Assembly (NCBI GenBank): GCA_001567115.1 | Contig: LMZT01000038.1 | Coordinates: 9,530 to 73,529, forward strand | DNA length: 64,000 nt | Direction of reading: 5' to 3' | DNA from: Candidatus Hinthialibacteria bacterium OLB16 | GTDB lineage: Bacteria > Hinthialibacterota > Hinthialibacteria > OLB16 | Shown here: piece after piece, positions 1 through 64,000 of the stretch | How the letters are laid out: every line of letters starts with the position of its first letter | Position numbering within the stretch: position 1 is the stretch's first letter | The notes under the pieces: model-generated | Told to the model about the DNA's origin: nothing | Databases searched by the model: none | What the model saw: the letters and a program-made list of their open reading frames with translations, nothing else | Program-made: the position numbers and the translations under genes

Positions 1-2
1 CC

Positions 3-3000
3 AACTGTGATGTCAATGTGAACTCCAGGTGGTTGACCATCGAGAAAAACGCCACCTGCAATGTGCAGGGGAACCATATCACTGCTGACCGCCACCTGAA
101 GGTGGGTGGAACTTTGAATGCAGGCAATGTCCTCTTCGACTTCAATACCCGGAGCACCTGGTATGAGCCGGACCGGTTTAATGGAATCAATTGCCTTGAT
201 GGAAGCATATCCACATTGGATAACTGCACAATCAGAGGCCAGGAAACCCGGTCAACCGGAAATGACAACGACTGGTCGGCCCTGATTTATGCCGCTCCTG
301 ATGCCTCGATTGACCTGACTGCATGCTTCTTCGCGCCTCCGATGAATTCTGCCATGCCAACCCGGTTCGCGATCCGTTCGTGGAGCCAGAAAGCGTTGCG
401 GATTGCACGGTGCAGTTTTCATGAGCAGTACATGGCAGTGCGGCTGGATGCGCTTCCCTTACAGGGATATATCCATAACAGCAACATGGCCGGCAACTAC
501 TTTGCCGTCATGAATGTGATTCCCAGCATGTTCGATGCCCAGGGTAACTGGTGGGGGTCGCCGACCGGACCGGCGCATATACAAAATCCTGGCGGAGTAG
601 GTGATCCGGTTTCGGATAATGTCGATTATGGCCAGAGTTCCCTGGCTCCGAAAGGTTCACAGCTGACAGTCCTCAATCCAACCGGTGGCCAGGAGAGCAA
701 TACGCTGCTGGTTCAGGATCCGGTGCAGAAGGTCGAACTGTATGGTTTTCGAATCAACCCCGGACAGACAACAATCGCCTCGGCCGCTTTCCGTCTCTAC
801 AGCCTGTCGGGGCTGGAAGCCTCCCAGTTCACCAACTTCAAACTGGTTAAAGACGACAATGGAAATCAGACTGCAGGCCCTTTGGAAATAACCCAGGCAG
901 TTGATGCCTCACGTGTCGTCTCAGGCCAGAATGGGATCCATGTATTTTTCGACAGCCCCTTTACGACGCCTGCCGATGTGGCCAAAGGATGCATCCTGAT
1001 CTGTGATCTTGCCGGAGTGCAGGCGAATGATTCGTTGTCCGTCGACATGCCGGAGTACTTGATCGAATCAGCGCCGGGACAAACGATTGTCAGCCAGCTG
1101 GCAGAAACTCGGCACCGGGCAGGTCCTGCAATCTGGATAACCGATCCTGCCACCGGCCCGGTGCCTGATAACCTGACTGGAGCCATCCGCCAGAACAATG
1201 TGGTGCTGTATGCTTTCAATCTGGTGGGAACAACTCAGCAGACACGGGCGCTGAAATTCACCCTTTCGGAAGTCCGCAATCTTCCGCGTTCTGTTATTAC
1301 CTCCGCAGCCCTTTACCGGGATACAAATGCCGATAGGCAATATGATGCCGGTGATGAACGCATTGGTTCTCCCACAGAGATTGTCATCAACAGCGGCAGC
1401 GGACACATGGGATTTGCCGAAACTCTTTCCATGAATCAGGCATACCTGCTGGTTGCCAATTTCCGCGGCCTCAATGATGGAGCTGCTCTCACGGTTCAAC
1501 TCCTCCCCAATAATGTGTTCCTGACTGCTCCTGGAAATGTTCTGGGATATTGTTCCCCCGTTAACCACATGGCGGATCCGCCTTATATCATTGCCCAAAG
1601 TGACGCCTGGAATCCTCCGGCAAACTTTGGCGCCTCGACGAATCAGTCCAACTTCGTGCCTCTGGGCATCCGTATCGCTCCACTGGGGCGCACCATCAAC
1701 TCATTGAAAATCACCCTGGACAGTGTCGTCGGCATTTATCCAGGTGAGTTGAGCAACTGCCGCATGGTGTGGGATAAAAACAATAATGGGGTATTCGACA
1801 CCGGAGAGGAACTGGTTGGCGGTCCTGGAACTGTGCTGATCGATGGCAATGAGGGATCGATCCAGTTCAACACCCCATTTGTCGTCAGAGGGCGTTATCT
1901 GCTCATGGCGGATTTCATTACGCTCGTCAATGGGGATGAAATGACAGTCTCATTGAAGCCGGAAGATGTTTCTGTTCCGGAATCTATCCGTGTGACCGGA
2001 TCGGTCCAGCCGATCCGGTATGTTGTCCAGGCCGGCACTCCGGACAGCCGGTCGCCGAACATGAACTGGACTCTCACCTTCCGCAGCCCCGGAGGTGGAA
2101 CTGTCATTGGCCATTACAACAATGCCGGCAACAAGGTCATTCTGGGCTATGACACCGGGTCTGCCTGGATTTTTCAGGCCACTGCCAATGTTCCGGTCAT
2201 GATGTTCAAAGACCACTACGACAAGGTCGAATATGCAGGCTTTTCCAGTGACGATTCTTCGGCCATCACAGTTACCCGGGATGGTGCCGTTTATATCTGG
2301 GATCTCACCACAGGCGCGCAGCGCTCAGCCATGTTCAGCGATCTGCTTGTCTCTTATGCCGTTCCTTCCCCGGATTTATCAAAACTGATGGTGATTACCG
2401 AAGGGAAGGGCATCCTGCTGGATGTCGATAACCAGGAACGCCTGTGGGAATATGTTCCCGGGAATGCTTCGGTCAATGCGATTGCTTATTCTCCTGATGG
2501 AAGGTACATCCTGATTGGATCCAGCGACAAGCGCGCGTACCTCCTGGATGTGACAAATGGCGTGGAGGTCCGCCGATTTGTCGGCCATTCCCAGGCTGTT
2601 ACTGCTGTCGCCTTCACTGGCGATGGGACCAATCTCATGACCGGGAGCACCGATGCCACGGTGCAGCTCTGGAAAACCGATAATGGCAAACCGGTTGGAG
2701 GCCCGCCGCTTGCGACAATCTCTCTCCAGGGGCAGGAGTCACAAGGTGCGACAGTCTCCCCCAATGGGACACGTGTAGCCATGGTGACCGGGTATGGAGG
2801 CAATGCGCAACTGAGGATGTACAACGATCAGGGGCTGGAACTGTATGCCATTAACCTCACAAATGAATCTCATTCAAACTGGGGCGGCACATTGGAGAAT
2901 ATCACCTTCGACAAAGCCGGCGAACGTGTCATTGTCACTTCCCGCAACAGCGAGTGGGCGCGAAATGCCAGCTTCCGTGTCGAAAATGGCGGATACCTGC

Positions 3001-6000
3001 TCAGCTGGGGTCCTCAAGGGCGCTTTACACCCTGGCTGTCCACCAAACCGAAAATATCCCTGGATGGGGAAAGGATATTCGAAGCAACCGATTGGGGGAT
3101 AAATGTCCTCTTCCGAACCGCAGGAAAACCGATCTACCGCATTTCGGATTCACTGGGAGATAAAGGATACGATATCTCTGCCGATGGGTCTAAAGCGGTC
3201 TGGATGACTCCCCAGAACAGGCTCCGGGTCAGCAGCATCTCCGAAGGAGGATCGACCCTGATCCTCGATCGGGATGCCGGTTTCAACTACAACAGCCTGA
3301 CCATGTCCGATGCCGGTGAGAATGTCATTGCAGGGGACCGCATGTTCAGTGCCATCGGTGGCGGGCTTCTGGCCAACTATGCCGGCCCGGATCGTGAAGC
3401 TCAGAGCGCATTCAGCGCGGATGGAAGCCTGTGGGGATTCATTATTCCCCAGGATCATTCGATGGTCACCTGTCGCACAGGTGATCCGAACGCCGTCCTT
3501 TATAACCTCATGCTGACAGAGCCTTATACACCCTACAAGATGCTCTATCACCCCGACAACAATCGTGTCGGCTGTGTCGACTCGAACAATGGTGTTCAGT
3601 TTTATGACATGAGCACCGATTTGCCTGTCGGCCTTTACCGGTACCAGTACAATAGCGATGCCGCCATCTCCAGGGATGGAACCCTGCTGCTGATAGGCGG
3701 CCGCAATCAGGTCCGCATGTATGAAGTCCGGACAGGCCGAATTCTCCGCTATTTTTATCCTCAGCATTCGGGCCTGGCCGATGTCGATGTGCGGGGGGTG
3801 CAGTTTGCACGCAACGACACGATGATCATGATTGCCTGGAGCCCGAATTACATCGAACTCTACGAACGCAGCATGCCGGTGGGGATAGAAATCAATCCTG
3901 CCAACCGTGTTCTTTCAGCAGGTGACAGCCAGGCCTACCAGGTCTCTGTCATTTATGATGATGGAACTCGCGCGGACGTGACTCCATCGTCAAACAGTCA
4001 AGGTGATCTGGCAGGCCTTGTCTCAGACTCCGCTGGGAAGGCATCTGTCGATGGCAATGTTGTGACCCTTCTTCCGAATGCTTCAGGAGTTATCCGGATC
4101 CAGGCTCGTTTCCGGGATAGCGGCAGATCCTTTACCGCGGAGGCAGCCATCAATGTCGGCCAGACCAGCCTGGTCGGGCTGATCCCACATCCGGATTCAA
4201 TGAGCATGATACCAGGCGTATTCCGGGAAATCGGCTATACCGCACGGTATGCGGATGGTTACGAGGAGGATGTGACGGAAAATGTGGCGCTGACATCAAA
4301 TCGTCCGGATGATGTCGTCATCGCCGGCCAGAGTGTCAAAGTGAATCTGACCTCGATCCCAGGAAACATTGAGGTCACTGGCCATTATACCGATGCGCAT
4401 GGCCAGAGCGCATCAGCCAAAACAATCATCCAGGCTTATGGATTGCGCACACAGTGGGAACGTTACCGCATCACAGCCGGCGGTTATGGCCTTTCAGGGG
4501 CCTGGAGCCCAGACAAGAAAAAACTCGCCTGGGGATCGAGTTCAGGGGGTGTCGCTTTTTACAATACCGGCGTGACTCCCAGCCAGTATAAACTCGATCG
4601 TATTCTGATGGCGCATGAGGGGCAGGTGATCTTCGTCGACTACCTCTCCCCGACGACACTGGTCAGTGTCGGCCGCGAAGGAACCGTCAAGACATGGGAC
4701 ATGATAACCGGTTCGACTGTCCCTGTTTCGGTTTACTCGCATGACGCCCCTCTGCGTGTCGCTGCCAGAAGCGGCGGAAAACTGGCGCTCGGTGATGCTG
4801 TTGGAAAAGTGGCTGTCTTGAACCTGCCAACCTTCGACCTCGACTGGTCGAAGGCCTTCCATGAAGGGCCGGTCAAATCCATCGCCGTCGATAATGCCAT
4901 CGTCATATCCGGCGGCGAGGATTTCCGGATCAAGATCCTGCAGCGCAGCGATGGAACCTTGAATCGAAATCTGCTGACCCACACAGGAGCGATTGTCAGC
5001 GTTGGATTCATGGGAGCGAATGTCTTCTTTTCCCTGAGTGAAGATAAAACCATGACCCTCTGGCGGCGTTCTGACTACGAGGTGCTTCAAAGGTACGAAT
5101 ATCCTGTTGTCCCCACAGGTGCCGAGCTGATCAACAACGAACTGTATGTGGCAACGACGAATCCGAATGCCACATGGATTTATAACATGGATGGACTCCT
5201 GCTGCGCTGGCTGGAACACCCGCCTGCAGAGGGGGGCATCGTGAAGTACCTCATTGACCCGAGCGGAAAATTCGTACTGACTGGCCGTGCGACAATCCTT
5301 AAGGATGAAGTGAATTCCTTCGATGGATCAGTCATCAAAAAGCCAAGCCCCTTTGGATCGTTCCAGTTCTGGGAGGTGGGACGCGGTATCTTCCGCGGCT
5401 CACTGGCTCACAGCCATCCTCTTTCGGCAGCCTTCGCATCACCTGATAAGAAAACTCTCTTCACACAGGATCCCAAGCGGGTGATTCGGTGGAGCTATGG
5501 AGTGAAAGATGCCACTGCCGAATCAGTGAACCTGCTTGAGACCGGCTACTTCCTCGGACAATCCTTTGCCGGATTGGACTTTTCAGGCGATGCCCAGCTG
5601 CTGGCAACCCGGGTTGGTGTGTCGGTCTATCTGTTCGACACTTTCAATGCCCTCCTCTGGAAAACGCTGCATACCCCCGGCCCTGGCCCATTCGCGATAT
5701 CGCCAAACCGGCAATTCTTGGCCAGTGCGGATTGGAAGGTGCGGCTCTGGGATCTCAACAACCTCAGCCAGATCAATGAAGAGGCCCGATCGGTTGCCGC
5801 TGTTGATTTCCGCGGGAACACAAACTTCGTCGGTGCGGTTCAGGCCGATAATTTCATCGGTGTCTGGAACGCACAGGGGAAGCTCCGAATCGGGATGCAG
5901 ACCACTCATGGCCCAATCAAACTCTATGTCAACTCGACCGGAACACGCTGTGCTGCCATCACCCTGCATGTTGAATGCGGCGCTTTCGGGGATTGCGAAT

Positions 6001-6860
6001 ATTATTATTACCTCGAGATATTCGATATTTCCAACCTGGCAATCGAACCCCCACGAGTCGGCCCACCGGTCTTCCTCCTTCAGACCAAAACCGATCTGTT
6101 CGGAGGGGGCGAGGGTGAGGTCAACTCCAGTGTGGCTATTTCGGATGATGCGGGCCTTGCCCTGGTGGGTTCGGAAGGAGATCGCCCGGTCCGGCTGATC
6201 AGCACTGCTGATGGCTCTTCGATCCGTGAGTTTCATCCACCAAGCGGCTCAGGCACCGACAACATCGGTGCCGGCGCAGTGGCTTTTGCCGAACAGGATA
6301 AATCGGTTTTGATTGGCTGGCGGGAAGGATATGCCGAAATGCATCGGCGCCTTGCTCCGGTACGAATCGAAGTCCTTGTTTCTCGATTGGCGGGCGGCAA
6401 GTCAGTCGAAAAAGTCGTCATAAACAATGGGACCTTGTACGTCAAAACGGGTGAGGTCCTTGCCTCGGAAACTCTTGCACAGTACAAGAATGGTTCAGAG
6501 CTGAATGTCACTTCCATTACCTCCCTGCAATCAACGAATCCATCCGTCGCGCAGATTCAGGGCCGCAAGATTGCCATTCCAGCCAATGCTCCCCTGGGTG
6601 GGCAGGCGAATGTTTCTTTCAGCTACAATGACCTGGGGACTGTTCTCGAAACCACTGTCAAACTTGTTGTCGGCGAAAATCAGGTGTCCAGAGGTGATAC
6701 CAATGGCGACTTCACCCTGGACTACCTCGATCTCATTGAGTTCTCGCGCTGGTGGATGCAGAACGAGAACAAGTCCAATGCCGGCTGTGACAAAGTGGAT
6801 GACAGCAAGATAGACGCACGCGACCTTCATTACCTTATCAAGGCCTGGCTTGATAAGTGA
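3..6860 (+). CDS. Giant secreted/surface protein, probably 5'-partial: frame is open to the window edge and the track start at 18 is a GTG. N-terminal beta-helix-like region, multiple WD40 beta-propeller repeats, two or more Big_2 (bacterial Ig-like) domains, and a C-terminal dockerin-like Ca-binding module.
   Basis: 2280-aa ORF. WD40-like repeats (GHSQAVTAVAFTGDGTNLMTGSTDATVQLWK, HEGPVKSIAV...GGEDFRIKIL, HTGAIVSVGF...EDKTMTLWR). Big_2-like segments (NPANRVLSAGDSQAYQVSVIYDDGTRADVTP...). C-terminal GDTNGDFTLDYLDLIEF ... CDKVDDSKIDARDLHYLIKAW resembles a type-I dockerin duplicate. Confidence 0.6.
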   Translation, partial: NCDVNVNSRWLTIEKNATCNVQGNHITADRHLKVGGTLNAGNVLFDFNTRSTWYEPDRFNGINCLDGSISTLDNCTIRGQETRSTGNDNDWSALIYAAPDASIDLTACFFAPPMNSAMPTRFAIRSWSQKALRIARCSFHEQYMAVRLDALPLQGYIHNSNMAGNYFAVMNVIPSMFDAQGNWWGSPTGPAHIQNPGGVGDPVSDNVDYGQSSLAPKGSQLTVLNPTGGQESNTLLVQDPVQKVELYGFRINPGQTTIASAAFRLYSLSGLEASQFTNFKLVKDDNGNQTAGPLEITQAVDASRVVSGQNGIHVFFDSPFTTPADVAKGCILICDLAGVQANDSLSVDMPEYLIESAPGQTIVSQLAETRHRAGPAIWITDPATGPVPDNLTGAIRQNNVVLYAFNLVGTTQQTRALKFTLSEVRNLPRSVITSAALYRDTNADRQYDAGDERIGSPTEIVINSGSGHMGFAETLSMNQAYLLVANFRGLNDGAALTVQLLPNNVFLTAPGNVLGYCSPVNHMADPPYIIAQSDAWNPPANFGASTNQSNFVPLGIRIAPLGRTINSLKITLDSVVGIYPGELSNCRMVWDKNNNGVFDTGEELVGGPGTVLIDGNEGSIQFNTPFVVRGRYLLMADFITLVNGDEMTVSLKPEDVSVPESIRVTGSVQPIRYVVQAGTPDSRSPNMNWTLTFRSPGGGTVIGHYNNAGNKVILGYDTGSAWIFQATANVPVMMFKDHYDKVEYAGFSSDDSSAITVTRDGAVYIWDLTTGAQRSAMFSDLLVSYAVPSPDLSKLMVITEGKGILLDVDNQERLWEYVPGNASVNAIAYSPDGRYILIGSSDKRAYLLDVTNGVEVRRFVGHSQAVTAVAFTGDGTNLMTGSTDATVQLWKTDNGKPVGGPPLATISLQGQESQGATVSPNGTRVAMVTGYGGNAQLRMYNDQGLELYAINLTNESHSNWGGTLENITFDKAGERVIVTSRNSEWARNASFRVENGGYLLSWGPQGRFTPWLSTKPKISLDGERIFEATDWGINVLFRTAGKPIYRISDSLGDKGYDISADGSKAVWMTPQNRLRVSSISEGGSTLILDRDAGFNYNSLTMSDAGENVIAGDRMFSAIGGGLLANYAGPDREAQSAFSADGSLWGFIIPQDHSMVTCRTGDPNAVLYNLMLTEPYTPYKMLYHPDNNRVGCVDSNNGVQFYDMSTDLPVGLYRYQYNSDAAISRDGTLLLIGGRNQVRMYEVRTGRILRYFYPQHSGLADVDVRGVQFARNDTMIMIAWSPNYIELYERSMPVGIEINPANRVLSAGDSQAYQVSVIYDDGTRADVTPSSNSQGDLAGLVSDSAGKASVDGNVVTLLPNASGVIRIQARFRDSGRSFTAEAAINVGQTSLVGLIPHPDSMSMIPGVFREIGYTARYADGYEEDVTENVALTSNRPDDVVIAGQSVKVNLTSIPGNIEVTGHYTDAHGQSASAKTIIQAYGLRTQWERYRITAGGYGLSGAWSPDKKKLAWGSSSGGVAFYNTGVTPSQYKLDRILMAHEGQVIFVDYLSPTTLVSVGREGTVKTWDMITGSTVPVSVYSHDAPLRVAARSGGKLALGDAVGKVAVLNLPTFDLDWSKAFHEGPVKSIAVDNAIVISGGEDFRIKILQRSDGTLNRNLLTHTGAIVSVGFMGANVFFSLSEDKTMTLWRRSDYEVLQRYEYPVVPTGAELINNELYVATTNPNATWIYNMDGLLLRWLEHPPAEGGIVKYLIDPSGKFVLTGRATILKDEVNSFDGSVIKKPSPFGSFQFWEVGRGIFRGSLAHSHPLSAAFASPDKKTLFTQDPKRVIRWSYGVKDATAESVNLLETGYFLGQSFAGLDFSGDAQLLATRVGVSVYLFDTFNALLWKTLHTPGPGPFAISPNRQFLASADWKVRLWDLNNLSQINEEARSVAAVDFRGNTNFVGAVQADNFIGVWNAQGKLRIGMQTTHGPIKLYVNSTGTRCAAITLHVECGAFGDCEYYYYLEIFDISNLAIEPPRVGPPVFLLQTKTDLFGGGEGEVNSSVAISDDAGLALVGSEGDRPVRLISTADGSSIREFHPPSGSGTDNIGAGAVAFAEQDKSVLIGWREGYAEMHRRLAPVRIEVLVSRLAGGKSVEKVVINNGTLYVKTGEVLASETLAQYKNGSELNVTSITSLQSTNPSVAQIQGRKIAIPANAPLGGQANVSFSYNDLGTVLETTVKLVVGENQVSRGDTNGDFTLDYLDLIEFSRWWMQNENKSNAGCDKVDDSKIDARDLHYLIKAWLDK

Positions 6861-6977
6861 ACGTCTGAAAATTCCAGGGCATTGACTCGGGAAACCTCCC
6901 CCGGACAGGGAATGGGGGAGATTTTCTGGTGTCTCATCATTGACTTCTCTCATTTTCACCCGGAAAATCAGAAACGT

Positions 6978-7376
6978 ATGAAATACATCGCCTGCCTGGT
7001 GGCATTGTCGGTTATCAGCCTCTCCCTGCATGTCTCAGTGGATCATGCCCTGGTCGACTTCTGCCATTCCAGTTCGAGCCATAACCACGAGGAATCCTGC
7101 TGCAACCCTCTGCGGAGCCATGGCCTCTGCCACATGACTGCACATGCACATCCGCCTGGCGAGGATGCCCATCAGGGCCATTGCCATGTGGTCCATGGCT
7201 TCTGCCTGCGCGCTTCATCACAGAATCACCCTCTCTCCCTCAGCCTTGCCCATTCCGTACTGGTGGCACAAACCCTGGATCTCTGTGGCGGTCAGGGTTT
7301 TCTGTATGGAGATGTCCTGGTTTCTCCCTGTTTGAGAAAATACCGTTACCTCACTTACCAGACCCTTCTGATCTGA
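6978..7376 (+). CDS. Small secreted His/Cys-rich protein, putative periplasmic metal-binding protein (CzcI-like accessory or metallochaperone), just upstream of the RND efflux genes.
   Basis: Internal ATG gives MKYIACLVALSVISLSLH... (signal-peptide-like). It is followed by a dense His/Cys cluster (DFCHSSSSHNHEESCCNPLRSHGLCHMTAHAHPPGEDAHQGHCHVVHGFC). Same strand and directly 5' of the MFP/RND pair. Confidence 0.45.
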   Translation: MKYIACLVALSVISLSLHVSVDHALVDFCHSSSSHNHEESCCNPLRSHGLCHMTAHAHPPGEDAHQGHCHVVHGFCLRASSQNHPLSLSLAHSVLVAQTLDLCGGQGFLYGDVLVSPCLRKYRYLTYQTLLI

Positions 7377-7502
7377 ACCAGCCCGGTGTTCTCCTCTCCG
7401 CATCGCGGGGAAGCAACAGTCAATTCCATACAATCCAGTGATCCAACGGTGAATCAGCACCGGCTCACTTGATTTCACCCGGCAGCAGGCGGCCGCTCCA
7501 TT

Positions 7503-7517
7503 CAATGCGGTGCATTG
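7503..7517. promoter_or_regulatory. Perfect palindrome CAATGCggtGCATTG about 45 nt upstream of the efflux adaptor start; candidate operator for a metal-responsive regulator.
   Basis: Inverted repeat read directly in the intergenic region 7377-7560. Confidence 0.2.
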
Positions 7518-7560
7518 CTGCTGTCAGGTGGACCAACTCAAATGATTCAGGAAACAAAGG

Positions 7561-9366
7561 ATGACCACCAAATATTATCGGATTCATACTGAGGGATGGG
7601 CAGGCTCCATTTCCCGCCGCCGCTTTTTTCTGGCAGCCCTTTTTGAGGCGTTTCTCGCTCTTGCCGGGCCGCTGGGCGGATGGCTTGATTCACACTTTCT
7701 CTCATGGCAGTTCCCTGCTTCCAGCATTGAAGCGGTGTATGCGCATGAAGGCCATGATCACAGCCACGACGAAGACACCCATGCTCACGATGCAGATGCA
7801 GAGGCCGCGGAAGCCGGCCATGTCCATTCCCCTTCCGAAACTCAACAGCCGGGGACGGATGCTGCACACGACCATGACGTCCATTCCCACGATCACAGCC
7901 ATGCAGGTGAAGAAGCTCATGACCACGGCCATGAGAATGAGGCAGGTCATGACCATGACCATGACCATCCGCCCTCAGGTTCTAAGCCAGAAGAGCACGA
8001 CCATGATCATGAGGAGGGTGTTGTAGAAGTTCCGGCACATCTTGTGTCCGCCCTGGGGATTAAAACTGAATCCGTGCAGAAACAGGATCTCGTGCAGACC
8101 CTGGACCTCTATGGGTGGATTCGCCCCCGTCCGCAGGATCGGACTGACATCCATTCACCCCTGGAAGGGACAGTCGAGGCCATCCATGCCTGGCCGGGGG
8201 ACTTCGTCAAGAGTGGATCACCGGTCCTGGAGCTGAGCATTCCTGGCTGGTTCGACTGGCAGAAAGATGTGCTGCACCTCGCTCATACCCGGGAGCGTGT
8301 CACCGACCTGCGGGGTTATGGTGTCCGTGAAGGCCATGCGGAAATTGTTCAGCTGCTTGGAGAAATCCAGGTGGCCCATGCCGATTCACAGCGGCTTGAA
8401 AAGCAGCATGCATTGCTTTCAGAAGCTGGCTCGCAGGCAGTTTCCCGCAAGGAGCTTGAAACAAACCTGGGCAGCCTCAATCTCGCTCGCATCACCCTCC
8501 ATGCGAAAGAATCCCTGGCTCGCAGTTATGGCATTCCTGAGGCGGTTCTTGAATCCATCAAAGCGGGCGGCTCTATCGAGGATATTTCACCCGAAGTCAT
8601 CCCGCCGAAAACCAGGACTTCCATACGGGAGGCGGACTTCGACCTCGAGGAGGCTTTTCACTACTGCCGCCTGGCCGAAGCCAAGCTGCTTTCGGTCGGC
8701 TTCCCAACGGAAAAACTGGAACTTCTCAGGAAAGGCGATCTGAGAGGGATTGCACAGACACTGGTCGTCAGCAGCCCGGCCGATGGCCTGGTCTCCCGTT
8801 TGAATGTCACTGTCAAGATGGCGGTTTCTCCCGAAAAAGACCTGATCGAGATCATAGACTACCATACGGTCCTGATTGAAACTGAGGTTCCTGAGGTGGA
8901 TATCCAGCGTGTCCTGAATCGATATGGCGATCAGGTTGCAGTCCGGTTCCCCGGCCTTCCGGATGTTTCTTCCGAAGCTCGAGTGCTGTATTTCGATACC
9001 TCGGTTCATCCCGATATCCGCAAAGCGCATCTGGTGCTGGAGCTCGACAACCTCCCCGGCCTGCTGTTGCGCGACCAGATGGCTGCCAGTGTGGGGGTGC
9101 CTTTGGCTGTGCGTGAGAATGCCTTGAGTGTTCCACGAAAAAGCATTCTGACCGATGGATTCGAGAAAATCGTCTTTGTCGAAGAACAACCTCGCCATTT
9201 CCATCGCACTCCCATCACGACCGGAATTGAAAACCTGGACCGGATTGAAGTTCTTTCCGGCCTCAAGGCAGGCAGCCGTGTGGTCACAGATGGGGCCAGA
9301 GTCCTTTTCCTTGATTTGAAAGCACCCAAGGGGATGGGTGACCCCCATGCCGGGCACAGCCATTAA
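7561..9366 (+). CDS. RND efflux periplasmic adaptor (membrane fusion protein, HlyD family), CzcB/CusB-like. It has a Tat-type signal and a ~100-aa His/Asp/Glu-rich metal-binding low-complexity region.
   Basis: N-terminus SRRRFFLAAL (twin-arginine motif). HDHSHDEDTHAHD...HDHDVHSHDHSHAGEEAHDHGHENEAGHDHDHDH tract. MFP-like core (LYGWIRPRPQDRTDIHSPLEGTVEAIHAWPGDFVKSGSPVLEL). C-terminal GDPHAGHSH. Immediately precedes the RND pump. Confidence 0.8.
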   Translation: MTTKYYRIHTEGWAGSISRRRFFLAALFEAFLALAGPLGGWLDSHFLSWQFPASSIEAVYAHEGHDHSHDEDTHAHDADAEAAEAGHVHSPSETQQPGTDAAHDHDVHSHDHSHAGEEAHDHGHENEAGHDHDHDHPPSGSKPEEHDHDHEEGVVEVPAHLVSALGIKTESVQKQDLVQTLDLYGWIRPRPQDRTDIHSPLEGTVEAIHAWPGDFVKSGSPVLELSIPGWFDWQKDVLHLAHTRERVTDLRGYGVREGHAEIVQLLGEIQVAHADSQRLEKQHALLSEAGSQAVSRKELETNLGSLNLARITLHAKESLARSYGIPEAVLESIKAGGSIEDISPEVIPPKTRTSIREADFDLEEAFHYCRLAEAKLLSVGFPTEKLELLRKGDLRGIAQTLVVSSPADGLVSRLNVTVKMAVSPEKDLIEIIDYHTVLIETEVPEVDIQRVLNRYGDQVAVRFPGLPDVSSEARVLYFDTSVHPDIRKAHLVLELDNLPGLLLRDQMAASVGVPLAVRENALSVPRKSILTDGFEKIVFVEEQPRHFHRTPITTGIENLDRIEVLSGLKAGSRVVTDGARVLFLDLKAPKGMGDPHAGHSH

Positions 9367-9378
9367 GGAGCGAATGCA

Positions 9379-12300
9379 ATGTTAAAAAACTGGTCGCAGC
9401 CGCTCTGAATTTTCGCATCTATTTGATTATCGGGGCTTTGATCCTCTCTGGGTATGGCCTCATTACCGCCCACAAACTGCCGATCGATGTCTTCCCTGAT
9501 ATGAACCGCCCCAATGTCACGATCCTCTCCGAGGTCCATGGTTATGCCCCCGAGGAAATCGAAAAGCTGGTGACCTTTCACATCGAATCCGCCATGAATG
9601 GCGCTCCTGGGGTTGTCCGGGTCCGCTCGATTTCATCGGTGGGGCTGTCCATGGTGATGGTTGAATTTGATTGGGGGCTGGATGTTTACAAGTGCCGCCA
9701 GATTGTTCAGGAGAGGCTTCAGATGGCCCAGGAAAAACTTCCTGAAGGCATCACGCCCACCCTGGCTCCGGCTTCCTCTGTTACCGGTGAGATCATTCGC
9801 ATCGCATTAACCTCGGATGGAAAAGTCACTCCGGTCGAACTCCGATCCTTTGCGGATTGGGAGATTCGCCCCAGATTGCTGACTGTCCAGGGGGTTGCGC
9901 AGGTCTTCACCATCGGTGGCGAGGCGCGTGAATACCAGATCCTTGTCGATTCAGCCGCCATGGCCAGGTATTCCGTGTCGATCAATGACCTCGAAGAAAC
10001 CCTCCGTGGAGCCACTTTGAACACTCCCGGCGGATTCATCTTCCGTGAGGGAACCGAATTGCTCATCCGCAACATCGGGCGTCCGGAGCAGATTGCAGAA
10101 ATCAAAGACCTGGTCATCAAGACCGGGGGGCATGGTTCTGTGCGCCTGAATGACATTGCCGATATTGTGGAAGGGAAAAAGATCCCGCGTGGGACTGCCG
10201 GGCTGAACGAGCAGGATGCGGTCATTATCAACGTCCTCAAACAACCCGAGGCCAACACCCTGGTTTTGACTCAAAAACTCGATGAGGAAATTCAGGCGAT
10301 CAAAAAGTCTCTCCCCAAAGGCATGACACTGAATGACCAGGTGTATCGCCAGGCGCGTTTCATCGAGGTGGCTGTCCATAATGTGATTGAAGCGGTCCGG
10401 GATGGATCGATCCTCGTGATCATTATCATTCTGGTCTTCCTGATGAACCTGCGGATGTCATTCATCATTCTGACTTCGATCCCGCTTTCCGTGATCAGCA
10501 CCCTGATTGTCTTCAGCTGGTTCGGATTGAGTGTGAATACCATGACGCTGGGGGGGATTGCTGTTGCGGTCGGCGAGCTGGTGGACAGCGCGATTGTCGG
10601 CGCCGAGAACATCTATCGCCGGCTGAGGGAGAATTCCAGCAGGCCGCCGGAGGAACAGAAACCCCTCTTCAATCTGCTGTCGGATGCGACTGCGGAGGTC
10701 TTCGGCGGCATTGTGCTGGGGACCCTGATCGCCCTGCTGGTGGTTTTTCCTTTGTTTGCGCTGCCAGGCATTGTCGGAAAGATTTTCAGCCCGATCGGGA
10801 TTGCCTATCTGGTTTCCAATTTTACCTCGATGCTTGTTTCCATCACCGTCACTCCGGTTTTGTGCTCCTATTTTCTCAAAGGCCGCCTGCCGGAGTATGG
10901 CCGGGATGGCTTTGTGGTTCGCGGACTGAAGCGCATGATTGAGCCGGTGGTGCTCAGTTCGGTCCGCTTTCCTCTGGTTGTTCTCCTTGTGGGTGGATTG
11001 CTGGCCGGCTGGGCGCTCTGGAAAGCGACACGTGTGGGACTGGATCTTCTGCCTGAATTCAATGAGGGTTCGGTTTTTGTGATCGTGATGTCCCCGCCGG
11101 GAACCGACCTGGCCACCTCTTCACGGCTTGCCAAGGCAACTGCAGTCGCCATGCAGTCGGTTCCGGAAATTGCCGCCAGCGTAACTGGCCATCGATCCGG
11201 GAGGTCTGAAGGGGATGAGCATGCCCATGCGATCAGCCAGTCGGATGTCGAAGCCGAGATCGTCACCCCCGAAGGGAAGAAACCCAGGACACTGGATGAA
11301 ATACAGGATGATGTCCGAGCTGCGATCGGCCGAGTCCCCGGGGCGATTACCGAACTCTCTCAGCCGATCTCCCACCTGATCAGCCACCTGATCGGTGGAG
11401 CGAGATCCGAAGTCATCGTCAAAATCTATGGGCCTGACCTCGATGTTCTGCAGGAGATCGGAAACAGGTTTCATGAAACCATCCGGACTGTGCCCGGAGT
11501 CGTCGATGACTATGTCGAGCAGCAGATGCTTATTCCACAAATCCGGATTGTTCCGAATGACCTCGAACTGTCGAGGTATGGCCTCCACAAAGGGGATGTT
11601 CTCAAAGCCTTGGAAATCGCCCTTCAAGGTGAAGTGCTCTCCCAGGTTCAATCCGGGGAAAGGTATTTCGACCTGACTCTCAGAGGCGGCGACTCGCTGC
11701 GGGAGACGGAGGAAAGCATCAGCAATTACCTTCTCACCACCCCCTCGGGTTCGCAGATTCCACTCAAAGCGGTTGCGGATATTGTCGAGGATGTCGGCCC
11801 GAATGTGATCAACCATGAAAATGCACGGCGCAGGCTGTATGTTCTCTGTAATGTCTCTGGAAGGGATCTCGGCAGCACGGTCGAGGAGATCACCTCGAAG
11901 CTCAGCCAGGAAGAACTCCCCGAAGGGTACAGCTGGGTGATGGGTGGGCAGTATGAACAGCTTCTTGAATCCGGCAGGGTGATGACCCTCCTGTTCCTGA
12001 TCACACTGCTGCTCATGTTCGCTGTTCTGGCGGCAGAGTTCCGCTCGATGCCCCTGGCGGTGATCATCATGCTCAACATCCCTCAGGCGGTGATCGGTGC
12101 GGTCATTGCATTGATAGTGACCGGCACCAGCCTGAATATGGGGGCTGTGGTTGGATTTGTGGCCTTATCCGGGATCGCCGCGCGAAATGGGATCCTCCTG
12201 ATTTCCCACTGGGTCACACTGATCGGTGAAGAAGGCCATCCTTTCAGCGCGGAGACGCTCCTTCTGGGTTGCAAGGAAAGATTGACACCTGTTTTGATGA

Positions 12301-12503
12301 CCGCCCTCACGACCACTCTGGGATTGATTCCGCTTGTTCTCGCCAAAGGACAGACTGGAAAAGAGATCCTGTATCCGGTGGCAGTTGTAATTTTTGGCGG
12401 ACTGATATCATCCACCCTGCTCGATTTTACAGTCACTCCGGCAGCCGCCAGGCTGTATGGGCGCAAAGGTATTTTGCGCCTGGCAGGCAAAGAAGAAGCC
12501 TGA
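9379..12503 (+). CDS. Heavy-metal efflux RND transporter (HME-RND, CzcA/CusA family). The annotated start is disturbed by an apparent 1-nt indel in an A6 run at 9384-9389; the ORF track starts at TTG 9423.
   Basis: 1026-aa ORF with CzcA/CusA-type sequence throughout (LPIDVFPDMNRPNVTILSEVHGYAPEEIEKLVTFHIESAMNGAPGVVRVRS...). ATG at 9379 gives MLKN then a stop. Reading A7 instead of A6 gives MLKKLVAAALNFRIYLIIGALIL, in frame with the rest. Confidence 0.85.
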
Positions 12504-12522
12504 GCCGGGTTGCTCCACAGAA

Positions 12523-12554
12523 GTGCGGGGGAGTTGGATCGAACTCTCCCGCAC
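12523..12554. terminator. GC-rich hairpin between convergent genes (RND pump and the 12626-14260 minus-strand gene); candidate bidirectional terminator.
   Basis: gtgcgggggag-ttggatcgaac-ctctcccgcac inverted repeat 20 nt after the czcA-like stop. No U-tract. Confidence 0.4.
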
Positions 12555-12625
12555 CTGGCAGGGTTCACTCAGAGCCGCTTCCTGGAGAGGAAGCTGATCG
12601 AATGCAGGGGGCTTTTGACAGAACT

Positions 12626-14260
12626 TCAACGGGGCGGCTGCAGATATTCCTTCAGCAGGTGCTGAACAAGGGGAGCGGCCTGCTGGAGCCAGGCCGGCCA
12701 CTGCTCAATGCCGCTCTGTTTCCAGATGGTTCGCGCCAGCGCCAGCGATTCATGGTAATCCCCGAGTTCTTCCAGATCATACAGGTTGACCAGTGTCGCC
12801 ATGGCGCGCGCCAGTTCCAGAAGTGGCACAGTAGGGGAACTCTCCTCGATTTCAGCCACCGCCTGATCCAGGCGGTCGCGCTTTTCCTCGGAATCGATGA
12901 TGTCATGGCAGTGCAATCGATGTGGGGTTTCCGGCTGTTTCTCTGGGAAGTCCCAGCCGGCCATTTCCTCCATCAAAGAGCGAATCGCACCGGCACCCAG
13001 CTCGAACTGCGCCTCCAGCAGCGCACAACACCTCTTCCAGGAGGCTTCGATTGACCCTTCCCAGAGCATGTAGCCAACAGTCGCTGGCGCAAACCCGAAC
13101 CTTTCCAGGTGCGATTGCGCAGGGACACAGCACAGGGATGCAGCGATCCCGTTATAGCCCGCTTCGATCGCATGTGAAATCCGCCGGCACTGGTTGAGGC
13201 ACAGCAGAGGATCGAGCACCCCGGCCATCTGCGAATCCCAGCCCGAATTGAGAAACAGCAGTGATTGGCCCCGAAGCGGGGGCGGCAAAGGCCGGTCGAT
13301 TTCCGAATGGAGCGGAAGCGAATCATCGACCGCTGAAAATAAAACCCGTGGGCAATGTCCAGCGGAGATGGGAACCCCCAGGCGGGTTTCGAGGGTGATG
13401 CTGGTGTCCTGAAGGAGGATTTTTTCGAGGAAACCGGCAAGAACTTTTTCCCCGGGTCCTGCCGGCCAGACAGAAAACCGGACATTGGGGTTGCCAATGT
13501 CGCGCCACACCTGAAGCAGGGCCTCCTGCAGCTTGCGGATCTGAACCGGCGAAAATGAGGTCCAGTCCTCATTGGGTGGCTGCCCGAGCACCTCCTGCAG
13601 CCAGGGGAGGCAATATCCACCGACAATCAGATCGATATCGAGATCGGCCACCAAGGCCAGGCTCTCATCCGGGAACTGGCCTTCCGGATCTGCAAACCGG
13701 GAGGGGTTGCTCGGAAAAAGTGTGTTGTAACGATGATGCGCGAGCCAGCGGATCATCTCCGGAGTGATCTCCACCTGCTCGCAATAAAAAGCGCGAAGTT
13801 GAATTGCGGGGGTGTGCACGAAGCTCCCCACTGGAAAAGTCCAGGAAGTTGCGGCCGGTTCCAGGGTCATCTGTGGAGTTGGCCAGCTCCATCCCATCTG
13901 TTCCATCAGGTTCCAGACTGCATAAAACAGGCCTCGGCGTGTGCCGCTCTGAAGGCCGATCCCATTCAGGGCAGTAGCCTGAACGAACTCATCCCCTTCG
14001 AGTTTCTTGCCGGCGGATAGGGCCTCCTGGCCTGTGGATGTGGCCTGCAGATGGATCTCAAAAGGGCCGAGATCCGGATCGATTCGGACTTCTGAGCCGA
14101 TTCCGACGGATTGGAGACTGGCTCTCAATTCTCCGGCTGGGGACCCCGCGGAGACATGGGAGCGCTCAGAGACTGTGATGAGGAGAGTGTCACCCCTGCC
14201 AAAAACCAATTCCAGCATAGGCCCATTGTAGGAAACCGCGCTTTTTCTGTCGACTGTCAC
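12626..14260 (-). CDS. Hypothetical protein; family not recognised (possibly a glycoside-hydrolase-like TIM-barrel protein).
   Basis: 544-aa ORF with coding-like composition. No motif I can assign with confidence. Confidence 0.4.
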   Translation of the reverse strand: MTVDRKSAVSYNGPMLELVFGRGDTLLITVSERSHVSAGSPAGELRASLQSVGIGSEVRIDPDLGPFEIHLQATSTGQEALSAGKKLEGDEFVQATALNGIGLQSGTRRGLFYAVWNLMEQMGWSWPTPQMTLEPAATSWTFPVGSFVHTPAIQLRAFYCEQVEITPEMIRWLAHHRYNTLFPSNPSRFADPEGQFPDESLALVADLDIDLIVGGYCLPWLQEVLGQPPNEDWTSFSPVQIRKLQEALLQVWRDIGNPNVRFSVWPAGPGEKVLAGFLEKILLQDTSITLETRLGVPISAGHCPRVLFSAVDDSLPLHSEIDRPLPPPLRGQSLLFLNSGWDSQMAGVLDPLLCLNQCRRISHAIEAGYNGIAASLCCVPAQSHLERFGFAPATVGYMLWEGSIEASWKRCCALLEAQFELGAGAIRSLMEEMAGWDFPEKQPETPHRLHCHDIIDSEEKRDRLDQAVAEIEESSPTVPLLELARAMATLVNLYDLEELGDYHESLALARTIWKQSGIEQWPAWLQQAAPLVQHLLKEYLQPPR

Positions 14261-14390
14261 TGTGCCTTCGGCCCCAATTGATTCGCCCCCGGTTCTGAGG
14301 GAAGCTTCTCATTCAATTGCAGTCAACAGACTGCGGAGGGGCTGGAGCCTGTCGGCTCCTTTATTTCATCTGGATTGAGGTTCTAGAACC

Positions 14391-15446
14391 ATGTCGAAAA
14401 CTCTCAAGGTTGGTGTGATCGGTGTAGGAGGCATTGCCCATACCCATTTCCCGGGATGGCAGGAAAGCCCGCATACTGAGATTGTGGCTCTATCCGATGT
14501 CTCGGCGGAAGCGCTCAAATCTGCCGGTGAGAAAACCGGCGCCACAAAACTGTTCGAAAAAGGGGAAGATCTGATCGCCTGCAATGAGATCGATGTGGTC
14601 GATATCTGCACACCGAACATGTACCACACACCATTGACAGTCGCTGCGCTGGAGGCGGGAAAGCATGTCATCTGCGAAAAACCCCTGGCGCCACAGCCCG
14701 ATGACATCCGTAAAATGATCGCGGCGCGGGATAAAAGCGGAAAGATGCTGATGACAGCCCAGCATTTCCGCTTCGAAGGCAGCTCGAAAGCCCTCAAAGC
14801 GGAAGTCGACAAAGGGGTTCTCGGGAATGTCTACCATGCGCGCTGCTGGATGCTCAGGCGTTCCGGCGCACCCACACGGCCCGGCTTTATCCAGAAGAAA
14901 CACAGCGGGGGCGGACCCTGCATCGATATCGGAGTCCACATCCTCGACCTGACCCTGTGGATGATGGGCCAGCCCAAACCGGTGACTGTCACCGGTGTGA
15001 CCCAGGACAAACTGCGCCGGCTCCCGGGCGCATTCAGCAACTGGGGCGGCCCGATTCCGGCGGACTGGGATGTCGAGGAATTCGCTTCGGCGTTTGTACG
15101 GTTCGAGAATGGCGCGACCCTGGTTCTCGAGGTTTCATGGCTGCTCAACCACCCCAAAACCCATGGTGAGGACATGCAGATGTGGCTCTATGGAGACAAG
15201 GGCGGGGCACACTGGCCGCAGAATGTGATTCTGACAACCGATAATGCCACATGCCAGCACTTTGACACGCAGCTGCAGAATGCTGAATCCGGCGAGCCTC
15301 ATGCCAAAGAGTGCATGGCATTCGCCGAAGCGATCATCAAGGGCGAACCTTCTCCGGTTCCTGCTGAACAGTCACTGGATGTGATCGCGATTCTGGATGC
15401 GCTTTACAAAAGCGCGCAGGCCGGCAGGGAAGTCTGCCTCAAATAA
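14391..15446 (+). CDS. Gfo/Idh/MocA family NAD(P)-dependent oxidoreductase.
   Basis: N-terminal Rossmann motif KVGVIGVGGIAHTHFPGW, conserved EKPLA segment, typical length of 351 aa. Confidence 0.85.
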   Translation: MSKTLKVGVIGVGGIAHTHFPGWQESPHTEIVALSDVSAEALKSAGEKTGATKLFEKGEDLIACNEIDVVDICTPNMYHTPLTVAALEAGKHVICEKPLAPQPDDIRKMIAARDKSGKMLMTAQHFRFEGSSKALKAEVDKGVLGNVYHARCWMLRRSGAPTRPGFIQKKHSGGGPCIDIGVHILDLTLWMMGQPKPVTVTGVTQDKLRRLPGAFSNWGGPIPADWDVEEFASAFVRFENGATLVLEVSWLLNHPKTHGEDMQMWLYGDKGGAHWPQNVILTTDNATCQHFDTQLQNAESGEPHAKECMAFAEAIIKGEPSPVPAEQSLDVIAILDALYKSAQAGREVCLK

Positions 15447-15462
15447 GTCCCTCAAAAAATAA

Positions 15463-15496
15463 ATCCCCCCATCGCCGGCCAGGCTGGTGGGGGGAT
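15463..15496. terminator. Hairpin ATCCCCCC...GGGGGGAT between convergent genes (Gfo/Idh/MocA and the GH95-like gene); candidate bidirectional terminator.
   Basis: 8-bp G/C stem with an 18-nt structured loop (itself containing CCGGCC/CCAGG-CTGG) in the 87-nt convergent intergenic gap. Confidence 0.4.
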
Positions 15497-15533
15497 TCGA
15501 TTCCTTCGATCGGCTGAGTGGCTTCTGATTCCT

Positions 15534-17954
15534 CTATTCGTCGGAGGAGGTGCTGCCTTCTTCCTTGCCGCCCTTTTTGGCCGGTTCGGCGATGCGGCCA
15601 AACTCGAGGCGCTGCCCGGCCTTCATTTCGAATTCCAGTGTCCGCCCTTTTTTGTTGGTCAGTGTCCGCGAATCGACTTTGGATTTGAGGCGGATCTTGT
15701 ATGTCAGCCTTTGCTGGTCGAAGGGGGAATACAGGCGAAGAATCCCTGTCCGGGTGGCTTCAATCAGCAGCCCATCGACTTTGCCATCCTCCATGGTGGC
15801 GGCTACCAGGTGCCCTCCAGGTGTGCGCCATCCCCAGAACTGAGCATTCGAATTCTTTCCCAGCCCGGGAAATATGCGCAATACCCCCTGGTTCCATTGC
15901 ATGAACATCTCGCACACCGCTGCGGAAAATCCAAGATTGGCATCCACCTGGAAAATATCACTCGCCTTGTCCGAGTCTTTCGGGTGGTGGCTGTTCAATC
16001 CATTCGGCCGTGTGAAGCGCTGGATGAATTCCTCGAGGCATTGGATGGCACGGGGAAAAACACCCAGGCGGGAATAAATGGCCGACAGCCAGATCCAGGT
16101 GAATCCTCCAAATTTGTCGAAGCCCGCCTCTTCAGTCCCCTTGAGGGTATCGAGAGCGGTCTGCAGGTCAGTCTTGCTGGAACTCAGGGAAACTTCTCCC
16201 AGTGGGTAGATCGCCATCAGCTTTGACAGATACCGGTGGGATTCCTTCCAGTCAATGTTCTTGCCATCCAGCCAGCGGCCATTCTGGCAGGGATAATCCG
16301 GAAGATGATCGAGGATATACTGCCAGCGCTCCAGGCGGCGTGGGTCTTCACGTATCTCCGAGTGTCTCGAGATATCAATCAACTTGCGGAACAAGGCACG
16401 GAACAGGGCGATGTCGATTGTCGGATTCTCCACCCAGGCCTGTGGGGTGCCTTTCCCGAGGTTGGGGCAGAAAGAGGGGTAGACCTCCAGTTTTTCGATG
16501 CCATTCTGAAACAGCCAGTTTTCCAGAAATTCGGCACACTCCAGAGCAAAGTTGTAGCCAATGGTGGTCAGATAGATCGAGTCGCTGGTATGCTCCCAGA
16601 ACCGGAGGAAATCATAAGCGACCCAGGCGGTTCCTCCCGGCCACAGCTTGGCGGGCAGCCAGGTGGAAATTTCCTGCCCGCGCGGCCCCATGCACAACGG
16701 AACCTTAATCCCTCCCCATCCCCAGTGGCGGGCGGTATCTGTCCTCATCTGATCACGAAGCTCCAGAGCGAATAAGCGCACAAATGGCTCCACCATATCC
16801 AGGCGATTTGTGCAGAATGCCCCCCAGCTGTTCATCTGCAGGTGCAGGTCGGTCCGGTACCCCCCATGCCAGGGAGCGAAGGCATGGCCATTCCATAACC
16901 CCTGCAGGCCTGCCGCCTGTTTCCCGACTGCCGAGGAAGCCCCCAGCAGATACTGGCTCAGGTACCAGTGTCTCTCGATTTCCGGCTTTTCAGCCCAGCT
17001 GAAGCCCGAACGGAACCAGTATTTCTCCATCGCCTGCTGGTTGCGGCGGATCGCGCCACGATACCTCTGGGGTTTTTCGACATTCAAAGTGGCTCGAACA
17101 CGGTCTTCCGGCGAGGCGGTTGTCTCCGAACAGGCCACCACCACCCGCAGCTCCAGGGAGGTGTCATCGATATCATCGAAAATGATTGAAGTTTCAGAGG
17201 AATCCTGGCTCGCCAGCCGGGAAGGAATGTCACTTTCCAGCCCGATGACATAAGTCAGGTTATCTGGAAAGGTGCATTGCAGCTGCAGCAAGGTTCCTCG
17301 ATGCCGGAATATCGGATCCGGCAGGTGCTGCACATGATCTTTCAGCAGACGGGCACGCAGGCTTCTCAGGGGGCGTTCCGATTCAATCCGGATGCGCAAT
17401 ACATTCTGATCCGCCGCCAGAAAGGTCTGCACCACATAATGGGTCAATTTCAATGGGCTGCATAAAAAATCGGAATCAAATTCGGTGGTAACCTCGCCTG
17501 TCAGCATTGAAAAAGTCTGCTGGAAATTACGGAAAGTGCATTCTCCGATCGGCTCCAGAGCCAGCCAGGCAGCCGGCTGCAGGGAAGGGTAATGCCGGGG
17601 AAGCAGGTTCCTCCCCCTTTCTTCTACTTTATTGAGTGATTTCCAGTCCTGCTCCTGCACCCATGTGGCAATCTGCCGAAAAGGGACAGGAGGGAGATTG
17701 GAATCGTTTCCCGGTGCGCGATGATCCCAGATATCCCCTTTGTTCAATAACCAGGTCAAACGATTCGGGGTGCCATAAAACATCGCCGCCATATCGCCAT
17801 TCCCGAGCGGGATTCCATCCATCCATGTGAGCCGTGGCTCGTGATTCACCCAGTCATGTCGTGCGATGACTTCGCGTGGATCCTGGATTTTGGAGAGTTT
17901 CTTCCAGTCCAGGCTGCGTGTTGCAGTTCGATAGTCCAGATTCAATGCAGGCAT
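15534..17954 (-). CDS. Glycoside hydrolase, GH95-like (alpha-L-fucosidase family, six-hairpin (alpha/alpha)6 barrel type).
   Basis: 806-aa ORF. N-terminal motif IPLGNGDMAAMFYG...LLNKGDIWD resembles the GH95 N-terminal LPIGNGRLGAM...LNEDTLW signature. Length fits GH95. Confidence 0.5.
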   Translation of the reverse strand: MPALNLDYRTATRSLDWKKLSKIQDPREVIARHDWVNHEPRLTWMDGIPLGNGDMAAMFYGTPNRLTWLLNKGDIWDHRAPGNDSNLPPVPFRQIATWVQEQDWKSLNKVEERGRNLLPRHYPSLQPAAWLALEPIGECTFRNFQQTFSMLTGEVTTEFDSDFLCSPLKLTHYVVQTFLAADQNVLRIRIESERPLRSLRARLLKDHVQHLPDPIFRHRGTLLQLQCTFPDNLTYVIGLESDIPSRLASQDSSETSIIFDDIDDTSLELRVVVACSETTASPEDRVRATLNVEKPQRYRGAIRRNQQAMEKYWFRSGFSWAEKPEIERHWYLSQYLLGASSAVGKQAAGLQGLWNGHAFAPWHGGYRTDLHLQMNSWGAFCTNRLDMVEPFVRLFALELRDQMRTDTARHWGWGGIKVPLCMGPRGQEISTWLPAKLWPGGTAWVAYDFLRFWEHTSDSIYLTTIGYNFALECAEFLENWLFQNGIEKLEVYPSFCPNLGKGTPQAWVENPTIDIALFRALFRKLIDISRHSEIREDPRRLERWQYILDHLPDYPCQNGRWLDGKNIDWKESHRYLSKLMAIYPLGEVSLSSSKTDLQTALDTLKGTEEAGFDKFGGFTWIWLSAIYSRLGVFPRAIQCLEEFIQRFTRPNGLNSHHPKDSDKASDIFQVDANLGFSAAVCEMFMQWNQGVLRIFPGLGKNSNAQFWGWRTPGGHLVAATMEDGKVDGLLIEATRTGILRLYSPFDQQRLTYKIRLKSKVDSRTLTNKKGRTLEFEMKAGQRLEFGRIAEPAKKGGKEEGSTSSDE

Positions 17955-18314
17955 GCCAACTTCCTCATTCCCAGTGGAACACTCGGGAAATTTTCCCGTC
18001 CAGCTTAAACAGACAATAGCCTGATACTATACTACTCTTTGAGTTACGTGTCAAAAATTGAGGAAATACTTTAGAGTTATTGGCGTAACATATTATCACA
18101 GAGGGTGTTGAACAATAATTTTTTTGACCACCTCCCCGCCTCCTGATGGAGAAAACCGTTTTTTTTTCCATTTCAGACGGCTGTTTTTTGAACCAGTTTG
18201 CATATCGGACCCTCTCAATGCAGACCGAAAAGGTTCCTCTTTTTCACTTTCAGGGGAACATGGTTTTCTTGTAATACATGATGAATGAGGCATCCACCCA
18301 TGGGAGAAAAAGCA

Positions 18315-20260
18315 ATGCGGATCACCTTCTTTTCATTCCTTCTGGCAACAGTTTCTTCGGGCGCGGTCGATTTTGCTTCGGTGCAGCAGATCGGCGAATG
18401 GCTCCACCACCCGGTTCTGGGGGATCCCTCCTTTGATTCTTTTCAACGGCTTCCTGGAAATCCGGTATATCGTGGAACTCCCCCTTTCGAATGGCCGGTC
18501 AATGGCTTCCTCTTCGAAGATCCGGTCAGTCAGGATTGGTTTCTCTATATCGCTTATATGCCAAAGGGTATGCCATGGGGCCGGGCCGGGGGATGGATTG
18601 TGTGGTTTACCGGTCGAACGACCGGGGCGGTACCTGGGAGAAGGCTGGCCCGGTCTTCCCGGAAGCTCCTTTCCGTTTTCAGGGAGCCTCCTCGAATGTC
18701 GGATATGCCCCCGATGTTTCTGTAGTTTTCGATGGAGGGCGTTATCACATGATTTATGACTGGGCCAGTGAGGATTCCACCTGGGAAACCATGACAGTGC
18801 CCAAAGGGGGAGCGGATAATGGCATTGGTTATGCCTGGTCGGAAAAACCTGAAGGCCCCTATATTCGAACTCCCATCCCCATCTATTCCAATGCTTCTCA
18901 AGTGCTTCGGCTGGGGAAATATCGACGCGCCTATGCGGCTACACTCATCCGGCGCACCCAGGACTGGATGGTTCTGGCGATGATGGATTCCGGCCCTTCT
19001 TTCAGCTGGGCGCTTTTCGGGATGACTTCCGATAAACCGGAAGGGCCTTATTCTGAGCCGACAGCCCTGCTGTGTGTCGAGAGCACTCGATATCATCCTC
19101 CCCTGCTGGAATTTTTCCCCGCTTTCACACATGAAGGCTGGATCTATGCCCCCGCCACCTCAGTGGCTGCCAATCGGAATTACCAGGCCATTTTTCGCGC
19201 CCCTCTCGACCAGGCGCATCACTCTGAAGCCTGGGAAATCCACCAGGCGGGTTCGGTCTGGCACTCCGAGCCAGTCGAAAATGAATATTCCGGAATCTGG
19301 GGGCAGACCTTTTCCGGCTCAGTGGGAAATGACGGGCAGTTCACAGTTATGTTTCCCAGCCGGGATCCGCAGGGCATGGGCACCATCAACCTGGCTAAGC
19401 GTCCATGGGCCCAGCCCCTGCGTGGCCAGGGGTTTATCCTGAGCGGGCACAAAGGGCCGAGCCTCTCTCTCCTGCGGCAGGCGCATTCCTCCTTTGCCCT
19501 CGAAGTGGAAATGACCCTGCATGGAAAAGCGACCCTGGTCTGGGATTATCAGGGATTTCTCGGGCCTGATGCCGCGGCCGCGGATTCGGTTCCTCATCCG
19601 CTGTCTCTGTGTGCTTTCAGTGGCCTGGTGCTCTCATCGACCGGCTGGAAATTGATCGAAGTCCCGGATCCCCTCCACACGAAGGTGATAGCAGAGGGTC
19701 CATCCGGGAAAAATCCACTGTTGAAGTTCCGCCTGGAAATCGATGCCAGTGGGAATCTTGCCTTTTCCGGTGAGAATGGAGCCGGCTGGAAAGGTCCTGT
19801 CACAGTTCCCGCGGGCCGCATCGGATGGCTGGTCGACAAAAACAGCCACCTCGAAGTCCACCATTTCAATCTTTCAGGAGCCACCTGCTCCAGGCCGATA
19901 CGCTATCTTCCCCTCGAGGGAGTTCTGGGTGCCGGTGCGGCCAATAAGGAGTGGCAGGAATCCCCGGATGCATCCTTTGCCAGTGGAGCGGGCATGATTT
20001 CACTCACTCCACAGTCCAAAGCCAAATGGAATGTGTCTGGCAAGGCATTCACCCTGATGGCTCCACGCGGTCCTGAATATGGAACCGCCGAGGTTTTTCT
20101 GGATGGAACACCTCAGGGAGAGGTTGCTTTCCATGCCAATGAAAAATCCTCATCGGGTCCAGTCCTTCACCTGGAAGCCAGCCTTCCTGGACCTCATGCT
20201 GTCCTGATTCGTGTGAAGGAAGGCAGGATCCCGTTGGACTGCCTCGAAGTGGACTGGTGA
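18315..20260 (+). CDS. Secreted glycoside-hydrolase-like protein (five-bladed beta-propeller GH43/GH117-like with BNR/Asp-box), interrupted by an apparent frameshift near 18555-18575 in an aaaggg / ggggccgggccggggg run.
   Basis: Frame A (18315-18725) encodes signal peptide MRITFFSFLLATVSSGAVDFA plus FEDPVSQDWFLYIAY. Frame B (from ~18560 to 20260) continues with YAMGPGRGMDCVVYRSNDRGGTWE (Asp-box) and 560 further aa. RBS GGGAG 8 nt before the ATG at 18315. Confidence 0.5.
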
Positions 20261-20282
20261 CCTGGGCTTGATCCCAGGTGGA

Positions 20283-23154
20283 TCAGTACAGCCTCCAGTC
20301 TGTGACCGAAACATTCTGCCTTCGGACTCTGATCGCCAGGTCTCTCTGAAAGCCGGGAAGGGCGATTCTCAACCCCTGTCCCGCGCTGGCGCTGGCGGAC
20401 TGGCTCCCCTGGAAATTTCCGGTCCATGGATCGAAAAAGTCGATTTCGTATTGATCATCCAGAAGGGAAGGCAGTGTCACCTCGACCCCGCTGAGGGTCC
20501 GCTCTGGGGAAAGGTTTCCGGGGCCGGCACCGGAACCGAATGTATTCAATTTGTCACGCACCCATAACCTTGCCGCCTGGCTGGAGGCAGCCCCGAAAGC
20601 GATGATTGTGGATGGAACCGAAAGGCTCAAAGGCAGAAACTCCGGATCCTCGATGGCCTCCCCCTCGAAGAATGTTTTGATGGGAGGGTAATGAATGCCA
20701 TGGAGCGGGAAATTGGGCGCATTCCGGTTGCGGCTGGCATCCGGCTCGAGGTAACAGCCCCACCACCAGATGGCCGCCATGGAGTTTGTCATGGCTGTGG
20801 CCCACAGGGAGTTATGCAGATGAGTTCCCTGCAGCATGTGGTCTCTTTCCGCGGTGGTTCCAGAAAAAGCGCCTGGATTGAAATTGCATTCCTCCGCCCC
20901 GGCTGCGCCGATTCCGAATTCAGCGGCGTAAGCAGGTTTTCCAAATGAAGTTTGGAGGCTGCGAATCCGGGCATTGAGATGAATATCCCGTTCTGAAGCA
21001 GGCGCGGAATAATCATGAATCTGAGTCAGATCGATATCCGGGAGCTCCCAGATCCCCTGGAATCCGCTCTCATCGCTGCTGGTGGTGACCAGATGCTGAA
21101 AGGGATCGAGGGTTTTGATCCAGGAAGCCATCACCTGATGCCAGCTGGCAATGGCGCTGCGCATCGATTGGCTGTTGAACCAGTTCATTCCATTGCGGCC
21201 GGTGAACTGGACCTCATTGAACAGCTCCCAGGCTGAAAGGTTGGTGTAAGCCCCATAGCGCGCCACAATATACCGGAGCCGCCGCTGGTGCATTTCGATT
21301 GCAGAGGCACTGGTGAAGAATTGCTCGGGATTGCCCGAGGGAACCATGCCGCCATTCGTGGAGTTATACGGGTTTTCATTCCAGCGTGCATTCACCCAGC
21401 TGCTGAACTGCCCATGATCGTTGATCACCAGCTGAACTGTGATTCCCAGGCTCTCGGCGATCTCGATGATCTTCTCGATCCGGCAGGCGGCCTTGAGCGA
21501 ATACACCCCCACTCCTCCATAAAAACCCGACCAGTGTGAGGCGGACCATTCAATGGCGCTTCGCTCGAAGTCGGTCATCCAGATCCGGGTCCAGTTTCCG
21601 CCAGCTGCCTGAAGCGACTGAAGCAGGGGTGTGTAATAGGCGGTCCCATTCAGGTTGGGCGGGTTTCCATCACCAAAGGCGATGTTGTGCCCGATCGGGA
21701 AAAAGGTTCCCCCCTGTTCATATTCCAGAAGATATGGGTGGGAGGTGTGGAGGCGGATGAAGCCCTTCCTTTCCGAGGGAGTGACTGTAAAAGAGGCTGT
21801 CGCACTCCAGACATCCCCGGACTGGTCTCGTGCATGGAGCCGCCAGGTGTGCAGGCCGGTTTCGGATGGAGCGAACCGGACTTTCCAGTAAGGCGAACCC
21901 ACCGGGGTGTAGTTCTCGAAGGAGGGGTTGGTGATTGTAAAATCCTGTGTGTAGAACCCCGGCACATGCGCAGTCTTTCCGGAGGGGGTCTGAATCTCCG
22001 CGCTGATGTCGATGATATCCGGGTTGAATGGGCTGGCCCCTTCAAAGAAACGGTTCACTCCGAATGAGACCTCAAATCGTTCGTAACGTTCGATGGTTTC
22101 TCCTGATGGCTGGATGTTTTCAATCTGGAGTGGGGGGAGATCCTCTTTCTCCTGCAATGAATCGATCTGGACCTTGGCAGTGGAATTGGCCTGGTTGGAA
22201 AGCTGAATTCCGATGGCGCGCACCCGGCTTGATTGGGGTTCATCGGGCATGGTGAAGATCACCTCCTTCAGACTGTTATCCTCTGGAATGGCCTGAGTGT
22301 CTCCCCAGGAGCGCTGCAGATTTTCAGTGGTTTCGATGAATGGGCGCACCAGGAGCCTACGGTTCGAAGCCAGATGGAAAGCCAGCTGGGTGATGCCTTC
22401 CAGCGAAAAATCCTCCCGGCTGATGTCGGTGGATATCACACTCGTGGTTCCCGCGGGAAGATTCACCACCAGCACCCCATCGCCATCTCCCAGCGAAGAG
22501 GCTTGCCTCTCGAGTCCATTGCCGGGCGGAGGAGCTTCCAGGGGCAGGCTGTTCCCGGCCAGCGAGCCGCTTCGGAGGATCCAGTATTCAGTCCCAAACG
22601 GGTGGGGCAGGGAGAACCGGCTCGGAAGGGGAGCTCCGATCACACCCGCACGATGGACTCGAACATCTGTGTTCTGCCCGGAATTGTATACTCGAATTCC
22701 AAAGGCCTGGATGGCTGATTTGTCGGTGTTGCTGATCTCCAGCGATGCCACAACCCGGGTGGGCTGACCGGCCGGGACAGCGACAGCCGATCCCTGGTTG
22801 AAATTGTAGGAAGGCCCGCTCTGGTGGAAAACCTGCACTGTCACTGCATGAGAGGCGGTGAGCTCGATAAATACTGTGTTCCAGCGTGAGAGGTTTCTCG
22901 AACTGAATCCGGTCGAAACCGCTGTGTCCCGGGAGGATTTCAATGTGAATGCGAGGTCGCCATTCGAAGCGGAAAGCCCGGTGCCATTCTGTCCGCCGGT
23001 GTGGCCTTCGATGGCATCCCCATTGAAATTGGCAATCCAGCCTTCGGTGCTGCTCAGAAATTCATGAATATCAGCAGTGGCATCGCCATGGCACCCCGCC
23101 AGCGGAACACACAGCAGCATCCCGATCAGAAAAAAATGCCGGATGGTTATCATA
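20283..23154 (-). CDS. Lipoprotein glycoside hydrolase, GH5-like TIM-barrel catalytic domain, with an N-terminal CBM4/9-like carbohydrate-binding domain.
   Basis: Lipobox MITIRHFFLIGMLLCVPLAGC at the internal ATG (the ORF-track TTG start at 23264 is an over-extension). N-terminal EGWIANFNGDAIEGHTGGQNG (CBM4/9-like). Catalytic-region motif WELFNEVQF (NE acid/base motif of clan GH-A). Confidence 0.6.
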
Positions 23155-23248
23155 ATCGCAGAAAGTTTATCAAAAATCCGGAGAGAAGGGGCGGCGGCAA
23201 GGCCCACTCCCCCCTTTCCTGAGAAAAGGGGGAGTGGGAGGGTTTGAA

Positions 23249-24403
23249 TTAATAAAGCGACCAATTCTGAACATCGGTGGGTTGGTCGTTATGTCCGCGT
23301 ATGTGGTCCACCTGGATGGTCAAGTCAGTGGGATGGCCGTAAAAGTTGATTCCAATTCTTTCCACATTATCCACAAAATTCAAGCCAGTCAGTTCTCCGG
23401 TGAGCTTGTGCCACTGCCCATCGGCCGGGAGGTTGACCGGCTGCCCGCCCAGGTTCTGATAATTGTATCCACCCGATTGAATGAACAGGGCTGCCCCGAT
23501 CGATTCTCCCTCGGGGCCGGTGGCACGGCACATCCAGTCGATAAACTGGTAATTGCTGATGTCGGTTGGACGGCTGTAGTAGTCATTCGGGACTTCGCTG
23601 AATTTTCCCGCTCCATTGCCAATCGAAAGAGCACCGCCGATTCCGTTTCCTCCGGAGGTGATGCCTCCCAGAGACACAAATTCGAGCGCTCCATCCACAC
23701 CTGCAGCGGGATTGATGCTCAAACCGGCCTGAGACTGGACATTCCCGTTCCCCTGAATCGCATCACCATTGAAATTGACAAACACGGATTGAAAACCATT
23801 ATCCGGGCTTTCGGGGGTGAAACGGGCAATGTAGCGTTCGGTCAGCGATGGCCCGAGGGACCGGACTTCCTCCAGGGACCACTGGGCCTGTGCGGTGTGG
23901 GCGCGAATATTGATCCCCCAGGATGTCACCCAGGCGATTTCGGTTGGAAGCAGCACCGATAACGGGACTGTAATGCTCTGCGGCACACCTGAAACGAACT
24001 GCACATCATGCCCGATCAGCGCGGAGGATCCTTTATAGGTGTATCCGACACCGCACTGCATGAAAAATTCGACATTGATGGTCGGGTCATCGCCGGTGTA
24101 CATCACATTGACAAACTCCACTGCTGACAGCCCGGTCAGGTCCACGCCTCCCGCTTGGGGCTGAAAGATGGCGTTGAGGTTGTTGAAATTATCGCGAATG
24201 GCTCCACCGCTTCCATCTGTTTCCCAGGTCAGGCGGCCATTTTCATCGTAATTGATATTCTGGATGGTGCCGAATCCCTGTTCCCAGCCTTCATCTGTCC
24301 CATCGAAGGTGTTGAGAACATGGGGGGACTGGGCCAGAGCACTTCCCACCCACAGCACCAGTGCCAGGCTTAAAAAATGATTCAACCGCAGCATCATTTG
24401 CAT
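23249..24403 (-). CDS. Secreted protein made of two tandem CBM4/9-like domains (putative glycan-binding protein with no catalytic domain).
   Basis: Signal peptide MQMMLRLNHFLSLALVLWVGSALAQS. Domain 1 NTFDGTDEGWEQGFGT..., domain 2 VNFNGDAIQGNGN.... The second shares the NFNGDAI(E/Q)G motif with the N-terminus of the adjacent GH5-like enzyme. Confidence 0.55.
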   Translation of the reverse strand: MQMMLRLNHFLSLALVLWVGSALAQSPHVLNTFDGTDEGWEQGFGTIQNINYDENGRLTWETDGSGGAIRDNFNNLNAIFQPQAGGVDLTGLSAVEFVNVMYTGDDPTINVEFFMQCGVGYTYKGSSALIGHDVQFVSGVPQSITVPLSVLLPTEIAWVTSWGINIRAHTAQAQWSLEEVRSLGPSLTERYIARFTPESPDNGFQSVFVNFNGDAIQGNGNVQSQAGLSINPAAGVDGALEFVSLGGITSGGNGIGGALSIGNGAGKFSEVPNDYYSRPTDISNYQFIDWMCRATGPEGESIGAALFIQSGGYNYQNLGGQPVNLPADGQWHKLTGELTGLNFVDNVERIGINFYGHPTDLTIQVDHIRGHNDQPTDVQNWSLY

Positions 24404-24731
24404 TCCTCCTGTTTGTGCATCTTCCGGGCCGGAATCGCCGCACTCCGCAGGCTTTCCGATACGCAATTTACTAGACTCTCCAGGACCTGTCAACGAAAAA
24501 GAAATCATAATATTATGCTTTGATCTGGGGCTGGCTGCTCTCCGAATCGTTCGGAATTCGATCCTGTGAGTTCAGTTTTCTCTCGATAATGCCTTGCAGA
24601 GACTGTATTCCCGGGATTCCGGTTTCAGTTCATTTCAAGATTGATCTCCACAAAGGCTGGTGAATATACTATCCTGCCGAGTGTGGCAGCAGTATTTTGG
24701 CAACCAGCACAACAACCCTGGAAGGTGATAC

Positions 24732-25883
24732 ATGGCGGTGGACAGGATGATGATCGATTATTCTGAGCAGTTCAATCAACCTGTTTCGAAAGACAGCCCG
24801 GTGCCTCTCTATGCACAGGTGCAGGAAATCCTGAGCAATTTCATCCTTGAAAAAGCCCTGCCGGAAGGAACGGAATTTCCCACCGAAGCGCAATTATGCG
24901 ATATCTTCCAGGTCAGCCGCATCACCACCAAACGTGCGCTGGATGAGCTGGTCCGCGAAGGAATGATCCGCCGTGTTAAAGGAGTGGGCAATTTTGTCGC
25001 TTCACCCACTGAAGAAGTCGAGGTCGAATCCCGCAACTATGGCCTGGTGGCCGACAGCTCTTTTGATCTGTTCTCGAACAACTTCTACTCCAAGGTTTTT
25101 CAGGGCATCTATGAAAGCGTGACGGATGAAGGCGGCAGCCTGGTATTCGCACTTTCGGACCGGAATGTCACCGACCGGAACCATTTCTCGGGGGTGATCC
25201 GTTCACGATCCATCTCGGCCTTGATCGCACTTGGCTCCCTCCATGAGGACACCCTGGCCCTGCTCCGGGACCAGAAAATACCGACTGTCCTGGTGGATGA
25301 TGACTGCCCCGGCTTTAACCGTGTGGTGACTGACAATGTCAATGGAGCCGAAGCCGCAGTCGGATACCTGGTCCGCCATGGCCATGAAAAAATCGGCCTG
25401 ATGACCAGCGATAGAACCACCAGCTTCCGCCAGCGGACTCAGGGTTTTATCCGTGCCATGAAAAAAGCGGGCCTTTCCTGTGAACCCGAATGGATCAAAT
25501 CGGTGGATGGGTTTGCCCTGGAGGCCGGTTTCCAGGAATTCCTGGAGGTCCTGTCCCTCCCTGAGGCTCTGCGCCCCACCGCTCTCTTTGCGGTCAATGA
25601 CCACTATGCCATGAATGGAGTTCGTGCCGCCCAGCATCTCGGGCTTCAGGTTCCCCAGGATGTCTCCATCATGGGCTTTGATGATACCCCCTATGCCACC
25701 ATGTCGAATCCCAACCTGACCACAGTCCGGGTCCAGATGCACCGTATGGGCGAACTGGCTGTCGCCACCCTGCGCCGGATGATGGAATCGCGCCGCTCCG
25801 AAGTGGAGTGCCTGATCCTGTCGACTGAGGTCATCCAGAGGGATTCGGTCGCTTCATGTGTTCCGGTTGAAACTCTGGTCTGA
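24732..25883 (+). CDS. Transcriptional regulator with GntR-type winged-helix HTH fused to a LacI/PBP1-type sugar-binding domain (AraR-like architecture).
   Basis: N-terminus PLYAQVQEILSNFILEKALPEGTEFPTEAQLCDIFQVSRITTKRALDELVREGMIRRVKGVGNFV (GntR HTH). C-terminal periplasmic-binding-protein-like fold (VLVDDDCPGFNRVVTDNVNGAEAAVGYLVRHGHEKIGLM...). Confidence 0.7.
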   Translation: MAVDRMMIDYSEQFNQPVSKDSPVPLYAQVQEILSNFILEKALPEGTEFPTEAQLCDIFQVSRITTKRALDELVREGMIRRVKGVGNFVASPTEEVEVESRNYGLVADSSFDLFSNNFYSKVFQGIYESVTDEGGSLVFALSDRNVTDRNHFSGVIRSRSISALIALGSLHEDTLALLRDQKIPTVLVDDDCPGFNRVVTDNVNGAEAAVGYLVRHGHEKIGLMTSDRTTSFRQRTQGFIRAMKKAGLSCEPEWIKSVDGFALEAGFQEFLEVLSLPEALRPTALFAVNDHYAMNGVRAAQHLGLQVPQDVSIMGFDDTPYATMSNPNLTTVRVQMHRMGELAVATLRRMMESRRSEVECLILSTEVIQRDSVASCVPVETLV

Positions 25884-25950
25884 CTCAAACCACGGATTGT
25901 CCGGTCCGGGTGATTGACAATCCTCCCCTCGAGAAGGAAATCTACTCTCC

Positions 25951-27045
25951 ATGAAATTTGCCAAACCAAAGAAGTTATCCGAAATAGCCCAGAAGACCGG
26001 CGCGCAGCTCAATTCTCCCGAGGCGGGAGAGGTTCTGGTTTCAGGAATCAACACCGCCGATACAGCCGAAAGTGGCGATCTGGTCTGGGCGGAATCCAAA
26101 GAAGCGGTTGAAGGCCTGACAGGCAGCCCGGCCGCCGCAGCGATACTCCCTCCGGCTTCGAAAGGAATCGCATTTCCAGCCCTGGTTCACCCGCTGCCAA
26201 AATTGATCTTCGGAATGCTGATCGAAGAATTCATCCCGGTGGGTTTGGGAGATCCCTCGACAAGCCGCATCCATCCGGCCGCTGAAATCGATCCTCGCGC
26301 TGTGATCGGTGGAAATGTGACGATCGGGGCGCACACGAGGGTTCAGGCCGGTGCGGTGATCGGAAATGGATGTGAGATCGGAGAGAACTGCATGGTGGCA
26401 TACAATGCGGTTCTGAACTGGGGCACACGCCTCGGAAATCGTGCCATCATCCATGCGAATGCGGTTCTCGGCACCGATGGCTTTGGTTATGTCCAGAAGC
26501 CGGTGGATGGGGATCCCACCACCTGGGAGAGCCTCAAGGTCCCTCATGCCGGCTGTGTGATTGTCGAGGATGATGTGGAAATCGGGGCCTGTGTGTGCAT
26601 CGACCGGGGACTGCTCCAGCCGACAGTCATCGGGAAGGGAACCAAGATCGACAACCTGGTCCAGATCGGCCATAACTGCCGGATCGGACCTCACAACATC
26701 ATTGTGGGGCAGGTCGGTTTTTCAGGCAGCATTACCACCGGCAAGAATGTGATTGCCGCCGGGCAGGCAGGTGTCGCAGACCATTCAGACATCGGGGATC
26801 GAGCCATACTCATGGCCGGAGTCAAACTGGCTGGAAAAATACCTGCTGACAGCAAGCTGATCGGGTACCCTCCGATGGAAAGAAGCCTGTTTTTCCGCTG
26901 GGCAACCACCCTTCAGGATATTGTCCTGGTCCCCAAAATTCTTCGTGCCGCCATTGAATCTGATAATTTCGATGCCTTCCGGCAGCGCCTTGCAGAGACC
27001 AAAATGCCGGAACGCTGGTTTCGGCTGCTGGGTGGCATGAAATAG
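25951..27045 (+). CDS. lpxD: UDP-3-O-(3-hydroxyacyl)glucosamine N-acyltransferase LpxD (lipid A biosynthesis).
   Basis: Left-handed beta-helix hexapeptide repeats and LpxD motifs ([28 protein letters not shown]). 364 aa. Confidence 0.8.
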
Positions 27046-27091
27046 CCTGCTGGCTGGCTGCTGCTGCAGCGCTCGAGGTTCCCAGATCCGC

Positions 27092-27117
27092 GTCATTCCC
27101 ATGAAAATGGGAATCCA
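27092..27117. repeat. REP-like palindromic element (GTCATTCCCAtgaaaaTGGGAATCCA).
   Basis: Inverted repeat TTCCCA/TGGGAA in the lpxD-downstream intergenic region, related to the 27191 and 43516 copies. Confidence 0.45.
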
Positions 27118-27190
27118 CAGGAGGGGCGGAAAGCCCTCAGAATTTCGTGAAGATCCATCGGTGAGAGGTGAAACGGCTCTCGCCAACTTG

Positions 27191-27216
27191 GATTCCCGCT
27201 TCCGCGGGAAAGACGG
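27191..27216. repeat. REP-like palindromic element GATTCCCGCttcCGCGGGAAagacgg.
   Basis: Perfect TTCCCGC/GCGGGAA inverted repeat. Near-identical copy at 43516-43540. Generates the spurious LDSRFRGKDG ORF at 27101-27601. Confidence 0.55.
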
Positions 27217-27260
27217 TAGTGGGTTGTCTGCCGGTTGTTTGAGTCGCCAGCAGGTTAAAT

Positions 27261-29279
27261 TCAACGGAGATCTCCTTCCGGGAAAATGGTTAGCGCAGGT
27301 GGACCTGCTGGCTGTCTTTTCGTTGGTTTCGGAGATTGGGTTCCGGCACGATCCTGGAGCCTCCGATACGCATCGCGGTATTCCCCATTCCGGGGAGCAG
27401 CAGCCTGTGCCTGCTCGAACTGCTCGAGGGCCTCACGAAGATTGCCTGCCAGTTCCAGATCCTTGCCATACAGAAAATGTGTTTGTGCCCTTTCGGGCTG
27501 GATGCGGGCTGATTCTGTCGGAGCCAGAACCAGGGATTCCTCGAAGTGCTGCAAGGCCCCTGCATAATCCCCTGTTTGGCGTAAGGATATGGCCAGATTA
27601 AAGTGCAGAGGTGCATAGGGTGCTGCTTTCTGAATGCCCTCCCGAAACACCTCCAGAGACTCTGCCCACCTCCCCGCTTCCTGAAGCGCTGATCCATAAT
27701 CATTGTAGAGGTCGGCCTGCCCGGGCTTCTGCTCCAGGCAATCCTTGAACTGGGCGATGGCCTCCTCGATCTTCCCATCAGCCGCCAGCGCGATCGCCAG
27801 ATTGCGGTGCGCATTGGTGAATCCGGGATCGATCAGCACCGCTGTGCGCAGATGCTCAAGGGCTTTTGCACGATTCCCCATCTGTGCATGGGCATTTGCC
27901 AGCCCGAAATGAAAGCGTGCCTCCCCGGGCAGGATGCGGAGCCCCTCCTGGTAAGTCCCGACCGCCTCATCAAAACGCCGGGCCTGAAGCAGCGCCTGTC
28001 CGAGATGATCCCGTGGATAATAGGCATCGGGATTCAATAAAACATTGTGTGACCAGAAAGTGACATTGTCCTTGTAGATGCGGCACTGGTTCCAGGTCAA
28101 TCCCAGCAGAATCACACACAGGAGTGTGATGCCGGCCTGCCCAGCCTTCTGGATCCGCAGCGGCGCATTTTTGAGATGCCCCGCACCCAGCACAGCCGCT
28201 CCTGTGAGCGGCAGCGCAGAGGCCAGGTATTGAAAGTGGTCCGCGACAAATGAAAAGCGCTGGAATGAAAAAGGGATGAATCCCAGCGAGGGCAGCAGAA
28301 TCACGATGAATCCAAAAATGACAAACCGCAGGCCACGAACCAGGGGGCTATGGAACCAGCAGAGTGCACCCAGACAGCCGGCAAGGCCGGCCAAAGGGAG
28401 CCAGTCCAGCAGGTTGGAAGGGGCGATCGTCCAATGGGGATAAATCGGCATCAGCTGAAATGGCCAAACCAGTTTGAAGAGATAGAACCAAACCGCATGG
28501 GCCGCGATCAATGTCCGCTGCAGCAGGGTCTCGCTGTATTCTTCTCCAACCGGTAAAGCCACTGTCTGTTCCACATGCCAGTAAATCCCGCCGACCAAAA
28601 CAGCTGCCAGAAGGAATGGGATTGTCTGCACAAAGGCCTTGAGTCTTTCATTTCCTTTCCAGGCTTCGAGCAGAAACAGAAAAAAGGGCACCATGCAGAC
28701 CGAGCTTTTTGCCAGCATGGCCAGAGTAAAAGCGCCCAGGGAAATGGCATAGAAAAACCCACGGCGCGGTTCCTCGCCTGGCCGCTGATATTTGTCCCAG
28801 GCAGAAACGCACACCAGGGAAAACAATCCCGAAAGCACATCCTTTCGCTCGGTGATCCAGGCCACCGACTCCACATGAACTGGATGCAGTGCGAACAGAA
28901 AGGCCGCTGTTGCGGCTCCTGCCAGCCCCAGCCGTCCGGCTATTCCGAGAACCAGAATGGCATTAGCGAGATGCAGAAGGACATTGACCAGGTGATATCC
29001 GAAGGGATGCAGCCCCCACAGCTGGTACTCGGCCCAGAAAGTCGTCATTACCAGAGGGTGATAGGCATAAGCGGTCGGTTCGGTCCACACCCTCCACCAC
29101 CCATCCGGTGATGTGAGTTTCTCGTTCTCAACCACATACAGCCAGTCATCGAAGACATACCCCCCGAGTAATGCCGGTACATAAGCGCACAGAGTTGCCA
29201 GAACCAGGGGGATCAGGATCCCCGAGCCTTTTCCACGGGAGTCCGTCGGGTTCGAAAGGGAGGAAGGAGGGAGAATCAT
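27261..29279 (-). CDS. Polytopic membrane protein with C-terminal TPR repeats (TMTC/PMT_2-like, DUF1736-type putative GT-C glycosyltransferase).
   Basis: N-terminal half with many hydrophobic helices (YVFDDWLYVVENEKL...HPLVMTTFWAEYQLWGLHPFGYHLVNVLLH). C-terminal half with repeated TPR-like units (EAIAQFKDCLEQKPGQADLYNDYGSALQEAGRWAESLEVF...). Start chosen at MILPP, preceded by a GGGAGTGG RBS. Confidence 0.55.
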   Translation of the reverse strand: MILPPSSLSNPTDSRGKGSGILIPLVLATLCAYVPALLGGYVFDDWLYVVENEKLTSPDGWWRVWTEPTAYAYHPLVMTTFWAEYQLWGLHPFGYHLVNVLLHLANAILVLGIAGRLGLAGAATAAFLFALHPVHVESVAWITERKDVLSGLFSLVCVSAWDKYQRPGEEPRRGFFYAISLGAFTLAMLAKSSVCMVPFFLFLLEAWKGNERLKAFVQTIPFLLAAVLVGGIYWHVEQTVALPVGEEYSETLLQRTLIAAHAVWFYLFKLVWPFQLMPIYPHWTIAPSNLLDWLPLAGLAGCLGALCWFHSPLVRGLRFVIFGFIVILLPSLGFIPFSFQRFSFVADHFQYLASALPLTGAAVLGAGHLKNAPLRIQKAGQAGITLLCVILLGLTWNQCRIYKDNVTFWSHNVLLNPDAYYPRDHLGQALLQARRFDEAVGTYQEGLRILPGEARFHFGLANAHAQMGNRAKALEHLRTAVLIDPGFTNAHRNLAIALAADGKIEEAIAQFKDCLEQKPGQADLYNDYGSALQEAGRWAESLEVFREGIQKAAPYAPLHFNLAISLRQTGDYAGALQHFEESLVLAPTESARIQPERAQTHFLYGKDLELAGNLREALEQFEQAQAAAPRNGEYRDAYRRLQDRAGTQSPKPTKRQPAGPPALTIFPEGDLR

Positions 29280-29365
29280 TTTTTGGCCACTCCCCAAAAT
29301 AGATCTGGACAGGAAAACCTGGCATGTATATAGTGCACATATAGTCACTATTACGGGGGTCCAGA

Positions 29366-30919
29366 ATGTTCACTCGAATTTTCTCTTCAGCGGTCCAGGG
29401 AGTCGATGCCATCACAGTTCTGGTCGAGGTGGATGTGGCACGTGGTTTTCCCGGTTTCACCATGGTGGGACTCCCCGACCAGGCAGTCAAGGAAAGCCGT
29501 GACCGTGTCAAATCGGCCCTCAAGAATAATGGTTTCGCATTTCCGCAAAAGCAGATCACGATCAATCTTGCCCCAGCGGATATTCCCAAGGAAGGAGCCG
29601 CATTCGATCTCCCGATGGCTCTCGGGCTGCTGGCGGGCAGCGAACAGATCCCCATCGACCATGTCCAGGATTATCTGATGATCGGGGAATTGGCCCTGGA
29701 TGGAGCCATCCGTCCTGTCAGAGGGACCCTTTCGATGGCCGCTCTGGTTAAATCCTCAAAGCACCTCAAAGGAATTATAGTGCCGGCTGAGAATGCCGGT
29801 GAAGCGGCAGTGGTCGGTGGCCTGCCGGTCTATCCGGCCAGGAATATGATGGAGGTCATCCAGTTCCTGACCGATGGCTCAGGCCTGATTCCATTCGATC
29901 TGGAGGTTTCCCGCCTGTTTAAGGAAGCGACCCGTTACTCCCTCGATTTCCTGGATGTCAAAGGCCAGGCCCATGCCAAACGGGCGGTCGAGGTGGCCGC
30001 CGCCGGTGGCCACAACATTCTGCTGGTGGGGCCTCCTGGATCGGGAAAAACCATGCTGGCCCGCCGGTTGCCGACTATCCTGCCGGATCTGTCTCTTGAA
30101 GAATCGATCGAGACCACCAAAGTGCATTCGATTACCGGGAACTTGCGGAAGGGCCAATCGCTGGTGCGTGAACGCCCCTTTCGGGCGCCTCACCACACAA
30201 TTTCAGATGCGGGACTGGTGGGTGGAGGGCGCATCCCCCGCCCGGGTGAAGTCAGCCTGGCGCATAATGGAGTTCTCTTTCTCGATGAACTGCCGGAATT
30301 CAACCGGAATGTTCTGGAAGTTCTGCGGGAACCTCTCGAATCGGGGCATGTCACCATCTCGCGGGTCCATTCCACCCTGATGTTTCCCGCGCGCTTCATG
30401 CTGGCAGCGGCCTGCAACCCATGCCCCTGCGGCTATTTCGGGGATCCAACCCATAAATGTGTGTGTGGCATCCGCGATGTTCAGAGATATATCGGCAGGC
30501 TCTCCGGACCGTTGCTGGACCGCATCGATCTGCATGTCGAAGTCCCCTCGGTGCCTTATGACGAGATGGTCTCGGAAAGGTCCGGGGAAACTTCAGCTCA
30601 AATACGTGCAAGAGTCACCGAATGCCGCCGCATCCAGCGTGAGAGGTATGCCGGATCCCAGGTGTTCTGCAATGCCCACATGGTTTCCGCGGATATGGAC
30701 AAACATGCCCGAATGAGCGATTCCACACGCCGTCTGCTGCGGTCGGCGATCGATCAGCTCGGCCTTTCGGCACGTGCTTATGATCGTGTTCTCAAGGTCT
30801 CACGCACCATCGCTGATCTGGCACAGTCAGAATATATCGCTGAGGAACACCTCTGCGAGGCGATCCAATATCGAACTCTCGACCGGAAACTCTTCGGCCA
30901 GGTGCGGGAGGCAGCCTGA
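29366..30919 (+). CDS. comM: YifB/ComM family Mg-chelatase-like AAA+ ATPase.
   Basis: N-terminal Lon-like domain (VDVARGFPGFTMVGLPDQAVKESRDRV). Walker A GPPGSGKT. VLFLDELPEF, zinc-ribbon CNPCPCGYFGDPTHKCVCG and C-terminal ComM tail all present. Confidence 0.85.
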   Translation: MFTRIFSSAVQGVDAITVLVEVDVARGFPGFTMVGLPDQAVKESRDRVKSALKNNGFAFPQKQITINLAPADIPKEGAAFDLPMALGLLAGSEQIPIDHVQDYLMIGELALDGAIRPVRGTLSMAALVKSSKHLKGIIVPAENAGEAAVVGGLPVYPARNMMEVIQFLTDGSGLIPFDLEVSRLFKEATRYSLDFLDVKGQAHAKRAVEVAAAGGHNILLVGPPGSGKTMLARRLPTILPDLSLEESIETTKVHSITGNLRKGQSLVRERPFRAPHHTISDAGLVGGGRIPRPGEVSLAHNGVLFLDELPEFNRNVLEVLREPLESGHVTISRVHSTLMFPARFMLAAACNPCPCGYFGDPTHKCVCGIRDVQRYIGRLSGPLLDRIDLHVEVPSVPYDEMVSERSGETSAQIRARVTECRRIQRERYAGSQVFCNAHMVSADMDKHARMSDSTRRLLRSAIDQLGLSARAYDRVLKVSRTIADLAQSEYIAEEHLCEAIQYRTLDRKLFGQVREAA

Positions 30920-30928
30920 ACCGCTCTC

Positions 30929-31663
30929 CTATCTGCGGCTGGCGGCCCACTCGATCGACTGAACCAGAATCTTCCGGAACTCGGGAGGCTCCAGCGATTT
31001 CGGATCATGCCCGAGGGCGAAATAGACACAACGGGCATTGTGGAAATAGTGGGTGCAGAGCAATGGTTCAGTCACTGTGTGCCCGAAGCGTTCCTGATCA
31101 GCGGTCAGGATGACATGGATATCCGGGCGCATCAGCAGGTTGAAATAAAGCTCATCATCGGTCACGAAGGGTTTGACCCCCTCGATGATCGGGTGGCCCT
31201 CATCGGCCACATCCACCCGGAAAGTATGGTAGGGATCATGGGTGGATTTTCCACTCACCCACATGGCCCCGAAGATGTCGATTGAGTCGCGCCAGTTCTG
31301 GGTGTTGGCTACCGCATAGTGATTGGCCACCAGCCCGCCGCCACCTTTGAGAAATTCAGTGATCCCTTCTTTGACCGCATCGGGCGGATTGCCATCCGGT
31401 GCTGCCATCTGCACCAGCAGCAGGACATCGTAATTCTTCAAATTCTCAAGCTTCATCGCATCCAGGTTCTCTTTTGGTACCGCTGTGATGGCGACTGAGG
31501 GTTCCTGAGCTTGTATCGTTGCCAGCAGAGAGTTCCACACCCCGGCCTCGTTGTGGGGTTCAAGACCTACCATCAAACATTTCACCGGAGGGGTCTCTGC
31601 CATTGCCTGTGCAGAAGCCAGTATCACAACCAGCAGAAATCGACAGATATGAGTGGATCGCAT
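30929..31663 (-). CDS. Secreted ThuA-like protein (class-I glutamine-amidotransferase-like fold, trehalose-utilisation ThuA family).
   Basis: Signal peptide MRSTHICRFLLVVILASAQAMA. ThuA-like pattern (YDVLLLV...GGGLVANHYA...HPIIEGVKPFVTDDELY). Confidence 0.55.
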   Translation of the reverse strand: MRSTHICRFLLVVILASAQAMAETPPVKCLMVGLEPHNEAGVWNSLLATIQAQEPSVAITAVPKENLDAMKLENLKNYDVLLLVQMAAPDGNPPDAVKEGITEFLKGGGGLVANHYAVANTQNWRDSIDIFGAMWVSGKSTHDPYHTFRVDVADEGHPIIEGVKPFVTDDELYFNLLMRPDIHVILTADQERFGHTVTEPLLCTHYFHNARCVYFALGHDPKSLEPPEFRKILVQSIEWAASRR

Positions 31664-31840
31664 TTTTTCTCCTTTACTGGATGGGTGAGAATCGGCCCAT
31701 TATAACCACTCCCGGGAAAAGGAGAATCACAAATCCACCCATTCGAACCATCATGAGCAGTCTTCCTGGAGTTTGATGAGCTGTAGCACCAGCTGAGGGG
31801 CATTATCAATCTCCCGGGGATCCCTTACCTTGGAGACGGC

Positions 31841-32959
31841 ATGAAAATCACAGGTGTTCATCTCATCCCACTGGTTTACCCGACCCGGGGTCGGTTCAAA
31901 TTTTTTGAAAGCCCCACCGGGAGAACCGGGCGTGCTGCTGTTCTGGTCAAGGTTGCCACGGATGAGGGTCTGGCTGGATGGGGGCAGAGTGTTCCAGTCC
32001 CGCGCTGGAGCTCGGAGACCCTGGAAAGTGCGCTCACCACACTGGAGCGTTACCTCGCCCCTCTCCTGACCGGACAGGATCCCCGCGATATCGAGGCGAT
32101 CCACCACCTGATGAACCGTGAGATTGCTGGCTCTTTTTCCGCCGGTGCTCCTATTACCAAGGCCGGCATCGATCTGGCTCTGCATGATCTGTGGGGGAAG
32201 GCAGAGGGTAGAAACATTCGCGACTGCTGGGGCAGAAAAGGAAAACAAAGCCTCACTGTAAGCTGGACCCTGAATCCCGCATCGCTCGAGGATGTGGAGG
32301 GTATGATTGAGGAAGGGCTTTCGAAAGGTTACCGCCACTTCAATGTGAAAGTGGCTCCGGATCTCAAATTCGACCTGGAATTATGCCGGATCGTTAAAAA
32401 GCGGGTCCCGGATGGCTTTTTATGGTGTGATGCCAATGGGGGGTATGACCTCCCGACCGCGCTGGAGGCGGCTCCATCCCTGGCCGATCTGGGAGTGCCG
32501 GTCCTCGAACAGCCATTGCCAGCCCACCGCCTCAGCGGATACCGCGAGTTATGCCGGCAGGGGGCTTTGCCAATCCTGATGGATGAAGGAGTCGTTTCTC
32601 CGGAGGATCTGCTCGAATTCATCCGGCTTGGCTGTTGCAATGGAGTGGCGATGAAACCGGCCAGGTGCGGGGGGCTTCTTTCAGCACGCCGGCAGGTGGA
32701 AATCCTGCTCAATGAGGGCCTGTTGTTCCTGGGGTCTGGGCTGACCGATCCGGATATCTCTCTGGCAGCGGCCCTCAACCTCTATGCCGCTTATGATCTT
32801 GCATATCCAGCGGCTTTAAATGGCCCGCAGTTCCTCGATGGCAGCCTGCTCAAAAATCCATTCTTGCCCGGGGGGGAGATCCAGGTTCCCCAGGGGCCTG
32901 GGCTTGGGATCGAGGTGGATGAAACAAGGATCGAAGGCCTGCGCGTCAATCTCTTTTAA
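31841..32959 (+). CDS. Enolase-superfamily enzyme, mandelate racemase / muconate lactonizing enzyme (MR/MLE) family.
   Basis: Capping domain (AAVLVKVATDEGLAGWG) and barrel metal ligands (HFNVKVAP...WCDANGGY...LEQPL...MDEG) typical of MR/MLE. Confidence 0.8.
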   Translation: MKITGVHLIPLVYPTRGRFKFFESPTGRTGRAAVLVKVATDEGLAGWGQSVPVPRWSSETLESALTTLERYLAPLLTGQDPRDIEAIHHLMNREIAGSFSAGAPITKAGIDLALHDLWGKAEGRNIRDCWGRKGKQSLTVSWTLNPASLEDVEGMIEEGLSKGYRHFNVKVAPDLKFDLELCRIVKKRVPDGFLWCDANGGYDLPTALEAAPSLADLGVPVLEQPLPAHRLSGYRELCRQGALPILMDEGVVSPEDLLEFIRLGCCNGVAMKPARCGGLLSARRQVEILLNEGLLFLGSGLTDPDISLAAALNLYAAYDLAYPAALNGPQFLDGSLLKNPFLPGGEIQVPQGPGLGIEVDETRIEGLRVNLF

Positions 32960-34209
32960 CCTGCCGAGACACTGCCCCTCGGCTTGAAAATGCGCTTGGT
33001 TTTGTCGTACGCCAGCTGCGCTCCAAGGTGCTGGGATTCGGATGCCAGTGTGGCAACCACCGATTGGGCATACCCGGCTTCGATGGGGGCATTGGTGGCC
33101 GCACGGTTGCGCATGCAGTCGAGGAAGTTTCCCATGTGATTGTCGGATGGCATGTCCTTGATCGGAATGGCTTCGGCCAGTTTGTCTTTCCCGCCTCCAT
33201 CCGGAACCGCTTTCCAGCTGGCGGTGTCAAAGGATCCTTTTGATCCATAGACTATGACCTCGGGGGTGGGGCGCATATTGCCCAGCCGGTTGGAGTACCG
33301 CAGCAAAAACCCTTTTGGAAATTCATACAGGCATTCGATCGTGTCGCAGTGCTCGCGCCCATCCTTCCAAATGTAAATTCCGCCCAGAGCGGTTCCATAG
33401 AGCGGATATGGATCATTCATGAACCAGAGCGCAATATCCATCACATGGCTGCCCAGAAGCCCGGGAAGCCCGCAGGTGTAGTCCCGGAAGAGGTGCCAGC
33501 AACGGTACCTGCGTGGATCGAAAGGCCGATTCGATTGCCCCATCAGATACTGCTCCCAATCGACATCCTCCTGGCGGACATCTGAAAAATCACGCGCCCA
33601 GCGGGGATTGGCATCATGCCAGGCGGTATCGATTTCGGTGATCGTTCCCAGGATTCCGGATTGAATCAGGTCTGCTCCAGCCTTGAATTGCCCTTCGCTG
33701 CGCCGTTGAGTCCCGATCTGCACCACAATGTTGTTATCCTTGACTGTGTCATAAGCCAGCACTGCTTCCTCGAGTGTTCTCGACATCGGCTTTTCACAGT
33801 AGGCGTCTTTTTTGGCCTGGGCCGCAGCGGTCAGTATCGGACAATGGGCATGGTCGGGTGTCGCGATGATCACGCCATCGACATCCGGCCTTGCCAGCAG
33901 CTCCCCATATTTTGAGGTGCTGAATGGAGCCTTCCCGGTCTTTTCCCGTATCCGGGCGGCTGCCTTCTCGAGGTTTGGGCGCCAGACATCACAGACAGCG
34001 GTAATTTCTACCGAGTGGGAATCCGCCAGCTTCTCGATTTCTTCGATATGGTAGGTGCCGCGCCCTCCACACCCGATGATCCCCAGCCGGATCCGCTCGT
34101 TGGCTCCATTGGCGCGAGTCTGCGAAAGCGCCCATCCAGCGAGAGCCGCTCCCGCTGTGCTGGTGAGAAATCCACGGCGTGTTGTCGTTTCACCATTTCC
34201 CTGTGGCAT
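32956..34209 (-). CDS. Tat-exported Gfo/Idh/MocA family oxidoreductase (periplasmic glucose-fructose-oxidoreductase-like).
   Basis: Twin-arginine signal TTRRGFLTSTAGAALAGWALS. Rossmann motif IRLGIIGCGGRG, then EKP motif (AYCEKPMS). Start set at the second ATG, preceded by AAGGGAGGA. The stop codon overlaps the convergent MR/MLE stop by 4 nt. Confidence 0.8.
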   Translation of the reverse strand: MPQGNGETTTRRGFLTSTAGAALAGWALSQTRANGANERIRLGIIGCGGRGTYHIEEIEKLADSHSVEITAVCDVWRPNLEKAAARIREKTGKAPFSTSKYGELLARPDVDGVIIATPDHAHCPILTAAAQAKKDAYCEKPMSRTLEEAVLAYDTVKDNNIVVQIGTQRRSEGQFKAGADLIQSGILGTITEIDTAWHDANPRWARDFSDVRQEDVDWEQYLMGQSNRPFDPRRYRCWHLFRDYTCGLPGLLGSHVMDIALWFMNDPYPLYGTALGGIYIWKDGREHCDTIECLYEFPKGFLLRYSNRLGNMRPTPEVIVYGSKGSFDTASWKAVPDGGGKDKLAEAIPIKDMPSDNHMGNFLDCMRNRAATNAPIEAGYAQSVVATLASESQHLGAQLAYDKTKRIFKPRGSVSAG

Positions 34210-34248
34210 GAGCCTGTCCTCCCTTTTCATGAGATCCCTTTCGGTTGG

Positions 34249-35166
34249 TCACTGATCCGAAAACAGTTTGATTTCGGATTTCTTCCATTTCTGATAAAAG
34301 GCTTCGATGGCTGGCTTGTCCGCACCCGGTGAATGCACCAGGACCAGAAAACGCAGGGTGACATGGTCTCCCTGCCGGTACTGGACTCCCTGAGGTGGCA
34401 GCCAGTACATCGGAGTGGGAGACATGAATCCATAATCTCGTGTGAAAAAGGGCCAGGGATACCCGCACAGGCTGGGGTGCTGGTACAGCGTCAATCCCTC
34501 ATCATGTCCATTGATATTTCCGCTGTAATCGCACCATTCTGCACGGCTCCCGAAGGTTTCGGCTTCTCGTTCGCCTCCGAGGGAATCAGTCAGCATCCCG
34601 CCTCCACGCACTGAAATCTCGGGAATCACCTCTGCAGAAAAAAGGGCATGGTTGGAGGGGAGAATCGTGGTATCCACCTTGAATTCGATATCAAAGATGC
34701 ACTCGATCCATCTGGCGCATTTCTCCGGGGCGGAAATGATGATTGTGCGCGTATCCCGGATCGGTGATGGGCGGCCGGAACACACCCAGTCGCAACGGTC
34801 CTGGATCACAACACGAGCCCCCTGCTCGAGAACCTGCGGCCCGAGTGAAACCTGGCGTCCACGGTCGATGCCTTCCTGCCAGAAATTGCATCCGTTGACC
34901 TGGTCACAGGCCAGGTAAAGCGAGCGATGATGGGGATGGCCGATTCCCTCCTCGATAGTCAGGCTCTCCCCGGATGCGGGCCCGATGATCGGCCAGAGGT
35001 AGGGAAATTTCCAGTTCGATGGAAAACGGTAAGAGGTAAACAGCACACCATCGACAAACACATCGATGCGTTCATCTTCGAGTGTCGTGGTCAGATTGCA
35101 GGCTTCGATTGGCACAGCCAGTAAGAAGCACCCGGCCAGGGAGAGCGTGACCAGGCATCGTTTCAT
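34249..35166 (-). CDS. Secreted lipoprotein of the DUF6807 / PmoA-like family (function unknown; commonly partnered with Gfo/Idh/MocA oxidoreductases).
   Basis: Lipobox MKRCLVTLSLAGC. ~300-aa body. The ATG overlaps the upstream AKR stop (ATGA). 18 nt upstream of the Tat-Gfo/Idh/MocA gene on the same strand. Confidence 0.5.
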   Translation of the reverse strand: MKRCLVTLSLAGCFLLAVPIEACNLTTTLEDERIDVFVDGVLFTSYRFPSNWKFPYLWPIIGPASGESLTIEEGIGHPHHRSLYLACDQVNGCNFWQEGIDRGRQVSLGPQVLEQGARVVIQDRCDWVCSGRPSPIRDTRTIIISAPEKCARWIECIFDIEFKVDTTILPSNHALFSAEVIPEISVRGGGMLTDSLGGEREAETFGSRAEWCDYSGNINGHDEGLTLYQHPSLCGYPWPFFTRDYGFMSPTPMYWLPPQGVQYRQGDHVTLRFLVLVHSPGADKPAIEAFYQKWKKSEIKLFSDQ

Positions 35167-36167
35167 TTCTTTTTGTCCGCCTGCAGAATGGAGTCGATCC
35201 GGGCCAGTTCTTCCTGGGTGAAGGCCAGGTTCTTGAGCGCTGCGACATTCTCTTCGATCTGCTGGACTGTGCTGGCTCCGATCAGAGCCGAAGTCATCCG
35301 CGTGTCTCTCAGCACCCATGCCAGAGCCATCTGAGCCAGGCTCTGCCCTCTGCCCTGGGCAATCTCCTGGAACTGGCGTGCCATTTCGATGCGCTCATCA
35401 GTGACCTGTTCCGGGCGCAGAAAACCATGGGGTTTCCCCGCACGCGAATCCCCCGGAATCCCGCCCAGATAACGGCTGGTGAGCAGCCCCTGGGCAAGCG
35501 GGCAGAAGGCGATGCAGCCGATCCCTTCCTGTCCGAGCACATCCAGCAGGCCTCCTTCGATCCAGCGGTCGAACATGGAATAGGAGGGCTGGTGAATCAG
35601 GCAGGGGGTCCCCAGCCTTTTCAGGATCGACGCAGCCTCAGAAGTCTTCTCGGCTGAGTAGGAGGAAATTCCAGCATAGAGGGCCTTGCCCTGGCGGACC
35701 GCCGCATCCAGTGCGCCCATGGTTTCATCCAGCGGGGTGGTGGGATCGAAACGGTGGGAGTAAAACAGGTCCACATAATCAACTCCCAGACGCCTGAGGC
35801 TCTGGTCCAGGCTGGCCAGCAGGTATTTCCGTGAGCCCCACTCCCCATAAGGGCCGGGCCACATGAAGTAGCCAGCCTTGGTTGAAATGAACAGTTCATC
35901 CCGGTAGGGACCCAGATCCTTTTTCAGAATCCGGCCGAAAGTCTCCTCGGCAGACCCGGCGGGTGGGCCATAGTTATTGGCCAGGTCGAAATGATTGATG
36001 CCCAGGTCGAATGCCCGCAGGCACATCGCACGGCTGTTCTCAAATCGATCGACTTCGCCGAAGTTGTGCCACAGCCCCAGTGAGATCGCCGGCAGCTTGA
36101 CCCCGCTGCGGCCGGAGCGGTTATATTTCATGGAATCGTAACGGTTTGCCGATGGGGTGCAGGCCAT
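35163..36167 (-). CDS. Aldo/keto reductase (Tas/YghZ-like, AKR superfamily).
   Basis: MKYNRSGRSGVKLPAISLGLWHNFG...GINHFDLANNYGPP...LFISTKAG...YVDLFYSHRFD... canonical AKR motifs. Start chosen at the ATG (MACTPS...) preceded by GGGAGGT RBS. The ORF-track N-terminal extension is unlikely. Confidence 0.8.
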   Translation of the reverse strand: MACTPSANRYDSMKYNRSGRSGVKLPAISLGLWHNFGEVDRFENSRAMCLRAFDLGINHFDLANNYGPPAGSAEETFGRILKKDLGPYRDELFISTKAGYFMWPGPYGEWGSRKYLLASLDQSLRRLGVDYVDLFYSHRFDPTTPLDETMGALDAAVRQGKALYAGISSYSAEKTSEAASILKRLGTPCLIHQPSYSMFDRWIEGGLLDVLGQEGIGCIAFCPLAQGLLTSRYLGGIPGDSRAGKPHGFLRPEQVTDERIEMARQFQEIAQGRGQSLAQMALAWVLRDTRMTSALIGASTVQQIEENVAALKNLAFTQEELARIDSILQADKKK

Positions 36168-36361
36168 TTGTTTACCTCCCGCAAGTGAGAGACCAACAAT
36201 AGCACAGACAGCAGCCGCGATCCTATCCGCTCTTTTTCTTCGAAGATAAAGGATCGACAGCTGTGTGAAGTTATATTGAACCCGCTCCCACCCGCCCGGA
36301 AAAGGCAGGCGGGCCAGCGGGTTCATTCAACCTTTAGAGAATTCCGATGCCGCCGCTCTTC

Positions 36362-39300
36362 TTACGAGCAACCGGTCGTTCCACCGCAGGAGGTACATTT
36401 CAGGCAGGTCCCATTCCTTACCATTGTGAACTGCCCGCAGATCGCGCAGGGGTCGCCCTCAAATCCCTTGAGGCGTGCTTCGGCGACACGGCGGTGCCAG
36501 TTGAGCACATCCTCTTTTTCGCTGGCCGCCACACTGGCAGACAAGGCTGTGGCGGATCCATGCGCTGCCTCGACTGAATGGCCATGGCCATTTTTCCCAT
36601 TCCCATTGCCATAAATCAGGCTGCTGCCATTGGCTGGTTCAGCGGCGGTCCCTGGCTGGAAATGGCTGGAGTGGCGGTGCTGGGGGCCGGGGTAAAAAGG
36701 GGAATCGGAGGGAACCATGCGTTCTTCGACAATCTCTTCATCATCGAAAGCCGGCTCGTCATCCGGGCGCCCGAGCGTGTCTCCGCGCAAATCTTCCGGT
36801 TTCACCTGCGCCAGATCGAAACGATCCAGATAAGAAATCGCCAGCTCGCGGAAAATGTAGTCGATCACCGAAGTGCTCATCTTGATATAGGAGTGGCCAT
36901 CCACCCCGCCATTCGGCTCGAAACGGGTGAACACAAAGGCATCGACAAACTCATCGAGCGGAACTCCATACTGAAGCCCCAGCGAAACGGCAATCGCAAA
37001 ACAGTTCATCAGGCTGCGGAAAGCGGCCCCTTCTTTGTGCATGTCAACGAAGATCTCCCCGAGGTTCCCATCGGTGAATTCTCCGGTGCGGAGGTAAACC
37101 TTGTGCCCTCCGACACGCGCTTTCTGGGTGTACCCGGTGCGGCGGTGGGGAAGCCTGCGCCGTTTGGCGAGATACCGGAACACAACACGTTCCGCAATCT
37201 CCTGGGCAGGAGTCTCTGCTTTTGACTCGGTCCATTCGTCATCTTCGAGCAGCTCAGCGGATTGGGCGCTCAATGGCTGGCTGAGCTTGGAACCATCACG
37301 GTACAGTGCGATCGCTTTGATCATCAGTGTCCAGCTCTTGTCATAGGCAGCGCGGACATCCTCCACACTGGCCTGGCTGGGCATGTTGATAGTTTTCGAG
37401 ATCGCTCCGGAAATAAAATGGCTGTGCGGCGGCCATCATGCGCAGGTGGCCTTCCGGAGCGATATAGCGCCGCCCTTTCCGTCCGCAGGGGCTGGCACAA
37501 TCAAACACCGGCAGATGCTCCGGCAGGAGGTGTGGCGCTCCTTCGAGTGTCATCCTTCCGCAGATGGCTTCGTTGGCCTCCTGGATTTCCGTTTCAGTGA
37601 ACCCAAGTTCTTCGAGCAGGTCGAAAGACTGCCCTAACAGGCGCTCCTCGGGAATTCCCAGATGATTCCGGCAGAAATCCTCACCGACTGTGTAGCGGGT
37701 AAACACATAGCGAATATCGAAGGCCGACCTCACCTCCGCTTCGAGGCGTTCCAGGACTTCCTCTGTAAAACCTTTCTCGACCAGTGTATTACGGTTAATC
37801 GGCGTGGGATTGTTGAGAGAGGCTGTCCCGACCAGGTATTCCACCATTTCATCGATCTGCGCATCCGCATACCCAAGGCGATGCAATGCGAGGGGCACGG
37901 ACTGGTTTGCGATCCGGAAATACCCTCCGCCGGCCAGTTTTTTGAATTTCACCAGCGCATAATCCGGCTCGATTCCTGTTGTGTCGCAATCCATCACCAG
38001 GCTGATGGTTCCTGTCGGAGCCAGCACAGTCACCTGGGCGTTGTGGTACCCATATCTCTCGCCGAGATCCAATGCCTGATCCCAGGTTTCACGCGCTGCG
38101 CGCAGAAAATCCTCCGGGCAGATTTCCGGATTGATCGCACAGGGGAAAACAGACAGGCCCTCATATTCATCCTTGGGCGCATTGTATGCCGCACGGCGGT
38201 GGTTCCGGATGACCCGCAGCATGTGCTCCCGGTTCCTGTGGTATCCCGGGAAGGGGCCGAGTTTGTGGGCCATCGCAGCGGAGGTGGCATAGGCTTCTCC
38301 GGTCATCACCGAAGTCACCGCGCCTGTGAGGGCGGCTGCTTCCGGGGAATCGTATGGAATCCCCATCACCATCAGCAGGGTGCCAAGGTTGGCATACCCC
38401 AGCCCGAGTGTTCTGAACTCATAGCTCAACCGGGCGATGGATTGTGATGGAAACTGCGCCATCAGCACCGAAATCTCCAGCGTCATGGTCCACAGGCGGC
38501 AGGCATGACGGAACCCCTCGATATCGAACTTCCCGCTATCGGTATCGTAAAAGGTCATCAGGTTCAATGAGGCGAGATTGCAGGCGGTATCATCGAGGAA
38601 CATGTACTCCGAGCAGGGATTGGAGGCATTGATGCGGCCGTCGGCCGGGCAGGTGTGCCACTCGTTGATGGTCGAATCAAATTGAATGCCGGGATCGGCG
38701 CAGGCCCAGGCGGCATAAGCCACCTGGTTCCAGAGGTCACGCGCGCGGATCGATTTGCTGATCTTCCCATCGGTGCGGCGGGTGAGATTCCACATTCCAT
38801 CCTCTTGAACCGCATGCATGAAATCATTCGTGATGCGCACCGAATTATTGGAATTCTGTCCGGAAACTGTGGCGTAGCCTTCCGATTCCCAATCCGTGGT
38901 GATGTTGGCGAATTCGATCCCGGTGTACCCCTGGGAGGCCAGCTGGATGGCGCGTTGAATATAATTGCCTGGCACCTCATGGAGCCGTGCGGACCGGATC
39001 GAAAGGGCCAGCTCCCGGTTCTTTTTGGCTGGAAACGGTCTTCGCCCTTGAGATTGATATTGGCGAAGCAGGCCTGCATGATGGCGTTCATGTGGTGGCT
39101 GCAGATGCGGCTGCCGGTCACCATGGAGGCCACTTTCTGTTCCTCGCGCACCTTCCAGTTGATGAAGTCCTCGATGTCCGGGTGGTCGATATTGACGACC
39201 ACCATTTTGGCGGCCCGGCGTGTGGTGCCACCGGATTTGATCGCTCCGGCGGAACGGTCGCCGATGCGCAGGAAGCTCATCAATCCCGAGCTTCTCCCGC

Positions 39301-40042
39301 CGCCGGACAGCGATTCGCCGACCCCGCGGATGTCCGAAAAATTCGAGCCTGTTCCTGAACCATATTTGAACAGCCGGGCTTCACGCACCCACAGATCCAT
39401 GATCCCGCCTTCACCCACCAGGTCATCGGCGACCGACTGAATGAAGCAGGCATGTGGCTGTGGCCGCTCGTAAGCGTTGGTCGAACGCATCACCTGGCTG
39501 GTGCGCGATTCGACATAGTAATGCCCCTGGGGCGGCCCTTCGATGCCATAAGCCCAGTGCAGTCCGGTATTGAACCACTGCGGAGAGTTGGGAGCTGCCA
39601 TCTGGGCTGCGAGCGAATAACGCATTTCATCGAAATAGGCGCGCGCATCTTCCTCGCTGCAGAAATATCCGTGTTTCCAGCCCCAATAGGTCCAGCAGCC
39701 AGCCAGGCGGTCAAATACATCCCGGCCATCACGCTCTCCGCCGTAACGTTCCTCCGGGGGGAGTTTTTCGAGGGCTTCTTCATCCGCCACCCGCCGCTGC
39801 AGCCACTGCGGGACCCCTGTCTCCTGAATGTGGCGCAGCCGGGTGGGAACTCCGGCTTTGCGGCAGTATTTCTGGGCCAGGATATCTGTCGCCACCTGGG
39901 ACCATTTCTTCGGCACCTGGATGTCCGGCGCTTCGAAAACCACCGTTCCATCTGTGTTCGTGATTCGCGATACGCGTGGCCCGAACTCGAGCGTATCGTA
40001 TGGATTCGTTCCCGCTTGTGTGAATCTTCTTTCGATTTTCAT
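36362..40042 (-). CDS. nrdJ: Adenosylcobalamin-dependent (class II) ribonucleotide reductase NrdJ. It is split into three ORF-track fragments by two apparent homopolymer frameshifts (~39020-39032 and ~37412-37422).
   Basis: N fragment [59 protein letters not shown] (classic NrdJ start, GGGAGG RBS). Middle fragment [20 protein letters not shown]...[29 protein letters not shown] fragment [20 protein letters not shown]...ALYRDGSK plus a terminal CxxC...CxxC zinc ribbon. The junctions read continuously after single-base correction in a T5 and a T4 run. Confidence 0.85.
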
Positions 40043-40158
40043 CTTTCCGCTCCCTCCCCGCGTCATCCCCGTTGTGACGAGCGCTCCTTGACTGAATATA
40101 GGCGGGCTTCGGCGTTTGATTTCATGAGCACACGATTTCATTCAAGTGTTACAGACTT

Positions 40159-40181
40159 TTACACTGTCTGTTCACCCAGCA
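40159..40181. promoter_or_regulatory. Inverted repeat ACAGACttttacactGTCTGT about 120 nt upstream of the nrdJ start; candidate operator.
   Basis: Read directly in the 540-nt divergent intergenic region between nrdJ and the SAT-like gene. It does not match the canonical NrdR box well. Confidence 0.2.
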
Positions 40182-40580
40182 TTCTGACAAGAAGGCAGAA
40201 ATTTTCGGGATTCTCCCCCCGAACCTTCCCTGATAAGCCCTGTGTGTCCCTAAGAATTTTACGCCAAAGCAGGACCAGATATCAACGACATCTAGTAGTA
40301 AGATCGGCACTGTAGCCCAATATCTTGATGTTTTCAAGTAAAATCTCGCTGAATCCTGGAAGTATTTTTTCCCCCTCACCCAAGTTCAGAGTTCAGAGGG
40401 GCTTAGCCTGCAGGCCTGTTTCCTCTCCCACTTTTCATCCACAAAGAGGCAACAGCCATGTAACAGGTTGAGCACAGGTCTTTCGCGGAAAACGCATCAT
40501 TCCCTCCAGGGTTGGGTCTCTTGACCCATGAACGAAACCTCCGATACTGCTGCTATACTGAAGGGAGGATTTGTTCATCG

Positions 40581-41858
40581 ATGGCAAGCGTTCCGCTCCA
40601 CTCAAGCCGGGTTGTCTCCAGGGGAAACGATAAGTTTCTTCAGCGGATCGTCTGTCAACTCGATGAAACCTACTCCCCCGAAGACCGTTCACGGTACACC
40701 CCCCCGGGCTTTGACCCCTCGTGGCATGGCCTGCGTGTCGGGACCGGTTCCGCCTCCTGGCAGGCAGTCGCCGGAATTGTCGAGGCCATTCAGGAAGCGG
40801 TCATGCCCGGCCTGTTTGTGGCTTCCTCAATACAACCACCGGATCGGATCGACCTCCACAACGAGCTCGAACGCCTGATTCCTCCCCTCCAATCCATTCT
40901 GCAGAGTTTTTTTCAGGTCGAGCTCGAGGATGCCACCAGCCGGGAATATGCCCATCTGGCTGCGCTGAACCTGATCGCCCATCTTCCTGCATTCCGCAGG
41001 CGTGCGCTCTGGAATGTGTTTGCCTCTCTCAAGGATCCGGCTCTGTGGGATGCTTTTCTGCTGCGGAATGAAGCACGCCGTGAGGACCTCGGAAATCTGG
41101 ATCTGCTGGCCGCCATCGACCAGGCGATCTATTCACGAAGGCAGGAGGATTACCTCGGCTTCCTCAGGGAGCATGGGTTTGAATACGCATTCTCTTACCA
41201 GCGCCGCCTGGTCAAACGCTCTTATCCCGGCTGGAAAGCCCTGCTGCTGCATGATATCGCCCATACGCTTGCCCTCGGGGGTTTCATCGAGGACCTGGAT
41301 CAGCAGGCCCCGCCGACTCCTTTTCTCCCGAGAGTCATCGCCGAATACGCCGCCAGCCTCTACCAGACTGACATGCACCCGGAAACAGTCATCGGGGATG
41401 CCACCTTCCTCGAGCACCCGCATCGCGGCATTACCACCGGCCAGACCGGACGGATCGGGGTGGGTTGTGTGATTTACCCCTGCACTCTGGGCGGGATTAC
41501 CGACAAGGTGAAACCACGCCATCCCCTGATCGGTGATTTCGTTCTGATCGGAACAGATGTGGGCATCTTCGGGCCGGTCGTGGTTTCAAATGGGTCCGTG
41601 ATCGGGGCGAACACCGAAATCAATGGCCTGATCGAAATTCACGAACGGGTGCGGATCCGTGCGGCTGTCGTGGCGCGGACTGTCATTTCCGAAAGCGGCA
41701 AACCGGGACGAATTGTCTTCGGTGAAGGTGTTACCGTCGGCGAAGAGTGCCTGGTCATCAATGATCAACCGGCTGACCTGGTCATTCCACCCGGGGCGAA
41801 CCTGCCGGCTGGCTCCCATGTGGTCAATGATGGAAATGGCGGGATGAGAATCCTCTGA
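40581..41858 (+). CDS. Hexapeptide-repeat acyltransferase of the serine O-acetyltransferase (CysE) type with an unusually long (~290 aa) N-terminal helical extension.
   Basis: C-terminal region ETVIGDATFLEHPHRGITTGQTGRIGVGCVIYPCTLGGITDKVKPRHPLIGDFVLIGTDVGIFGPVVVSNGSVIGANTEI parallels the SAT catalytic beta-helix (IHPGA..IDHG.GVVIGETA...GVTLGG...RHPT). Start chosen at ATG 40581, 11 nt after GGGAGG. Confidence 0.5.
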   Translation: MASVPLHSSRVVSRGNDKFLQRIVCQLDETYSPEDRSRYTPPGFDPSWHGLRVGTGSASWQAVAGIVEAIQEAVMPGLFVASSIQPPDRIDLHNELERLIPPLQSILQSFFQVELEDATSREYAHLAALNLIAHLPAFRRRALWNVFASLKDPALWDAFLLRNEARREDLGNLDLLAAIDQAIYSRRQEDYLGFLREHGFEYAFSYQRRLVKRSYPGWKALLLHDIAHTLALGGFIEDLDQQAPPTPFLPRVIAEYAASLYQTDMHPETVIGDATFLEHPHRGITTGQTGRIGVGCVIYPCTLGGITDKVKPRHPLIGDFVLIGTDVGIFGPVVVSNGSVIGANTEINGLIEIHERVRIRAAVVARTVISESGKPGRIVFGEGVTVGEECLVINDQPADLVIPPGANLPAGSHVVNDGNGGMRIL

Positions 41859-41885
41859 CTCCCATCCCCTCCCTGTTATCATCTC

Positions 41886-43305
41886 TCAACGTTTCTTTTT
41901 CTTCGCCGGCTTGCGTGTGAGGTTTGGCTGGGTCATGGCGATCGGGTCGAGCACCTCTTTGAGCTGCTCCCGGGAAAGGTATCCCTGTTCGAGAATCACC
42001 TCCGGGATCGGTTTGCGTGTCTTCAGGCTTTCCTTGACCACTGCTGCAGCCTTGTCATAGCCAATATAAGGATTCAGGGCGGTGGCGATGCTGGGGCTGT
42101 TTTCGACATACCAGCGGCACCTCTCCACATTGGCGGTGATGCCATCCACACATTTGCGTGCCAGATGGAGCGCCGCCTGAGTCAGGATATCCAGCGATTC
42201 GAGCAGGTTCGATCCCAGCACCGGCATGTGCGTATTCAGCTCCAGCTGTCCGGCGGCCGCAGCCGCAGAAACTGCCGCATCATTGCCGATCACCTGGATG
42301 CACACCATGTTGACCGCTTCGCAGATGGATGGATTGATCTTCCCAGGCATGATCGAAGAACCCGGCTCGACCGCAGGCAGGGAAATTTCATTCAGTCCGG
42401 TGTTCGGGCCTGAAACCATCAGCCGCAGGTCATTGCACAGCTTTCCGATGTCGATGGCGGTGAGGCGCAGCACGGCGGAGAGATGCGCCATGTCCGTCAG
42501 GTACTGCGTGGTCTCCATCGGATCGGCAGGCACCTCATACTTCCGCCCGGTTATTTTCGAAAGGTGCTTCATGATCAATGGCCGAAATTCGGCATAAGTG
42601 TTCAATCCGGTTCCGATGGCGTTCCCTCCCACTCCCAGGCAGCGCAGGAATTTGTCGGTGTCCCGGATGCGCTCGAGGTCCTTTTTCAGGGCCGATGCAT
42701 GGGCCTGAAAGGCCTGGCCGAGTGTGACTGGAACCGCATCCTGCAGGTGGGTGCGGCCGCTTTTCACAATGCGCTTGAACTGGCGGGCCTTTTTTCTCCA
42801 GCGATCCGACCAGGGCCTTGAGCGCATCCAGCAGGCCTTTGGAAAGATCCAGTCCCGCCACACGTATCGAGGAGGGGAATACATTGTTCGTGGACTGCCC
42901 CTTGTTGACATCATCGTTGGGATGGACCAGTCCTCGATCTCCGCGTTTGCCACCCATCCTTTCAGCGGCACGGTACGCTATGACTTCATTGATGTTCATG
43001 TTGCTTGAAGTTCCGGATCCCGCCTGGAAAATATCCAGCGGCAGGGCTTCATGATGCTTTCCTTCCGCGATCTCTTTGCAGGCTGCGATGATCGCTTCCC
43101 CTTTCTTCTTATCGAGGATTCCGAGCTCCATGTTGGCCAGCGCGCAGGCCTGCTTGATCTGTGCGAGAGCGCGAATCTGGGCAGTGTGAAGCCGGCGGCT
43201 GCTGATCTCAAAGTTGTGGATCGAGCGCTGTGTGTGAACTCCGTAAAGGGCATTAGCGGGAACCTGAAGCTCTCCGAGTGAATCCTTTTCGATTCGTGTG
43301 GCCAT
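41886..43305 (-). CDS. fumC: Class II fumarate hydratase (FumC), split into two ORF-track fragments by an apparent extra base in an A6 run (+ strand T6 at 42790-42795).
   Basis: MATRIEKDSLGELQVPANALYGVHTQRS...VHPNDDVNKGQSTNNVFPSS in fragment 1. KSGRTHLQDAVPVTLGQ...GSSIMPGKINPSICEAVNMVCIQVIGND...LNPYIGYDKAA in fragment 2. The junction LVGSLEKK|ARQFKRIV is restored by reading A5. Confidence 0.85.
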
Positions 43306-43515
43306 GAAGAATCCTCCGAGTGTGTTTGGGGCCTGTTGCGGCAGACCGATGAGGTCATCTCCAGGGAATTCAATTCACCCGATGGCTCTCAATCCCCTGA
43401 AGGTGAACCCACATTAACGGGGGAGTGTATTTCTGTCCAGAAGTAGGGGCGCCACGGGTGGCGCCCAAAATTCTTTTCGTGCCCGAAACCCCGATCACAA
43501 TTCGGAGTGCCACTG

Positions 43516-43540
43516 GATTCCCGCTTTCGCGGGAATGACG
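43516..43540. repeat. REP-like palindromic element GGATTCCCGCtttcGCGGGAATGACG, followed by three imperfect tandem GGGAATGACGATGR units.
   Basis: Near-identical to the 27191-27216 copy. Generates the spurious ORF MPLDSRFRGNDD (43507-43689). Confidence 0.55.
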
Positions 43541-43585
43541 ATGAAGGGAATGACGATGGAGGGACCGCGAATGACGGAGAAGGCC

Positions 43586-43620
43586 GTCATCCCCGGCTCG
43601 ACCGGGGATCCAGACTGGAT
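43586..43620. repeat. Second palindromic unit GTCATCCCCGGctcgaCCGGGGATCCAGACTGGAT in the same intergenic repeat cluster.
   Basis: TCCCCGG/CCGGGGA inverted repeat. Shares GTCAT and CTGGATTC flanks with the other copies. Confidence 0.4.
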
Positions 43621-43803
43621 TCATGTTCTCCCGGCAATATGAGCAGCGAACCTCAATTCGAAGTTGACACCTGCCTGAACCATTCGTAGCATCGAACCCG
43701 TTACAGACTTCCCCATGGGGCCTGTTCCGGTTATTTTCCCGCTTCATGACTCAGCCGAGTTTTGCTGAGTAAAAACAAACAATTCAACCGGGAGGAAGCG
43801 ACA

Positions 43804-45297
43804 GTGAATCTGTTCACCGAATTTGAGAAATCCGCCCAGGCACATGCCGATCTGGTCTGCATCACTTATGAAGACCAGGACTATTCATTCGCCCGGATTC
43901 TGTCCTCATCCAAAAGGCTGGCGGCCAGGCTGCTCGAGATTGCTCCAGGCAACTCCAGTGAGGCGGAAAACCACATCGCTCTCCTCGCTCCAAATCTGCC
44001 TGGTTTTGTGATCGGGTTTTATGGAACCCTGGCAGCCAGCAAAACCACAGTCCCTCTCAATTTTCTGCTCAACCCGAATGAGATCATGACTATCGGAGCA
44101 CATGCCGGCATCCGCACCATCATCGCCGCGGGACCTTTTTATGAAAAAGCCACCGAGATGGCTCAGACACTGCCGATTACAGTCATTCGGGCTGAGGATT
44201 ACCTCGATGATGGCCCTGCTCCGGATCTGCCGGCTGTGACACGGGGGGATGATGACACCGCGGTTCTCATGTACACCTCCGGCACCACAGGAACTCCAAA
44301 GGGAGTCGAACTGACCCATGCCAACATCTATGACAATTACAACAGTGTGAAGGATGCCTGGCCTTTCCATACCGGCAATTCATTCATCTGTGTGCTGCCT
44401 CTTTTCCATTCCTTCGGGATGCTGGCCAAATTGATTCTGCCGAACTTCCTGGGGGCGCGTGTGGTCCTGGTGCCGCAATTCGCCCCTCAGAAACTGGCCG
44501 AGTATTTCAATACTTATCCGGAGTGCATCTTTTTCGCAGTCGCTCCGATGTTCAATGTCCTGGCCCTCCTGGCCCGCACCAAGGGATTGAAATATCCCAA
44601 TCTGCGCCTGTGCGTCACCGGCGCGGCAGCCTTGCCGATGAATATCAAAAACCACTGGGAGAGTGTGACTGGAATCGATCTCTACCAGGGGTATGGATTG
44701 ACCGAGGCCAGCCCTGCGGTGAGTTTCAATCTGCCCGAGGCCCATGTTCCAGGAACCATCGGGCGTTCGATAAAAAATGTTGAAGTTCAAATATGGGATG
44801 ATGACAACCACCTTCTCCCCAATGGTGAGATCGGTGAGCTGATGGTACGTGGGAAGAATGTCATGAAGGACTATTACAAAAATCCGGAAGAAACCGCTCG
44901 AACCATCACCCCTGATGGCTGGCTGCACACCGGTGACCTGGCAAAGATGGATGACCAGGGATACATCACCATCGCCGGACGCAAGAAGGAGCTGATCATC
45001 TCCGCCGGGGAAAACATATACCCGCTGGAAATCGAGGATGTGCTCCTGTCCCATCCGGCGGTGAATGAAGCGGCGGTGATCGGGGTGCCTCATCCCAGCA
45101 AAGGAGAAGAACCGAAGGCCTATGTGGCCCCGGTCCCGGGGATGAGTGTGGATGTGGCCGAACTGCGCGCGCTCTGCCGGGAGAAACTGGCATCATTCAA
45201 GGTTCCGGGAGACTTCGAGATCCGTGAATCCCTTCCAAAAGGGCCGACCGGGAAGCTTCTCAAACGAGTCCTGGAGGCCGAAATCGGCAAAGGCTGA
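43804..45297 (+). CDS. AMP-dependent synthetase/ligase (long-chain fatty-acid-CoA ligase-like, ANL superfamily).
   Basis: AMP-binding signature LMYTSGTTGTPKGVELTH. Downstream A8 motif (ITIAGRKKELIISAGENIYP) and A10 lysine (PKGPTGKLLKR). GTG start 8 nt after GGGAGG. The ORF-track ATG at 43762 is a possible alternative. Confidence 0.8.
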   Translation: MNLFTEFEKSAQAHADLVCITYEDQDYSFARILSSSKRLAARLLEIAPGNSSEAENHIALLAPNLPGFVIGFYGTLAASKTTVPLNFLLNPNEIMTIGAHAGIRTIIAAGPFYEKATEMAQTLPITVIRAEDYLDDGPAPDLPAVTRGDDDTAVLMYTSGTTGTPKGVELTHANIYDNYNSVKDAWPFHTGNSFICVLPLFHSFGMLAKLILPNFLGARVVLVPQFAPQKLAEYFNTYPECIFFAVAPMFNVLALLARTKGLKYPNLRLCVTGAAALPMNIKNHWESVTGIDLYQGYGLTEASPAVSFNLPEAHVPGTIGRSIKNVEVQIWDDDNHLLPNGEIGELMVRGKNVMKDYYKNPEETARTITPDGWLHTGDLAKMDDQGYITIAGRKKELIISAGENIYPLEIEDVLLSHPAVNEAAVIGVPHPSKGEEPKAYVAPVPGMSVDVAELRALCREKLASFKVPGDFEIRESLPKGPTGKLLKRVLEAEIGKG

Positions 45298-45386
45298 TCC
45301 GTGATTTTTTCAGCTCCCTGGAAGGATTGACAAACAGGGGAGATCTTTTTAGTTTCGCTTTTTTGTGGTATTTGTATTCACAAAGT

Positions 45387-45463
45387 GGGCGCTTAGCTCA
45401 GCTGGCTAGAGTACTTCCTTGACATGGAAGGGGTCACTGGTTCAAGTCCAGTAGCGCCCACCA
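45387..45463 (+). tRNA. tRNA-Val (anticodon GAC), CCA encoded.
   Basis: Cloverleaf read by eye. Acceptor GGGCGCT/AGCGCCC, D arm GCTC-AGCTGGCTA-GAGT, anticodon arm CTTCC-TTGACAT-GGAAG, T arm ACTGG-TTCAAGT-CCAGT, discriminator A plus CCA. Confidence 0.85.
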
Positions 45464-45597
45464 CGAATCCCCGGAGCATCCAACACCCATTTCCTGCCTC
45501 CGTGGGCCGGGAACGGGTTCTTTGTTTTCCTCCCGGCTTTCAGGATGATGGATCCAATGAGTTTCCGGGCGAATTTCGTGCCAGGAAACTGTTAATT

Positions 45598-47580
45598 ATG
45601 GCAAGTGAACCAACAGTCCAGAACATGATCTCACTCACACTGCCGGATGGTTCGATCCGTGAAGTGGCCGAGGGGACGACCGGTCTGCAGTTTGCCCAGT
45701 CGATTGGCAAACGGCTGGCGGGGGATGCCCTTGCGATTTCGCTGAATGGGCGAACCACCGACCTGAATATCCCATTGACCGCCTCTTCCGAAATCAGAAT
45801 CCTGACTTTCAAGGATCCGGAGGGGCGTGCGGTATTGCGCCATAGCTGCGGTCATGTCATGGCGCAGGCGGTGATGGATCTCTTCCCGGGCGCCGCGCCT
45901 GCCGCCGGTGATTGGGCTGATGAACGCTACTTTTATGATTTCCAGGTTTCACGCCCGTTTACTGCAGAGGATCTCCAGAAGATCGAGCAACGGATGACGG
46001 AAATCTGCCAGGCGGATGTTCCATTCAAACGAATGGAGCTCCCCGCCGATCAGGCCCTTCAGGCACTGGGTTCCACACGCAACCTTTTCAAGGAAGAGAT
46101 TATCGGTGACCTGGCTGGCCAGGGCCAGGTGATCTCCTGCTACAGCCAGGGAGACTGGGTGGATCTGTGCCTGGGAGCGCATGTCCCTTCCACTGGAAAA
46201 ATCGCCGCCTTCAAGCTGCTCATGACCGCCGGAGCCTACTGGCATGGCGATGAATCCAATCCGCAGCTCCAGCGGATCTACCTGACTGCTTTCCCTTCCC
46301 GGAAAGAGCTGGATGAATACCTCTCTCAGATCGAGGAAGCGAAAAAGAGGGATCACCGCAAACTCGGGCAGGAACTCGACCTGTTCACCATCTCCAGCGA
46401 TGTCGGCAGCGGCCTGGTGCTCTGGATGCCGAAAGGGGCGGCACTCAGGTTTGAACTCGAAACCTTTCTTCGCGGAAAACTGGTCGAATATGGTTATCAG
46501 ACAGTCTATACCCCCCATATCGGGAAGCTGGACCTGTACCGGACCAGCGGCCATTTCCCTTATTACAAAGATTCTCAGTTCCCTCCCATTCACATGAATG
46601 AACATGGGGCCGAGGCAGAAGACTCCGAGGAGGGGTATCTGCTCAAACCGATGAACTGCCCGCATCATATCAAAATCTACGAAGCCACCCCGAAAAGCTA
46701 CCGGGATCTCCCCTATCGCCTGGCGGAGTTCGGCACTGTCTACCGTTACGAGCAGTCGGGAGAACTTTCCGGCATGACTCGAGTGCGTGGATTCACCCAG
46801 GACGATGCGCATCTTTTTGTCACGCCCGACCAGCTCGAAGAGGAGCTGCAACGGACAGTCGATCTGGTTTTGTTTATCCTGCGCAGCCTGGATTTCAAGG
46901 ATTACCGGATTCGCTTCGGCAAACGGGATCCCCAGAGTGAGAAGTTTGGCGGTTCAGCCGGCCTCTGGGACCGTGCGGAATCCAATATCCGCAATGTGCT
47001 GCGCGGAATGAATATGGATTTCTCTGAAGAAGCGGGTGAAGCCGCTTTTTATGGGCCGAAAATTGACTTCGTGGTGCGCGACTGCCTGAACCGTGAATGG
47101 CAGCTCGGCACAGTCCAGGTGGACTATGTGCTGCCGGAACGTTTTGATCTGAAGTATATCGGTTCGGATGGAAGCCCGCATCGCCCGATCATGATCCATC
47201 GTGCCCCATTCGGTTCGCTCGAGCGGTTTGTCGGCATCCTGATCGAACATTTCGCCGGGGCTTTTCCAGCCTGGCTGGCGCCGGTCCAGGTCCGGATCCT
47301 GCCGGTTGTCGATGAGGTTTTACCCTATGCTGAAAAAGTGTATGCTGCCTGCCGCGCACATGGATTCCGGACCGAACTGGATTCACGCGCTGAAAAAATC
47401 GGTTATAAGATCCGTGCCGCTGAAACTGAAAAGGTTCCTTTCATGCTGGTTGTTGGCCGAAGGGAAGCCGAAAGCGGTTCGGTTTCACTCAGGAAAAGGA
47501 CCCAGGGAGATCTGGGAACCCTTCCTTTGGAAGAAACTATAGGTAAACTTCGCGGGGAGCTGGCCAGGCCAGCCGAATGA
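45598..47580 (+). CDS. thrS: Threonyl-tRNA synthetase.
   Basis: N-terminal TGS domain (MISLTLPDGSIREVAEGTTGLQFAQSIG). Class II aaRS core (HIGKLDLYRTSGHFPYY, RVRGFTQDDAHLF). C-terminal anticodon-binding domain. The ORF-track start at 45424 runs through the tRNA and is rejected. Confidence 0.85.
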   Translation: MASEPTVQNMISLTLPDGSIREVAEGTTGLQFAQSIGKRLAGDALAISLNGRTTDLNIPLTASSEIRILTFKDPEGRAVLRHSCGHVMAQAVMDLFPGAAPAAGDWADERYFYDFQVSRPFTAEDLQKIEQRMTEICQADVPFKRMELPADQALQALGSTRNLFKEEIIGDLAGQGQVISCYSQGDWVDLCLGAHVPSTGKIAAFKLLMTAGAYWHGDESNPQLQRIYLTAFPSRKELDEYLSQIEEAKKRDHRKLGQELDLFTISSDVGSGLVLWMPKGAALRFELETFLRGKLVEYGYQTVYTPHIGKLDLYRTSGHFPYYKDSQFPPIHMNEHGAEAEDSEEGYLLKPMNCPHHIKIYEATPKSYRDLPYRLAEFGTVYRYEQSGELSGMTRVRGFTQDDAHLFVTPDQLEEELQRTVDLVLFILRSLDFKDYRIRFGKRDPQSEKFGGSAGLWDRAESNIRNVLRGMNMDFSEEAGEAAFYGPKIDFVVRDCLNREWQLGTVQVDYVLPERFDLKYIGSDGSPHRPIMIHRAPFGSLERFVGILIEHFAGAFPAWLAPVQVRILPVVDEVLPYAEKVYAACRAHGFRTELDSRAEKIGYKIRAAETEKVPFMLVVGRREAESGSVSLRKRTQGDLGTLPLEETIGKLRGELARPAE

Positions 47581-47628
47581 GATTTTAGGTCGAGGAGGAA
47601 AACAGCGATCCTTAGGCGTCCACGTTTT

Positions 47629-48250
47629 GTGCAGGGGAAAATTCCCAAACCCAAAGACCGGATCAACTATGACATCCGCGAGTCCGAGGTTCGTCTGGTC
47701 GATGAAAATGGCCAGCATGTCGGGGTGATCAACACCCAGGAAGCCATCCGGCGGGCCGAAGCGGCGGGTCTGGATCTGGTGGAAGTATCTTCTGCTTCAA
47801 GACCGTATGTCTGCCGCATCATGGACTACGGCAACTATAAGTATGAACAGGCCAAGAAGCAGAAAGATGCGCGCCGGAAACAGCATGTCATTGATGTCAA
47901 AGAGGTGAAATTGCGGCCACGAATCGACGAGCACGATTATGAGGTTAAAATGAGGAATGCCCGCAAATTCATCCTGCAGAACGACAAAGTGAAATTCGTG
48001 GTCATGTTCCGGGGTCGTGAACGGAACCATTCGGAATTCGGAACGAAACTCCTCTCCCGGGTGATCGAAGAACTTCAGTCGATCGCCATTGTGGAATCCC
48101 GCCCCCAGTCGGAAGGGCGAAACCTGATCATGGTGCTCGCTCCGGATCCCGCGGGAGTGAAAGCCGAAAAGGCCAGGCTGGAGAAACTTAAAAAACTGGA
48201 GGAAAAGGAGGCCGCATCAAGCGCTGCTTCCCCCCAAAAGGAGTTCATAA
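47629..48250 (+). CDS. infC: Translation initiation factor IF-3. In the assembly it reads through, in frame, into rpmI (see findings). True start codon uncertain; non-canonical starts are usual for infC.
   Basis: KDRINYDIRESEVRLVDENGQHVGVINTQEAIRRAEAAGLDLVEVSSASRPYVCRIMDYGNYKYE...FRGRERNHSEFGTKLLSRVIEEL...IMVLAP. Confidence 0.8.
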
Positions 48251-48444
48251 TGAACAAGATGAAGACTCAACGGAGCGCAGCGAAGCGGTTTTCGCTGACA
48301 AAGAAGGGTAAGATCAAACGATCCAAGGCCTATCACAGCCACCTTCTGACTTCGAAAAACACCAAACGGAAACGCGGCCTGCGCAAGGCTACGTATATCT
48401 CCCCTTCGGATGAGGGGCGGGTCCGCCGCATGTTGGGATTGTAA
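48250..48444 (+). CDS. rpmI: 50S ribosomal protein L35.
   Basis: MNKMKTQRSAAKRFSLTKKGKIKRSKAYHSHLLTSKNTKRKRGLRKATYISPSDEGRVRRMLGL. Own RBS AAGGAG 7 nt upstream of the ATG. Confidence 0.8.
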   Translation: MNKMKTQRSAAKRFSLTKKGKIKRSKAYHSHLLTSKNTKRKRGLRKATYISPSDEGRVRRMLGL

Positions 48445-48509
48445 CACCGTCTGCCAGGAATCCATGATTCATGCAGGCTTTCATCACACGAACAGGAGCA
48501 TAAAAACGA

Positions 48510-48869
48510 ATGCCGCGCGCAACCAATAATCCGGCTTCGCGTCGTCGACGCAAGAAGATCATGACCCGGGCGAAAGGCTTCTTCTCCGGACGGAGAAAGC
48601 TTTATCGTTCCGCTCATGCCGCAGTCTGGAAGGCACTGGTGTATTCCTACCGGGATCGCCGTGTGCGGAAACGCGATTTCCGCGCCCTCTGGATTACACG
48701 CATCGGAGCGGCTGCCAGACTTGAAGGGATCAACTACAGCCAGCTGATGAATGGCTTGAGGAAAGCCGGCATCGAAATCGACCGGAAGACTCTGGCCTCT
48801 CTGGCGATTGAAGATTCCGCCGGTTTCCAGGCGGTGGTCGACAAAGCCAAAGCGGCGCTGGCTGCCTGA
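48510..48869 (+). CDS. rplT: 50S ribosomal protein L20.
   Basis: [65 protein letters not shown]... canonical L20. Confidence 0.9.
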
Positions 48870-48908
48870 TTCCAGTCTTCACCCCCCGGGATGACATTCT
48901 GACCCCCG

Positions 48909-49955
48909 ATGGCAATTCTCTCCGGCGAACTTCAGAACCAGCTCGAATCCATCCGCCAGGAGGCCCTGGCGGAGCTTTCGGCTGCATCTGACCTGCGGGC
49001 GCTTGAAGAAGTTCGAATTCACTTTCTCGGGCGCAAGGGGAAAATCAAGGACCTTCTCAAAAGCCTCGGCTCACTGCCTCCCGATGAGCGTCCTCTGGTG
49101 GGTGCCCAGGTCAACCGGCTTCACGATGAAGTCGAACTTGAACTGAACAACACCAGGATAAACCTTGAAGAAAAAGCCCTCGAAGCACGTCTCGCCGGTG
49201 AAAAAATCGATATCTCCCTCCCGGGCCGTGATGCGGATATCGGCGCCTTTCACCCGGTCAGCCTGATTATCGACGAAATCGCCTCCCTGTTCCTGCGGAT
49301 GGGATATGATGTCTATGATGACCGTGAAATCGAAACCGATTACTACAACTTCGAAGCCCTGAACTTCCCGGCGGATCATCCCGCTCGCGATATGCAGGAC
49401 ACCTTCTTTCTGGATGGGGGCCTGCTGCTGCGGTCCCATACTTCCAATGGGCAGATCCACTACATGGAGAATCACAAGCCGCCCCTCAAAGTGATTGTTC
49501 CCGGGCGGGTTTACCGGCGTGACAGCGACCCAACCCATCTGCCCATGTTTCACCAGGTTGAAGGCCTGGTGGTAGGCAAAGGTGTTTCCATGGCCAACCT
49601 CAAATGGACCCTCGAGACCATGATGAAAGCGCTCTTCGGACCTGATTCAACCCTGCGTCTGCGTCCCAGCTTTTTCCCTTTCACCGAACCAAGCGCCGAA
49701 GTCGATATGTGGTTCGACACCGGAAACGGGCAGGGGCGCTGGCTTGAAATGGGCGGGGCGGGCCTGGTCCATCCCAATGTCCTGCTGGCCTGCCAGATCG
49801 ATCCGGAAGAGTGGAGCGGCTTCGCTTTTGGAATGGGAGTCGAACGGCTTGCCATGATCCGATACCGGGTTCCGGACATTCGCATGTTCTACGAAAACGA
49901 TGTGCGTGTGCTCGAGCAGTTCCGTGGTGCACGCCGTTATTCGGCTTTCTCCTGA
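48909..49955 (+). CDS. pheS: Phenylalanyl-tRNA synthetase alpha subunit.
   Basis: FNFEALNFPADHPARDMQDTFF, GRVYRRDSDPTHLPMFHQVEGLVVG, FPFTEPSAEVD class II motifs. pheT does not follow in this window. Confidence 0.9.
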   Translation: MAILSGELQNQLESIRQEALAELSAASDLRALEEVRIHFLGRKGKIKDLLKSLGSLPPDERPLVGAQVNRLHDEVELELNNTRINLEEKALEARLAGEKIDISLPGRDADIGAFHPVSLIIDEIASLFLRMGYDVYDDREIETDYYNFEALNFPADHPARDMQDTFFLDGGLLLRSHTSNGQIHYMENHKPPLKVIVPGRVYRRDSDPTHLPMFHQVEGLVVGKGVSMANLKWTLETMMKALFGPDSTLRLRPSFFPFTEPSAEVDMWFDTGNGQGRWLEMGGAGLVHPNVLLACQIDPEEWSGFAFGMGVERLAMIRYRVPDIRMFYENDVRVLEQFRGARRYSAFS

Positions 49956-50096
49956 TCCTTCCTGACAAATCATGCCTGGTGAGAGGTCAGCTGACCCCGG
50001 GATGACCGGGTATCCGGAAGTGTGTTCATGGGTTAATATGAAAGTGCTGAATACAGAAGTTCAGAAATACGCTCCACAATCCTTCCGGCTTGCTTC

Positions 50097-50864
50097 TTGA
50101 TAGAATCTTGCCGGTTTTTTGTCGATGTCATGACAGGTTCAATCTCACGCAAAATATCTCTCCAGGGCACGGGTACATTCTCGTCTGGTACCGATAACGA
50201 AATACGGCGGATTCGCCTGATCCACGAAGCCCACTCTCCCTCTCAGGCCGATATCTGGCTGGTGGAATGGCAGGGCAGGGAATGTGTGCTGCGGGATTAC
50301 TCGAAACCCCGGCATTTCTATTGGCGTTTCATCTGCCGCTGGGCGGTTCGGCGGGAAATCAAAGCCCACCAGCTGCTCGATGGAATCGATGGCATCCCCC
50401 GCCTCCTTAAGGTCATAAACCGGGACAGCTACCTCATCGAGTACATCCAGGGTTCTTCCCTCCATTTTAGAAAGCACCAGCCTGCCGCCGAGTTCTTCGA
50501 TAAGCTGGGATGGATTGTTGGCCAGATGCACTCCCATCAGGTGGCTCATGGAGATTTCCGCAACAAGAACATCCTGGTCGGGCCGGATGATTCCCCTTAT
50601 GTGATCGATTTCACAACAGCCTGGTGGGGAACCACCTGGTGGCGAAAACCGCTCTTTCGGTTTTTCTGCCGGCTCGATGACCGTCGCCTGGCTGTTTCCC
50701 GGGCGCATTTCCTTCCCGAGCAGTTTACAGAGGAAGAGCTGGATCGGATTGCCACTGGCCCATTTTACATCCGTATCGGCAAGTTCTACCGGAAGAAAAT
50801 TTACCCGCTGTTTGCTCCTTCAGCGAGCAAAAAAGCCCAGAAAAGAGCCAACCGTAATCGGTAG
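50097..50864 (+). CDS. Small atypical protein-kinase-like protein (lipopolysaccharide kinase Kdo/WaaP family or RIO-like).
   Basis: 255 aa. Catalytic-loop-like HGDFRNKNILV and DFG-like VIDFTTAWW. No other domains. Confidence 0.45.
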   Translation: MIESCRFFVDVMTGSISRKISLQGTGTFSSGTDNEIRRIRLIHEAHSPSQADIWLVEWQGRECVLRDYSKPRHFYWRFICRWAVRREIKAHQLLDGIDGIPRLLKVINRDSYLIEYIQGSSLHFRKHQPAAEFFDKLGWIVGQMHSHQVAHGDFRNKNILVGPDDSPYVIDFTTAWWGTTWWRKPLFRFFCRLDDRRLAVSRAHFLPEQFTEEELDRIATGPFYIRIGKFYRKKIYPLFAPSASKKAQKRANRNR

Positions 50865-50957
50865 TTTTTTTCGGGCGAAGCAAATTCACTCCAATGTTTC
50901 CATTTCCGGGATGTCCGTGGTAAATTAAGGACATCCTGGCAAGGAAATTTCTGCCCA

Positions 50958-52376
50958 ATGACGAACAGTCTCGCTGATCCATCCCTCGAAACCTCCAGCT
51001 CCTGGCTGGGGGGGCTCAAGAATCGTTTCTGGAATGAGCTGGAAGAGCCATCCGGATTTCTGAGGATGCTGCGGCTGTCACGTCCTGTTGCTAATCAGAG
51101 CTGGCTCTGGAGTGACCGCCGCCTGTCGCACCGGCTGGCCTCCCTTGAAAAGCTGGCCTTCTGGAAATCTGAAGAATGGCGCCTCAACCCCGAAATCGAA
51201 TCCACCCGCAGGGAGTTTCTGACCGGCCTGCGTGAATCGATCGGCCCACGGCTGAAAAAGATCGAGAACCTGAATGAACGGCGCCGGATCAACCGGTTCC
51301 TGACACGGGTCGAAGCCAGGCTGGGTGTGGTGGATCCCTATTGCCGCCCCACTCGTGCGCGGGTTGAACTGACCGATGCCTGCAACCTGCGCTGCCCGAT
51401 GTGCCCTCAGTCTTTCTGGGAATGGGACCGCCGACATGCCGATGAATGGATCCTGGAACGGGCCAGAAGCCTGTACCCCTGGCTGACCCAGCTCGATTTC
51501 ACCAGTTTCGGCGAAACCCTGCTCTCTCCATTGTTTCGCAAGGCCCTGCGTGACTCGCCTTCCCATGCTCACACACTGCTGATCACCAATGGGCTGCTGG
51601 TCAATGACGATATGGCCGAGTTCATAGTCAGCAACAATCTCAGCGAACTGCATGTTTCGATCGATTCCGCATCCCCTGAAGCGTATCTTGCCATGCGTGG
51701 CGTGGATGGGTTCAAACGGGTCATCGAAAACTGCCGCAGGCTGGTCCGAGCCAAACTCAAAGCCGGCAAACAGGAACCTGTTCTGGTGTTCAACTTCACA
51801 CTCAACCGAAAAAACTTCGAGGAACTCGAACCCCTGATCCAGCTCGCGGCTGAAATTGGTTTTCAACGGGTTCATGCCAATTATCTGCTGGTCTGGCGGC
51901 CGGATTTGCGCGGGGATTCGATCTTCTGGATCCGTGAACAGACCTGCGAGCTGCTGGACCGTTGCGATGGCCTGGCGGCACGCTCCGGGATCGAATTCTT
52001 CCATCCTCCCAAACCCCTGGCGGAGCATGAAGGGCGAGAGCGTTTCGAACGGTTCTGTCCCGAAGCCTGGGAGTTCATCCATATCCGCGCGGTCGGGCGG
52101 ATCGCGGTGTGCTGCATGTCTGCAGATGAGTTCGAAGCACCCCCTGAAATGTCCTGGGAAGAGATCTGGGACTGTCCCGCCTACCAGAACTTCCGCCGAA
52201 TGGTCAATCTCCCGGGCGATGAAGCGCCCCCGTTGTGCCGGAACTGCCACTTCGGCCGTGACATCCAGCCCGGTGACCCGCGCTTCCACTTTTTCGAAGC
52301 GACCCTCGATGAACACCTCACCGGCCAGGCCAAAGATCCTTACCTTCGCAGCCAGGGCGAATGCCTGACCCTCTGA
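50958..52376 (+). CDS. Radical SAM enzyme with C-terminal SPASM/twitch-type Cys-rich domain and a ~130-aa N-terminal extension (peptide/protein-modifying maturase candidate).
   Basis: CNLRCPMC (CxxxCxxC) radical-SAM cluster motif after the N-terminal extension. C-terminal cysteines FCPEAW...AVCCMSADEF...WDCPAYQNF...PLCRNCHF. 3' end overlaps the next gene by 16 nt. Confidence 0.7.
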   Translation: MTNSLADPSLETSSSWLGGLKNRFWNELEEPSGFLRMLRLSRPVANQSWLWSDRRLSHRLASLEKLAFWKSEEWRLNPEIESTRREFLTGLRESIGPRLKKIENLNERRRINRFLTRVEARLGVVDPYCRPTRARVELTDACNLRCPMCPQSFWEWDRRHADEWILERARSLYPWLTQLDFTSFGETLLSPLFRKALRDSPSHAHTLLITNGLLVNDDMAEFIVSNNLSELHVSIDSASPEAYLAMRGVDGFKRVIENCRRLVRAKLKAGKQEPVLVFNFTLNRKNFEELEPLIQLAAEIGFQRVHANYLLVWRPDLRGDSIFWIREQTCELLDRCDGLAARSGIEFFHPPKPLAEHEGRERFERFCPEAWEFIHIRAVGRIAVCCMSADEFEAPPEMSWEEIWDCPAYQNFRRMVNLPGDEAPPLCRNCHFGRDIQPGDPRFHFFEATLDEHLTGQAKDPYLRSQGECLTL

Positions 52377-53421
52377 ATCTTCCTCTGATGAAAGGACACC
52401 AATCTGTGGCCCGTTATTTCCTTACCCTCATGGCGGTTTTCCTCCTGTTTCTTCAGGGGTGTACGACTGAACCTTCCAGCCCACCGCCGCCAGCCGGCCA
52501 GGAGCCGAAAACAGGTGGTTCGTCTTTATCGGATACCGCTTCCCAGGCGCCCAAGCCAGCACCTCCAGTCAAAAACCTTTACGATGAAAAAGCGGATGCC
52601 TCCAGACAGGTCGCCGATGCCCTTCACGAAGCCCGCCAGGACCATAAGCATGTCCTCATCCAGTGGGGTGGCAACTGGTGCCCCTGGTGCTTCAAACTCC
52701 ATGCAGTGCTCGAGTCGGATCGCAGCCTGCGGGGCCTTCTCCGCGCTGAATATGTCTATGTGCCCATCGAGAGCAAGAATGTGGATTTGGCGGCCTCCTA
52801 TAAGGCCCCGGTCAACAGTGTCCCCTTCCTGACTGTGCTCGATGCCGATAATAAAGTGCTGGCCAACCAGCCCACCGATCCTCTCGAGGATGGCGACCAT
52901 TATGATGCGGCCAAAGTCAAAGCCTTCCTCGAGCAGTGGAAGCCAGCCCCTCTCGATGCGGAGCAGCTGCTGGCGGCTGCACTCGGACAGGCACGCAAAG
53001 ACCAGCGCTCGATCCTGATTCACTTCGGCGCGCCTGGTGCATCTGGTGCAAGCGCTTCGATCGCTTTCTCAGCCGGGAGGATATCCAGCCGCTGATCTCT
53101 CCGGATTTCATCAACCTCAAAATCGATATCGAACGCATGGCTGGTGGAGAAAAGGTCTACCGGCAGGTTCGCAAACAGGGGCAGGGAATCCCCTGGTTTG
53201 CCATCCTCGATGCCAATGGTGAGGCTGTTTCCACCTCGGATGCTCCCGCTGGGAATATCGGATTCCCCATCAGCCCGGGTGGCATCGATCACTTCCTGGG
53301 AATGTTAGGTTCTTCGGCTCACCATCTCTCCAACGAGGGAAAAGGGAAAATCCAGGCGGCGCTTCAGGCGGAGGCAGATCAGGTTCTCACCTCCATGCGC
53401 ACCTCCGGAAGACCCAACTGA
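52361..53421 (+). CDS. Lipoprotein with two thioredoxin-like domains (WCPWC and WCIWC CxxC motifs; TlpA/DUF255-like thiol:disulfide oxidoreductase), interrupted by an apparent C2/C3 homopolymer indel near 53031-53036.
   Basis: Lipobox LFLQGC. Domain 1 HVLIQWGGNWCPWCFKLH. After the frame switch, domain 2 ILIHFGAP|WCIWCKRFDRF repeats the same pattern. The two ORF-track pieces 52361-53095 and 52936-53421 join once one C is added. Confidence 0.65.
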
Positions 53422-53477
53422 GCGACCCTGGCCCGAGGGGGAGCTCGACCCCGGTCTGTCTTCCCTGTTACGGCTGA

Positions 53478-54113
53478 TCAGGCTGGAACCAGCTCCTGCC
53501 TGGCCCGCTGGATGAACAAGCGCATCAGATCGGCATCCTTGATGCCCGGCCTGGTTTCCACCCCGCTGGCCACATCCACTCCGCTGGGCGAAAGCCGTAT
53601 GATCGCATCGGCCACTGTCTCCGGGTTAAGCCCCCCCGACAAAATCCAGGGGGCTGGCGGAGTCCAATCCTCCAGGATCGACCAGTCAAAAGGCTTTCCG
53701 GTTCCGCCACGCTGGCGCGGGTCGAAAGCATCCAGCACCAGGGCATCACATGGATAATCTCCACAATCTTTGAGCGACTGCGCGCCTGAAACACGGATCG
53801 CCTTCCACACACGCAGCCCTTCATTGCGAAGATCCCCAGCAAATTCAGGCGGCTCCTGGCCATGCAGCTGAATCGTATCCAGCCGCAAGGCTTTGGTGAT
53901 CTCCATCACACCCTCAAAAGTTGGATCGACAAAAACTCCCACACGCAGTCCGAAAGGGGGAAGGTGATCGATCAGCTCCCGTGCTTTCTGCAGATCGATG
54001 TAACGGGGCGAACGGTCATAAAAGTTGAATCCCAGAGCATCAGCGCCGAGATTGAGCGCGGCGAGAGCATCCTCCCGGCGGGTGATTCCACAGATTTTGA
54101 CTCGCATGGACAT
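53478..54113 (-). CDS. trpF: Phosphoribosylanthranilate isomerase.
   Basis: MSMRVKICGITRREDALAALNLGADALGFNFYDRSPRYIDLQKAREL...GVFVD... typical TrpF TIM barrel. 211 aa. Confidence 0.85.
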   Translation of the reverse strand: MSMRVKICGITRREDALAALNLGADALGFNFYDRSPRYIDLQKARELIDHLPPFGLRVGVFVDPTFEGVMEITKALRLDTIQLHGQEPPEFAGDLRNEGLRVWKAIRVSGAQSLKDCGDYPCDALVLDAFDPRQRGGTGKPFDWSILEDWTPPAPWILSGGLNPETVADAIIRLSPSGVDVASGVETRPGIKDADLMRLFIQRARQELVPA

Positions 54114-54567
54114 CGCTTGATTCCTCCTGGTACCGCATCCACTTTCAGGTTAAAGCTGACATTCCATTTCTCAACCCTCTCGATGCACCCCACCGGGTTG
54201 AGAATTCATCCGGTCAAAAGTGTGAGCAGGGCATCCCCCCCTGTCAAGTGTTATAAAAGGTATGTCTTAGCAGTAAATGTGCCATCTATTGGGTTATGGC
54301 GCTAAAAAGGTTGATACCATCCCGGAAATTGACTGTAGAGGAAGCGGAAGTCAGTGTATTGTGGCTATTTATGACTGTAAGCCAATGAAATATACCCCTC
54401 GGTGAGAAAAGTCAGAAAAGTCGCTTTAGTCCAAGGCAGACTTGGCCGATAATTTATGGTTGAAATACTTTTTCAGTGTGAATTGGATGGGGAATTCTCG
54501 CGAATAAATGCAGTTAAATCAGGCTTTTTCTCAGCAAAAAAGATTTCAAAAAAGGGCGTCAAAGCTG

Positions 54568-54597
54568 TTGACAGACCTCTTTCGTCTAGGTTATATT
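54568..54597 (+). promoter_or_regulatory. Sigma70-like promoter (TTGACA, 18-nt spacer, TATATT) about 210 nt upstream of the giant adhesin start.
   Basis: Read directly in the AT-richer 590-nt intergenic region 54114-54804. Confidence 0.35.
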
Positions 54598-54804
54598 CTC
54601 AGTCAGCGTGCCCAATCTCTATCTGTGTTGAGCCCAACTTAGGGGGTATTCTCTCGACGGGGTCGAGGGATCTGATTTTGACGGTTTGCAAGGAGAGGTG
54701 CTGTGTCTGAAAGTTCATCCGCCGATTTATCAATCCCTGGACTATCACCAAAGTGTTTTAATGGTTTTTGCAGAATAGAAAATTTGAGTCAGAGGAGGAG
54801 TAAG

Positions 54805-57800
54805 ATGCAATCCATGCGATCTGCACTAATCGCCGGGATCCTGTTGCTTGCGATGGTCGTCGCTTTTGTCCCGGCCTCTCAGGCGGCAACCTACACCAGT
54901 CAGTTGTTCCTGACATCGGAGCCGGGTGGAAATGTGAGGATTCAATTCACTGCCACTGGTGTCGCACCGATGACAGCCAATATTTACCGGATCAACTCCG
55001 GCATTATGCCGCTTTTGGCTCAATTCAATGCGGGAACCCTGGTCGCCCCAAACATTCCAGTGACTTCCGGGGTGCCCAAGAACATCATCAACAGCCCCAA
55101 TGAGGCAACCAACCAGGGGAATGGTTTTCTTCCAGGAACAACCACTGTCAGCGGTGGCCAGTACTGGTACCTGATCCGGGTCTACGAGCCTGGGCCGGTG
55201 ACAACCAATTCGATTATCCGGGGTGCGGTGGCGGATGAGAATCCGACTGCCACCATCATTCCGGGTGGGCTGGTTGTGACCCCCTGCGGTCCGGGGCTGA
55301 ATGCCACATCCGTGGTCGAGTTCAGTTTCCCGAACCCGTTCGACGAGGTGGTCGATGCCGGCGCAAACATGGGGTTGAACCCGGGAGCGGTGAAGCAGTT
55401 CGCTTTTCCGAGCTCGGCCTACCATTTCCATTATCGCCTTTACCGGGTGGCCAAAGCGGTTCCCTTTAATGTGATCACTGACCCGGTCTGCGCCAATGAT
55501 ATCACCCCGGCCAGCCCGGCGAATGAAATTTACCCGTATAACCGCGGCGCCATCACAGTCCTTACCGACACCTCCGCCGCTCCTGGCACCGCTTATGCCT
55601 ATGGCCTTCGACTGATCGATACAGTCGGCAACCAGAATGGCGGTTTCCCACTCACTGCCAATCAAACCTTCCAGGCAATCAGCGCTCCGATCGATGCCAC
55701 TGTCACCGAAAAGCTGACACCCTGCAATGCCTATAACGAATTGACTTTCACTGTCGATGCATCCTCGATGCCCGGTGGTGTCTATCATGTATATGTCTCG
55801 ACAACAGGGCCAGTCAATTCGGGCAACCCCGGAACCGCCTTGACTCCTCCCGGCGGCCTTCCTGTTACCCAGGACTCGATTACTTACATCCATGATTCCA
55901 ATTCGGTCGTTCCCCGTGCGCTTGGGGTCACCTACTGGTATGCAGTCAGGCTGCAAATCCCCGGCCCGGTCGTTTCCTGTTATTCGAATTCTCCGAGTGT
56001 CTTCACCACTCTCTTCAATCCGGTTCCTGTGGTCACCATCGATCCGCCGACCTGCACAGTTGTCCATGGCCAGGTGACAGTCTCTGGAACCGCAACCGAT
56101 GCCACCTCGGAAATCATGGGTGTGACTGTCTGTGTCAACACCTCCACTGTTCCCGCCTGTGTGGTCGCTTCCGGAACCGGGACCTGGACCGCGGTTGTTC
56201 CTGTCGATCCAGCCCTTGCAGACAGTTCAGTTCTCTCTGTCACCGTTTCCGCCTTCAATGATTGCGGTCAGATCGGAACCGCTACCACCACTTTTTGTGT
56301 CGACAATGAGTGTGTCGGCCTGGTAACACCGATGGCCTTCTCGCCTTCCGGTGGAATCATTGGCCCGGGCGGTTTGAGCTTCAGTGGGCAGATTGCCGAT
56401 GATGATTTCTCGACACTCTGCGATGCCGGAATCAATGAAGTTGTCATTACCGCCACTGCTACAGGTGTTTCTTATTCTTATTCGCCGGTTGTCGCTCCTC
56501 AGACCGGAGTTTTTGTGTTTAGTGATAACCAGCTGTTCGGCCTGGCTGATGGCCAGACAACCGGCCTGGTTCTGAGCGCCACTGATGGCGCCTGCGAAAT
56601 TAACAATACCTGCAGTTTCCCGATTGGTTCCGTCACTGCCGACTTCTCCGCTCCGGTGTGCGCCATTATCGCCCCGGTTTCGGGCTCCCTCGGCACCGCC
56701 CATCTGATCAGTGTGACCGCCGAAGATATCGGCGCGGCAGGCATTGCCGATCTGTGTGTCATTATTTCTGGACCGGTTTCCTCGGTCACCTGTGTCGGAT
56801 CGGCAACCTCTTACACCTCGCTGTTCGCACCGGGCGTGGATGGAACCTATACCATCATCACCCAGGTGACAGATACTGTGGGCAACACCTCGACCTGCGG
56901 TCCGGTGGTGGTCACCATCGATGTGGCTCCACCAATCGTTGCAGTCACCAGCCCGCTTCCACCAAATATTGGCGTAAATGGCAGCTTCCTCCTCCAGGGA
57001 ACCGGACAGGACCTCGGTTCTGGAGTCTGTGAGGTCACTGTCGAATACACCACCTCATCCGGCACATCGTTTGTCGTGGCAACAGTGATTCCTCCCTGTG
57101 CGCTCAATGTCAACTGGTTCGTGACGATTCCGGTGGATCCCCTTCTCAATGATGACGATATCTTCGATGTGACTGTCACAGCGGAAGATGGATCCGGCAA
57201 TGTCGGTTCCACTACGGAATCTTATTTCGTTGATGACACCGCTTCCTGCCCAGTTCTGAATACACCGATTGCAGGCTCAACTGTTATTGTTGGACCTGGC
57301 GGGCTCCCGGTCGATTGGATGGGAAGCGATGATGATTTCCCCGGACCATTCGATACCGGGGTGAGCCAGGTATACGCTTCGGCAACAACTCCATCAGCTG
57401 TCCTGTTCTCTTCCGCACCACCCCAACTCGGTATGGCAAGTGGGACCAACACCTTCATGCCGGGGAGTGGGCCGGGAGCGCCGGGCCAGTTCTTCCTCGA
57501 TCTGGATGATGGTGAAACCGATGTCATCAATGTCTGCCTGGTCGATGGAGCGACAGCCACTCAGAATGTCTGCTGTGTCACCTTCGAGGTGATCATCGAC
57601 CTGACTGCGCCGGTTTGCCTCCTGACATCACCAGCCAATGGCACCTGCTTCAATTTCGCCAATACAATCCTCGGAGCCACAGATTTCGTGGTGACCGCGA
57701 CAGACACAGTGGCCGGCCTTGCTGAAATCGGCATTAATGTCAGTGATGCCAGTGGTGTCATTGCAACAGTGACCGCAACCGCTTCAGGCATCGTGGACAC

Positions 57801-60800
57801 AGCCATCCTCAACTACGGCATCGCGCTCCTGCCGGATGGAACCTACACAATCACCTCATCCGCCACCGATACCGTTGGCAATGTCGCGCAGTGCGGGTCG
57901 ATCGTCGTGACTGTGGATAATAACAGCCCGGTTGCCGCCATCCTCAACCCGCCACAGGCTGTGGTGAATGGCACCGTGGAGGTGAGTGGCTCTTCATCGA
58001 ATGCCACCTCACTTATGTTGTCCTATCCGGGTATTGGCGGTGGTCTGCTTTCCCCGCTGGATGCAACGACCACGGCTATGGTCCCTCCGACCGTAGTCTT
58101 CGACACCTCACTGCATGATATGAATTCCGAGGTGCTGGTTCCGTTCTCACTCGGATTCACTTTCCCGTTCTATGGCAATTGCTACGATTCCGCGTATATC
58201 TCTGCACGCGGTCTCCTCGAGTTCCAGAATCCCACATCACCAGGTGCAACACCGACTGTTCCCCTCGTCAACAGCATCACTCCCAAGGTGATGGGTCTGT
58301 GGTCGGCGATCGACGCTCCGGTGATCAGGGTGGTTCAGTCACCTACCGCCAGTATGATGACCGCTTCATCGTCGATTTCACCAATGTCCCTGATGAAACA
58401 GGTTCCGGCACCAACACGTTCTCGATCACACTTTACGAAACAGGTGCTGTGAGCTTCATTTATGCCGCGACTCCCGATGTGACTTATGATTACCCCAGCG
58501 CAGTCGGTATTTCCGGCGGCGTCAATGACCAGGATGTCACCGGTTTTGTTCCTGAAGCACTGGTCAGCAATGGTGTCGACCGTCCATCCATCAATCTGTC
58601 AGGGTTGACCGGCTTCCCGCTTCTTGCTGTTTCTGAATCGATGGCGGTGTACGAGATCTTTGAAGTCTCTTCGTTTGATCTCGGTACCGGTTACAGCGCC
58701 CAGGGAACCACCACCAGCATTCCGGTTCCAGTTGGACTTGGTGGTGCCTGGAGTGCGACAATTCCTGTGACAAGCCTGTTCCCGGTGGATGGAAGCGCTC
58801 AGGATGGAGATCCTTATAATATCTTCATTACACCCTTCGGCGGCTGCAATGGAAATTCTGTCGGTGATTGCTTCAACATGATCTATGTCATCGACCAGAC
58901 TGTCCCGCAGGTCGATTTCGTCAGCGCATCGGTTCCTGCCTATTCCTGTGTTTCGAACATCTTCGATGTGACCTACGAGGCCAATGATGCCCTCTTCCCA
59001 GGATGGCGGATTAACTCTGGGATCAATGCGGTCACCGCTGAGGTTTACCAGCTTGGTGCCTTTGTGGCCAATATTCCTGTGGTTGCAGTTCCGCCTTTGC
59101 CAACAGTGCCAAACAGTGGACCAGTTTCTCTCCTGATCAATGTGGATCCGAACAACATCCCAGGCCTCCAGCCAGGTTATTTCGGAATCGATGTGGTTGC
59201 GGAGGATACTGCCATTGATCTGCCCAACATTAATTCCTGGGCGGGCGGAGCTCCACCAGAAGTGTATTTCTATGACCCGTTGGGGCCTGTTTCTCAGCCG
59301 GTGTGCTCCAGGCTCTTCATTGCTGCTGTCACTGAAATCGCGGGTGCTTCCCAGACTTCGATCTATGAACTCGATCCGGATACCGGTGATTTGAGGCAGG
59401 AAATTGCCCTCCCGGCGATTATGTCTTCAACTCTCGGTTGTGCTTTAGGCTTCAATGGACAGAATCTGTACTATGCACCGACACGGGCTGCCAGCTCCGG
59501 TTCGGTTCTCTATTCCTTCGCAGCTGTTACAGGACCAGCCCCGGCAGTCGCTTCGGTGGTCCTGCCGGTCAGCCAGATTACCGGTATCGGTGCAGAAGAC
59601 GATCTTGTCTTTGTCAATGGACCTGTCGGCCAGAATTTCGTTTATGTTCTTGATGCGTCAACATTGATCCTCCAGGGGACCCAGACTGCATATAACGTAG
59701 CCCCTTGGACCGAAATTGCTGGTGCTGAGGTTGGATCCGGTATCTTCAACAGGACCTATGTTGCCAGATTGGCCGATCCTCCCGGGCCTGCAACGATGCT
59801 CGATATGTTCTACGAGACCTTCCCCGGTGGTCAGCTGTTCATGACCTTTGGAACACCAAACTTCCGAACCACAGGTCTTGGATTCAGTGGAACACGCCTC
59901 TTCCAGGGACGCCTGCCGGATAATGTCATCCGTGAGGTTGTCACCACCACACCCCATGCGGTCTACAATAGTGGTTTCCTGCTGAATTCATTCGGGGTTC
60001 CCAATGGAGCCACAGTGTGCGCAGTTGCTGCGGGTCCGATGATTGGCGAATGCACTCTCTGCCTGAATGATCTTCCAGCCAATCTTGCAACAGCGGTCAC
60101 CGATACCGCCGCCTGCGGAATCTCACAGGTCGACATTTATGCAATGCCATACGGCGCAACAGTGCCGTACCTGATCAATTCTGCAACCACATTGCCTGAT
60201 CTGGCGGTTCGTCCTTATGTACCGACTTCACCGTCAGCGGCTGTAGCCTATGGCCAGTTGACAGCGGCCTCGGCAGCCCAGTTCTTCCCGGCTGGCGAGG
60301 GTGAAATTCTCGTCTACTCCCAGGCCACGGATATTGCTGGGAATGTCGAATCACTCGGAGGCGCCCTCTCTCGCGGCATCACCTATCGTGTTGACTTCCG
60401 TGAGCCAAGAGTGGTCTATCTGGATACAGACCCCCATGCCACACGGGGCGATTATCCGAACAATGTCAATGTCACTCTGGCCATCGAGGATGTGGCTCTT
60501 GTGACATCCACTGTCTCCTTGACCGCCCAGTTCAGCACATTGGTTGGCAATGTCGATGTTGCCCTGCCGCTCGTTGTCAGTGGCACTGCGGTGAGTGGTC
60601 CGAACATTGTCACCACAACCTTCACGACCAGCTTCAATCCGGCTGGACTGGTGCTTTCGACAACTCAGTCGGCCTACATCGACTTCCTCATTGCTGCGAC
60701 TGACGAATGCCAGAATACAACCAGCACGGTTCTTATCGACCGCTTCATCGTCGACAATGCCACTCCTGAGGCCCAGCTGCCGGCTCCATCCTATCCGGCA

Positions 60801-63800
60801 TGCGATGTAATCAGCACTCTGCCGTCCTTCGCAGGAACCATTTACTGGTCAATGACCAATCCGTTGGTCTGGTCGGAAAATGAAATGGCTGGCATGAACC
60901 TGTGGGATGCCACCTATGTTGCGCAGCCTACTTCAGGCATCAATGCCGCCCTGCCGCATTACCTGGCTGGTTCCAATAATGCGCCGTTCTTCGTCGAACC
61001 GAGGACTCGTGCAAGCGACCTTCTTGGCCCGATTGCTGAACCGGATATCGCATCCTCACCGTCGGGTATTGCGACAGTTGAAGTCTACTATGCGACTGGA
61101 CCGGCCAGCTGCACCACGGTTGCCGGCTTGAGCTTCATCCACCTGGTCTCCCCGATTGGTGTTCGCACCAACGTCGTCGAGGTTCAGGGTGGCGGCTATG
61201 TTCCTCTGTCACTGCCCAGCGCAGCTGTTGAGGCCACACCGGAATTCGCATGGAATACCGCGATTCTGCCGCCGACCATTCTGAATGCGTCGCCGATTAA
61301 CAACTATTACTACCTCAAGACAATCATCAGTGACGGTGCGGGCAATGCACTTGATCCGATCTTCGGACCGTTCATCGTCCTGGATACTCTGTCTCCGGAA
61401 AAACCAATCATCACATGCAAACCTCTCATCGGGACACGTGACGTTTATATCGACTGGGAGCGTCCACCTTATGACAATGTCGGTGTGGTGGGTTATGAAA
61501 TCTGGAGAACAAGGCACCCGGTTGATGATGTGCTCGATGCCAACCTCTCGATATCGTCCTTCGACCTGATCGATGATATCCCGGCGTATGATGCCAATGG
61601 CCTCAGATACACCGAGTATCTGGATCAATCTCGCCCGGCTGAGGGTGTCTATGCGTACTTCATCGCAGCCTACGACGCGGCTGGCAACGGCAAGACTGGT
61701 GGAGCGGGACTCCCGCCGAACAGGTCGAATATCGTCACCGCTGCTCCGTATGACTTGATCGATCCGTATCCAGTCACTGACCTTCGTGTCCGTGCGGGTG
61801 AACCGGGAGATGGAATCCGCCTGTCCTGGAGCGTGCCTAACAAGCCAGGGCCGGATCAGCTGCCTGGACCGTTCCGTCCATTGGGTGATGACGTAGCCAT
61901 TACCGAATGGGAGATCTTCCGTGCAGCACGCCAGACACCGATCACACAGGTGGATATCCTGGATCAGGACCTCGATCCGACCACAAACCCGATCGATGAG
62001 AAGGTCCATATGATCGCACGCTGCCATAACATGCTGGTCTTCGACAACTACGCTCAGAGCTCTCGAGTCCGCCTGCAACTGACAGAGGTGCTGGATGAGC
62101 ACGCAACTATTCTTCCCGCAACTGTCACCAGTTCGGCGTCATCGGCGACCTCCTACCTCCTAGTCTTTATGGAGCCGCTCGATGTAACCAAGGTGACTCT
62201 TGCCAGCCCGCAGATTCCTGCTCACCCGGATGGGCCGGTAACCCGTATTCAGAACATGACCACTGGACAGACCTACAAGTTTGTCCGCAAGGTCAAGCGC
62301 GAAGGCCTCAGCTGGGTTATCGAGATCGAAGCACCGGATGCAGCTTCTCTGCCCAAGATGAACGAAGAAGTCCATGTGGATTACCTCACCGAGGAACGGA
62401 CCTTCGTCGATACGACCGCTGTTCCGGGTTACACCTTTACCTATGCTGTTTTGGCACGGGATGCTGCGGGTAACCGCTCCATCCTCAGCCTGCAGCCTGG
62501 CCCGAACTCCGGTATCGAGCGCACCACCGTGTGCCTGGATACATCCGCTCCAGAGGCAATCGACAGTCTCCTTGCCGATGCTGATTGCGGTGGTGTCACA
62601 GTCTCGTGGCAGGTGCCGCCAGTGGATAATACCGGTGTGGCGGGATATGACGTTTATCGTCGTGAAGGCCTGCTGCCGATCGATGTCCTTTCGCCAACGG
62701 ATCTGATTGCCCAGTTCCAGTTTGCGCATCAGCACATCACGCCGGCAACATCACCAATTAATGTGACTCTTCCGGCCGCCTTCTCGCCGTACCTGCTCAA
62801 GGTGTACGACACCACAACCCAGAAACTGCTGGTGCAGGGTGTCGATTACACTCTTGCAGGTAATTTGATGACATTGACCGTTCAGCAGACCGGCGACTTC
62901 TACCACGGCATTGATGTGGTCAGTTTCGATCCGGCCTACTCGCTCTGGAATGGCTATGGCTTTGATGGACAGTTGAAGTATGTCGATTCATCCATCACTG
63001 AAGGCGCCAAGTACAACTATGTGGTGGTGCCCGTGGATGCCTGGGGCAACGCCGCCTGCATGTCCAACAATGCCTTTGCCGTTGCAGCGGACTGCACACC
63101 GCCGGCAACTCCGGTTGTCTCGGTGAATTCGCTCTGCCCAGGCACGCAGGATGAAGTGCTCGTAACAACACTTGATCCGGATGTCGCACGTGTCTGTGTC
63201 TACGATGCCGCACCGCCACTGGGCGATGTCATCTCCTGCCAGGAAGACCTGGAACGGGATGGAAGCTTCCGCATCCCTGTCGGTGACAACCTCTTCTCTG
63301 GTCTCTGGGTTGTTGCAATCGACTTCCAGGGCAACACAAGCCCGGTCTCAATGGCGTTCAACGATGTGACTCCTCCAGCCGCCGCGATGGCTGCCAATGT
63401 CAACGTGTTCATGAACCCGCCTGGAACAGACGATGCCCTGTCTGTCACCACCGGCGATCCGGATGCTGTCCGCGTGAATGTCTATCGTGATGACAGCCTT
63501 GAAAATCTCGTGGATTCCGCCGCGGATGGCGATGATGGCTTTGTGGATGGTGTCTGGAACCTGAATCTGGGTGACAACCTGTCCAGCACCTTCTTCGTCA
63601 CGATCCTCGATGCGGCCTGCAACGAAAGCGATGACTACGCGATCACCAACGATGTCACTGGACCTTGGGCCTGCACCAAAGTCGAGGTTCAGAACAACAC
63701 AACAGGCTCTGGCTGCATGAGGGTCCCGGTTGAAGATACCCTGACCCTGTGTGTCGGACCGGATGTGGTCATGGTCGATGTCTTTGCGGATGCCTCGCTC

Positions 63801-64000
63801 CTGACACCGGTAACCAGCGCCGCAGTGGCGGTTGGCCCAGCCGGTGGATGCGTCGGCCCGATCCCGATCGGAAACAATGCCAGCTTCATTCCTGGATCAC
63901 TGAATGGCGTCTATGTCGTTGTTGAAGACAGTGCCGGCAACATGAGCCAGGCCGTCTTTGCAGCGATCGACATCTCTGCGCCATTGATCTCCGAACTCTC
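54805..64000 (+). CDS. Giant secreted adhesin-like protein (more than 3060 aa, 3'-partial) built from more than 20 tandem Ig-like repeat units. It has one apparent homopolymer frameshift at ~58317-58323, after which the ORF continues stop-free to the window end.
   Basis: RBS GAGGAGGAG before ATG 54805. Signal peptide MQSMRSALIAGILLLAMVVAFVPASQAAT. Recurring [AT]xDx[AV]GNxS...VxVDxxxP unit ends (TDTVGNTSTCGPVVVTIDVAPP, ATDTVGNVAQCGSIVVTVDNNSP, AEDGSGNVGSTTESYFVDDTASCP, ARDAAGNRSILSL, VPVDAWGNAAC...). Frame 1 ends with garbage at 58452. Frame 0 from ~58320 (DQGGSVTYRQYDDRFIVDFTNVPDETGSGTNTFSITLYE...) has no stop to 64000 by manual translation. Confidence 0.75.

Follow-up and report, generated by a model that had tools for sequence, protein, structure and literature searches.

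A probable heavy-metal RND efflux operon in the OLB16 lineage of Candidatus Hinthialibacteria, headed by a rare His/Cys-rich small protein

The closest described heavy-metal RND (HME-RND) systems are CzcICBA of Cupriavidus metallidurans (pMOL30; Zn/Co/Cd), CusCFBA of Escherichia coli (Cu(I)/Ag(I)) and ZneCAB of C. metallidurans. CzcI, encoded ahead of czcCBA, quenches the pump, and zinc resistance is still conferred by czcBA when czcC is absent (PMC10127602). Adaptors are anchored by a transmembrane (TM) helix or a lipid, and those of HME systems bear additional N- and C-terminal metal-binding parts (PMC4446572). Small proteins of the CutF/CruR/CopL class (DUF2946) are likewise encoded first in metal operons. 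CutF-like proteins are defined by a length below 150 aa, an N-terminal signal, a PP doublet no more than 15 residues from the C terminus and, at most 1 kb downstream, a gene on the same strand; they most often precede RND OEP genes (PMC9973294). In CruR the spacing from CxxC to RAPP is conserved, with 45 residues between them, and the intergenic region measures 162 nt (PMC9426467).

The window, i.e. the whole stretch of 64,000 nucleotides analysed, contained three genes on the forward strand, as the earlier note had described, with ORFs at 6978-7376, 7561-9366 and 9423-12503. They encode a small His/Cys protein (132 aa), a periplasmic adaptor (601 aa) and an RND inner-membrane pump (9390-12503; 1041 aa with its start restored), and the first two are separated by a spacer of 184 nt (7377-7560). 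The locus is probably a chromosomal heavy-metal RND efflux operon of the OLB16 lineage with the ancestral order small protein, outer-membrane factor (OMF), YHS-domain protein (optional), adaptor, pump. All seven relatives examined (L002, L003, L004, L006, L007, L010 and L013) showed the order small-OEP-[YHS]-MFP-RND, which matches CzcICBA (small exported His/Cys protein, OMF, adaptor, pump). The window differed from the known systems in possessing no czcC, czcD or czcRS, no CusF or CusRS and, relative to ZneCAB, no OMF and a different accessory gene. As a heavy-metal efflux operon it is real but fairly ordinary: of its most striking features, the Tat motif is unproven, the palindrome is at chance level and the missing OMF reflects gene loss.

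The pump was a borderline member of the CusA/CzcA family, scoring 704.4 bits on TIGR00914 against a cutoff of 701.45 (ortholog L007, 730.7; CusA, 1668; CzcA, 1882), whereas the HAE (multidrug) models gave at most 495 bits against cutoffs of 940-1250. Among solved structures CusA ranked first (453 bits, 29% identity) and ZneA second (414 bits), far above multidrug pumps (at most 266 bits). These scores uphold the heavy-metal RND module of the earlier note, which would have been refuted by a pump clustering with non-metal families (HAE1) or by a small ORF showing no conservation or expression; by the scores and the conservation of the ORF, neither applies. The ACR_tran profile matched with 797 bits over positions 13-1015 of 1021, covering a full-length 12-TM architecture, and the protein is a complete RND pump of the proton-antiport type, belonging to the CusA/CzcA superfamily.

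The pump was aligned site by site with CusA, CzcA and four orthologs. Its TM4 (GELVDSAIVGAEN) shares the pattern AxGxxVDxAIVxxEN with CusA, and D403 and E410, equivalent to D405 and E412 of CusA TM4, are conserved across the clade. The CzcA-type (HME1/2) TM4 motif, reportedly defined by Nies in 2003 as DFGxxxDGAxxxVEN and compared here with the CzcA sequence, was absent, the window reading AVGELVDSAIVGAEN where CzcA, 33% identical overall, reads LDFGIIIDGAVVIVEN. The CusA sites were no better preserved: the Met triad M573/M623/M672 was replaced by I/Q/H, and the TM methionines M403, M410, M486, M501 and M1009 by L, G, N, C and L, leaving no TM Met pairs. The conserved periplasmic motifs SEGDEHAHA and PIxHLISHLIGG occupied the positions of M623 and M672, and the alignment indicates that the clade carries its own His/carboxylate-lined periplasmic cleft. 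A carboxylate/His-type site instead of Met is also a likeness to ZneA, compared by scores rather than residues, and suggests a divalent metal. With a TM4 that follows CusA and a CusA Met triad that is likewise missing, the designation "CzcA-like, Zn/Co/Cd/Ni type" given earlier is not established, and the pump is best placed in a divergent, separate HME-RND clade. If these inferences hold, that clade would be defined by periplasmic His and carboxylates at the methionine positions of CusA.

The adaptor gene (7561-9366) matched HlyD_D23 (8.7e-24) and narrowly passed TIGR01730 (96.7 bits, cutoff 94.9), but fell far short of both the CzcB/NccB model TIGR00999 (76.2 bits, cutoff 319.3) and the CusB model NF007303 (53.1 bits, cutoff 390). 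Its core (residues 150-590) possessed the canonical four domains, including a helical domain with a 61-residue helix, and was modelled by AF2 with pLDDT 80-95; a further helix was placed at residues 17-33, and residues 35-150 were of low confidence. Foldseek retrieved TMexC, ZneB (second best), CusB and AcrA at 1e-21 to 1e-17. The core was 50% and 40% identical to orthologs along its whole length and aligned nearly gaplessly with OMF-linked ones. Its architecture is that of a canonical periplasmic adaptor of four domains, in which the helical OMF-docking domain is long and the His-rich C-terminal tail conserved. The HD/HE-rich tract and C-terminal HAGHSH reported earlier were both present, the former as about 90 disordered residues rich in His, Asp and Glu (residues ~61-153, nt 7741-8019; residues 61-165 contain 25 His, with H+D+E at 51%) and the latter as PHAGHSH (nt 9343-9363). 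They had been called unusual; the N-terminal tract and HAGHSH are instead family features, common among metal adaptors (PMC4446572), and CzcICBA likewise combines His-rich adaptor extensions with a TIGR00914 pump.

The adaptor N terminus had also been read as a twin-arginine signal. The motif itself was confirmed, with S18-RRRFFL-24 (nt 7612-7632) followed by a hydrophobic helix (F22-L42), and RRFFL fits the RRxFL core of the Tat consensus (S/T)-R-R-x-F-L-K. It most likely belongs to a signal anchor of the Sec/SRP type, in which the positive-inside flank matches RRxFL by coincidence. A true Tat substrate, exported or anchored by this pathway, possibly because folding or metal binding of the His-rich tract already occurs in the cytoplasm, is the less probable reading, at something like one chance in four by our estimate. 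It draws on the exact S-R-R-R-F-F-L core behind a long n-region of 18 residues, on the identity of the motif in all four strain variants, and on the occurrence of CutF-like genes upstream of Tat substrates (PMC9973294); moreover, a GFO/IDH/MocA protein in the window (32956-34230, minus strand) bears TRRGFLT, a second Tat-type signal in this organism. Against it, the Tat profile models PF10518 (TAT_signal) and TIGR01409 gave no match to the adaptor at E ≤ 10, a weak negative given short models and HMMER filters, and the Kyte-Doolittle mean of the h-region (1.7-2.3) was as high as that of the non-RR anchors of orthologs (2.0-2.4) and well above that of the GFO/IDH/MocA signal (1.16). RRxFL was limited to the window lineage. 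Orthologous adaptors carried non-RR anchors or a lipobox, and none of the orthologs or 45 other homologs had a Tat-type signal, taken as RRx and two hydrophobic residues ahead of an h-region; the only other regex match, KRRAAL in P0003, was the n-region belonging to a lipoprotein signal with the lipobox LIAAGC. TM or lipid anchors are known for adaptors (PMC4446572), and the passenger is largely extended and cofactor-free. As a signal anchor, the N-terminal helix would hold the adaptor in the inner membrane.

The small gene (6978-7376) represents a conserved but very rare family, always first in these operons; searches of 5.8 G and 1.84 G proteins yielded only about ten clusters. Behind a hydrophobic signal or anchor, the protein possessed two motifs, H18-V-x-V-D-H-A-L-V-x-F-C29-H30 (family form HVxVDHALVxYCH) and D63-x-H-x-G-H-C69-H-x-x-H73 (DxHxGHCH). 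Residues 18-77 contain 13 His and 6 Cys, not the ~14 and 8 in 60 residues stated earlier, and the whole protein 15 and 9. It had no Pfam, NCBIfam or PDB match, and AF2 predicted no globular fold (pLDDT 44.9), the N-terminal helix alone being moderately confident. The sequence of the C-terminal half was poorly conserved, but its length and its (P)P and SLLI elements were strictly maintained: the distance from GHCH to the C terminus was 62-65 aa in ten of ten members, and seven of them placed a PP doublet at -15 or -16 and its first proline 47-50 aa after the GHCH Cys. The window copy has a single Pro (SPCLRK) at C69+48, no doublet, and ends in TLLI.

The layout of the protein recalls CzcI, which likewise combines a signal, Y-C-x-H, a His-rich linker and D-x-x-C-G-x-C-H, although similarity to C. 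metallidurans CzcI was not significant (hhalign probability 0.6%, E 0.1, with only a D-x-x-x-G-x-C-H segment aligned). The resemblance to the CutF/CruR/CopL class lies in a length below 150 aa, a signal-like N terminus, Cys/His metal motifs, a close downstream gene and the first position in the operon, most often before an OEP gene. The last Cys stands 48 residues from the proline in CruR, 47-50 in the family and 48 in the window, and the intergenic region measures 158-184 nt in the family against 162 in CruR. There are also differences. DUF2946 (PF11162) was not matched by the window copy, and two relatives stayed below its gathering score (E 0.37 and 2), as did CzcI itself (E 0.026); the metal motifs take the form C-H and H-C-H in place of CxxC or CxxxC; and the family has about 14 extra residues past the prolines, ending in SLLI. 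The members came from MAGs of the Hinthialibacteria/Omnitrophica type and from one MAG labelled Gammaproteobacteria; DUF2946, by contrast, occurs mostly in Proteobacteria.

By analogy, the protein resembles CzcI and the CutF/CruR leader sensors more than a chaperone. Of the two roles proposed for it earlier, metallochaperone or CzcI-like accessory protein, the second gained from its position and conservation, and the first is less likely than a CzcI/CutF-like regulator. A metallochaperone functionally analogous to CusF, supplying the adaptor or pump with metal in the periplasm and lacking a regulatory role, would account for the dense conserved His/Cys motifs behind a signal-like segment and for the co-operonic occurrence with the pump across all relatives; we consider it unlikely, as no globular fold was predicted, CusF is of a different fold and family (no match), the gene is always first and followed by a structured spacer of 158-184 nt, and a C-terminal half fixed in length, (P)P and SLLI yet otherwise variable is the pattern of an arrest or leader peptide and not of a binding domain. 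A regulatory protein, exported or sensing metal as a nascent chain in the manner of CzcI or CutF/CruR, might instead tune pump expression or activity, which would explain the absence of a classical regulator nearby.

More tentatively, somewhat under one chance in three in our judgement, the family may be an unrecognised and deeply divergent branch of CutF/CruR (DUF2946) outside the usual Proteobacteria. Metal would then be sensed co-translationally via H-x-G-H-C-H, and the 47-50-residue ruler to the proline, together with the ~15-residue tail ending in SLLI, would set the expression of the HME-RND pump, the leader replacing any classical regulator. In the window lineage this leader would directly precede an adaptor possibly switched to Tat targeting. 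If so, the reach of the recently described leader-peptide metal sensing of the CutF/CruR type would grow by a new sequence family and by the little-studied phyla Hinthialibacteria and Omnitrophica, and both this leader family and the pump clade would be useful for annotating metal resistance in wastewater and environmental MAGs.

The pump start (9365-9408) was disrupted in the window. Orthologous pumps all begin with MLK[HNK]LV, and the orthologous start is the ATG at 9379, preceded by a Shine-Dalgarno sequence (AAGGAG, 9365-9370) and leading to the stop at 12503. In the window this ATG is out of frame with the pump because the A-run at 9384-9389 is A6, not A7: its frame meets a TGA (9406-9408) after nine codons, and the pump ORF opens only at a TTG (9423). 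In L001, L011 and L012 (97-99% identical) the run is A7, and the ATG frame reads MLKKLVAAALNF and on into the pump. The missing nucleotide is most likely a homopolymer sequencing error, since nrdJ, fumC and infC/rpmI in the same window also break at homopolymer runs; the apparent frameshifts of this assembly should thus not be read as biology. The frameshift could nevertheless be real, as in SRR29904083, whose adaptor is identical, the pump is called 57 nt past the adaptor stop, implying A6 there too.

A real frameshift at codon 4 would suit an operon decaying in this lineage, with the OMF lost and the pump and adaptor turning into pseudogenes, a rather improbable course in our view. Beyond the A6 run it could appeal to the L012 adaptor, truncated at residue 216 by a 61-nt duplication/insertion, and to an adaptor pN/pS of 0.47. 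Yet the L012 lesion, a 28-nt direct repeat around 33 unrelated nt, looks like an assembly artefact, adaptor and pump are full-length and intact in L011, and both are intact where sequenced in L001, in which the pump ORF leaves the contig end after 696 aa. The pN/pS of the pump is, moreover, only 0.16 (window versus L001).

Neither Pfam searches of the large ORFs nor tblastn queries with five cognate OMFs found an OMF (OEP, PF02321) in the 64 kb, in line with the compact, OMF-less module described earlier. That compactness is derived, however: the OMF gene was absent from the operon only in the window and in L001, L011 and L012, while in the seven other relatives it fills, with a YHS gene in some, the position of the window's spacer, which indicates a lineage-specific loss from a canonical operon. 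That adaptor and pump form a two-component system moving metal only from cytoplasm or inner membrane into the periplasm, as the missing gene might suggest, is very unlikely, as the adaptor retains its full helical OMF-docking domain, near-gapless against OMF-linked orthologs, and OMFs are often encoded elsewhere and shared by pumps, czcBA working without czcC (PMC10127602). The adaptor His tracts would gather a divalent metal of borderline type (Zn, Ni, Co or Cu(II)) in the periplasm and deliver it to the pump at its His/Glu/Asp site; the pump would then expel the metal through an OMF whose gene lies elsewhere in the genome.

Within the spacer, the palindrome CAATGCggtGCATTG pointed out earlier is exact (7503-7517) and ends 43 nt before the adaptor ATG, but as a regulatory element it is no better than chance, as perfect 6+3+6 inverted repeats occur 22 times in the window, and 246 times when spacers of 0-8 nt are allowed. 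It lies in an imperfect GC-rich hairpin (~7474-7531) upstream of an AGGA Shine-Dalgarno sequence (7549-7552), and RNA folding did not favour a palindrome hairpin. The spacer gave fold z-scores of -1.9 and -1.65 (not significant), matched no Rfam family, held no OMF remnant and showed no outstanding Shine-Dalgarno-sequestering stem-loop or rut-like region. Over 7330-7600 it was 100% identical to L001, the one mismatch falling in the small ORF, and L011 and L012 were collinear across it (~99% overall, the spacer itself not aligned separately); being near-identical or not separately aligned there, these relatives say nothing on its conservation. Within 5 kb of the operon, where OMF and regulator genes were both absent as claimed earlier, the neighbours were a 544-aa ORF with no family match and genes encoding a 2280-aa WD40 protein, a GFO/IDH/MocA oxidoreductase and a GH95 enzyme.

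The three same-strand ORFs that the earlier note had proposed as an efflux module were recovered at the positions it gave, and the operon had been correctly delimited: a small His/Cys ORF (6978-7376, + strand; 132 aa), an RND periplasmic adaptor (7561-9366, +; 601 aa) and an RND pump ORF of 1026 aa as read (9423-12503, +). The adaptor matched HlyD_D23 (8.7e-24, Pfam) and TIGR01730 (96.7 bits, cutoff 94.9). The pump scored 797 bits with ACR_tran and 704.4 bits with TIGR00914 (CusA/CzcA; cutoff 701.45), a marginal membership given that the same model scores CusA at 1668 bits and CzcA at 1882, while multidrug models gave at most 495 bits, far under their cutoffs. When the pump was compared with solved structures, CusA (453 bits) and ZneA (414 bits) ranked well ahead of every multidrug pump (≤266 bits). 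Since the pump passed TIGR00914, scored low with the multidrug models and was closer to CusA and ZneA than to multidrug pumps, clustering with the HAE1 family was not supported; the locus is a real heavy-metal RND operon.

The pump was aligned with Escherichia coli CusA, pMOL30 CzcA and four orthologs. Its clade is tight, with 70-76% identity among members and 29-33% to CusA or CzcA. The label "CzcA-like" proved too specific, as TM4 (GELVDSAIVGAEN) follows the CusA pattern, with the equivalents of CusA D405 and E412 kept, and the CzcA motif DFGxxxDGAxxxVEN was absent from TM4 in this alignment. At the positions of the CusA methionine triad (M573/M623/M672) the pump has I/Q/H, and it lacks the transmembrane Met pairs; the clade instead conserves SEGDEHAHA and PIxHLISHLIGG. 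With this predicted site of His and carboxylates, a divalent borderline metal is favoured over Cu(I)/Ag(I), and the His-lined pump clade is a point of modest novelty. In the operon relatives, neighbouring genes encode a P-type ATPase or a CDF transporter and, in some, a YHS-domain protein; these do not settle the metal question.

Wherever the flanking DNA of a relative was long enough, its operon began with the small gene, followed 158-184 nt later by an outer-membrane factor (OMF) gene of the OEP family, then in some by a gene for a 226-232-aa YHS-domain protein, then by the adaptor and a pump of 1061-1062 aa. These OMF-bearing relatives were L002 (an Omnitrophica MAG), L003, L004, L006, L007, L010 (a MAG labelled Gammaproteobacteria) and L013, and their gene order is that of czcI-czcC-czcB-czcA of pMOL30. 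The OMF gene was absent only in the window and in its 97-99% identical relatives (L001, L011 and L012), which have a 184-nt spacer instead. No OMF remnant was found by tblastn with five cognate OMFs, and no YHS remnant by tblastn either, whether in this spacer or elsewhere in the 64 kb, the best matches being low-complexity and falling in the His tract of the adaptor. Pfam searches of the other large ORFs revealed no OEP domain and no metal regulator, the sole regulator being of the GntR/LacI type and located 12 kb away. The observation that the module has neither OMF nor regulator within 5 kb holds, but the relatives carry the OMF and its absence is a lineage-specific gene loss. As the adaptor core aligned almost gaplessly with OMF-linked orthologs (50% and 40% identity), the docking domain is retained; the simplest inference is that the adaptor and pump would use an OMF encoded elsewhere, for which czcBA without czcC provides a precedent (PMC10127602).

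The extra gene between OMF and adaptor was present in L003 (3472-4152), L004 (4954-5634), L006 (9916-10605) and L010 (9921-10619), which form one family branch. It encodes a protein with an anchor at the N-terminus, ends rich in His, and two Cys-rich YHS/TRASH-like zinc-ribbon modules. This YHS-type gene is missing from L007 and from the window, whose adaptors bear a long His tract instead. The L002 adaptor carries an additional Ig-like N-terminal domain.

Among 5.8 billion proteins searched by a word index, the small His/Cys protein matched only itself; this near-identical entry is a hypothetical protein of Candidatus Hinthialibacteria bacterium OLB16, which assigns the window to Hinthialibacterota, an OP3-related phylum. 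HMMER, run in full over 1.84 billion representatives, retrieved five true relatives and a profile search four more, and the scans located one locus in 185,579 species genomes and three in metagenomes. The family is real and very rare, and the ORF is a genuine conserved gene. Invariant residues were H18, V21, H23, L25, C29, H30, H58, D63, H65, G67, H68, C69, H70, H73 and L130, within the motifs HVxVDHALVxYCH and DxHxGHCHxxH and a C-terminal end S-L-[LQ]-[IL]. From the second motif to the C-terminus the sequence was poorly conserved, with a length fixed at 62-65 residues in all ten members. Seven members possessed a PP doublet 47-50 residues past the motif Cys; the window copy has no doublet and a single Pro at +48. 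AlphaFold, run on a shallow alignment of eight sequences (pLDDT 44.9), predicted an N-terminal helix only, with low confidence elsewhere. No significant match to the small protein was found in Pfam, NCBIfam or the PDB. Homology to DUF2946 was not significant, with two relatives below threshold (E 0.37 and 2; CzcI itself reached E 0.026 on that model), nor was the hhalign comparison with pMOL30 CzcI (probability 0.6%), in which DxHxGHCH was aligned with DTDCGVCH.

DUF2946 proteins, for example CruR and CutF, are encoded by upstream ORFs; while nascent they detect copper with a Cys motif, and they act via a C-terminal proline arrest element. CutF-like genes, which are taken to include CzcI, most often sit ahead of OEP genes in RND systems (PMC9973294; 10.1101/2025.02.05.636593). 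CzcI is also described as a periplasmic protein that quenches CzcCBA (PMC10127602). The proline element of the small protein lies at a CruR-like distance from the metal motif. This distance, the fixed ruler, the first position in the operon, the length of the spacer and the absence of any predicted fold would favour a role as a regulatory leader or sensor over that of a metallochaperone, one of the two roles considered in the earlier note. A rare CutF/CzcI-like leader family with a fixed ruler is likewise of modest novelty. The NCBI gene start lies 66 nt farther upstream (154 aa), a start that finds no support in the family alignment. A weak sigma-70-like -35/-10 pair (TTGACT-17-GAAAAT, 6940-6968) ends 9 nt upstream of the ATG of the small ORF, so the mRNA could be leaderless, as reported for czcI2 of C. 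metallidurans (PMC10127602). The promoter and terminator scan gave no convincing terminator.

The pump ORF as read opens with a TTG without a Shine-Dalgarno site. An ATG at 9379, 13 nt past the adaptor stop, lies behind a perfect AAGGAG; it is out of frame here and meets a stop after nine codons. The A-run at 9384-9389 is A6 in the window and A7 in L001 (a 97% identical contig) and in L011 and L012 (99% identical metagenome contigs). With A7, the ATG at 9379 reads MLKKLVAAALNFRIY... into a 1041-aa pump, and all more distant pump orthologs begin MLK[HNK]LV. The pN/pS of the pump against L001 was 0.16. An assembly error is the more likely origin of A6. Three housekeeping genes of the window likewise break at homopolymers, which favours an artefact. 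The class II B12-dependent ribonucleotide reductase gene nrdJ (37341-40141, - strand) is split into two overlapping frames at an A5 run (39022-39026), where the junction reads ..GEDRFQPK and one added A would restore the gene; this split is probably a homopolymer sequencing error. The fumarase C gene fumC lies in two frames (ORFs 42535-43305 and 41886-42971, -), its break falling at or adjoining an A6 run (~42790-42795) and reading ..GSLEKK followed by ARQFKRIVKSGRTHLQ.. across the junction. The infC (IF3) and rpmI (L35) genes form one fused 271-aa ORF (47629-48444, +) with a C6 run at 48230; with C5, the infC frame would close at a TAA that overlaps the ATG of rpmI. A real strain lesion, which is less likely than an assembly error, finds support in a SRR29904083 contig with an identical adaptor, on which the pump is called 57 nt past the adaptor stop, as A6 predicts. 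An intact pump is the normal lineage state whichever cause of A6 holds. A programmed -1 frameshift was rejected as the main reading. The A6 allele does produce the heptamer A_AAA_AAC (9384-9390), in zero frame with respect to the nine-codon ORF, and a -1 slip at this heptamer would give MLKNLVAAAL..., with the same MLKNLV start as in the L007 ortholog; but any 1-nt loss from A7 creates the heptamer, which is therefore probably coincidental, and homopolymer breaks occur elsewhere in the assembly as well.

AlphaFold modelled the adaptor core (residues 150-590) confidently (pLDDT 80-95) as a canonical fold, with a 61-residue helix in the helical domain; residues 17-33 form an N-terminal helix, and 35-150 and 591-601 were of low confidence. 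Foldseek retrieved TMexC, ZneB, CusB, AcrA, MexA and MacA at E values of 1e-21 to 1e-17. The His tract pointed out earlier is real, with 25 His in residues 61-165 and H/D/E making up 51%, but it is not unusual. Its design is matched in the L007 ortholog (anchor, ~110-aa His tract, core, PHAGHSH), (P)HAGH[SA]H or DHGHSH forms the C-terminus of all adaptor orthologs, and most retrieved metal adaptors open with HDHDH-type tracts, although the word-based search was biased toward such sequences. HME adaptors are known to carry additional metal-binding N- and C-terminal parts, and adaptors in general to be anchored by a TM helix or lipidation (PMC4446572). Compared with L011, L001 and L012, the tract (7741-8019) varied between strains: L011 lacks two residues (HD), and several positions are substituted. 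In L012 (8196-8284) the adaptor ends early, at residue 216, with 33 unrelated nt lying between the copies of a 28-nt direct repeat (gtcgaggccatccatgcctggccggggg); this lesion reflects an assembly artefact or else a real disruption.

The earlier note had also assigned the adaptor a Tat signal. The segment S18-RRRFFL-24 does hold an exact RRxFL, identical in four strain variants, and a GFO/IDH/MocA oxidoreductase (32956-34230, -) has a textbook Tat-type signal (TTTRRGFLTSTAGAALAGWALS), an indication that the organism possesses a Tat pathway. Nevertheless, the Tat signal of the adaptor is unproven: the Pfam and TIGRFAM Tat models gave no adaptor match even at E≤10, and its hydrophobic segment (Kyte-Doolittle mean 1.7-2.3) resembles the non-RR anchors of orthologs (2.0-2.4) and lies well above the other Tat-like signal of the window (1.16). 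The hydrophobic helix has E29 in the window and V29 in L001, L011 and L012. Among the orthologs, the closest (P0003) carries a lipobox, and ordinary anchors were seen in L003, L004, L006 and L007, one of them reading ARKGRFLL; a Tat-type RR signal was seen in no other homolog among the 46 retrieved. A literature search found no Tat-dependent adaptors. On these sequence features, a signal anchor whose positive flank chances on RRxFL appears the likelier reading, and Tat dependence of the adaptor seems doubtful.

The palindrome upstream of the adaptor is exact (7503-7517) and occurs once in the window, so no regulon can be deduced from it. It stands at chance level. The window contains 22 equally good perfect 6+3+6 inverted repeats, and the palindrome forms no hairpin of its own, sitting in a larger imperfect hairpin of the predicted RNA fold whose stability is not significant (z-scores -1.65 and -1.9); it was therefore rejected as an operator. 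The relatives that keep the spacer (L001, L011 and L012) are too similar, at 97-99% identity, to inform on its conservation. Concerning RNA signals, an Rfam search of the leaders at E≤5 gave no relevant known RNA or riboswitch, the C/G ratio past the small ORF (1.1-2.1) was the same as in random windows and indicated no rut-like region, and no Shine-Dalgarno-sequestering hairpin common to the spacers was identified. Spacers of different loci aligned only within the L003/L004/L006 group and revealed no conserved structure, although all of them gave slightly more stable folds than shuffled sequences (z -1.9 to -3.5).

Convergent with the pump is a 544-aa ORF (12626-14260, -) without Pfam or NCBIfam match. 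Farther downstream, two long + strand ORFs (54703-58452 and 58119-64000) overlap by 331 nt in different frames, the first encoding a 1249-aa protein with bacterial Ig-like domains and the second running off the window end; the pair may be one giant adhesin-like gene split by a frameshift. Directly upstream of the operon lies a gene for a 2280-aa protein with multiple WD40 beta-propellers (18-6860, +), and the order of WD40 gene and operon is conserved in L011 and L012.

Follow-up and report, generated by a model that had tools for sequence, protein, structure and literature searches.

The window analysed here, a stretch of 64,000 nucleotides, carries genes for a czcA-like RND pump, a GH43-like protein, a TPR protein, NrdJ, FumC, IF3 (infC), L35 (rpmI), a thioredoxin-like lipoprotein and a giant adhesin-like protein. 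It belongs to ‘Candidatus Hinthialibacteria (Omnitrophica/OP3) bacterium OLB16’ (bin OP3, LMZT00000000): window products are identical to KXK38557.1, KXK38570.1 and KXK38573.1 (exact protein matches), while KXK38571.1 and KXK38574.1, which co-cluster with them as fragments, come from the same 90,124-nt OLB16 contig.

Single-Base Indels and the Genes Affected

The window was compared with 38 loci (L001-L038) from conspecific assemblies, which share 98-99.8% DNA identity and stem from many independent projects. The alignment spans positions 4383-58869. One of these assemblies of the OLB16 species, L001 (GCA_016706995.1), carries private indels of its own in thrS. Exactly ten 1-bp indels are private to the window, eight in coding and two in non-coding DNA. 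The original prediction had listed eight frameshifts, all of which exist, each as an indel private to the window, with the 3-14 conspecific assemblies that cover each site all showing the in-frame length. It thereby named every coding frameshift, but missed the two non-coding indels (15454-15459 and 29279-29284). The sites, together with the extent of nrdJ, are as follows:

9384-9389, plus strand: A6 at the start of the czcA-like gene, A7 in 5/5 references
15454-15459, no strand: intergenic A6, A7 in 10/10 references, between the convergent genes 14391-15446 (plus) and 15534-17954 (minus)
18552, plus strand: single G in the GH43-like gene, GG in 9/9 references
29279-29284, minus strand: T6 (A6 on the minus strand) in the leader of the TPR gene, T7 in 4/4 references
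36362-40042, minus strand: nrdJ, class II (B12-dependent) ribonucleotide reductase, 1226 aa when repaired
39022-39026, minus strand: first nrdJ frameshift, T5 (A5 on the coding strand), T6 in 12/12 references, base missing
37415-37418, minus strand: second nrdJ frameshift, A4 on the plus strand (T4 on the coding strand), A3 in 3/3 references, extra base
42790-42795, minus strand: T6 (A6 on the coding strand) in fumC, T5 in 14/14 references, extra base
48230-48235, plus strand: C6 at infC/rpmI; the tract has seven bases in 11/11 references, C7 in all but L004 (CCCCTCC)
53033-53034, plus strand: CC in the thioredoxin-like lipoprotein gene, CCC in 11/11 references, base missing
58315, plus strand: single G in the giant adhesin-like gene, GG in 9/9 references

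The czcA-like gene (9379-12503, plus strand; 1041 aa in the references) has its ATG at 9379, 8 nt downstream of the Shine-Dalgarno sequence AAGGAG, and this start is cut off from the gene body by the missing A, the run lying exactly where predicted (A7 in 5/5). As assembled, the ORF begins with TTG at 9423 and is 15 residues short, and its Pfam ACR_tran match begins at profile position 13, as opposed to position 4 after repair. The GH43-like gene (18300-20260, plus strand; 653 aa in the references) is indeed frameshifted, but at 18552, 3 nt to the left of the predicted 18555-18575, with the true junction reading ...WFLYIGLYAKGYAMGPGRG... The T6 run at 29279-29284 directly precedes the start codon (ATG) of the TPR gene on the minus strand, and thus lies within its 5′ leader, where it causes no frameshift.

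Two indels split nrdJ into three ORFs. Both frameshifts had been predicted and both are real, but the first lies one nucleotide away from 39023-39027, and at the second the plus strand reads A4 at 37415-37418 rather than T4 at 37416-37419. The Pfam coordinates are contiguous across the three fragments and become full-length matches in the repaired protein, which reaches 100% coverage against homologues of 1200-1250 aa and differs from the conspecific protein at eight positions, all in variable columns. For fumC (41886-43305, minus strand; 472 aa in the references) the coordinates are as predicted and the run has one base too many (T5 in 14/14), and the Lyase_1 match, split into 1-145 and 143-312 as assembled, becomes a single 1-312/312 match after repair.

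The predicted C6 at 48230-48235 was likewise found, the correction being from C6 to C7. Without the seventh C, infC (from 47629) reads on in frame into rpmI (48250-48444), and the two form one ORF of 271 aa; with C7, IF3 has 227 aa and infC ends 62 nt inside rpmI, as in all relatives. The gene is also in frame in relatives at about 76% identity, a test of distant relatives that covers infC/rpmI, since their 10-kb flanks lack nrdJ, fumC and the other broken genes. A search of genome contigs with an adhesin segment found no relative, and a PheS search of genome contigs retrieved relatives of no more than 76% identity and not the OLB16 species itself. The lipoprotein gene (52388-53421, plus strand; 344 aa) is frameshifted at the predicted CC (CCC in 11/11) within its second thioredoxin-like domain, with loss of the WCIWC motif. 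The adhesin-like gene (plus strand) starts at 54805 or 54814, extends past position 64000 and encodes 4385-4388 aa in the references, while in GenBank it is split into fragments of 1215 and 3173 aa; here the predicted frameshift exists, but the site is the single G at 58315 and not GG at 58318-58321.

As the original prediction stated, adding or removing one base restores the proteins: with the reference run lengths, the CzcA-like, GH43-like, NrdJ, FumC, IF3 and thioredoxin-like proteins are all full-length, and the adhesin has a single open frame. The repaired ORFs have exactly the reference sizes (1041, 653, 1226, 472, 227 and 344 aa, respectively) and their proteins show single full-length Pfam matches, whereas as assembled the profile coordinates run contiguously across the breaks. 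In a tblastn alignment the reference proteins span the window from end to end, with the frame switching at the sites. The window ends outside reference coverage (1-4382 and 58870-64000) both lie within uninterrupted ORFs and therefore hold no further frameshifts.

Run-Length Dependence and Selection

All ten indels are ±1 changes in the length of a mononucleotide run. The claim that all lie in homopolymer runs holds to this extent, but at three of the sites the run is no longer than 1-3 bases. Discordance rises with the run length in the references: it affects 4/14 7-mers (29%), 1/46 6-mers (2%) and 1/176 5-mers (0.6%), but only 2/2119 3-mers and 2/8542 2-mers (under 0.1%). Each of the five affected reference runs of six or seven bases is contracted in the window, and in short and mid-length runs the errors either delete C/G (twice GG to G, once CCC to CC) or insert A/T (A3 to A4 and T5 to T6).

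The references contain 1020 polymorphic sites among themselves, and their natural indels are in frame, compensated within a few bases, or intergenic, with the private thrS indels of L001 as the sole exception. The window, by comparison, has eight uncompensated coding frameshifts beside 64 private substitutions, a number of frameshifts that exceeds chance, because the 1020 polymorphic sites bring no uncompensated coding indel outside thrS of L001. The private substitutions (about 1.3 per kb) comprise 47 synonymous, 15 non-synonymous and two non-coding changes. Relaxed selection in the disrupted genes was sought in these counts and was not found: the broken genes have six non-synonymous to 21 synonymous changes and the intact genes nine to 26 (Fisher p = 1), so that both are under the same purifying selection. 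The indels fall without preference on coding and non-coding DNA, and the window is free of nonsense mutations, larger deletions and insertion elements.

Origin of the Indels

The OLB16 genome was obtained from IonTorrent PGM data only, with 400-bp reads and assembly in CLC; an automated indel-correction script and manual curation were applied, and the authors reported “persistent frameshifts” (Speth et al., 2016). PGM data under-call long homopolymers, and their high-frequency indels, for which strand asymmetry and run-to-run inconsistency are described, for the most part insert A/T or delete C/G, frequently within 2-3-mers, and lead to frameshifts in assemblies (Bragg et al., 2013). Nanopore sequencing had been considered as the error source and was discarded when the assembly proved to come from Ion Torrent data. 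Since every other conspecific assembly has these genes intact, the indels are almost certainly single-base sequencing errors, and the genes at all eight sites are almost certainly intact in the organism itself. The breaks are thus an artefact and not biology, in line with the original prediction, which had argued for technical errors over pseudogenes: the indels are private, dependent on run length and blind to coding status, selection is not relaxed, and the assembly is Ion Torrent-only. Very probably, the ten indels are PGM run-length miscalls left in the OLB16 draft, whichever assembler was used. On the Ion Torrent platform the length of a mononucleotide run is read from the signal of one nucleotide flow; long runs are systematically under-called, and some short runs have indels at high frequency. 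Where most reads carry the wrong length, it would enter the consensus under any assembler, and ten such miscalls would persist in the 64-kb window, eight of them coding (twice in nrdJ), splitting or truncating genes, and two non-coding. The reads at the ten sites would accordingly be expected to carry the wrong run length. What had been described as an assembly-error signature is technical in nature, but the evidence suggests that its source is the flow-chemistry reads rather than a fault of the assembler.

It is very improbable that the Olburgen strain truly carries these mutations, either at all eight sites or only at the three that recur elsewhere, as could arise by run slippage in a recently degraded or mismatch-repair-deficient lineage. 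Slippage mutations are likewise enriched in runs, and the czcA, nrdJ (37415) and thioredoxin frameshifts recur in a separate assembly, that of run SRR29904083, which holds otherwise unique protein variants of the strain. At the level of proteins and gene calls, the Logan contigs of this run contain four proteins otherwise unique to the window; the gene calls reproduce the czcA and the second nrdJ frameshifts, and a Logan-only protein of 229 aa, presumably from the same run, carries the frameshifted thioredoxin tail. A literature search for SRR29904083 found no paper. The recurrence counts against an artefact, and at these sites the indels would be genuine if the run represents independent accurate short-read data. 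That at least the three indels (czcA A6, nrdJ A4 at 37415 and thioredoxin CC) are genuine alleles of the strain is very improbable, and would, if true, mean that an abundant wastewater Omnitrophota/Hinthialibacteria population lacks an intact class II ribonucleotide reductase and bears further lesions from run slippage, e.g. as a mutator lineage. However, genuine mutation would have broken eight of about 40 genes, including infC and nrdJ (twice), that are intact in more than 30 assemblies about 99% identical, with no excess of non-synonymous change in the broken genes and no other type of lesion in the window. Furthermore, two of the ten indels fall outside coding sequence, which is what the absence of selection would predict, and 29% of the reference 7-mers differ against about 1.3 private substitutions per kb, in Ion Torrent-only data whose authors noted frameshifts themselves. 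Exact-product look-ups, which are silent on sharing by other assemblies, returned no record of the broken fumC N-fragment or of the infC-rpmI fusion (V or M start).

Decoding by programmed ribosomal frameshifting, by transcriptional slippage or, in the adhesin, by a phase-variable mononucleotide tract is extremely unlikely. The A6 allele of czcA does form an in-phase A_AAA_AAC heptamer, at which a -1 slip would read MLK(N/K)LVAAAL in the functional frame, and adhesins are classic phase-variable genes. However, the frameshifts are conserved in no relative and the conspecific orthologues are all in frame; shifts of both signs would be needed, spread over unrelated genes, and the same type of indel is present in non-coding DNA. 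Phase variation and efficient transcriptional slippage use tracts of 8-10 or more bases, which the runs of 1-7 bases do not reach, and the adhesin shows no length variation among strains (GG in 9/9 references against G in the window) and no long tract. Errors absent from the reads and made during assembly, consensus building or curation (CLC, the correction script or manual editing) are scarcely probable at all. The automated indel correction and the manual curation might have created wrong run lengths or failed to remove them, but the error spectrum fits the read-level profile of the PGM (Bragg et al., 2013). Provided that SRR29904083 is the same data set, the cause also lies in the reads and not in the assembler, because a different assembler (Logan) gives the same frameshifts at three sites.

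Consequences for OLB16 Data

The relevance of PGM miscalls in the draft is one of data hygiene and not of biology, OLB16 being the namesake reference genome of its lineage. Fragments are already separate entries in protein databases, such as KXK38557.1, a 340-aa ‘ribonucleotide reductase’, and KXK38573.1 and KXK38574.1, which together make up a single protein of about 4388 aa. The window has about 16 residual indels per 100 kb, and by extrapolation the 4.0-Mb draft as a whole may contain several hundred broken genes. Gene counts would then be too high, spurious pseudogenes and spurious fusions such as IF3-L35 would appear, and the assessment of pathways or completeness would be skewed. Gene calling in OLB16 should be frameshift-aware and corrected against intact conspecific MAGs, of which there are now many, or alternatively one of these could replace OLB16 as the reference.

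Comparison With Known Systems

Genuine pseudogenes of degrading (e.g. host-restricted) genomes resemble the window in having many genes with frameshifts in mononucleotide runs. By contrast, the window has no relaxed selection, no other lesion types and no sharing with close relatives, and it is core genes of translation and dNTP synthesis that are affected, with non-coding DNA equally so. Programmed frameshifts are known from dnaX (-1 at A_AAA_AAG) and prfB (+1). The slippery-looking heptamer of czcA and the mononucleotide run inside the adhesin gene recall these and phase-variable tracts, respectively, but the sites in the window are not conserved in relatives, the tracts are too short and the family-specific context is absent. 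Homopolymer indels in nanopore or long-read MAGs are likewise private ±1 changes in runs that truncate proteins and make polishing or frameshift-aware correction necessary (Sereika et al., 2022; PMC9262707), whereas the chemistry of the window is Ion Torrent and the errors reach runs of 2-3 bases. The errors of the Ion Torrent PGM (Bragg et al., 2013; PMC3623719) share with the window the ±1 run lengths, the under-calling of long runs, the C/G deletions or A/T insertions in short runs, the persistence at high frequency at particular positions and the resulting frameshifts in assemblies, and nothing essential differs in this comparison, which is made at the level of the assembly.

Indels Private to the Window

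The reference set comprised 38 conspecific loci in independent assemblies, either public ones or assemblies of sequencing runs, that were recovered by looking for exact matches to the products of intact window genes: rplT, trpF, the genes of a mandelate-racemase-like protein and a GFO/IDH oxidoreductase, and the gene of a 425-aa protein. These loci are collinear with the window, 98-99.8% identical to it and span positions 4383-58869; the uncovered window ends fall within uninterrupted giant ORFs, so that no further frameshift is hidden there. Indels were called from a window-anchored pile-up of these loci and considered private when contradicted by every covering reference, which yielded exactly ten, with 3-14 references per site:

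Indels private to the window (window position; feature; run in window versus references; number of covering references)
9384-9389; czcA-like; A6 versus A7; 5
15454-15459; intergenic; A6 versus A7; 10
18552; GH43-like; G versus GG; 9
29279-29284; 5' of the start (ATG) of a TPR gene on the minus strand; T6 versus T7; 4
37415-37418; nrdJ; A4 versus A3; 3
39022-39026; nrdJ; T5 versus T6; 12
42790-42795; fumC; T6 versus T5; 14
48230-48235; infC/rpmI; C6 versus C7 (CCCCTCC in the conspecific locus L004); 11
53033-53034; thioredoxin-like; CC versus CCC; 11
58315; adhesin; G versus GG; 9

All eight frameshifts of the original prediction are among the ten, and ORFs are split or truncated at each of the eight places in the window as assembled. 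The positions proposed needed small corrections in three places: the GH43 indel lies 3 nt to the left of the predicted range, the adhesin frameshift is caused by the G at 58315 and not by a GG at 58318-58321, and both nrdJ runs were displaced by one base, one of them being an A-run on the plus strand. Two sites had escaped prediction and are harmless, the intergenic one at 15454 and the one at 29279, directly 5' of the ATG.

Two giant genes bracket the region. One (18-6860) encodes a multi-beta-propeller (WD40-like) protein of 3035 aa, of which the window contains the C-terminal 2280 aa, and the other (54805-64000) the adhesin-like protein of ~4388 aa with Big_13/Big_3_3 Ig-like domains, in which the region around the frameshift appears NIDO-like by eye.

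Broken Genes and Their Repair

As assembled, nrdJ gives Pfam matches to Ribonuc_red_lgC 2-127, then 105-444, then a TSCPD fragment, contiguous across the breaks, and fumC gives Lyase_1 1-145, then 143-312 (profile positions). The match of the czcA-like ORF begins at profile position 13, infC continues in frame into rpmI, and the thioredoxin-like gene is split in its second thioredoxin-like domain. The conspecific loci carry intact genes for CzcA-like (1041 aa), GH43-like (653 aa), NrdJ (1226 aa), FumC (472 aa), IF3 (227 aa), thioredoxin-like (338 or 344 aa) and adhesin (4385-4388 aa) proteins, and in tblastn these proteins align to the window over their full lengths, with the frame switching exactly at the indel sites. 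When the ten reference lengths are applied, ORF sizes become exactly those of the references, the peptides across the junctions match the references exactly, Pfam matches are single and full-length (e.g. Lyase_1 1-312/312), and NrdJ aligns with homologues of 1200-1250 aa at 100% length coverage. Gene calls on the OLB16 reference genome do need frameshift-aware correction, for which intact conspecific MAGs such as GCA_023150685.1 and GCA_015075265.1 now offer a guide.

The C-terminus of NrdJ (window 36362-37100) consists of the TSCPD domain, a low-complexity linker and a terminal CxxC...CxxC cluster, an architecture common to the 1200-1250-aa homologues across many phyla. The neighboring aldo-keto reductase (35163-36326) is annotated with 387 aa from a far-upstream ATG, and with 334 aa in every other assembly. 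The repaired thioredoxin-like protein (52388-53421) is a predicted lipoprotein, its signal ending in LQGC, with two tandem Thioredoxin_7 domains bearing WCxWC motifs (WCPWC and WCIWC). In all intact conspecific genomes the 3' end of infC, encoding a ~55-aa tail past the C-terminal domain of IF3, lies 62 nt inside rpmI in another frame (window 48250-48311; infC 9119-9802 and rpmI 9741-9935 in L001-L010 coordinates), and the overlap (about 44-58 nt) recurs by tblastn in three relatives of ~76% identity (L039, L040 and L042); a conserved out-of-frame overlap of such length is unusual.

Error or Biology

Several independent lines of evidence point to error rather than biology. Each of the ten indels alters the length of a run, and discordance rises with the length of the reference run (4/14 7-mers, 1/46 6-mers, 1/176 5-mers and at most 0.1% of shorter runs). 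Runs of 6-7 are contracted in five of five cases; in the other cases a C or G is missing from a 2-3-mer or an A or T has been inserted. Two of the ten lie in non-coding DNA. The genuine strain indels provide an internal control for what selection tolerates: among the references they are multiples of three, compensated within a few bases or intergenic, the private thrS indels of L001 being the sole exception. Those at 7948-7961 and 9186-9188 (czcB), 32975, 34384-34391, 57348-57351 and 58601-58607 are multiples of three or compensated within 3-7 nt. Substitutions private to the window (n = 64; 47 synonymous, 15 non-synonymous, 2 non-coding) do not differ between broken (6 N:21 S) and intact genes (9 N:26 S; Fisher p = 1), and the eight residues at which repaired NrdJ departs from the conspecific orthologue are all in columns that vary in the alignment. 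Real pseudogenes would require uncompensated frameshifts in about one fifth of the genes, including infC and twice nrdJ, in a free-living strain ~99% identical to dozens of genomes in which these genes are intact. Programmed frameshifting, transcriptional slippage and phase variation were rejected, since the frameshifts are conserved in none of the relatives and lie in short tracts, and since non-coding DNA is struck equally. Run-length spectrum, blindness to function, selection and plausibility thus uphold, with corrected coordinates, the technical origin first suggested from sequence.

With the A6 allele, the czcA start (9379-9392) reads ATG TTA AAA AAC and contains an in-phase A_AAA_AAC slippery heptamer, at which a -1 slip would lead into the correct frame; this is almost certainly a coincidence, because all relatives have A7 and straight read-through. 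Private substitutions, mostly synonymous, cluster at 45882-45906 and 47136-47265 (thrS), 36030-36182 and 50483-50488, a pattern suggestive of short stretches recombined in from a divergent strain, and not of dispersed point mutations or noise from sequencing. L001 (GCA_016706995.1) has private indels of +1, +1 and -2 in thrS (equivalent to window 46039, 46055 and 46321) and lacks a thrS gene call, and L009 (GCA_021405065.1, "COP1") has the adhesin in two pieces (1086 + 3297 aa) and a thioredoxin call of 231 aa, so that assembly-specific breaks are not limited to OLB16.

Frameshifts Shared with a Second Assembly

Elsewhere in the collection searched, four proteins of the window that carry private amino-acid variants are found only on contigs of the sequencing run SRR29904083, which are short (1.9-5.2 kb) and were assembled by Logan. 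Their gene calls reproduce two of the window frameshifts: czcA starts at +57 after czcB, not at +13, and nrdJ appears as a 340-aa C-fragment with a 44-nt overlap with a partial upstream fragment, which is precisely the arrangement of the window. A thioredoxin N-fragment of 229 aa found only in Logan (P0148), presumably of the same run, ends in the out-of-frame tail of the window. Given this second assembly, errors in the reads are a likelier origin than the assembler or curation. Should the run consist of these Ion Torrent reads or comparable ones, the recurrence shows that the errors are already present at read level, in keeping with the "persistent" frameshifts reported for the OLB16 assembly, of which its authors were aware (Speth et al., 2016). 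Were the run independent and accurate, the three recurring indels (czcA, nrdJ and thioredoxin) would be real alleles, for which there is a very slight chance.

Sequencing Source and Error Profile

Broken window products are found as exact matches in GenBank (KXK38557.1, the 340-aa nrdJ fragment; KXK38570.1, the 244-aa thioredoxin N-fragment; KXK38573.1, the 1215-aa adhesin N-fragment), and the C-terminal partners KXK38571.1 and KXK38574.1 belong to the same clusters and the same contig as the N-fragments. This contig of 90,124 nt belongs to "Candidatus Hinthialibacteria bacterium OLB16" (locus tags UZ16_OP3...), which is bin OP3 (LMZT00000000; 181 contigs, 4.0 Mb), and all libraries were sequenced on the IonTorrent PGM (400-bp kit, 318v2 chip), with CLC as the assembler (Speth et al., 2016). 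The Ion Torrent reads are filed under PRJNA274364. These five wrong fragments, together with KXK38556.1, have spread in nr and MetaClust, where they stand as separate proteins. The window comes from an Ion Torrent-only assembly and departs from its species in ten miscalled run lengths. The flow signal was probably mis-quantified there in most reads, and a wrong length in most reads would be inherited by any consensus; the 2015 correction step would then have missed them, plausibly as few close homologues of the lineage were available.

The phenomenon is a textbook flow-chemistry homopolymer error, neither a biological feature nor novel. PGM data under-call long homopolymers (6-mer accuracy ~68%), insertions of A/T or deletions of C/G predominate among their high-frequency indels, the strand-asymmetric ones occur mainly in 2-3-mers, and such errors lead to frameshifts in assemblies (Bragg et al., 2013, PMC3623719). 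The ten sites agree with this profile in type, direction and length dependence, and in their consequence are analogous to the long-read indel problem of MAGs (Sereika et al., 2022, PMC9262707).

Follow-up and report, generated by a model that had tools for sequence, protein, structure and literature searches.

Class II ribonucleotide reductases (RNRs) carry at their C-terminus a zinc-binding cysteine-rich domain (CRD) with six conserved cysteines (Loderer et al., 2017; PMC5704485). In Pseudomonas aeruginosa the enzyme consists of two functional polypeptides, NrdJa and NrdJb, which are separated by a conserved split between the core and the CRD (Torrents et al., 2005; Crona et al., 2015, both as cited in PMC5704485), and split class II RNRs whose CRD has a gene of its own are documented (PMC5704485). 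The genome studied here, Candidatus Hinthialibacteria bacterium OLB16, corresponds to bin "OP3" in Speth et al. (2016). It was assembled in CLC with Ion Torrent PGM reads as the only input, and persistent frameshifts in their Ion Torrent data were acknowledged by the authors of that work. In the present work, we have analyzed a stretch of 64,000 nucleotides from this assembly (contig LMZT01000038.1; hereafter the window), in which exact protein matches were obtained for KXK38557.1 and KXK38558.1 (locus tags of the UZ16_OP3 series).

Six-frame translation shows that three minus-strand open reading frames of the window (ORFs; 38564-40141, 37341-38975, and 36362-37384) are successive pieces of one class II NrdJ. 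The addition of a single A at the first junction and the removal of a single T at the second join them into one ORF of 1226 amino acids (aa), which begins with MKIERRF at position 40042 and represents a complete nrdJ for a class II RNR predicted to be adenosylcobalamin-dependent (36362-40042, minus strand). The initial annotation had proposed one NrdJ of about 1225 aa with a C-terminal zinc ribbon and had suggested its alignment to NrdJ profiles, and the reconstruction bears this out. The two-base-corrected translation, on which the match was scored, aligns end to end with NCBIfam NF005736 (2010.6 bits, with the cut-off at 1737 bits; residues 1-1226 to positions 1-1222 of the 1222 in the model) and contains the Pfam architecture PF08471 (Ribonuc_red_2_N; residues 31-147, 39602-39952), PF02867 (RNR barrel; residues 198-734, 37842-39451), and PF12637 (TSCPD; residues 971-1068, 36839-37132), the last of these within the C-terminal cysteine-rich domain region. 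The protein ends in a six-cysteine tail of the form CxxC-x11-CxxCxxC-x5-C (36365-36448, minus strand), which is retained in all 120 of the top homologues and which, from the conservation of this pattern and the description of the domain (PMC5704485), corresponds to the zinc-binding terminus of the class II CRD. The combined match to NF005736, the Pfam domains and the tail is far above chance. The NrdJ proteins of the best relatives from the scan of genome contigs, which belong to many phyla, share only 58-65% identity with the corrected protein; near-identical strains were obtained through a protein search and contig look-ups, and they include an intact NrdJ from the same species (P0001; 1226 aa, 99% identity, 100% coverage). 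Judged from its sequence, the locus is very probably one ordinary functional B12-dependent nrdJ and would involve no new RNR biology. No riboswitch or other RNA family was detected near nrdJ by Rfam searches of the whole window at gathering thresholds and of the region 5' of the gene (39900-40700) at E ≤ 1; the only Rfam match was a tRNA at 45387-45460.

Both interruptions of nrdJ lie in the homopolymer runs where the initial annotation had placed them. At junction 1, within the minus-strand sequence CCAAAAAG, the NrdJ reading, which up to GEDRFQPK is in frame 2, continues in frame 1 with KNRELALS, and as deposited DRFQPK runs on into an out-of-frame RTGSW. The sense-strand run concerned is A5 (plus-strand T5; 39022-39026), one base short of the A6 that is present in all 12 covering assemblies (L081-L088 and L097-L100) from strains that are ~99% identical. 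At junction 2, within the minus-strand sequence CCATTTTATT and directly before a conserved NrdJ barrel motif, the frame returns from 1 to 2 after AAAQPF; here the run is T4 (A4 on the plus strand; 37415-37418), one base longer than the T3 found in nine of nine covering assemblies (L081-L088 and L098) of similarly identical strains. Neighboring fragments share 412 and 44 nt, which they read in different frames. A single uninterrupted frame is absent from the window as deposited and present in every covering relative of ~99% identity; these independent assemblies, which derive from many runs and sources, all encode an intact NrdJ, and we attribute the broken frame of the window to sequence error. 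Comparison of nrdJ with the eight P0001-encoding loci yields 35 substitutions unique to the window, of which 26 are synonymous and all others conservative, which indicates that nrdJ has been under purifying selection.

The two nrdJ indels belong to a set of ten private 1-nt indels (eight deletions and two insertions) that distinguish the window from its relatives over the ~59 kb compared, all of them in homopolymer contexts. Three of the others are shortened A runs, viz. A6 instead of A7 (4/4 relatives) at 9384-9389 on the plus strand, four codons into an AcrB-like gene (MLKKL; 1041 aa in relatives); A6 instead of A7 (6/6) at 15454-15459 on the plus strand, which is intergenic; and A6 on the sense strand instead of A7 (2/2) at 29279-29284 on the minus strand, just 5' of the start codon of a TPR protein gene. 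A run of A6 on the sense strand in place of A5 (10/10; 42790-42795, minus strand) splits a fumarate hydratase/aspartate ammonia-lyase gene (fumC/aspA; 472 aa when corrected) into ORFs 42535-43305 and 41886-42971. On the plus strand, G in place of GG (5/5; 18552) leaves ORFs 18285-18725 and 18491-20260 where relatives encode one GH43-like secreted protein of 653 aa, and CC in place of CCC (2/2; 53033-53034) breaks the frame at the second WCxWC motif of a 353-aa double thioredoxin-like protein. A further G in place of the GG of one relative (58315, plus strand) splits a giant adhesin-like protein of the Big_13 type (>4388 aa in L096), with the frame switching at ~58320; the pieces are ORF 54703-58452 and a second ORF that extends past the end of the window. 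The remaining indel concerns a C6 tract (48230-48235, plus strand) near the 3' end of infC, in a tail that is not conserved; relatives carry C7, CCCCTCC (both 7 nt), or C8 here, and the window has a 271-aa ORF (47629-48444) in which IF-3 and L35 form an in-frame fusion. Read as a break in an essential gene, this frameshift would favor error, but that reading is rejected, as the indel follows the IF3_C domain and the tail varies among relatives; the poly-C tract of infC, unlike the tracts of nrdJ, does differ in length among them.

Two observations that go beyond the initial annotation, viz. that indels of this type disrupt six or more other genes of the window and that the source assembly is Ion Torrent-only, together place sequencing error ahead of pseudogenization. 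Eight of the ten private indels lie in coding sequence, which is about what is expected from the coding density (by our estimate about nine-tenths of the window) if selection has not purged them. The discordance in length climbs with the length of the run, affecting 3 of 12 seven-mers, 1 of 45 six-mers, 1 of 180 five-mers, and ~1e-4 of shorter runs, so that private 1-nt homopolymer indels, a rate that rises with run length, and an Ion Torrent assembly are found together, as is characteristic of flow-chemistry error. Among 16 related loci (45 pairwise comparisons, substitutions up to ~1.2%) the number of net frame-changing indels is zero, whereas every comparison of the window with a relative gives 1.3-4.4 such indels per 10 kb. 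True length variation between the strains either keeps the frame (differences of 3, 6, or 18 nt) or is offset a few bases away.

In view of the indels themselves, the homopolymers in which they lie, the relatives that lack them, and the platform on record, we consider it highly probable that the split nrdJ is an assembly artifact, in which two homopolymers were miscounted in the deposited Ion Torrent-only sequence. The presence of an intact P0001 of equal length and 99% identity and the end-to-end match to NF005736 provide further support for this reading. Ion Torrent sequencing reads homopolymer length off signal intensity, and 1-nt indels dependent on run length are in this way left in the consensus; A6 would have been recorded as A5 and T3 as T4 in nrdJ, and one and the same error process would account for eight or more additional 1-nt indels of the window. 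It would then be the reads that are wrong and not the DNA, and the nrdJ product of the organism would be a single polypeptide, as in the near-identical strains. Counting against an artifact are the repetition of three of the window frameshifts in another sequencing run (SRR29904083, described below), the shortness of the T3 to T4 run for an Ion Torrent error carried by the majority of reads, and the absence of the corrected OLB16-haplotype NrdJ, as an intact protein, from a collection of 15 billion proteins. Exact look-ups in this collection found the corrected thioredoxin-like protein, which is present exactly in the Logan assembly of SRR17665585, and this was the only one found; intact NrdJ, FumC, GH43-like, and AcrB-like proteins of the OLB16 haplotype were absent from that collection.

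The alternative that best withstands the evidence is that the frameshifts are real, and that homopolymer slippage has recently turned nrdJ, fumC, the thioredoxin-like gene, and further genes into pseudogenes in a cell that would rely on another RNR, as could happen, e.g., in a bioreactor lineage deficient in mismatch repair. It is supported by a second data set, the Logan assembly of SRR29904083, whose gene structures repeat three of the window frameshifts. This assembly contains a 340-aa C-terminal fragment of NrdJ with the identical 44-nt overlap, implying the extra base at junction 2, a thioredoxin-like gene that is likewise split, and a C-terminal fragment of fumC that opens with the out-of-frame leader MRSRPWSDRWRKK, and all three frameshifted proteins are of the exact OLB16 protein haplotype. 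The contig ends of SRR29904083 do not fall at long homopolymers, and a literature search for this run returned no paper mentioning it. The N-terminal fragments of NrdJ and FumC were not on record in the exact look-ups, which probably reflects differing gene-start calls and is uninformative. If SRR29904083 represents independent Illumina data, the three indels would be real in that strain. Homopolymer slippage is, moreover, the natural mutational mode for 1-nt indels, the broken genes may all be dispensable, and the infC indel falls in a non-conserved tail that itself varies among relatives.

Several features of the window nevertheless speak against real pseudogenes. Ten indels in 59 kb extrapolate to ~15% of genes being broken, yet they are accompanied neither by premature stops due to substitution nor by larger deletions; with eight of ten in coding sequence, selection against them has left no sign, and none is seen in the sixteen related loci of similar divergence. 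The substitutions in nrdJ are mainly synonymous, and two independent indels in a perfectly conserved nrdJ are unlikely if the gene became dispensable recently but are expected of random errors, on a sequencing platform that is documented to yield such indels. Overall, we regard the pseudogene explanation as improbable. The narrower proposition that at least the extra T of junction 2 and the fumC and thioredoxin-like frameshifts are real in the OLB16 strain, which is suggested by their repetition in SRR29904083, appears to us slightly less probable again. If it were true, an abundant bacterium of anammox granules would possess a freshly inactivated nrdJ together with many other homopolymer-frameshifted genes, and would represent a hypermutator or decaying lineage, or else depend on a different RNR or on a low level of ribosomal slippage.

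The shifts might instead be decoded, i.e., programmed -1 frameshifting on A_AAA_AG and +1 frameshifting on UUU_U, or transcriptional slippage, would regulate the production of full-length NrdJ. The P-site tRNA could re-pair perfectly at both sites (AAA to AAA and UUU to UUU), and the A_AAA_AG at junction 1 resembles the slippery lysine context of the dnaX type. Such sites should be conserved, but the near-identical relatives are plainly in frame at both (12/12 and 9/9), and the 120 more distant homologues are without exception single proteins. Runs of A5 and T4 are also too short for efficient transcriptional slippage, and two successive inefficient events would result in a negligible yield. 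Decoding of this kind is effectively refuted by the in-frame relatives, and we assign it a vanishingly small probability.

We likewise give almost no credence to a natural division of the NrdJa and NrdJb type, here in three parts, although separately encoded CRDs have precedents and the third ORF starts with its own ATG. A division of this type would be conserved, would lie at the boundary of the core and the CRD, and would involve separately initiated, non-overlapping ORFs. The fragments of the window overlap out of frame (by 412 and 44 nt), junction 1 interrupts the catalytic barrel, junction 2 lies ~85 residues upstream of the TSCPD/CRD region and strips residues of a conserved motif from both products, and the relatives are unsplit. 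A natural split is refuted by these observations, in agreement with the initial annotation, which had judged the split not to be natural. Phase variation, in which tract length varies among close strains and the tract is usually at least 7 nt long, is rejected for nrdJ, where the tracts are merely 5-6 and 3-4 nt and are invariant among relatives.

The main value of these results is as a flag on the data quality of the OLB16 record, which is the name-giving genome of the candidate phylum OLB16 (Ca. Hinthialibacterota). The window contains approximately one homopolymer frameshift per 6 kb, a density which, extrapolated genome-wide, would correspond to several hundred broken genes. Inferences based on this record, such as "no functional RNR," "no fumarase," auxotrophy, or pseudogenes, would be wrong, and the better assemblies that exist for the same species, such as GCA_023150685.1 and GCA_045863435.1, are preferable for inferring gene content.

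In relation to known systems, the corrected protein shares with the long-form class II NrdJ (NF005736/PRK07562, with the CRD of Loderer et al., 2017) the same end-to-end match, domains, and six-cysteine tail, and the sole difference consists of the two 1-nt changes in homopolymer length that interrupt the ORF in the window, with nothing biological setting it apart. The locus resembles the NrdJa and NrdJb of P. aeruginosa in that a class II RNR is spread over more than one ORF, of which the C-terminal piece holds the CRD; it differs from them in that its breaks are frameshifts in conserved catalytic sequence that are absent from all relatives. The homopolymer errors of the Ion Torrent/454 type, as described in the work cited by the source paper (Bragg et al., 2013), show the same pattern of 1-nt changes that are confined to homopolymers and dependent on their length, and the window indels are likewise private to one assembly and occur in coding and non-coding DNA alike. 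They depart from errors of this type in the shortness of some of the runs (G/GG, CC/CCC, and T3/T4) and in that three of the window frameshifts recur in SRR29904083.

The coding sequence of nrdJ, which specifies a class II (B12-dependent) ribonucleotide reductase (RNR), is distributed over three minus-strand open reading frames (ORFs) at 38564–40141, 37341–38975 and 36362–37384. These were located at the same coordinates in the initial annotation, which interpreted them as consecutive parts of one NrdJ of about 1225 amino acids (aa), and our analyses lead to the same interpretation. In six-frame translation, NrdJ-like sequence is continuous across 36301–40200 and its frame changes twice: at junction 1, within the sense-strand sequence CCAAAAAG, in a run of five A (window 39022–39026, minus strand), and at junction 2, after ...RMMAAAQPF within CCATTTTATT, in a run of four T (window 37415–37418, minus strand). 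The earlier placement of both breaks in homopolymer runs is thus correct. The addition of one base at junction 1 and the removal of one base at junction 2 restore a single ORF of 1226 aa that begins with MKIERRF at position 40042 (minus strand). By exact-sequence match, fragments of this gene correspond to the GenBank entries KXK38557.1 (340 aa) and KXK38558.1 (544 aa), each labelled "Vitamin B12-dependent ribonucleotide reductase"; the neighboring proteins KXK38562.1, KXK38565.1 and KXK38572.1 are likewise exact matches, and the locus tags (UZ16_OP3...), on a contig of 90,124 bp, are those of OLB16. The ~470–540 nt upstream of nrdJ (window 40043–40580) are apparently non-coding, and no cobalamin riboswitch or any other Rfam family was matched in this region at E ≤ 1.

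The corrected protein aligns end to end with the NCBIfam model NF005736 for vitamin B12-dependent ribonucleotide reductase (residues 1–1226 on model positions 1–1222 of 1222; 2010.6 bits vs. a cut-off of 1737), and its Pfam architecture consists of PF08471, PF02867 and PF12637. Its final 28 residues contain six cysteines in the pattern CAIC...CLKCTSC...GC, which is common to all of the 120 best homologues. The C-terminal cysteine-rich domain (CRD) of class II RNRs spans 150–220 aa with six conserved cysteines at its end; most class II RNRs that are not monomeric possess this zinc-binding domain, by which re-reduction is mediated (Loderer et al., 2017; PMC5704485). The description of the C-terminus as a zinc tail of the class II type is sound because it matches this domain.

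An intact NrdJ of 1226 aa (P0001), showing 99% identity over 100% of the query, was identified by protein search within a cluster of 23 members, most of which are 1226 aa long. Eight syntenic loci encode P0001 (a single MAG from NCBI together with seven Logan assemblies of different runs), seven additional loci were reached via an adjoining 425-aa gene, and all of these loci share 98.8–99.5% DNA identity with the window. The run at junction 1 is A6 in 12/12 covering loci and that at junction 2 is T3 in 9/9. More distant relatives among the genome contigs (best identities 58–65%) aligned across residues 1–1226 and showed no sign of a break over that span. Relative to the eight P0001-encoding loci, 26 of the 35 window-private substitutions in nrdJ are synonymous and the other nine are conservative, several of them also occurring in other cluster members; this pattern indicates that nrdJ has evolved under purifying selection.

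Frame switches elsewhere were sought by means of a self-trained codon-usage frame plot followed by ORF reading, and indels were listed from alignments to the related loci L081–L096, spanning window 4383–63420. Ten 1-nt indels are private to the window, eight of them deletions and two insertions. Besides junction 2 (37415; T4 vs. T3 in relatives) and junction 1 (39021; A5 vs. A6), they break an AcrB-like transporter of 1041 aa four codons past its start (9384–12503, plus strand; A6 vs. A7 at 9384), a GH43-like secreted protein of 653 aa (18285–20260, plus strand; G vs. GG at 18552), fumC/aspA, 472 aa (41886–43305, minus strand; A6 vs. A5 at 42790), a double thioredoxin-like protein of 353 aa (52361–53421, plus strand; CC vs. 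CCC at 53032) and a giant Big_13-type protein of >4388 aa (54703–64000, plus strand; G vs. GG at 58315), all of which are intact in relatives. Of the others, one is intergenic (15454; A6 vs. A7), one lies immediately 5' of a TPR gene (29278; A6 vs. A7) and one falls in the infC tail (48233; C6 vs. 7 nt). The corrected gene lengths are those called in relatives (1041, 648/653, 472, 353 and 1226 aa). Discordance in run length rises steeply, from ~1e-4 for runs of 1–2, 2/2191 for 3-mers and 0/567 for 4-mers to 1/180 for 5-mers, 1/45 for 6-mers and 3/12 for 7-mers. Among 16 related loci, no net frame-changing indel was found in 45 pairwise comparisons, some with more than 1% substitutions; between the window and a relative there are 1.3–4.4 per 10 kb in all 16 comparisons. 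True strain length differences are in frame (3, 6 or 18 nt) or offset within a few bases, an example being the CATGAC hexamer repeat (window 7948–7966) in a CusB-like gene (7561–9366), whose copy number varies by 6 and 18 nt.

Gene calling in the relative L092 (3112–4975; GCA_009612915.1, WBZO01000766.1) divides the CusB-like gene into two ORFs (216 and 412 aa), while other relatives have one gene of 598–607 aa; when indels were counted, L092 and the other relatives showed no net frame-changing difference, and the split could be due to a stop-creating substitution or a break between alignment blocks. The poly-C tract in the infC 3' tail (window 48230–48235), just upstream of the rpmI Shine-Dalgarno sequence and ATG, differs among ~99%-identical assemblies and was also compared at L081 (~1700–1712), L096 (~4712–4722) and L104. 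With C6, as in the window, IF-3 and L35 form one in-frame fusion of 271 aa, which carries the annotation IF-3 (KXK38565.1); with C7 or CCCCTCC, IF-3 has 227 aa and a 62-nt overlap with rpmI; and with C8 it has 207 aa and stops just ahead of rpmI. Since this is the only site where relatives differ among themselves, the true IF-3 C-terminus in the species is uncertain, and the tract may be truly prone to slippage, or difficult for several sequencing platforms. A 15-nt tandem repeat, CATCGTCATTCCCTT, between fumC and an AMP-binding gene is present in 2.3 copies in the window (43531–43586) vs. 3.9 in L081 (6355–6513); the strains also differ in length here by ~100 nt, and several Logan contigs stop in this region. 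The longest ThrRS ORF (45424–47580, 718 aa) overlaps at its 5' end with a tRNA gene (45387–45460, plus strand; RF00005, 64.6 bits); in two relatives (L081 and L097) the annotated ThrRS has 660 aa and a downstream start, probably the true one.

OLB16 is a MAG obtained in a reactor of the partial-nitritation/anammox type, previously placed in Omnitrophota (PMC9324843). Speth et al. (2016) reported a single "OP3" (Omnitrophica) bin, LMZT00000000, from the Olburgen partial-nitritation/anammox reactor, sequenced by Ion Torrent PGM (400-bp kit) only and assembled with CLC, and themselves described the frameshift problem. That OLB16 is this bin is strongly implied by its name, by the prefix of its locus tags and by the presence of a single OP3 bin. 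The nrdJ split is very probably best explained as leftover Ion Torrent homopolymer error in this draft, in which A6 would have been miscounted as A5 at junction 1 and T3 as T4 at junction 2. This explanation is favored by the confinement of the indels to one assembly and to homopolymers, by their dependence on run length, by the excess of deletions, by a share of indels in coding DNA equal to that predicted from coding density, and by the documented platform and its acknowledged problem. At ~1 indel per 6 kb, ~0.6 are expected in the 3.7-kb nrdJ (P(≥2) ~0.1–0.2 by our calculation), and two within one gene are unremarkable. We regard the split as a fault in the quality of the OLB16 record rather than a real biological feature, and whatever is inferred about gene content from this name-giving genome should be verified against the better assemblies that now exist.

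That the broken genes are real strain-specific pseudogenes is improbable, the characteristics just listed fitting real mutation poorly; the observation in its favor comes from a separate SRA run, SRR29904083. In its Logan assembly, the gene calls of three short contigs corresponding to window ~32789–38003, 40647–43539 and 51146–53703 reproduce three of the frameshifts: at nrdJ junction 2, an ORF of 340 aa that is identical to the NrdJ C-fragment of the window shares a 44-nt overlap with a partial ORF of 220 aa; the fumC C-fragment opens with the out-of-frame leader MRSRPWSDRWRKK; and the thioredoxin-like gene appears as two calls, of 229 and 94 aa. The protein haplotype at all three loci is identical to that of OLB16, and since the OLB16 NrdJ C-terminal haplotype is absent among the P0001-cluster members compared, the run holds the same strain or derived data. 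A common origin is suggested by the occurrence of this exact strain in only these two of dozens of data sets containing the species. A literature search found no paper mentioning the run, and its contig ends carried no informative platform signal. The question gains nothing from the run if it consists of Ion Torrent data or stems from the same sample or assembly; the frameshifts would be real if it were independent and Illumina-based, and it is the sole result able to overturn the attribution to sequencing error. We retain our high confidence in that attribution because of the suggested common origin and because the error load expected from Ion Torrent-only data already explains the number and type of the indels.

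Decoding of both nrdJ shifts by programmed frameshifting or transcriptional slippage is rejected: tRNA re-pairing is possible at both sites, but orthologues require no shift, and conservation, the defining feature of such decoding, is lacking. Phase variation is dismissed, the tracts being short and invariant in length among relatives. A natural division of the NrdJa/NrdJb type was likewise discarded, as in the initial annotation, for the overlaps between the ORFs are out of frame and the gene is undivided in relatives. In Pseudomonas aeruginosa the CRD is encoded separately as NrdJb (PMC5704485), whereas the breaks in the window fall inside the barrel domain and at a conserved motif, away from the boundary between core and CRD.

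Follow-up and report, generated by a model that had tools for sequence, protein, structure and literature searches.

The kinase-like gene and the adjacent radical SAM (rSAM) gene of Candidatus Hinthialibacteria bacterium OLB16 form a conserved two-gene pair whose distribution is limited to a few uncultured Omnitrophota-like bacteria. The window, a 64,000-nt stretch of contig LMZT01000038.1, had originally been predicted to hold a three-gene maturation cluster that also included a thioredoxin-like lipoprotein, and a survey of gene neighbourhoods largely refutes this model. Tentatively, we infer functional coupling, substrate class and chemistry as follows: the two proteins may make up a cytoplasmic module acting on a shared, unlinked substrate, for which a protein or peptide is favoured.

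SPASM/Twitch radical SAM enzymes catalyse unusual reactions, and guesses at their substrates mostly come from gene neighbours. The rSAM family described here fits no curated family, its substrate-side domain has no relatives elsewhere, and the ATP site of the partner kinase is unusual. Should the two enzymes truly cooperate, they could bring to light a new type of modification that joins a kinase to radical chemistry, along with a new recognition domain, in poorly known uncultured bacteria. As matters stand, it is one among many uncharacterised rSAM families and gives no pointer to a specific product. The practical yield is that the cluster comprises two genes and not three, that the Cys motif appears to be of the Twitch and not the SPASM type, and that an apparent pseudogene is probably a homopolymer error. 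The features of the locus are listed in Table 1.

Table 1. Genes and motifs around the kinase-rSAM pair, with positions in the window
Feature	Position	Strand	Description
pheS	48909..49955	+	last of the thrS-infC-rpmI-rplT-pheS block; 5' of the kinase-rSAM pair
Kinase gene	50130..50864	+	244 aa from ATG 50130; longest ORF 50097..50864, 255 aa, TTG start
rSAM gene	50958..52376	+	radical SAM enzyme, 472 aa, uncharacterised family
rSAM N-terminal domain	50958..51359	+	residues 1-134, family-specific
CX3CX2C motif	51381..51404	+	C142, C146, C149; CNLRCPMC
Twitch-type auxiliary-cluster region (predicted)	52056..52247	+	C367-X12-G380-X4-C385(C386) ... C427-X2-C430
Thioredoxin lipoprotein gene	52388..53421	+	two-domain Thioredoxin_7 type; candidate starts 52361, 52388 or 52406
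1-nt deletion in CCC run	53030..53036	+	thioredoxin frame broken; window compared with L001, L002, L056, L057
trpF (PRAI)	53478..54113	-	convergent with the kinase, rSAM and thioredoxin genes

The kinase-like and radical SAM proteins

A small Kdo/RIO-type kinase fold had been proposed just upstream of the rSAM gene on the same strand, and both the Pfam matches and the predicted fold are kinase-like. The 255-aa ORF has matches of the Kdo/APH/RIO/Pkinase type. APH (PF01636; 27.1 bits, cut-off 23.2) and Kdo/WaaP (PF06293; 22.3 bits, cut-off 21.3) pass, but only over 32-41 residues around the catalytic loop, while RIO1 (PF01163; 21.5 bits, cut-off 22) and Pkinase (21.6 bits, cut-off 31.7) fall below and the NCBIfam Kdo kinase and Bud32 models lie far under their cut-offs. 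Of the hallmarks of the protein-kinase-like superfamily, the HxD...N motif, the metal-binding Asp and the alphaC Glu are invariant in 20 sequences (H140-G-D142...N147, D160 of IDF and E76, respectively). In contrast, the position of the beta3 Lys (VAIK) is taken by an invariant Arg, R55 (VLRDYS). A Gly-rich loop is likewise missing, the beta1-beta2 loop reading AHSxSQAD with no GxGxxG.

The AF2 model of the kinase shows a kinase fold (pLDDT 86), for which Foldseek ranks the CurKC kinase domain and Rio2 highest (TM 0.55-0.59). Similarly, LanKC and Rio2 come first in a profile search of PDB sequences (E about 2e-8 to 1e-7), and sugar kinases are absent from the best 50 profile and fold matches. 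The protein, whose pI is ~10, is thus best described as a predicted atypical, minimal protein-kinase fold that is closest to LanKC and Rio2. With the LanKC/CurKC kinase domain and Rio2 it shares, at 15-20% identity, the short C-lobe as well as the HxD...N motif and the metal-binding Asp. However, LanKC also has lyase/cyclase domains and Rio2 a winged-helix domain, whereas the kinase of the window stands alone at 220-244 aa and possesses neither; the Arg in place of the beta3 Lys and the missing Gly-rich loop set it further apart from both.

The rSAM protein matches Radical_SAM (PF04055; 59.2 bits, cut-off 29.5) and SPASM (PF13186; 29.7 bits, cut-off 21.5), the latter being a model that also covers Twitch domains. 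The CxxxCxxC cluster of the original prediction was found as C142/C146/C149, and this CX3CX2C motif, typical of the superfamily, is invariant in 13 family members. The C-terminal array is a different matter, since it had been described as SPASM-type. The seven-Cys SPASM motif is CX9-15GX4C - gap - CX2CX5CX3C - gap - C (PMC6231123). In the window rSAM the first element is present (C367-X12-G-X4-C385), but CX2CX5CX3C is reduced to C427-X2-C430. The only invariant C-terminal Cys are C367, C385, C427 and C430, in a BtrN-like arrangement; C386 is nearly invariant, and C407 is not conserved among homologues. Because there are only these four and the CX2CX5CX3C block is absent, the domain is predicted to be of the one-cluster Twitch type and not SPASM. 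The NF033640 Twitch-domain model aligns with residues 365-432 at 49 bits, under its cut-off of 170. As in BtrN and MoaA, the SPASM region appears truncated, with the presumed Cys ligands of a single cluster placed one on either side of the hairpin and two in a later CX2C. BtrN and MoaA, however, lack an N-terminal domain and have small molecules as substrates, whereas the window rSAM possesses an N-terminal domain and a further invariant Cys, C129, just before the core.

None of the curated NCBIfam rSAM families reaches its cut-off. The best match is TIGR04317, the tungsten cofactor oxidoreductase rSAM maturase (102.5 bits, cut-off 380), and TIGR04311, a Geobacter-type metalloenzyme maturase, scores 84 bits (cut-off 400). 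The likeness to these two extends over the rSAM core into the beginning of the C-terminal domain, but both families lack the N-terminal domain and have a different gene context. PqqE (38.9 bits, cut-off 381), MftC (38.8 bits, cut-off 265) and the MoaA models (27-38 bits, cut-offs 231-325; one at 37.9 against 284) score lower, AhbD/NirJ were among the named families tested that reached no cut-off, and anSME, SCIFF, QhpD and HemW are not among the best 25 NCBIfam matches. With all NCBIfam scores falling well short of their cut-offs, the protein is not a housekeeping enzyme of the MoaA or HemW type, an outcome that the original prediction had named as one that would count against it. The closest solved relative by profile is the sporulation killing factor sactisynthase SkfB (PDB 6EFN; E 2.6e-9, query residues 127-301), a Twitch-type radical SAM peptide maturase. 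SkfB is also the top Foldseek match, with BlsE, DesII and AprD4 among the further matches, the query being a low-confidence model (pLDDT 64). Both proteins combine an N-terminal extra domain, an rSAM core and a C-terminal domain with one auxiliary cluster, predicted in the case of the window. In contrast, the NCBIfam SkfB model gives 26 bits (cut-off 300), and the window rSAM has no precursor gene beside it.

The N-terminal extension, put at ~130 aa by the original prediction, comprises about 135 residues before the rSAM core and is conserved across homologues. Its suggested likeness to a RiPP-recognition element (RRE) is not borne out. SkfB carries a canonical RRE at its N-terminus, built from a three-stranded sheet and three helices (PMC6231123), whereas residues 16-121 of the window rSAM are modelled by AF2, with moderate confidence (pLDDT 60-76), as helices with no beta-strand. 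A Pfam scan of residues 1-134 gave no PqqD or other match at E<=1, so that the PqqD-like winged helix-turn-helix at the N-terminus of RRE-containing maturases was not detected. A profile of the domain recovered 5 clusters among 1.84e9 representatives, all within the rSAM family; four of them are 450-480 aa long, the size class of the window rSAM, and the fifth is an 83-aa fragment. The domain contains 20 Arg (15%), is rich in Trp, has a pI of about 10-11 (10.7 in the window) and ends in an invariant PYC129RP motif. Overall, it is predicted not to be an RRE and appears to be confined to one protein family.

Neither the kinase nor the rSAM protein carries a signal peptide, and both are therefore expected to be cytoplasmic. 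In the preferred reading, the two would act on one common substrate that is encoded away from the pair, a cellular protein or peptide being favoured. The kinase would phosphorylate this substrate or handle it in an ATP-dependent manner. The Arg-rich N-terminal domain would dock it, in the role that an RRE has in RiPP maturases. The rSAM core would then abstract a hydrogen atom while an auxiliary cluster handles the electron, the four invariant C-terminal Cys presumably holding one such Fe-S cluster. The large, conserved extra domain fits the recognition of a macromolecule. Nevertheless, the class of substrate is weakly constrained, since the Pfam cut-offs that are passed, over 32-41 residues, belong to sugar and small-molecule kinases, many Twitch enzymes such as BtrN and MoaA act on small molecules, and function cannot be read from similarity in this subfamily (PMC6231123).

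For these reasons a sugar, glycan or lipid pathway has to be considered, although it seems rather unlikely. An APH/Kdo-type kinase would phosphorylate a sugar, cyclitol or lipid-linked intermediate, and a Twitch rSAM resembling BtrN, DesII, BlsE and AprD4 would oxidise, dehydrate or rearrange it. Basic, Trp-rich segments would tether both enzymes to the inner side of the membrane or to an anionic substrate. The success of APH and Kdo where Pkinase and RIO1 fail, the Foldseek matches to BlsE, DesII and AprD4, and the Trp- and Arg-rich segments of both proteins are consistent with this pathway, as is the predicted single auxiliary cluster, a feature typical of small-molecule Twitch enzymes (PMC6231123). 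Some neighbouring genes agree with it as well: among the surveyed loci (numbered with the prefix L), a GT4 glycosyltransferase gene follows a distant rSAM member by 11 nt in L054, glycoside hydrolase genes lie 5' of the pair in L011, and a lone kinase sits among Wzy_C, GT2 and SASA genes in L013. However, these glycan-related neighbours vary between loci, and no other pathway genes are conserved beside the pair. Moreover, the APH and Kdo matches span the catalytic loop only, whereas the whole-domain profile and the fold rank LanKC and Rio2 highest and include no sugar kinase among their 50 best matches.

Conservation of the kinase-rSAM pair

The spacers that had been reported as 94 and 142 nt measure 93 nt between the kinase and rSAM genes and 141 nt between pheS and the TTG at 50097; the latter becomes 174 nt from the ATG at 50130, the start chosen by gene callers. 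Because the composition of the two genes resembles that of their surroundings and the viral contigs searched contain no relatives, the genes are regarded as native to the genome. A role in anti-phage defence, for instance as a prokaryotic viperin plus a kinase, is not supported. The PADLOC models gave generic likeness only (pVip, 40 bits to the rSAM core and ~24 bits to the kinase catalytic loop) and no specific match, and relatives are lacking in viral contigs.

The conserved association of the original prediction holds for the kinase and rSAM genes as neighbours, but not for the third gene. The two are adjacent in six sequence-distinct contexts (window/L001, L010, L011/L012, L006, L009 and L018), with spacers of 63-165 nt and identities that fall to 52% for the rSAM protein and about 50% for the kinase. 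In L009, L011 and L018 both flanks differ from those of the window, and the gene order and short spacers are kept. The persistence of the pair at ~50% identity with both flanks changed suggests a functional link. The similarly narrow distribution of the two families likewise suggests a functional pairing. The rSAM protein has 11 clusters of close homologues among 5.8e9 proteins and is carried by 5 of 185,579 species genomes, and the kinase family comprises 17 clusters; both families come from uncultured Omnitrophota-labelled or unclassified MAGs.

There are exceptions to the link. The rSAM gene of L005 (66% identity) has no kinase gene nearby, nor do the three distant members L052, L053 and L054, and the kinase gene has no rSAM nearby in L013, L059 and L060. 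Furthermore, part of the adjacency may be inherited gene order, because several pair-bearing loci share wider synteny, with pheS upstream and trpF downstream. In L010 and L011, trpF directly follows the rSAM gene. The lone loci and the shared flanks would both be expected if the genes had no functional link, acted on separate substrates and were merely kept in order within a narrow clade. This explanation is unlikely, since the pair keeps its order and short spacers in L009, L011 and L018 at ~50% protein identity, and both families have the same very narrow distribution.

The translation apparatus as a target is decidedly improbable. Here rRNA, tRNA or a ribosomal protein would be modified by an ATPase or kinase of the Rio2/Bud32 kind together with an rSAM whose Arg-rich domain is RNA-binding-like, and the pair would be co-expressed with the thrS-infC-rpmI-rplT-pheS block. 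The pair does come right after pheS in the window, L010 and L006, and the stretch from pheS to the kinase gene contains no predicted terminator-like site; the kinase also shows likeness to Rio2 and Bud32, and both it and the rSAM N-terminal domain are strongly basic. Against this, the pair is detached from pheS and the other translation genes in L009, L011 and L018, a transposase remnant separates it from pheS in L010, and no RNA-binding domain was detected with Pfam. To our knowledge, no SPASM/Twitch rSAM acts on RNA or ribosomal proteins.

A phosphorylation-primed radical modification, in which the kinase marks a Ser/Thr of an unlinked cellular protein that the family-specific, Arg-rich helical domain of the rSAM docks for a radical-mediated modification, is very doubtful. 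If true, a candidate phylum would possess a two-step post-translational modification of a new kind, along with a new recognition domain that does the work of an RRE. Because the pair recurs behind pheS, the substrate in such a scheme could possibly be a component of the translation machinery.

The thioredoxin-like lipoprotein gene and the three-gene model

When ORFs of 20-130 aa from 12 loci were compared all against all, the only conserved small ORFs recovered near the pair were shadow ORFs inside large genes. A 42-aa ORF at 49972-50100 is not conserved, and the spacers surveyed for a precursor are 45-174 nt in most loci. The earlier statement that no precursor peptide gene lies next to the pair thus stands, and the pair, having no such gene, is no recognisable peptide-maturation (RiPP) cluster.

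All three ORFs of the original prediction start on the + strand where expected (50097, 50958 and 52361), but the third is not one intact ORF in the window. Its product had been described as a lipoprotein with two TlpA-like CxxC domains. The tandem CxxC domains are confirmed, in the motifs WCPWC and WCIWC, but their type is Thioredoxin_7/DsbH-like: Thioredoxin_7 matches both halves, the intact orthologue reaches 87.1 bits in two PF13899 domains, and TlpA/Redoxin (PF08534) scores 17 bits against a cut-off of 26.6. Together with a lipoprotein signal peptide ending in the lipobox LQGC, the PF13899 halves and WCxWC motifs resemble those of the Thioredoxin_7/DsbH (DUF255) periplasmic thiol-disulfide oxidoreductases, and the protein is predicted to be an exported enzyme of this kind. 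The window protein is a tandem duplication, whereas the L016 version has a single domain. The 16-nt overlap with the rSAM gene exists for the longest ORF and disappears with either in-frame start past the rSAM stop, 52388 (ATG) or 52406 (GTG), the latter being called in other assemblies.

The thioredoxin gene was found only in the two closest lineages, namely the window species and L016. It is missing at the orthologous position in L010, L011, L006, L009 and L018, that is, in five of the seven lineages whose downstream region was read. Because of this absence from orthologous loci, the gene counts as a lineage-specific neighbour, located before trpF and behind the rSAM gene but outside the conserved module. 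The three genes are therefore not co-conserved, which had been set beforehand as grounds for giving up the cluster. rSAM enzymes work in the cytoplasm, and a periplasmic lipoprotein is unlikely to be the partner or substrate of a cytoplasmic Fe-S enzyme to which local adjacency is its sole link; the proposal that the lipoprotein is itself the rSAM substrate is improbable on the same ground. A three-gene maturation cluster, with an RRE-bearing SPASM maturase, a kinase and a translationally coupled lipoprotein as partner or substrate, can draw on the shared strand and tight spacing in the window species, on a thioredoxin ORF that overlaps the rSAM stop codon by 4 nt in L016 and on the peptide maturases among the closest solved rSAM relatives, but it is highly improbable in view of the five lineages that lack the gene, the family-unique, predicted all-helical N-terminal domain with no PqqD/RRE match, the absent seven-Cys SPASM motif, the export of the lipoprotein away from a cytoplasmic enzyme and the failure to find a conserved precursor ORF in 12 loci.

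The thioredoxin gene is split in the window. No single ORF spans 52361..53421. The reading frame is lost at 53033, precisely in the second WCxxC motif, which is thereby destroyed; at this site GCGCCCTGG reads GCGCCTGG. Four other, independent assemblies of the same species (Table 1) have the extra C and an intact gene of 338 aa. Because these assemblies are intact and the window contains further frame breaks, the split is probably a homopolymer sequencing or assembly error and not a true pseudogene. A second 1-nt deletion in a C run of the window lies at 48230 (infC/rpmI). Separately, a giant gene of the window shifts frame at about 58.1-58.4 kb.

The radical SAM protein and its N-terminal segment

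The radical SAM (rSAM) protein matches the Pfam Radical_SAM domain over residues 136-296 and SPASM over residues 367-431. Among NCBIfam models the top score, 102.5 bits for TIGR04317, falls far below that model's cut-off of 380, and the scores for PqqE, MftC, MoaA, SkfB, ScmE/F, AhbC/D and NirJ are all much below this. With every NCBIfam score so far under cut-off, both a named rSAM family and a housekeeping enzyme are ruled out. Across 13 aligned family members, with identity down to 40%, C129, C142/C146/C149, C367, C385, C427 and C430 are invariant, which bears out the CxxxCxxC cluster of the original prediction; C386 is almost always kept, and the window protein's C407 varies. The C-terminal pattern, C367-X12-G-X4-C385 … C427-X2-C430, retains the SPASM motif's first element and lacks the CX2CX5CX3C block, which is the defining part of the seven-Cys, two-cluster SPASM domain (PMC6231123, PMC9012708). 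Judged from the sequence, this layout is that of a predicted Twitch domain, a truncated SPASM domain with one auxiliary cluster, and not the SPASM-type Cys array that had been proposed. A sequence profile places the Twitch-type sactisynthase SkfB nearest among solved relatives (E 2.6e-9), with CteB next, and it has been stated explicitly that function is not predictable from similarity within this subfamily (PMC6231123). The structure model (mean pLDDT 64) gave only generic rSAM matches in Foldseek and is too weak to count clusters or to place the N-terminal fold by structure search.

The N-terminal 130 residues are well conserved, with W51, R55, R59, E64, R84, R92, R109, R110, N112, E119 and the motif PYC129RP invariant or near-invariant. 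This segment is strongly basic (15-20 Arg, pI 9.8-11.2) within a complete protein that is acidic, and no Pfam family matches it at E<=1. Its profile retrieved only five proteins from 1.84 billion cluster representatives, four of them of 450-480 aa, the size class of the window protein, and the fifth a fragment. The AlphaFold model shows helices only over residues 16-121 (pLDDT 60-76 here, from a shallow alignment). A RiPP-recognition element (RRE) had been suggested for this extension. An RRE folds as a winged helix that includes a three-stranded sheet (PMC6231123), so an all-helical model leaves that idea unsupported; together with the lack of a Pfam match and the confinement of the segment to the rSAM family, it rules the RRE out. 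Instead, the segment is a putative new domain, unique to this family.

The kinase-like protein and the gene pair

Members of the kinase family are 198-317 aa long, with a pI of about 10. Invariant positions are H140-G-D142, N147, D160 (IDF) and E76, together with an Arg that stands in for the beta3 Lys (VLR55DYS); the Gly-rich loop is absent. The structure model is confident (pLDDT 86) and agrees with the small kinase fold expected directly upstream of the rSAM gene on the same strand. In structure comparison it comes closest to the kinase domain of CurKC, a class III lanthipeptide synthetase, and to Rio2 from archaea and human (TM 0.55-0.59), and the sequence profile ranks relatives in the same way. 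Pfam APH and Kdo score above their cut-offs over the catalytic loop only, while RIO1 is just short and Pkinase well short of theirs. The predicted fold is that of a minimal atypical kinase or ATPase, which is probably active.

As anticipated, the kinase-like and rSAM ORFs are closely spaced on the + strand, 93 nt apart. The spacer from pheS to the kinase-like ORF is 141 nt, or 174 nt if counted to the ATG (50130) that gene callers chose in other same-species assemblies, giving 244 aa. The base composition of the three-ORF region is that of the remaining window, the spacers separating the genes contain no predicted terminator-like site, and the region is free of Rfam matches, whether to riboswitches or to other known RNAs. 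The spacer directly 3' of the kinase stop varies within the species, from 10 nt in the window (50871..50880) to 43 nt in two other assemblies (L003, 649..691; L056, 4064..4106). Upstream, the longest thrS ORF shares its first 40 nt with the tRNA-Val gene, so the true thrS start must be further downstream.

Features of the window; the genes from tRNA-Val to pheS are in the order listed, upstream of the three ORFs
Feature	Position	Strand	Remark
tRNA-Val (GAC)	45387..45463	+	
thrS	45424..47580	+	longest ORF
infC, rpmI	47629..48444	+	single 271-aa ORF in the window
rplT		+	
pheS	48909-49955	+	directly before the three-ORF group
42-aa ORF	49972-50100		in the pheS-kinase spacer
Kinase-like ORF	50097-50864	+	longest ORF
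Radical SAM ORF	50958-52376	+	472 aa
Thioredoxin gene, first ORF	52361-53095		
Thioredoxin gene, second ORF	52936-53421		overlapping, different frame
trpF	53478-54113	-	convergent with the three-ORF group
Promoter region of surface protein gene	54568..54700		
Leader stem-loop	54650-54670		
Ig-domain surface protein gene, very large	start 54703		after trpF

Homologous loci (L-numbers), with identity of the rSAM protein to that of the window
Locus	rSAM identity	Gene order
Window / L001	100%	pheS, kinase, rSAM, 2-domain thioredoxin, trpF(-)
L016	76%	contig starts within rSAM gene; 1-domain thioredoxin lipoprotein (4-nt overlap), trpF(-)
L010	69%	pheS, transposase remnant, kinase, rSAM, trpF(-)
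L011 / L012	68%	glycoside hydrolase genes, kinase, rSAM, trpF(-)
L005	66%	GGDEF(-), rSAM, pyrF(-); without kinase
L006	59%	thrS…pheS, kinase, rSAM, pseudouridine synthase(-)
L009	54%	unknown gene, kinase, rSAM, rpe
L018	52%	unknown gene, kinase, rSAM, aceE-like
L052, L053, L054	42-46%	rSAM without kinase
L013, L059, L060	no rSAM homologue	kinase alone

A cluster of three genes had been proposed, to be refuted if they were not co-conserved in related genomes. The kinase-rSAM pair stands but the three-gene version fails, as the thioredoxin (Trx) gene is confined to the two closest lineages, the window species and L016. The Trx lipoprotein is not part of the pair and should be dropped from the cluster. 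The pair itself is not recognisable as a maturation cluster; it is a real, somewhat unusual gene pair.

Several single loci differ in their surroundings. The most distant rSAM member (L054, 6187..7572; L055, 5078..6463) is 46% identical over the aligned region and 44% overall. A GT4 glycosyltransferase gene begins 11 nt beyond it, the gene for a 1,020-aa protein with a PQQ-type beta-propeller and a methyltransferase domain precedes it, and there is no kinase. At L059 (1673..3762) and L060 (3279..5371), DUF58 and SLT (lytic transglycosylase) genes follow the kinase homologue in the place of the rSAM gene.

Both families are rare. Among 5.8 billion proteins the rSAM family forms 11 clusters at >=48% identity; three further clusters are more distant. 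Its carriers are five of 185,579 species genomes, all uncultured MAGs and one labelled Candidatus Omnitrophota. The kinase family forms 17 clusters, one labelled Candidatus Omnitrophica. A metagenome scan added two further same-species copies and one previously known locus. No member of either family was found on viral contigs, and no defence-system model matched the kinase or the rSAM protein specifically, which rules out a defence system or a phage origin. The kinase-rSAM pair was not found described in the literature.

Substrate of the pair

When all ORFs of 20-130 aa from 12 loci were compared all-against-all, the only conserved small ORFs were alternative-frame shadows of large genes. The original prediction had found no precursor peptide in the flanks, and an adjacent one is ruled out by this comparison and by the shortness of the spacers. 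The 42-aa ORF between pheS and the kinase gene has no counterpart at other loci and is species-specific. An ORF of 81-86 aa between the same genes in L010 was also rejected as a precursor, as it looks like a broken transposase remnant. The called 81-aa version has no Pfam match. Two adjoining ORF fragments in this interval (5289..5778) contain what we take to be IS200/RAYT-type Y1 transposase motifs (…MPDHIHLF…, …YVSLNPQRKGLV…) and look like a decayed insertion of that type.

Tentatively, the kinase and the rSAM enzyme would act on one shared substrate encoded elsewhere. A protein or peptide is favoured because the nearest solved relatives of both enzymes act on peptides or proteins, and because the large extra domain suggests macromolecule recognition. 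A sugar, glycan or lipid, itself rather unlikely, is nearly as plausible as a protein or peptide: some Twitch enzymes act on small molecules, the kinase has its APH and Kdo matches, and there are glycan-related neighbours, which are scattered. It is unlikely that the two genes share no more than an inherited adjacency, which is kept in three contexts where both flanks have changed (L009, L011, L018) and is not universal. The pair may instead serve the translation apparatus, but this is a weaker and improbable reading, given that the pair is separated from pheS in half of its contexts. Overall, what is new here is a putative Twitch-type rSAM protein outside all curated families, with a new N-terminal domain and an atypical kinase as its partner; the enzyme class is already well known, and the pair is a variation within it.

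The thioredoxin gene and frameshifts in the window

The Trx gene is broken in the window only. In an alignment with four independent same-species assemblies (L001, L002, L056, L057; 98.4-99.5% identical), a CCC run at 53033, which falls within the second WCxxC motif, is one C short in the window. The other four encode the intact protein, 338 aa long (353 aa if the longest ORF is taken), with a lipoprotein signal peptide (…FLLFLQGC) and two domains bearing WCPWC and WCIWC. The tandem-Trx lipoprotein described originally is thus correct for the species, but the window holds no single intact ORF for it, and its domains are of the Thioredoxin_7/DsbH type rather than the TlpA/Redoxin type. Likewise, the 16-nt overlap with the rSAM gene holds for the longest Trx ORF but not for the in-frame starts at 52388 and 52406, both of which are 3' of the rSAM stop codon.

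A C7 run at 48230 also has one C fewer in the window than in L001, L056 and L057, the three of the four assemblies that reach the site, and this loss joins the ORFs of infC and rpmI. A homopolymer error of the kind suspected in the Trx gene is the probable cause. That the window has lost single bases from C homopolymers twice, once where infC meets rpmI, favours assembly error over decay. True pseudogenisation of the Trx gene is judged less likely than a sequencing or assembly error on account of this second deletion and of a frame change in the giant surface protein gene. There, the first frame ends at 58452 and a second, open from 58119, continues past 61499; no + strand ORF of >=90 aa is listed between them. 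The change, at about 58.1-58.4 kb, looks like another frameshift. Relatives of this gene are called at 3,853 aa (L010) and 3,279 aa (L011), both still running off the locus end, and the window gene probably exceeds 3,000 aa and extends past the window end.

Upstream of the giant gene is a near-consensus sigma-70 promoter (TTGACA-18-TATATT), and the leader that follows it holds a stem-loop (TCTCTCGAC-GGG-GTCGAGGGA). While the 590-nt spacer is otherwise not conserved, the promoter and stem-loop are kept in four lineages (window, L010, L011 and L016).
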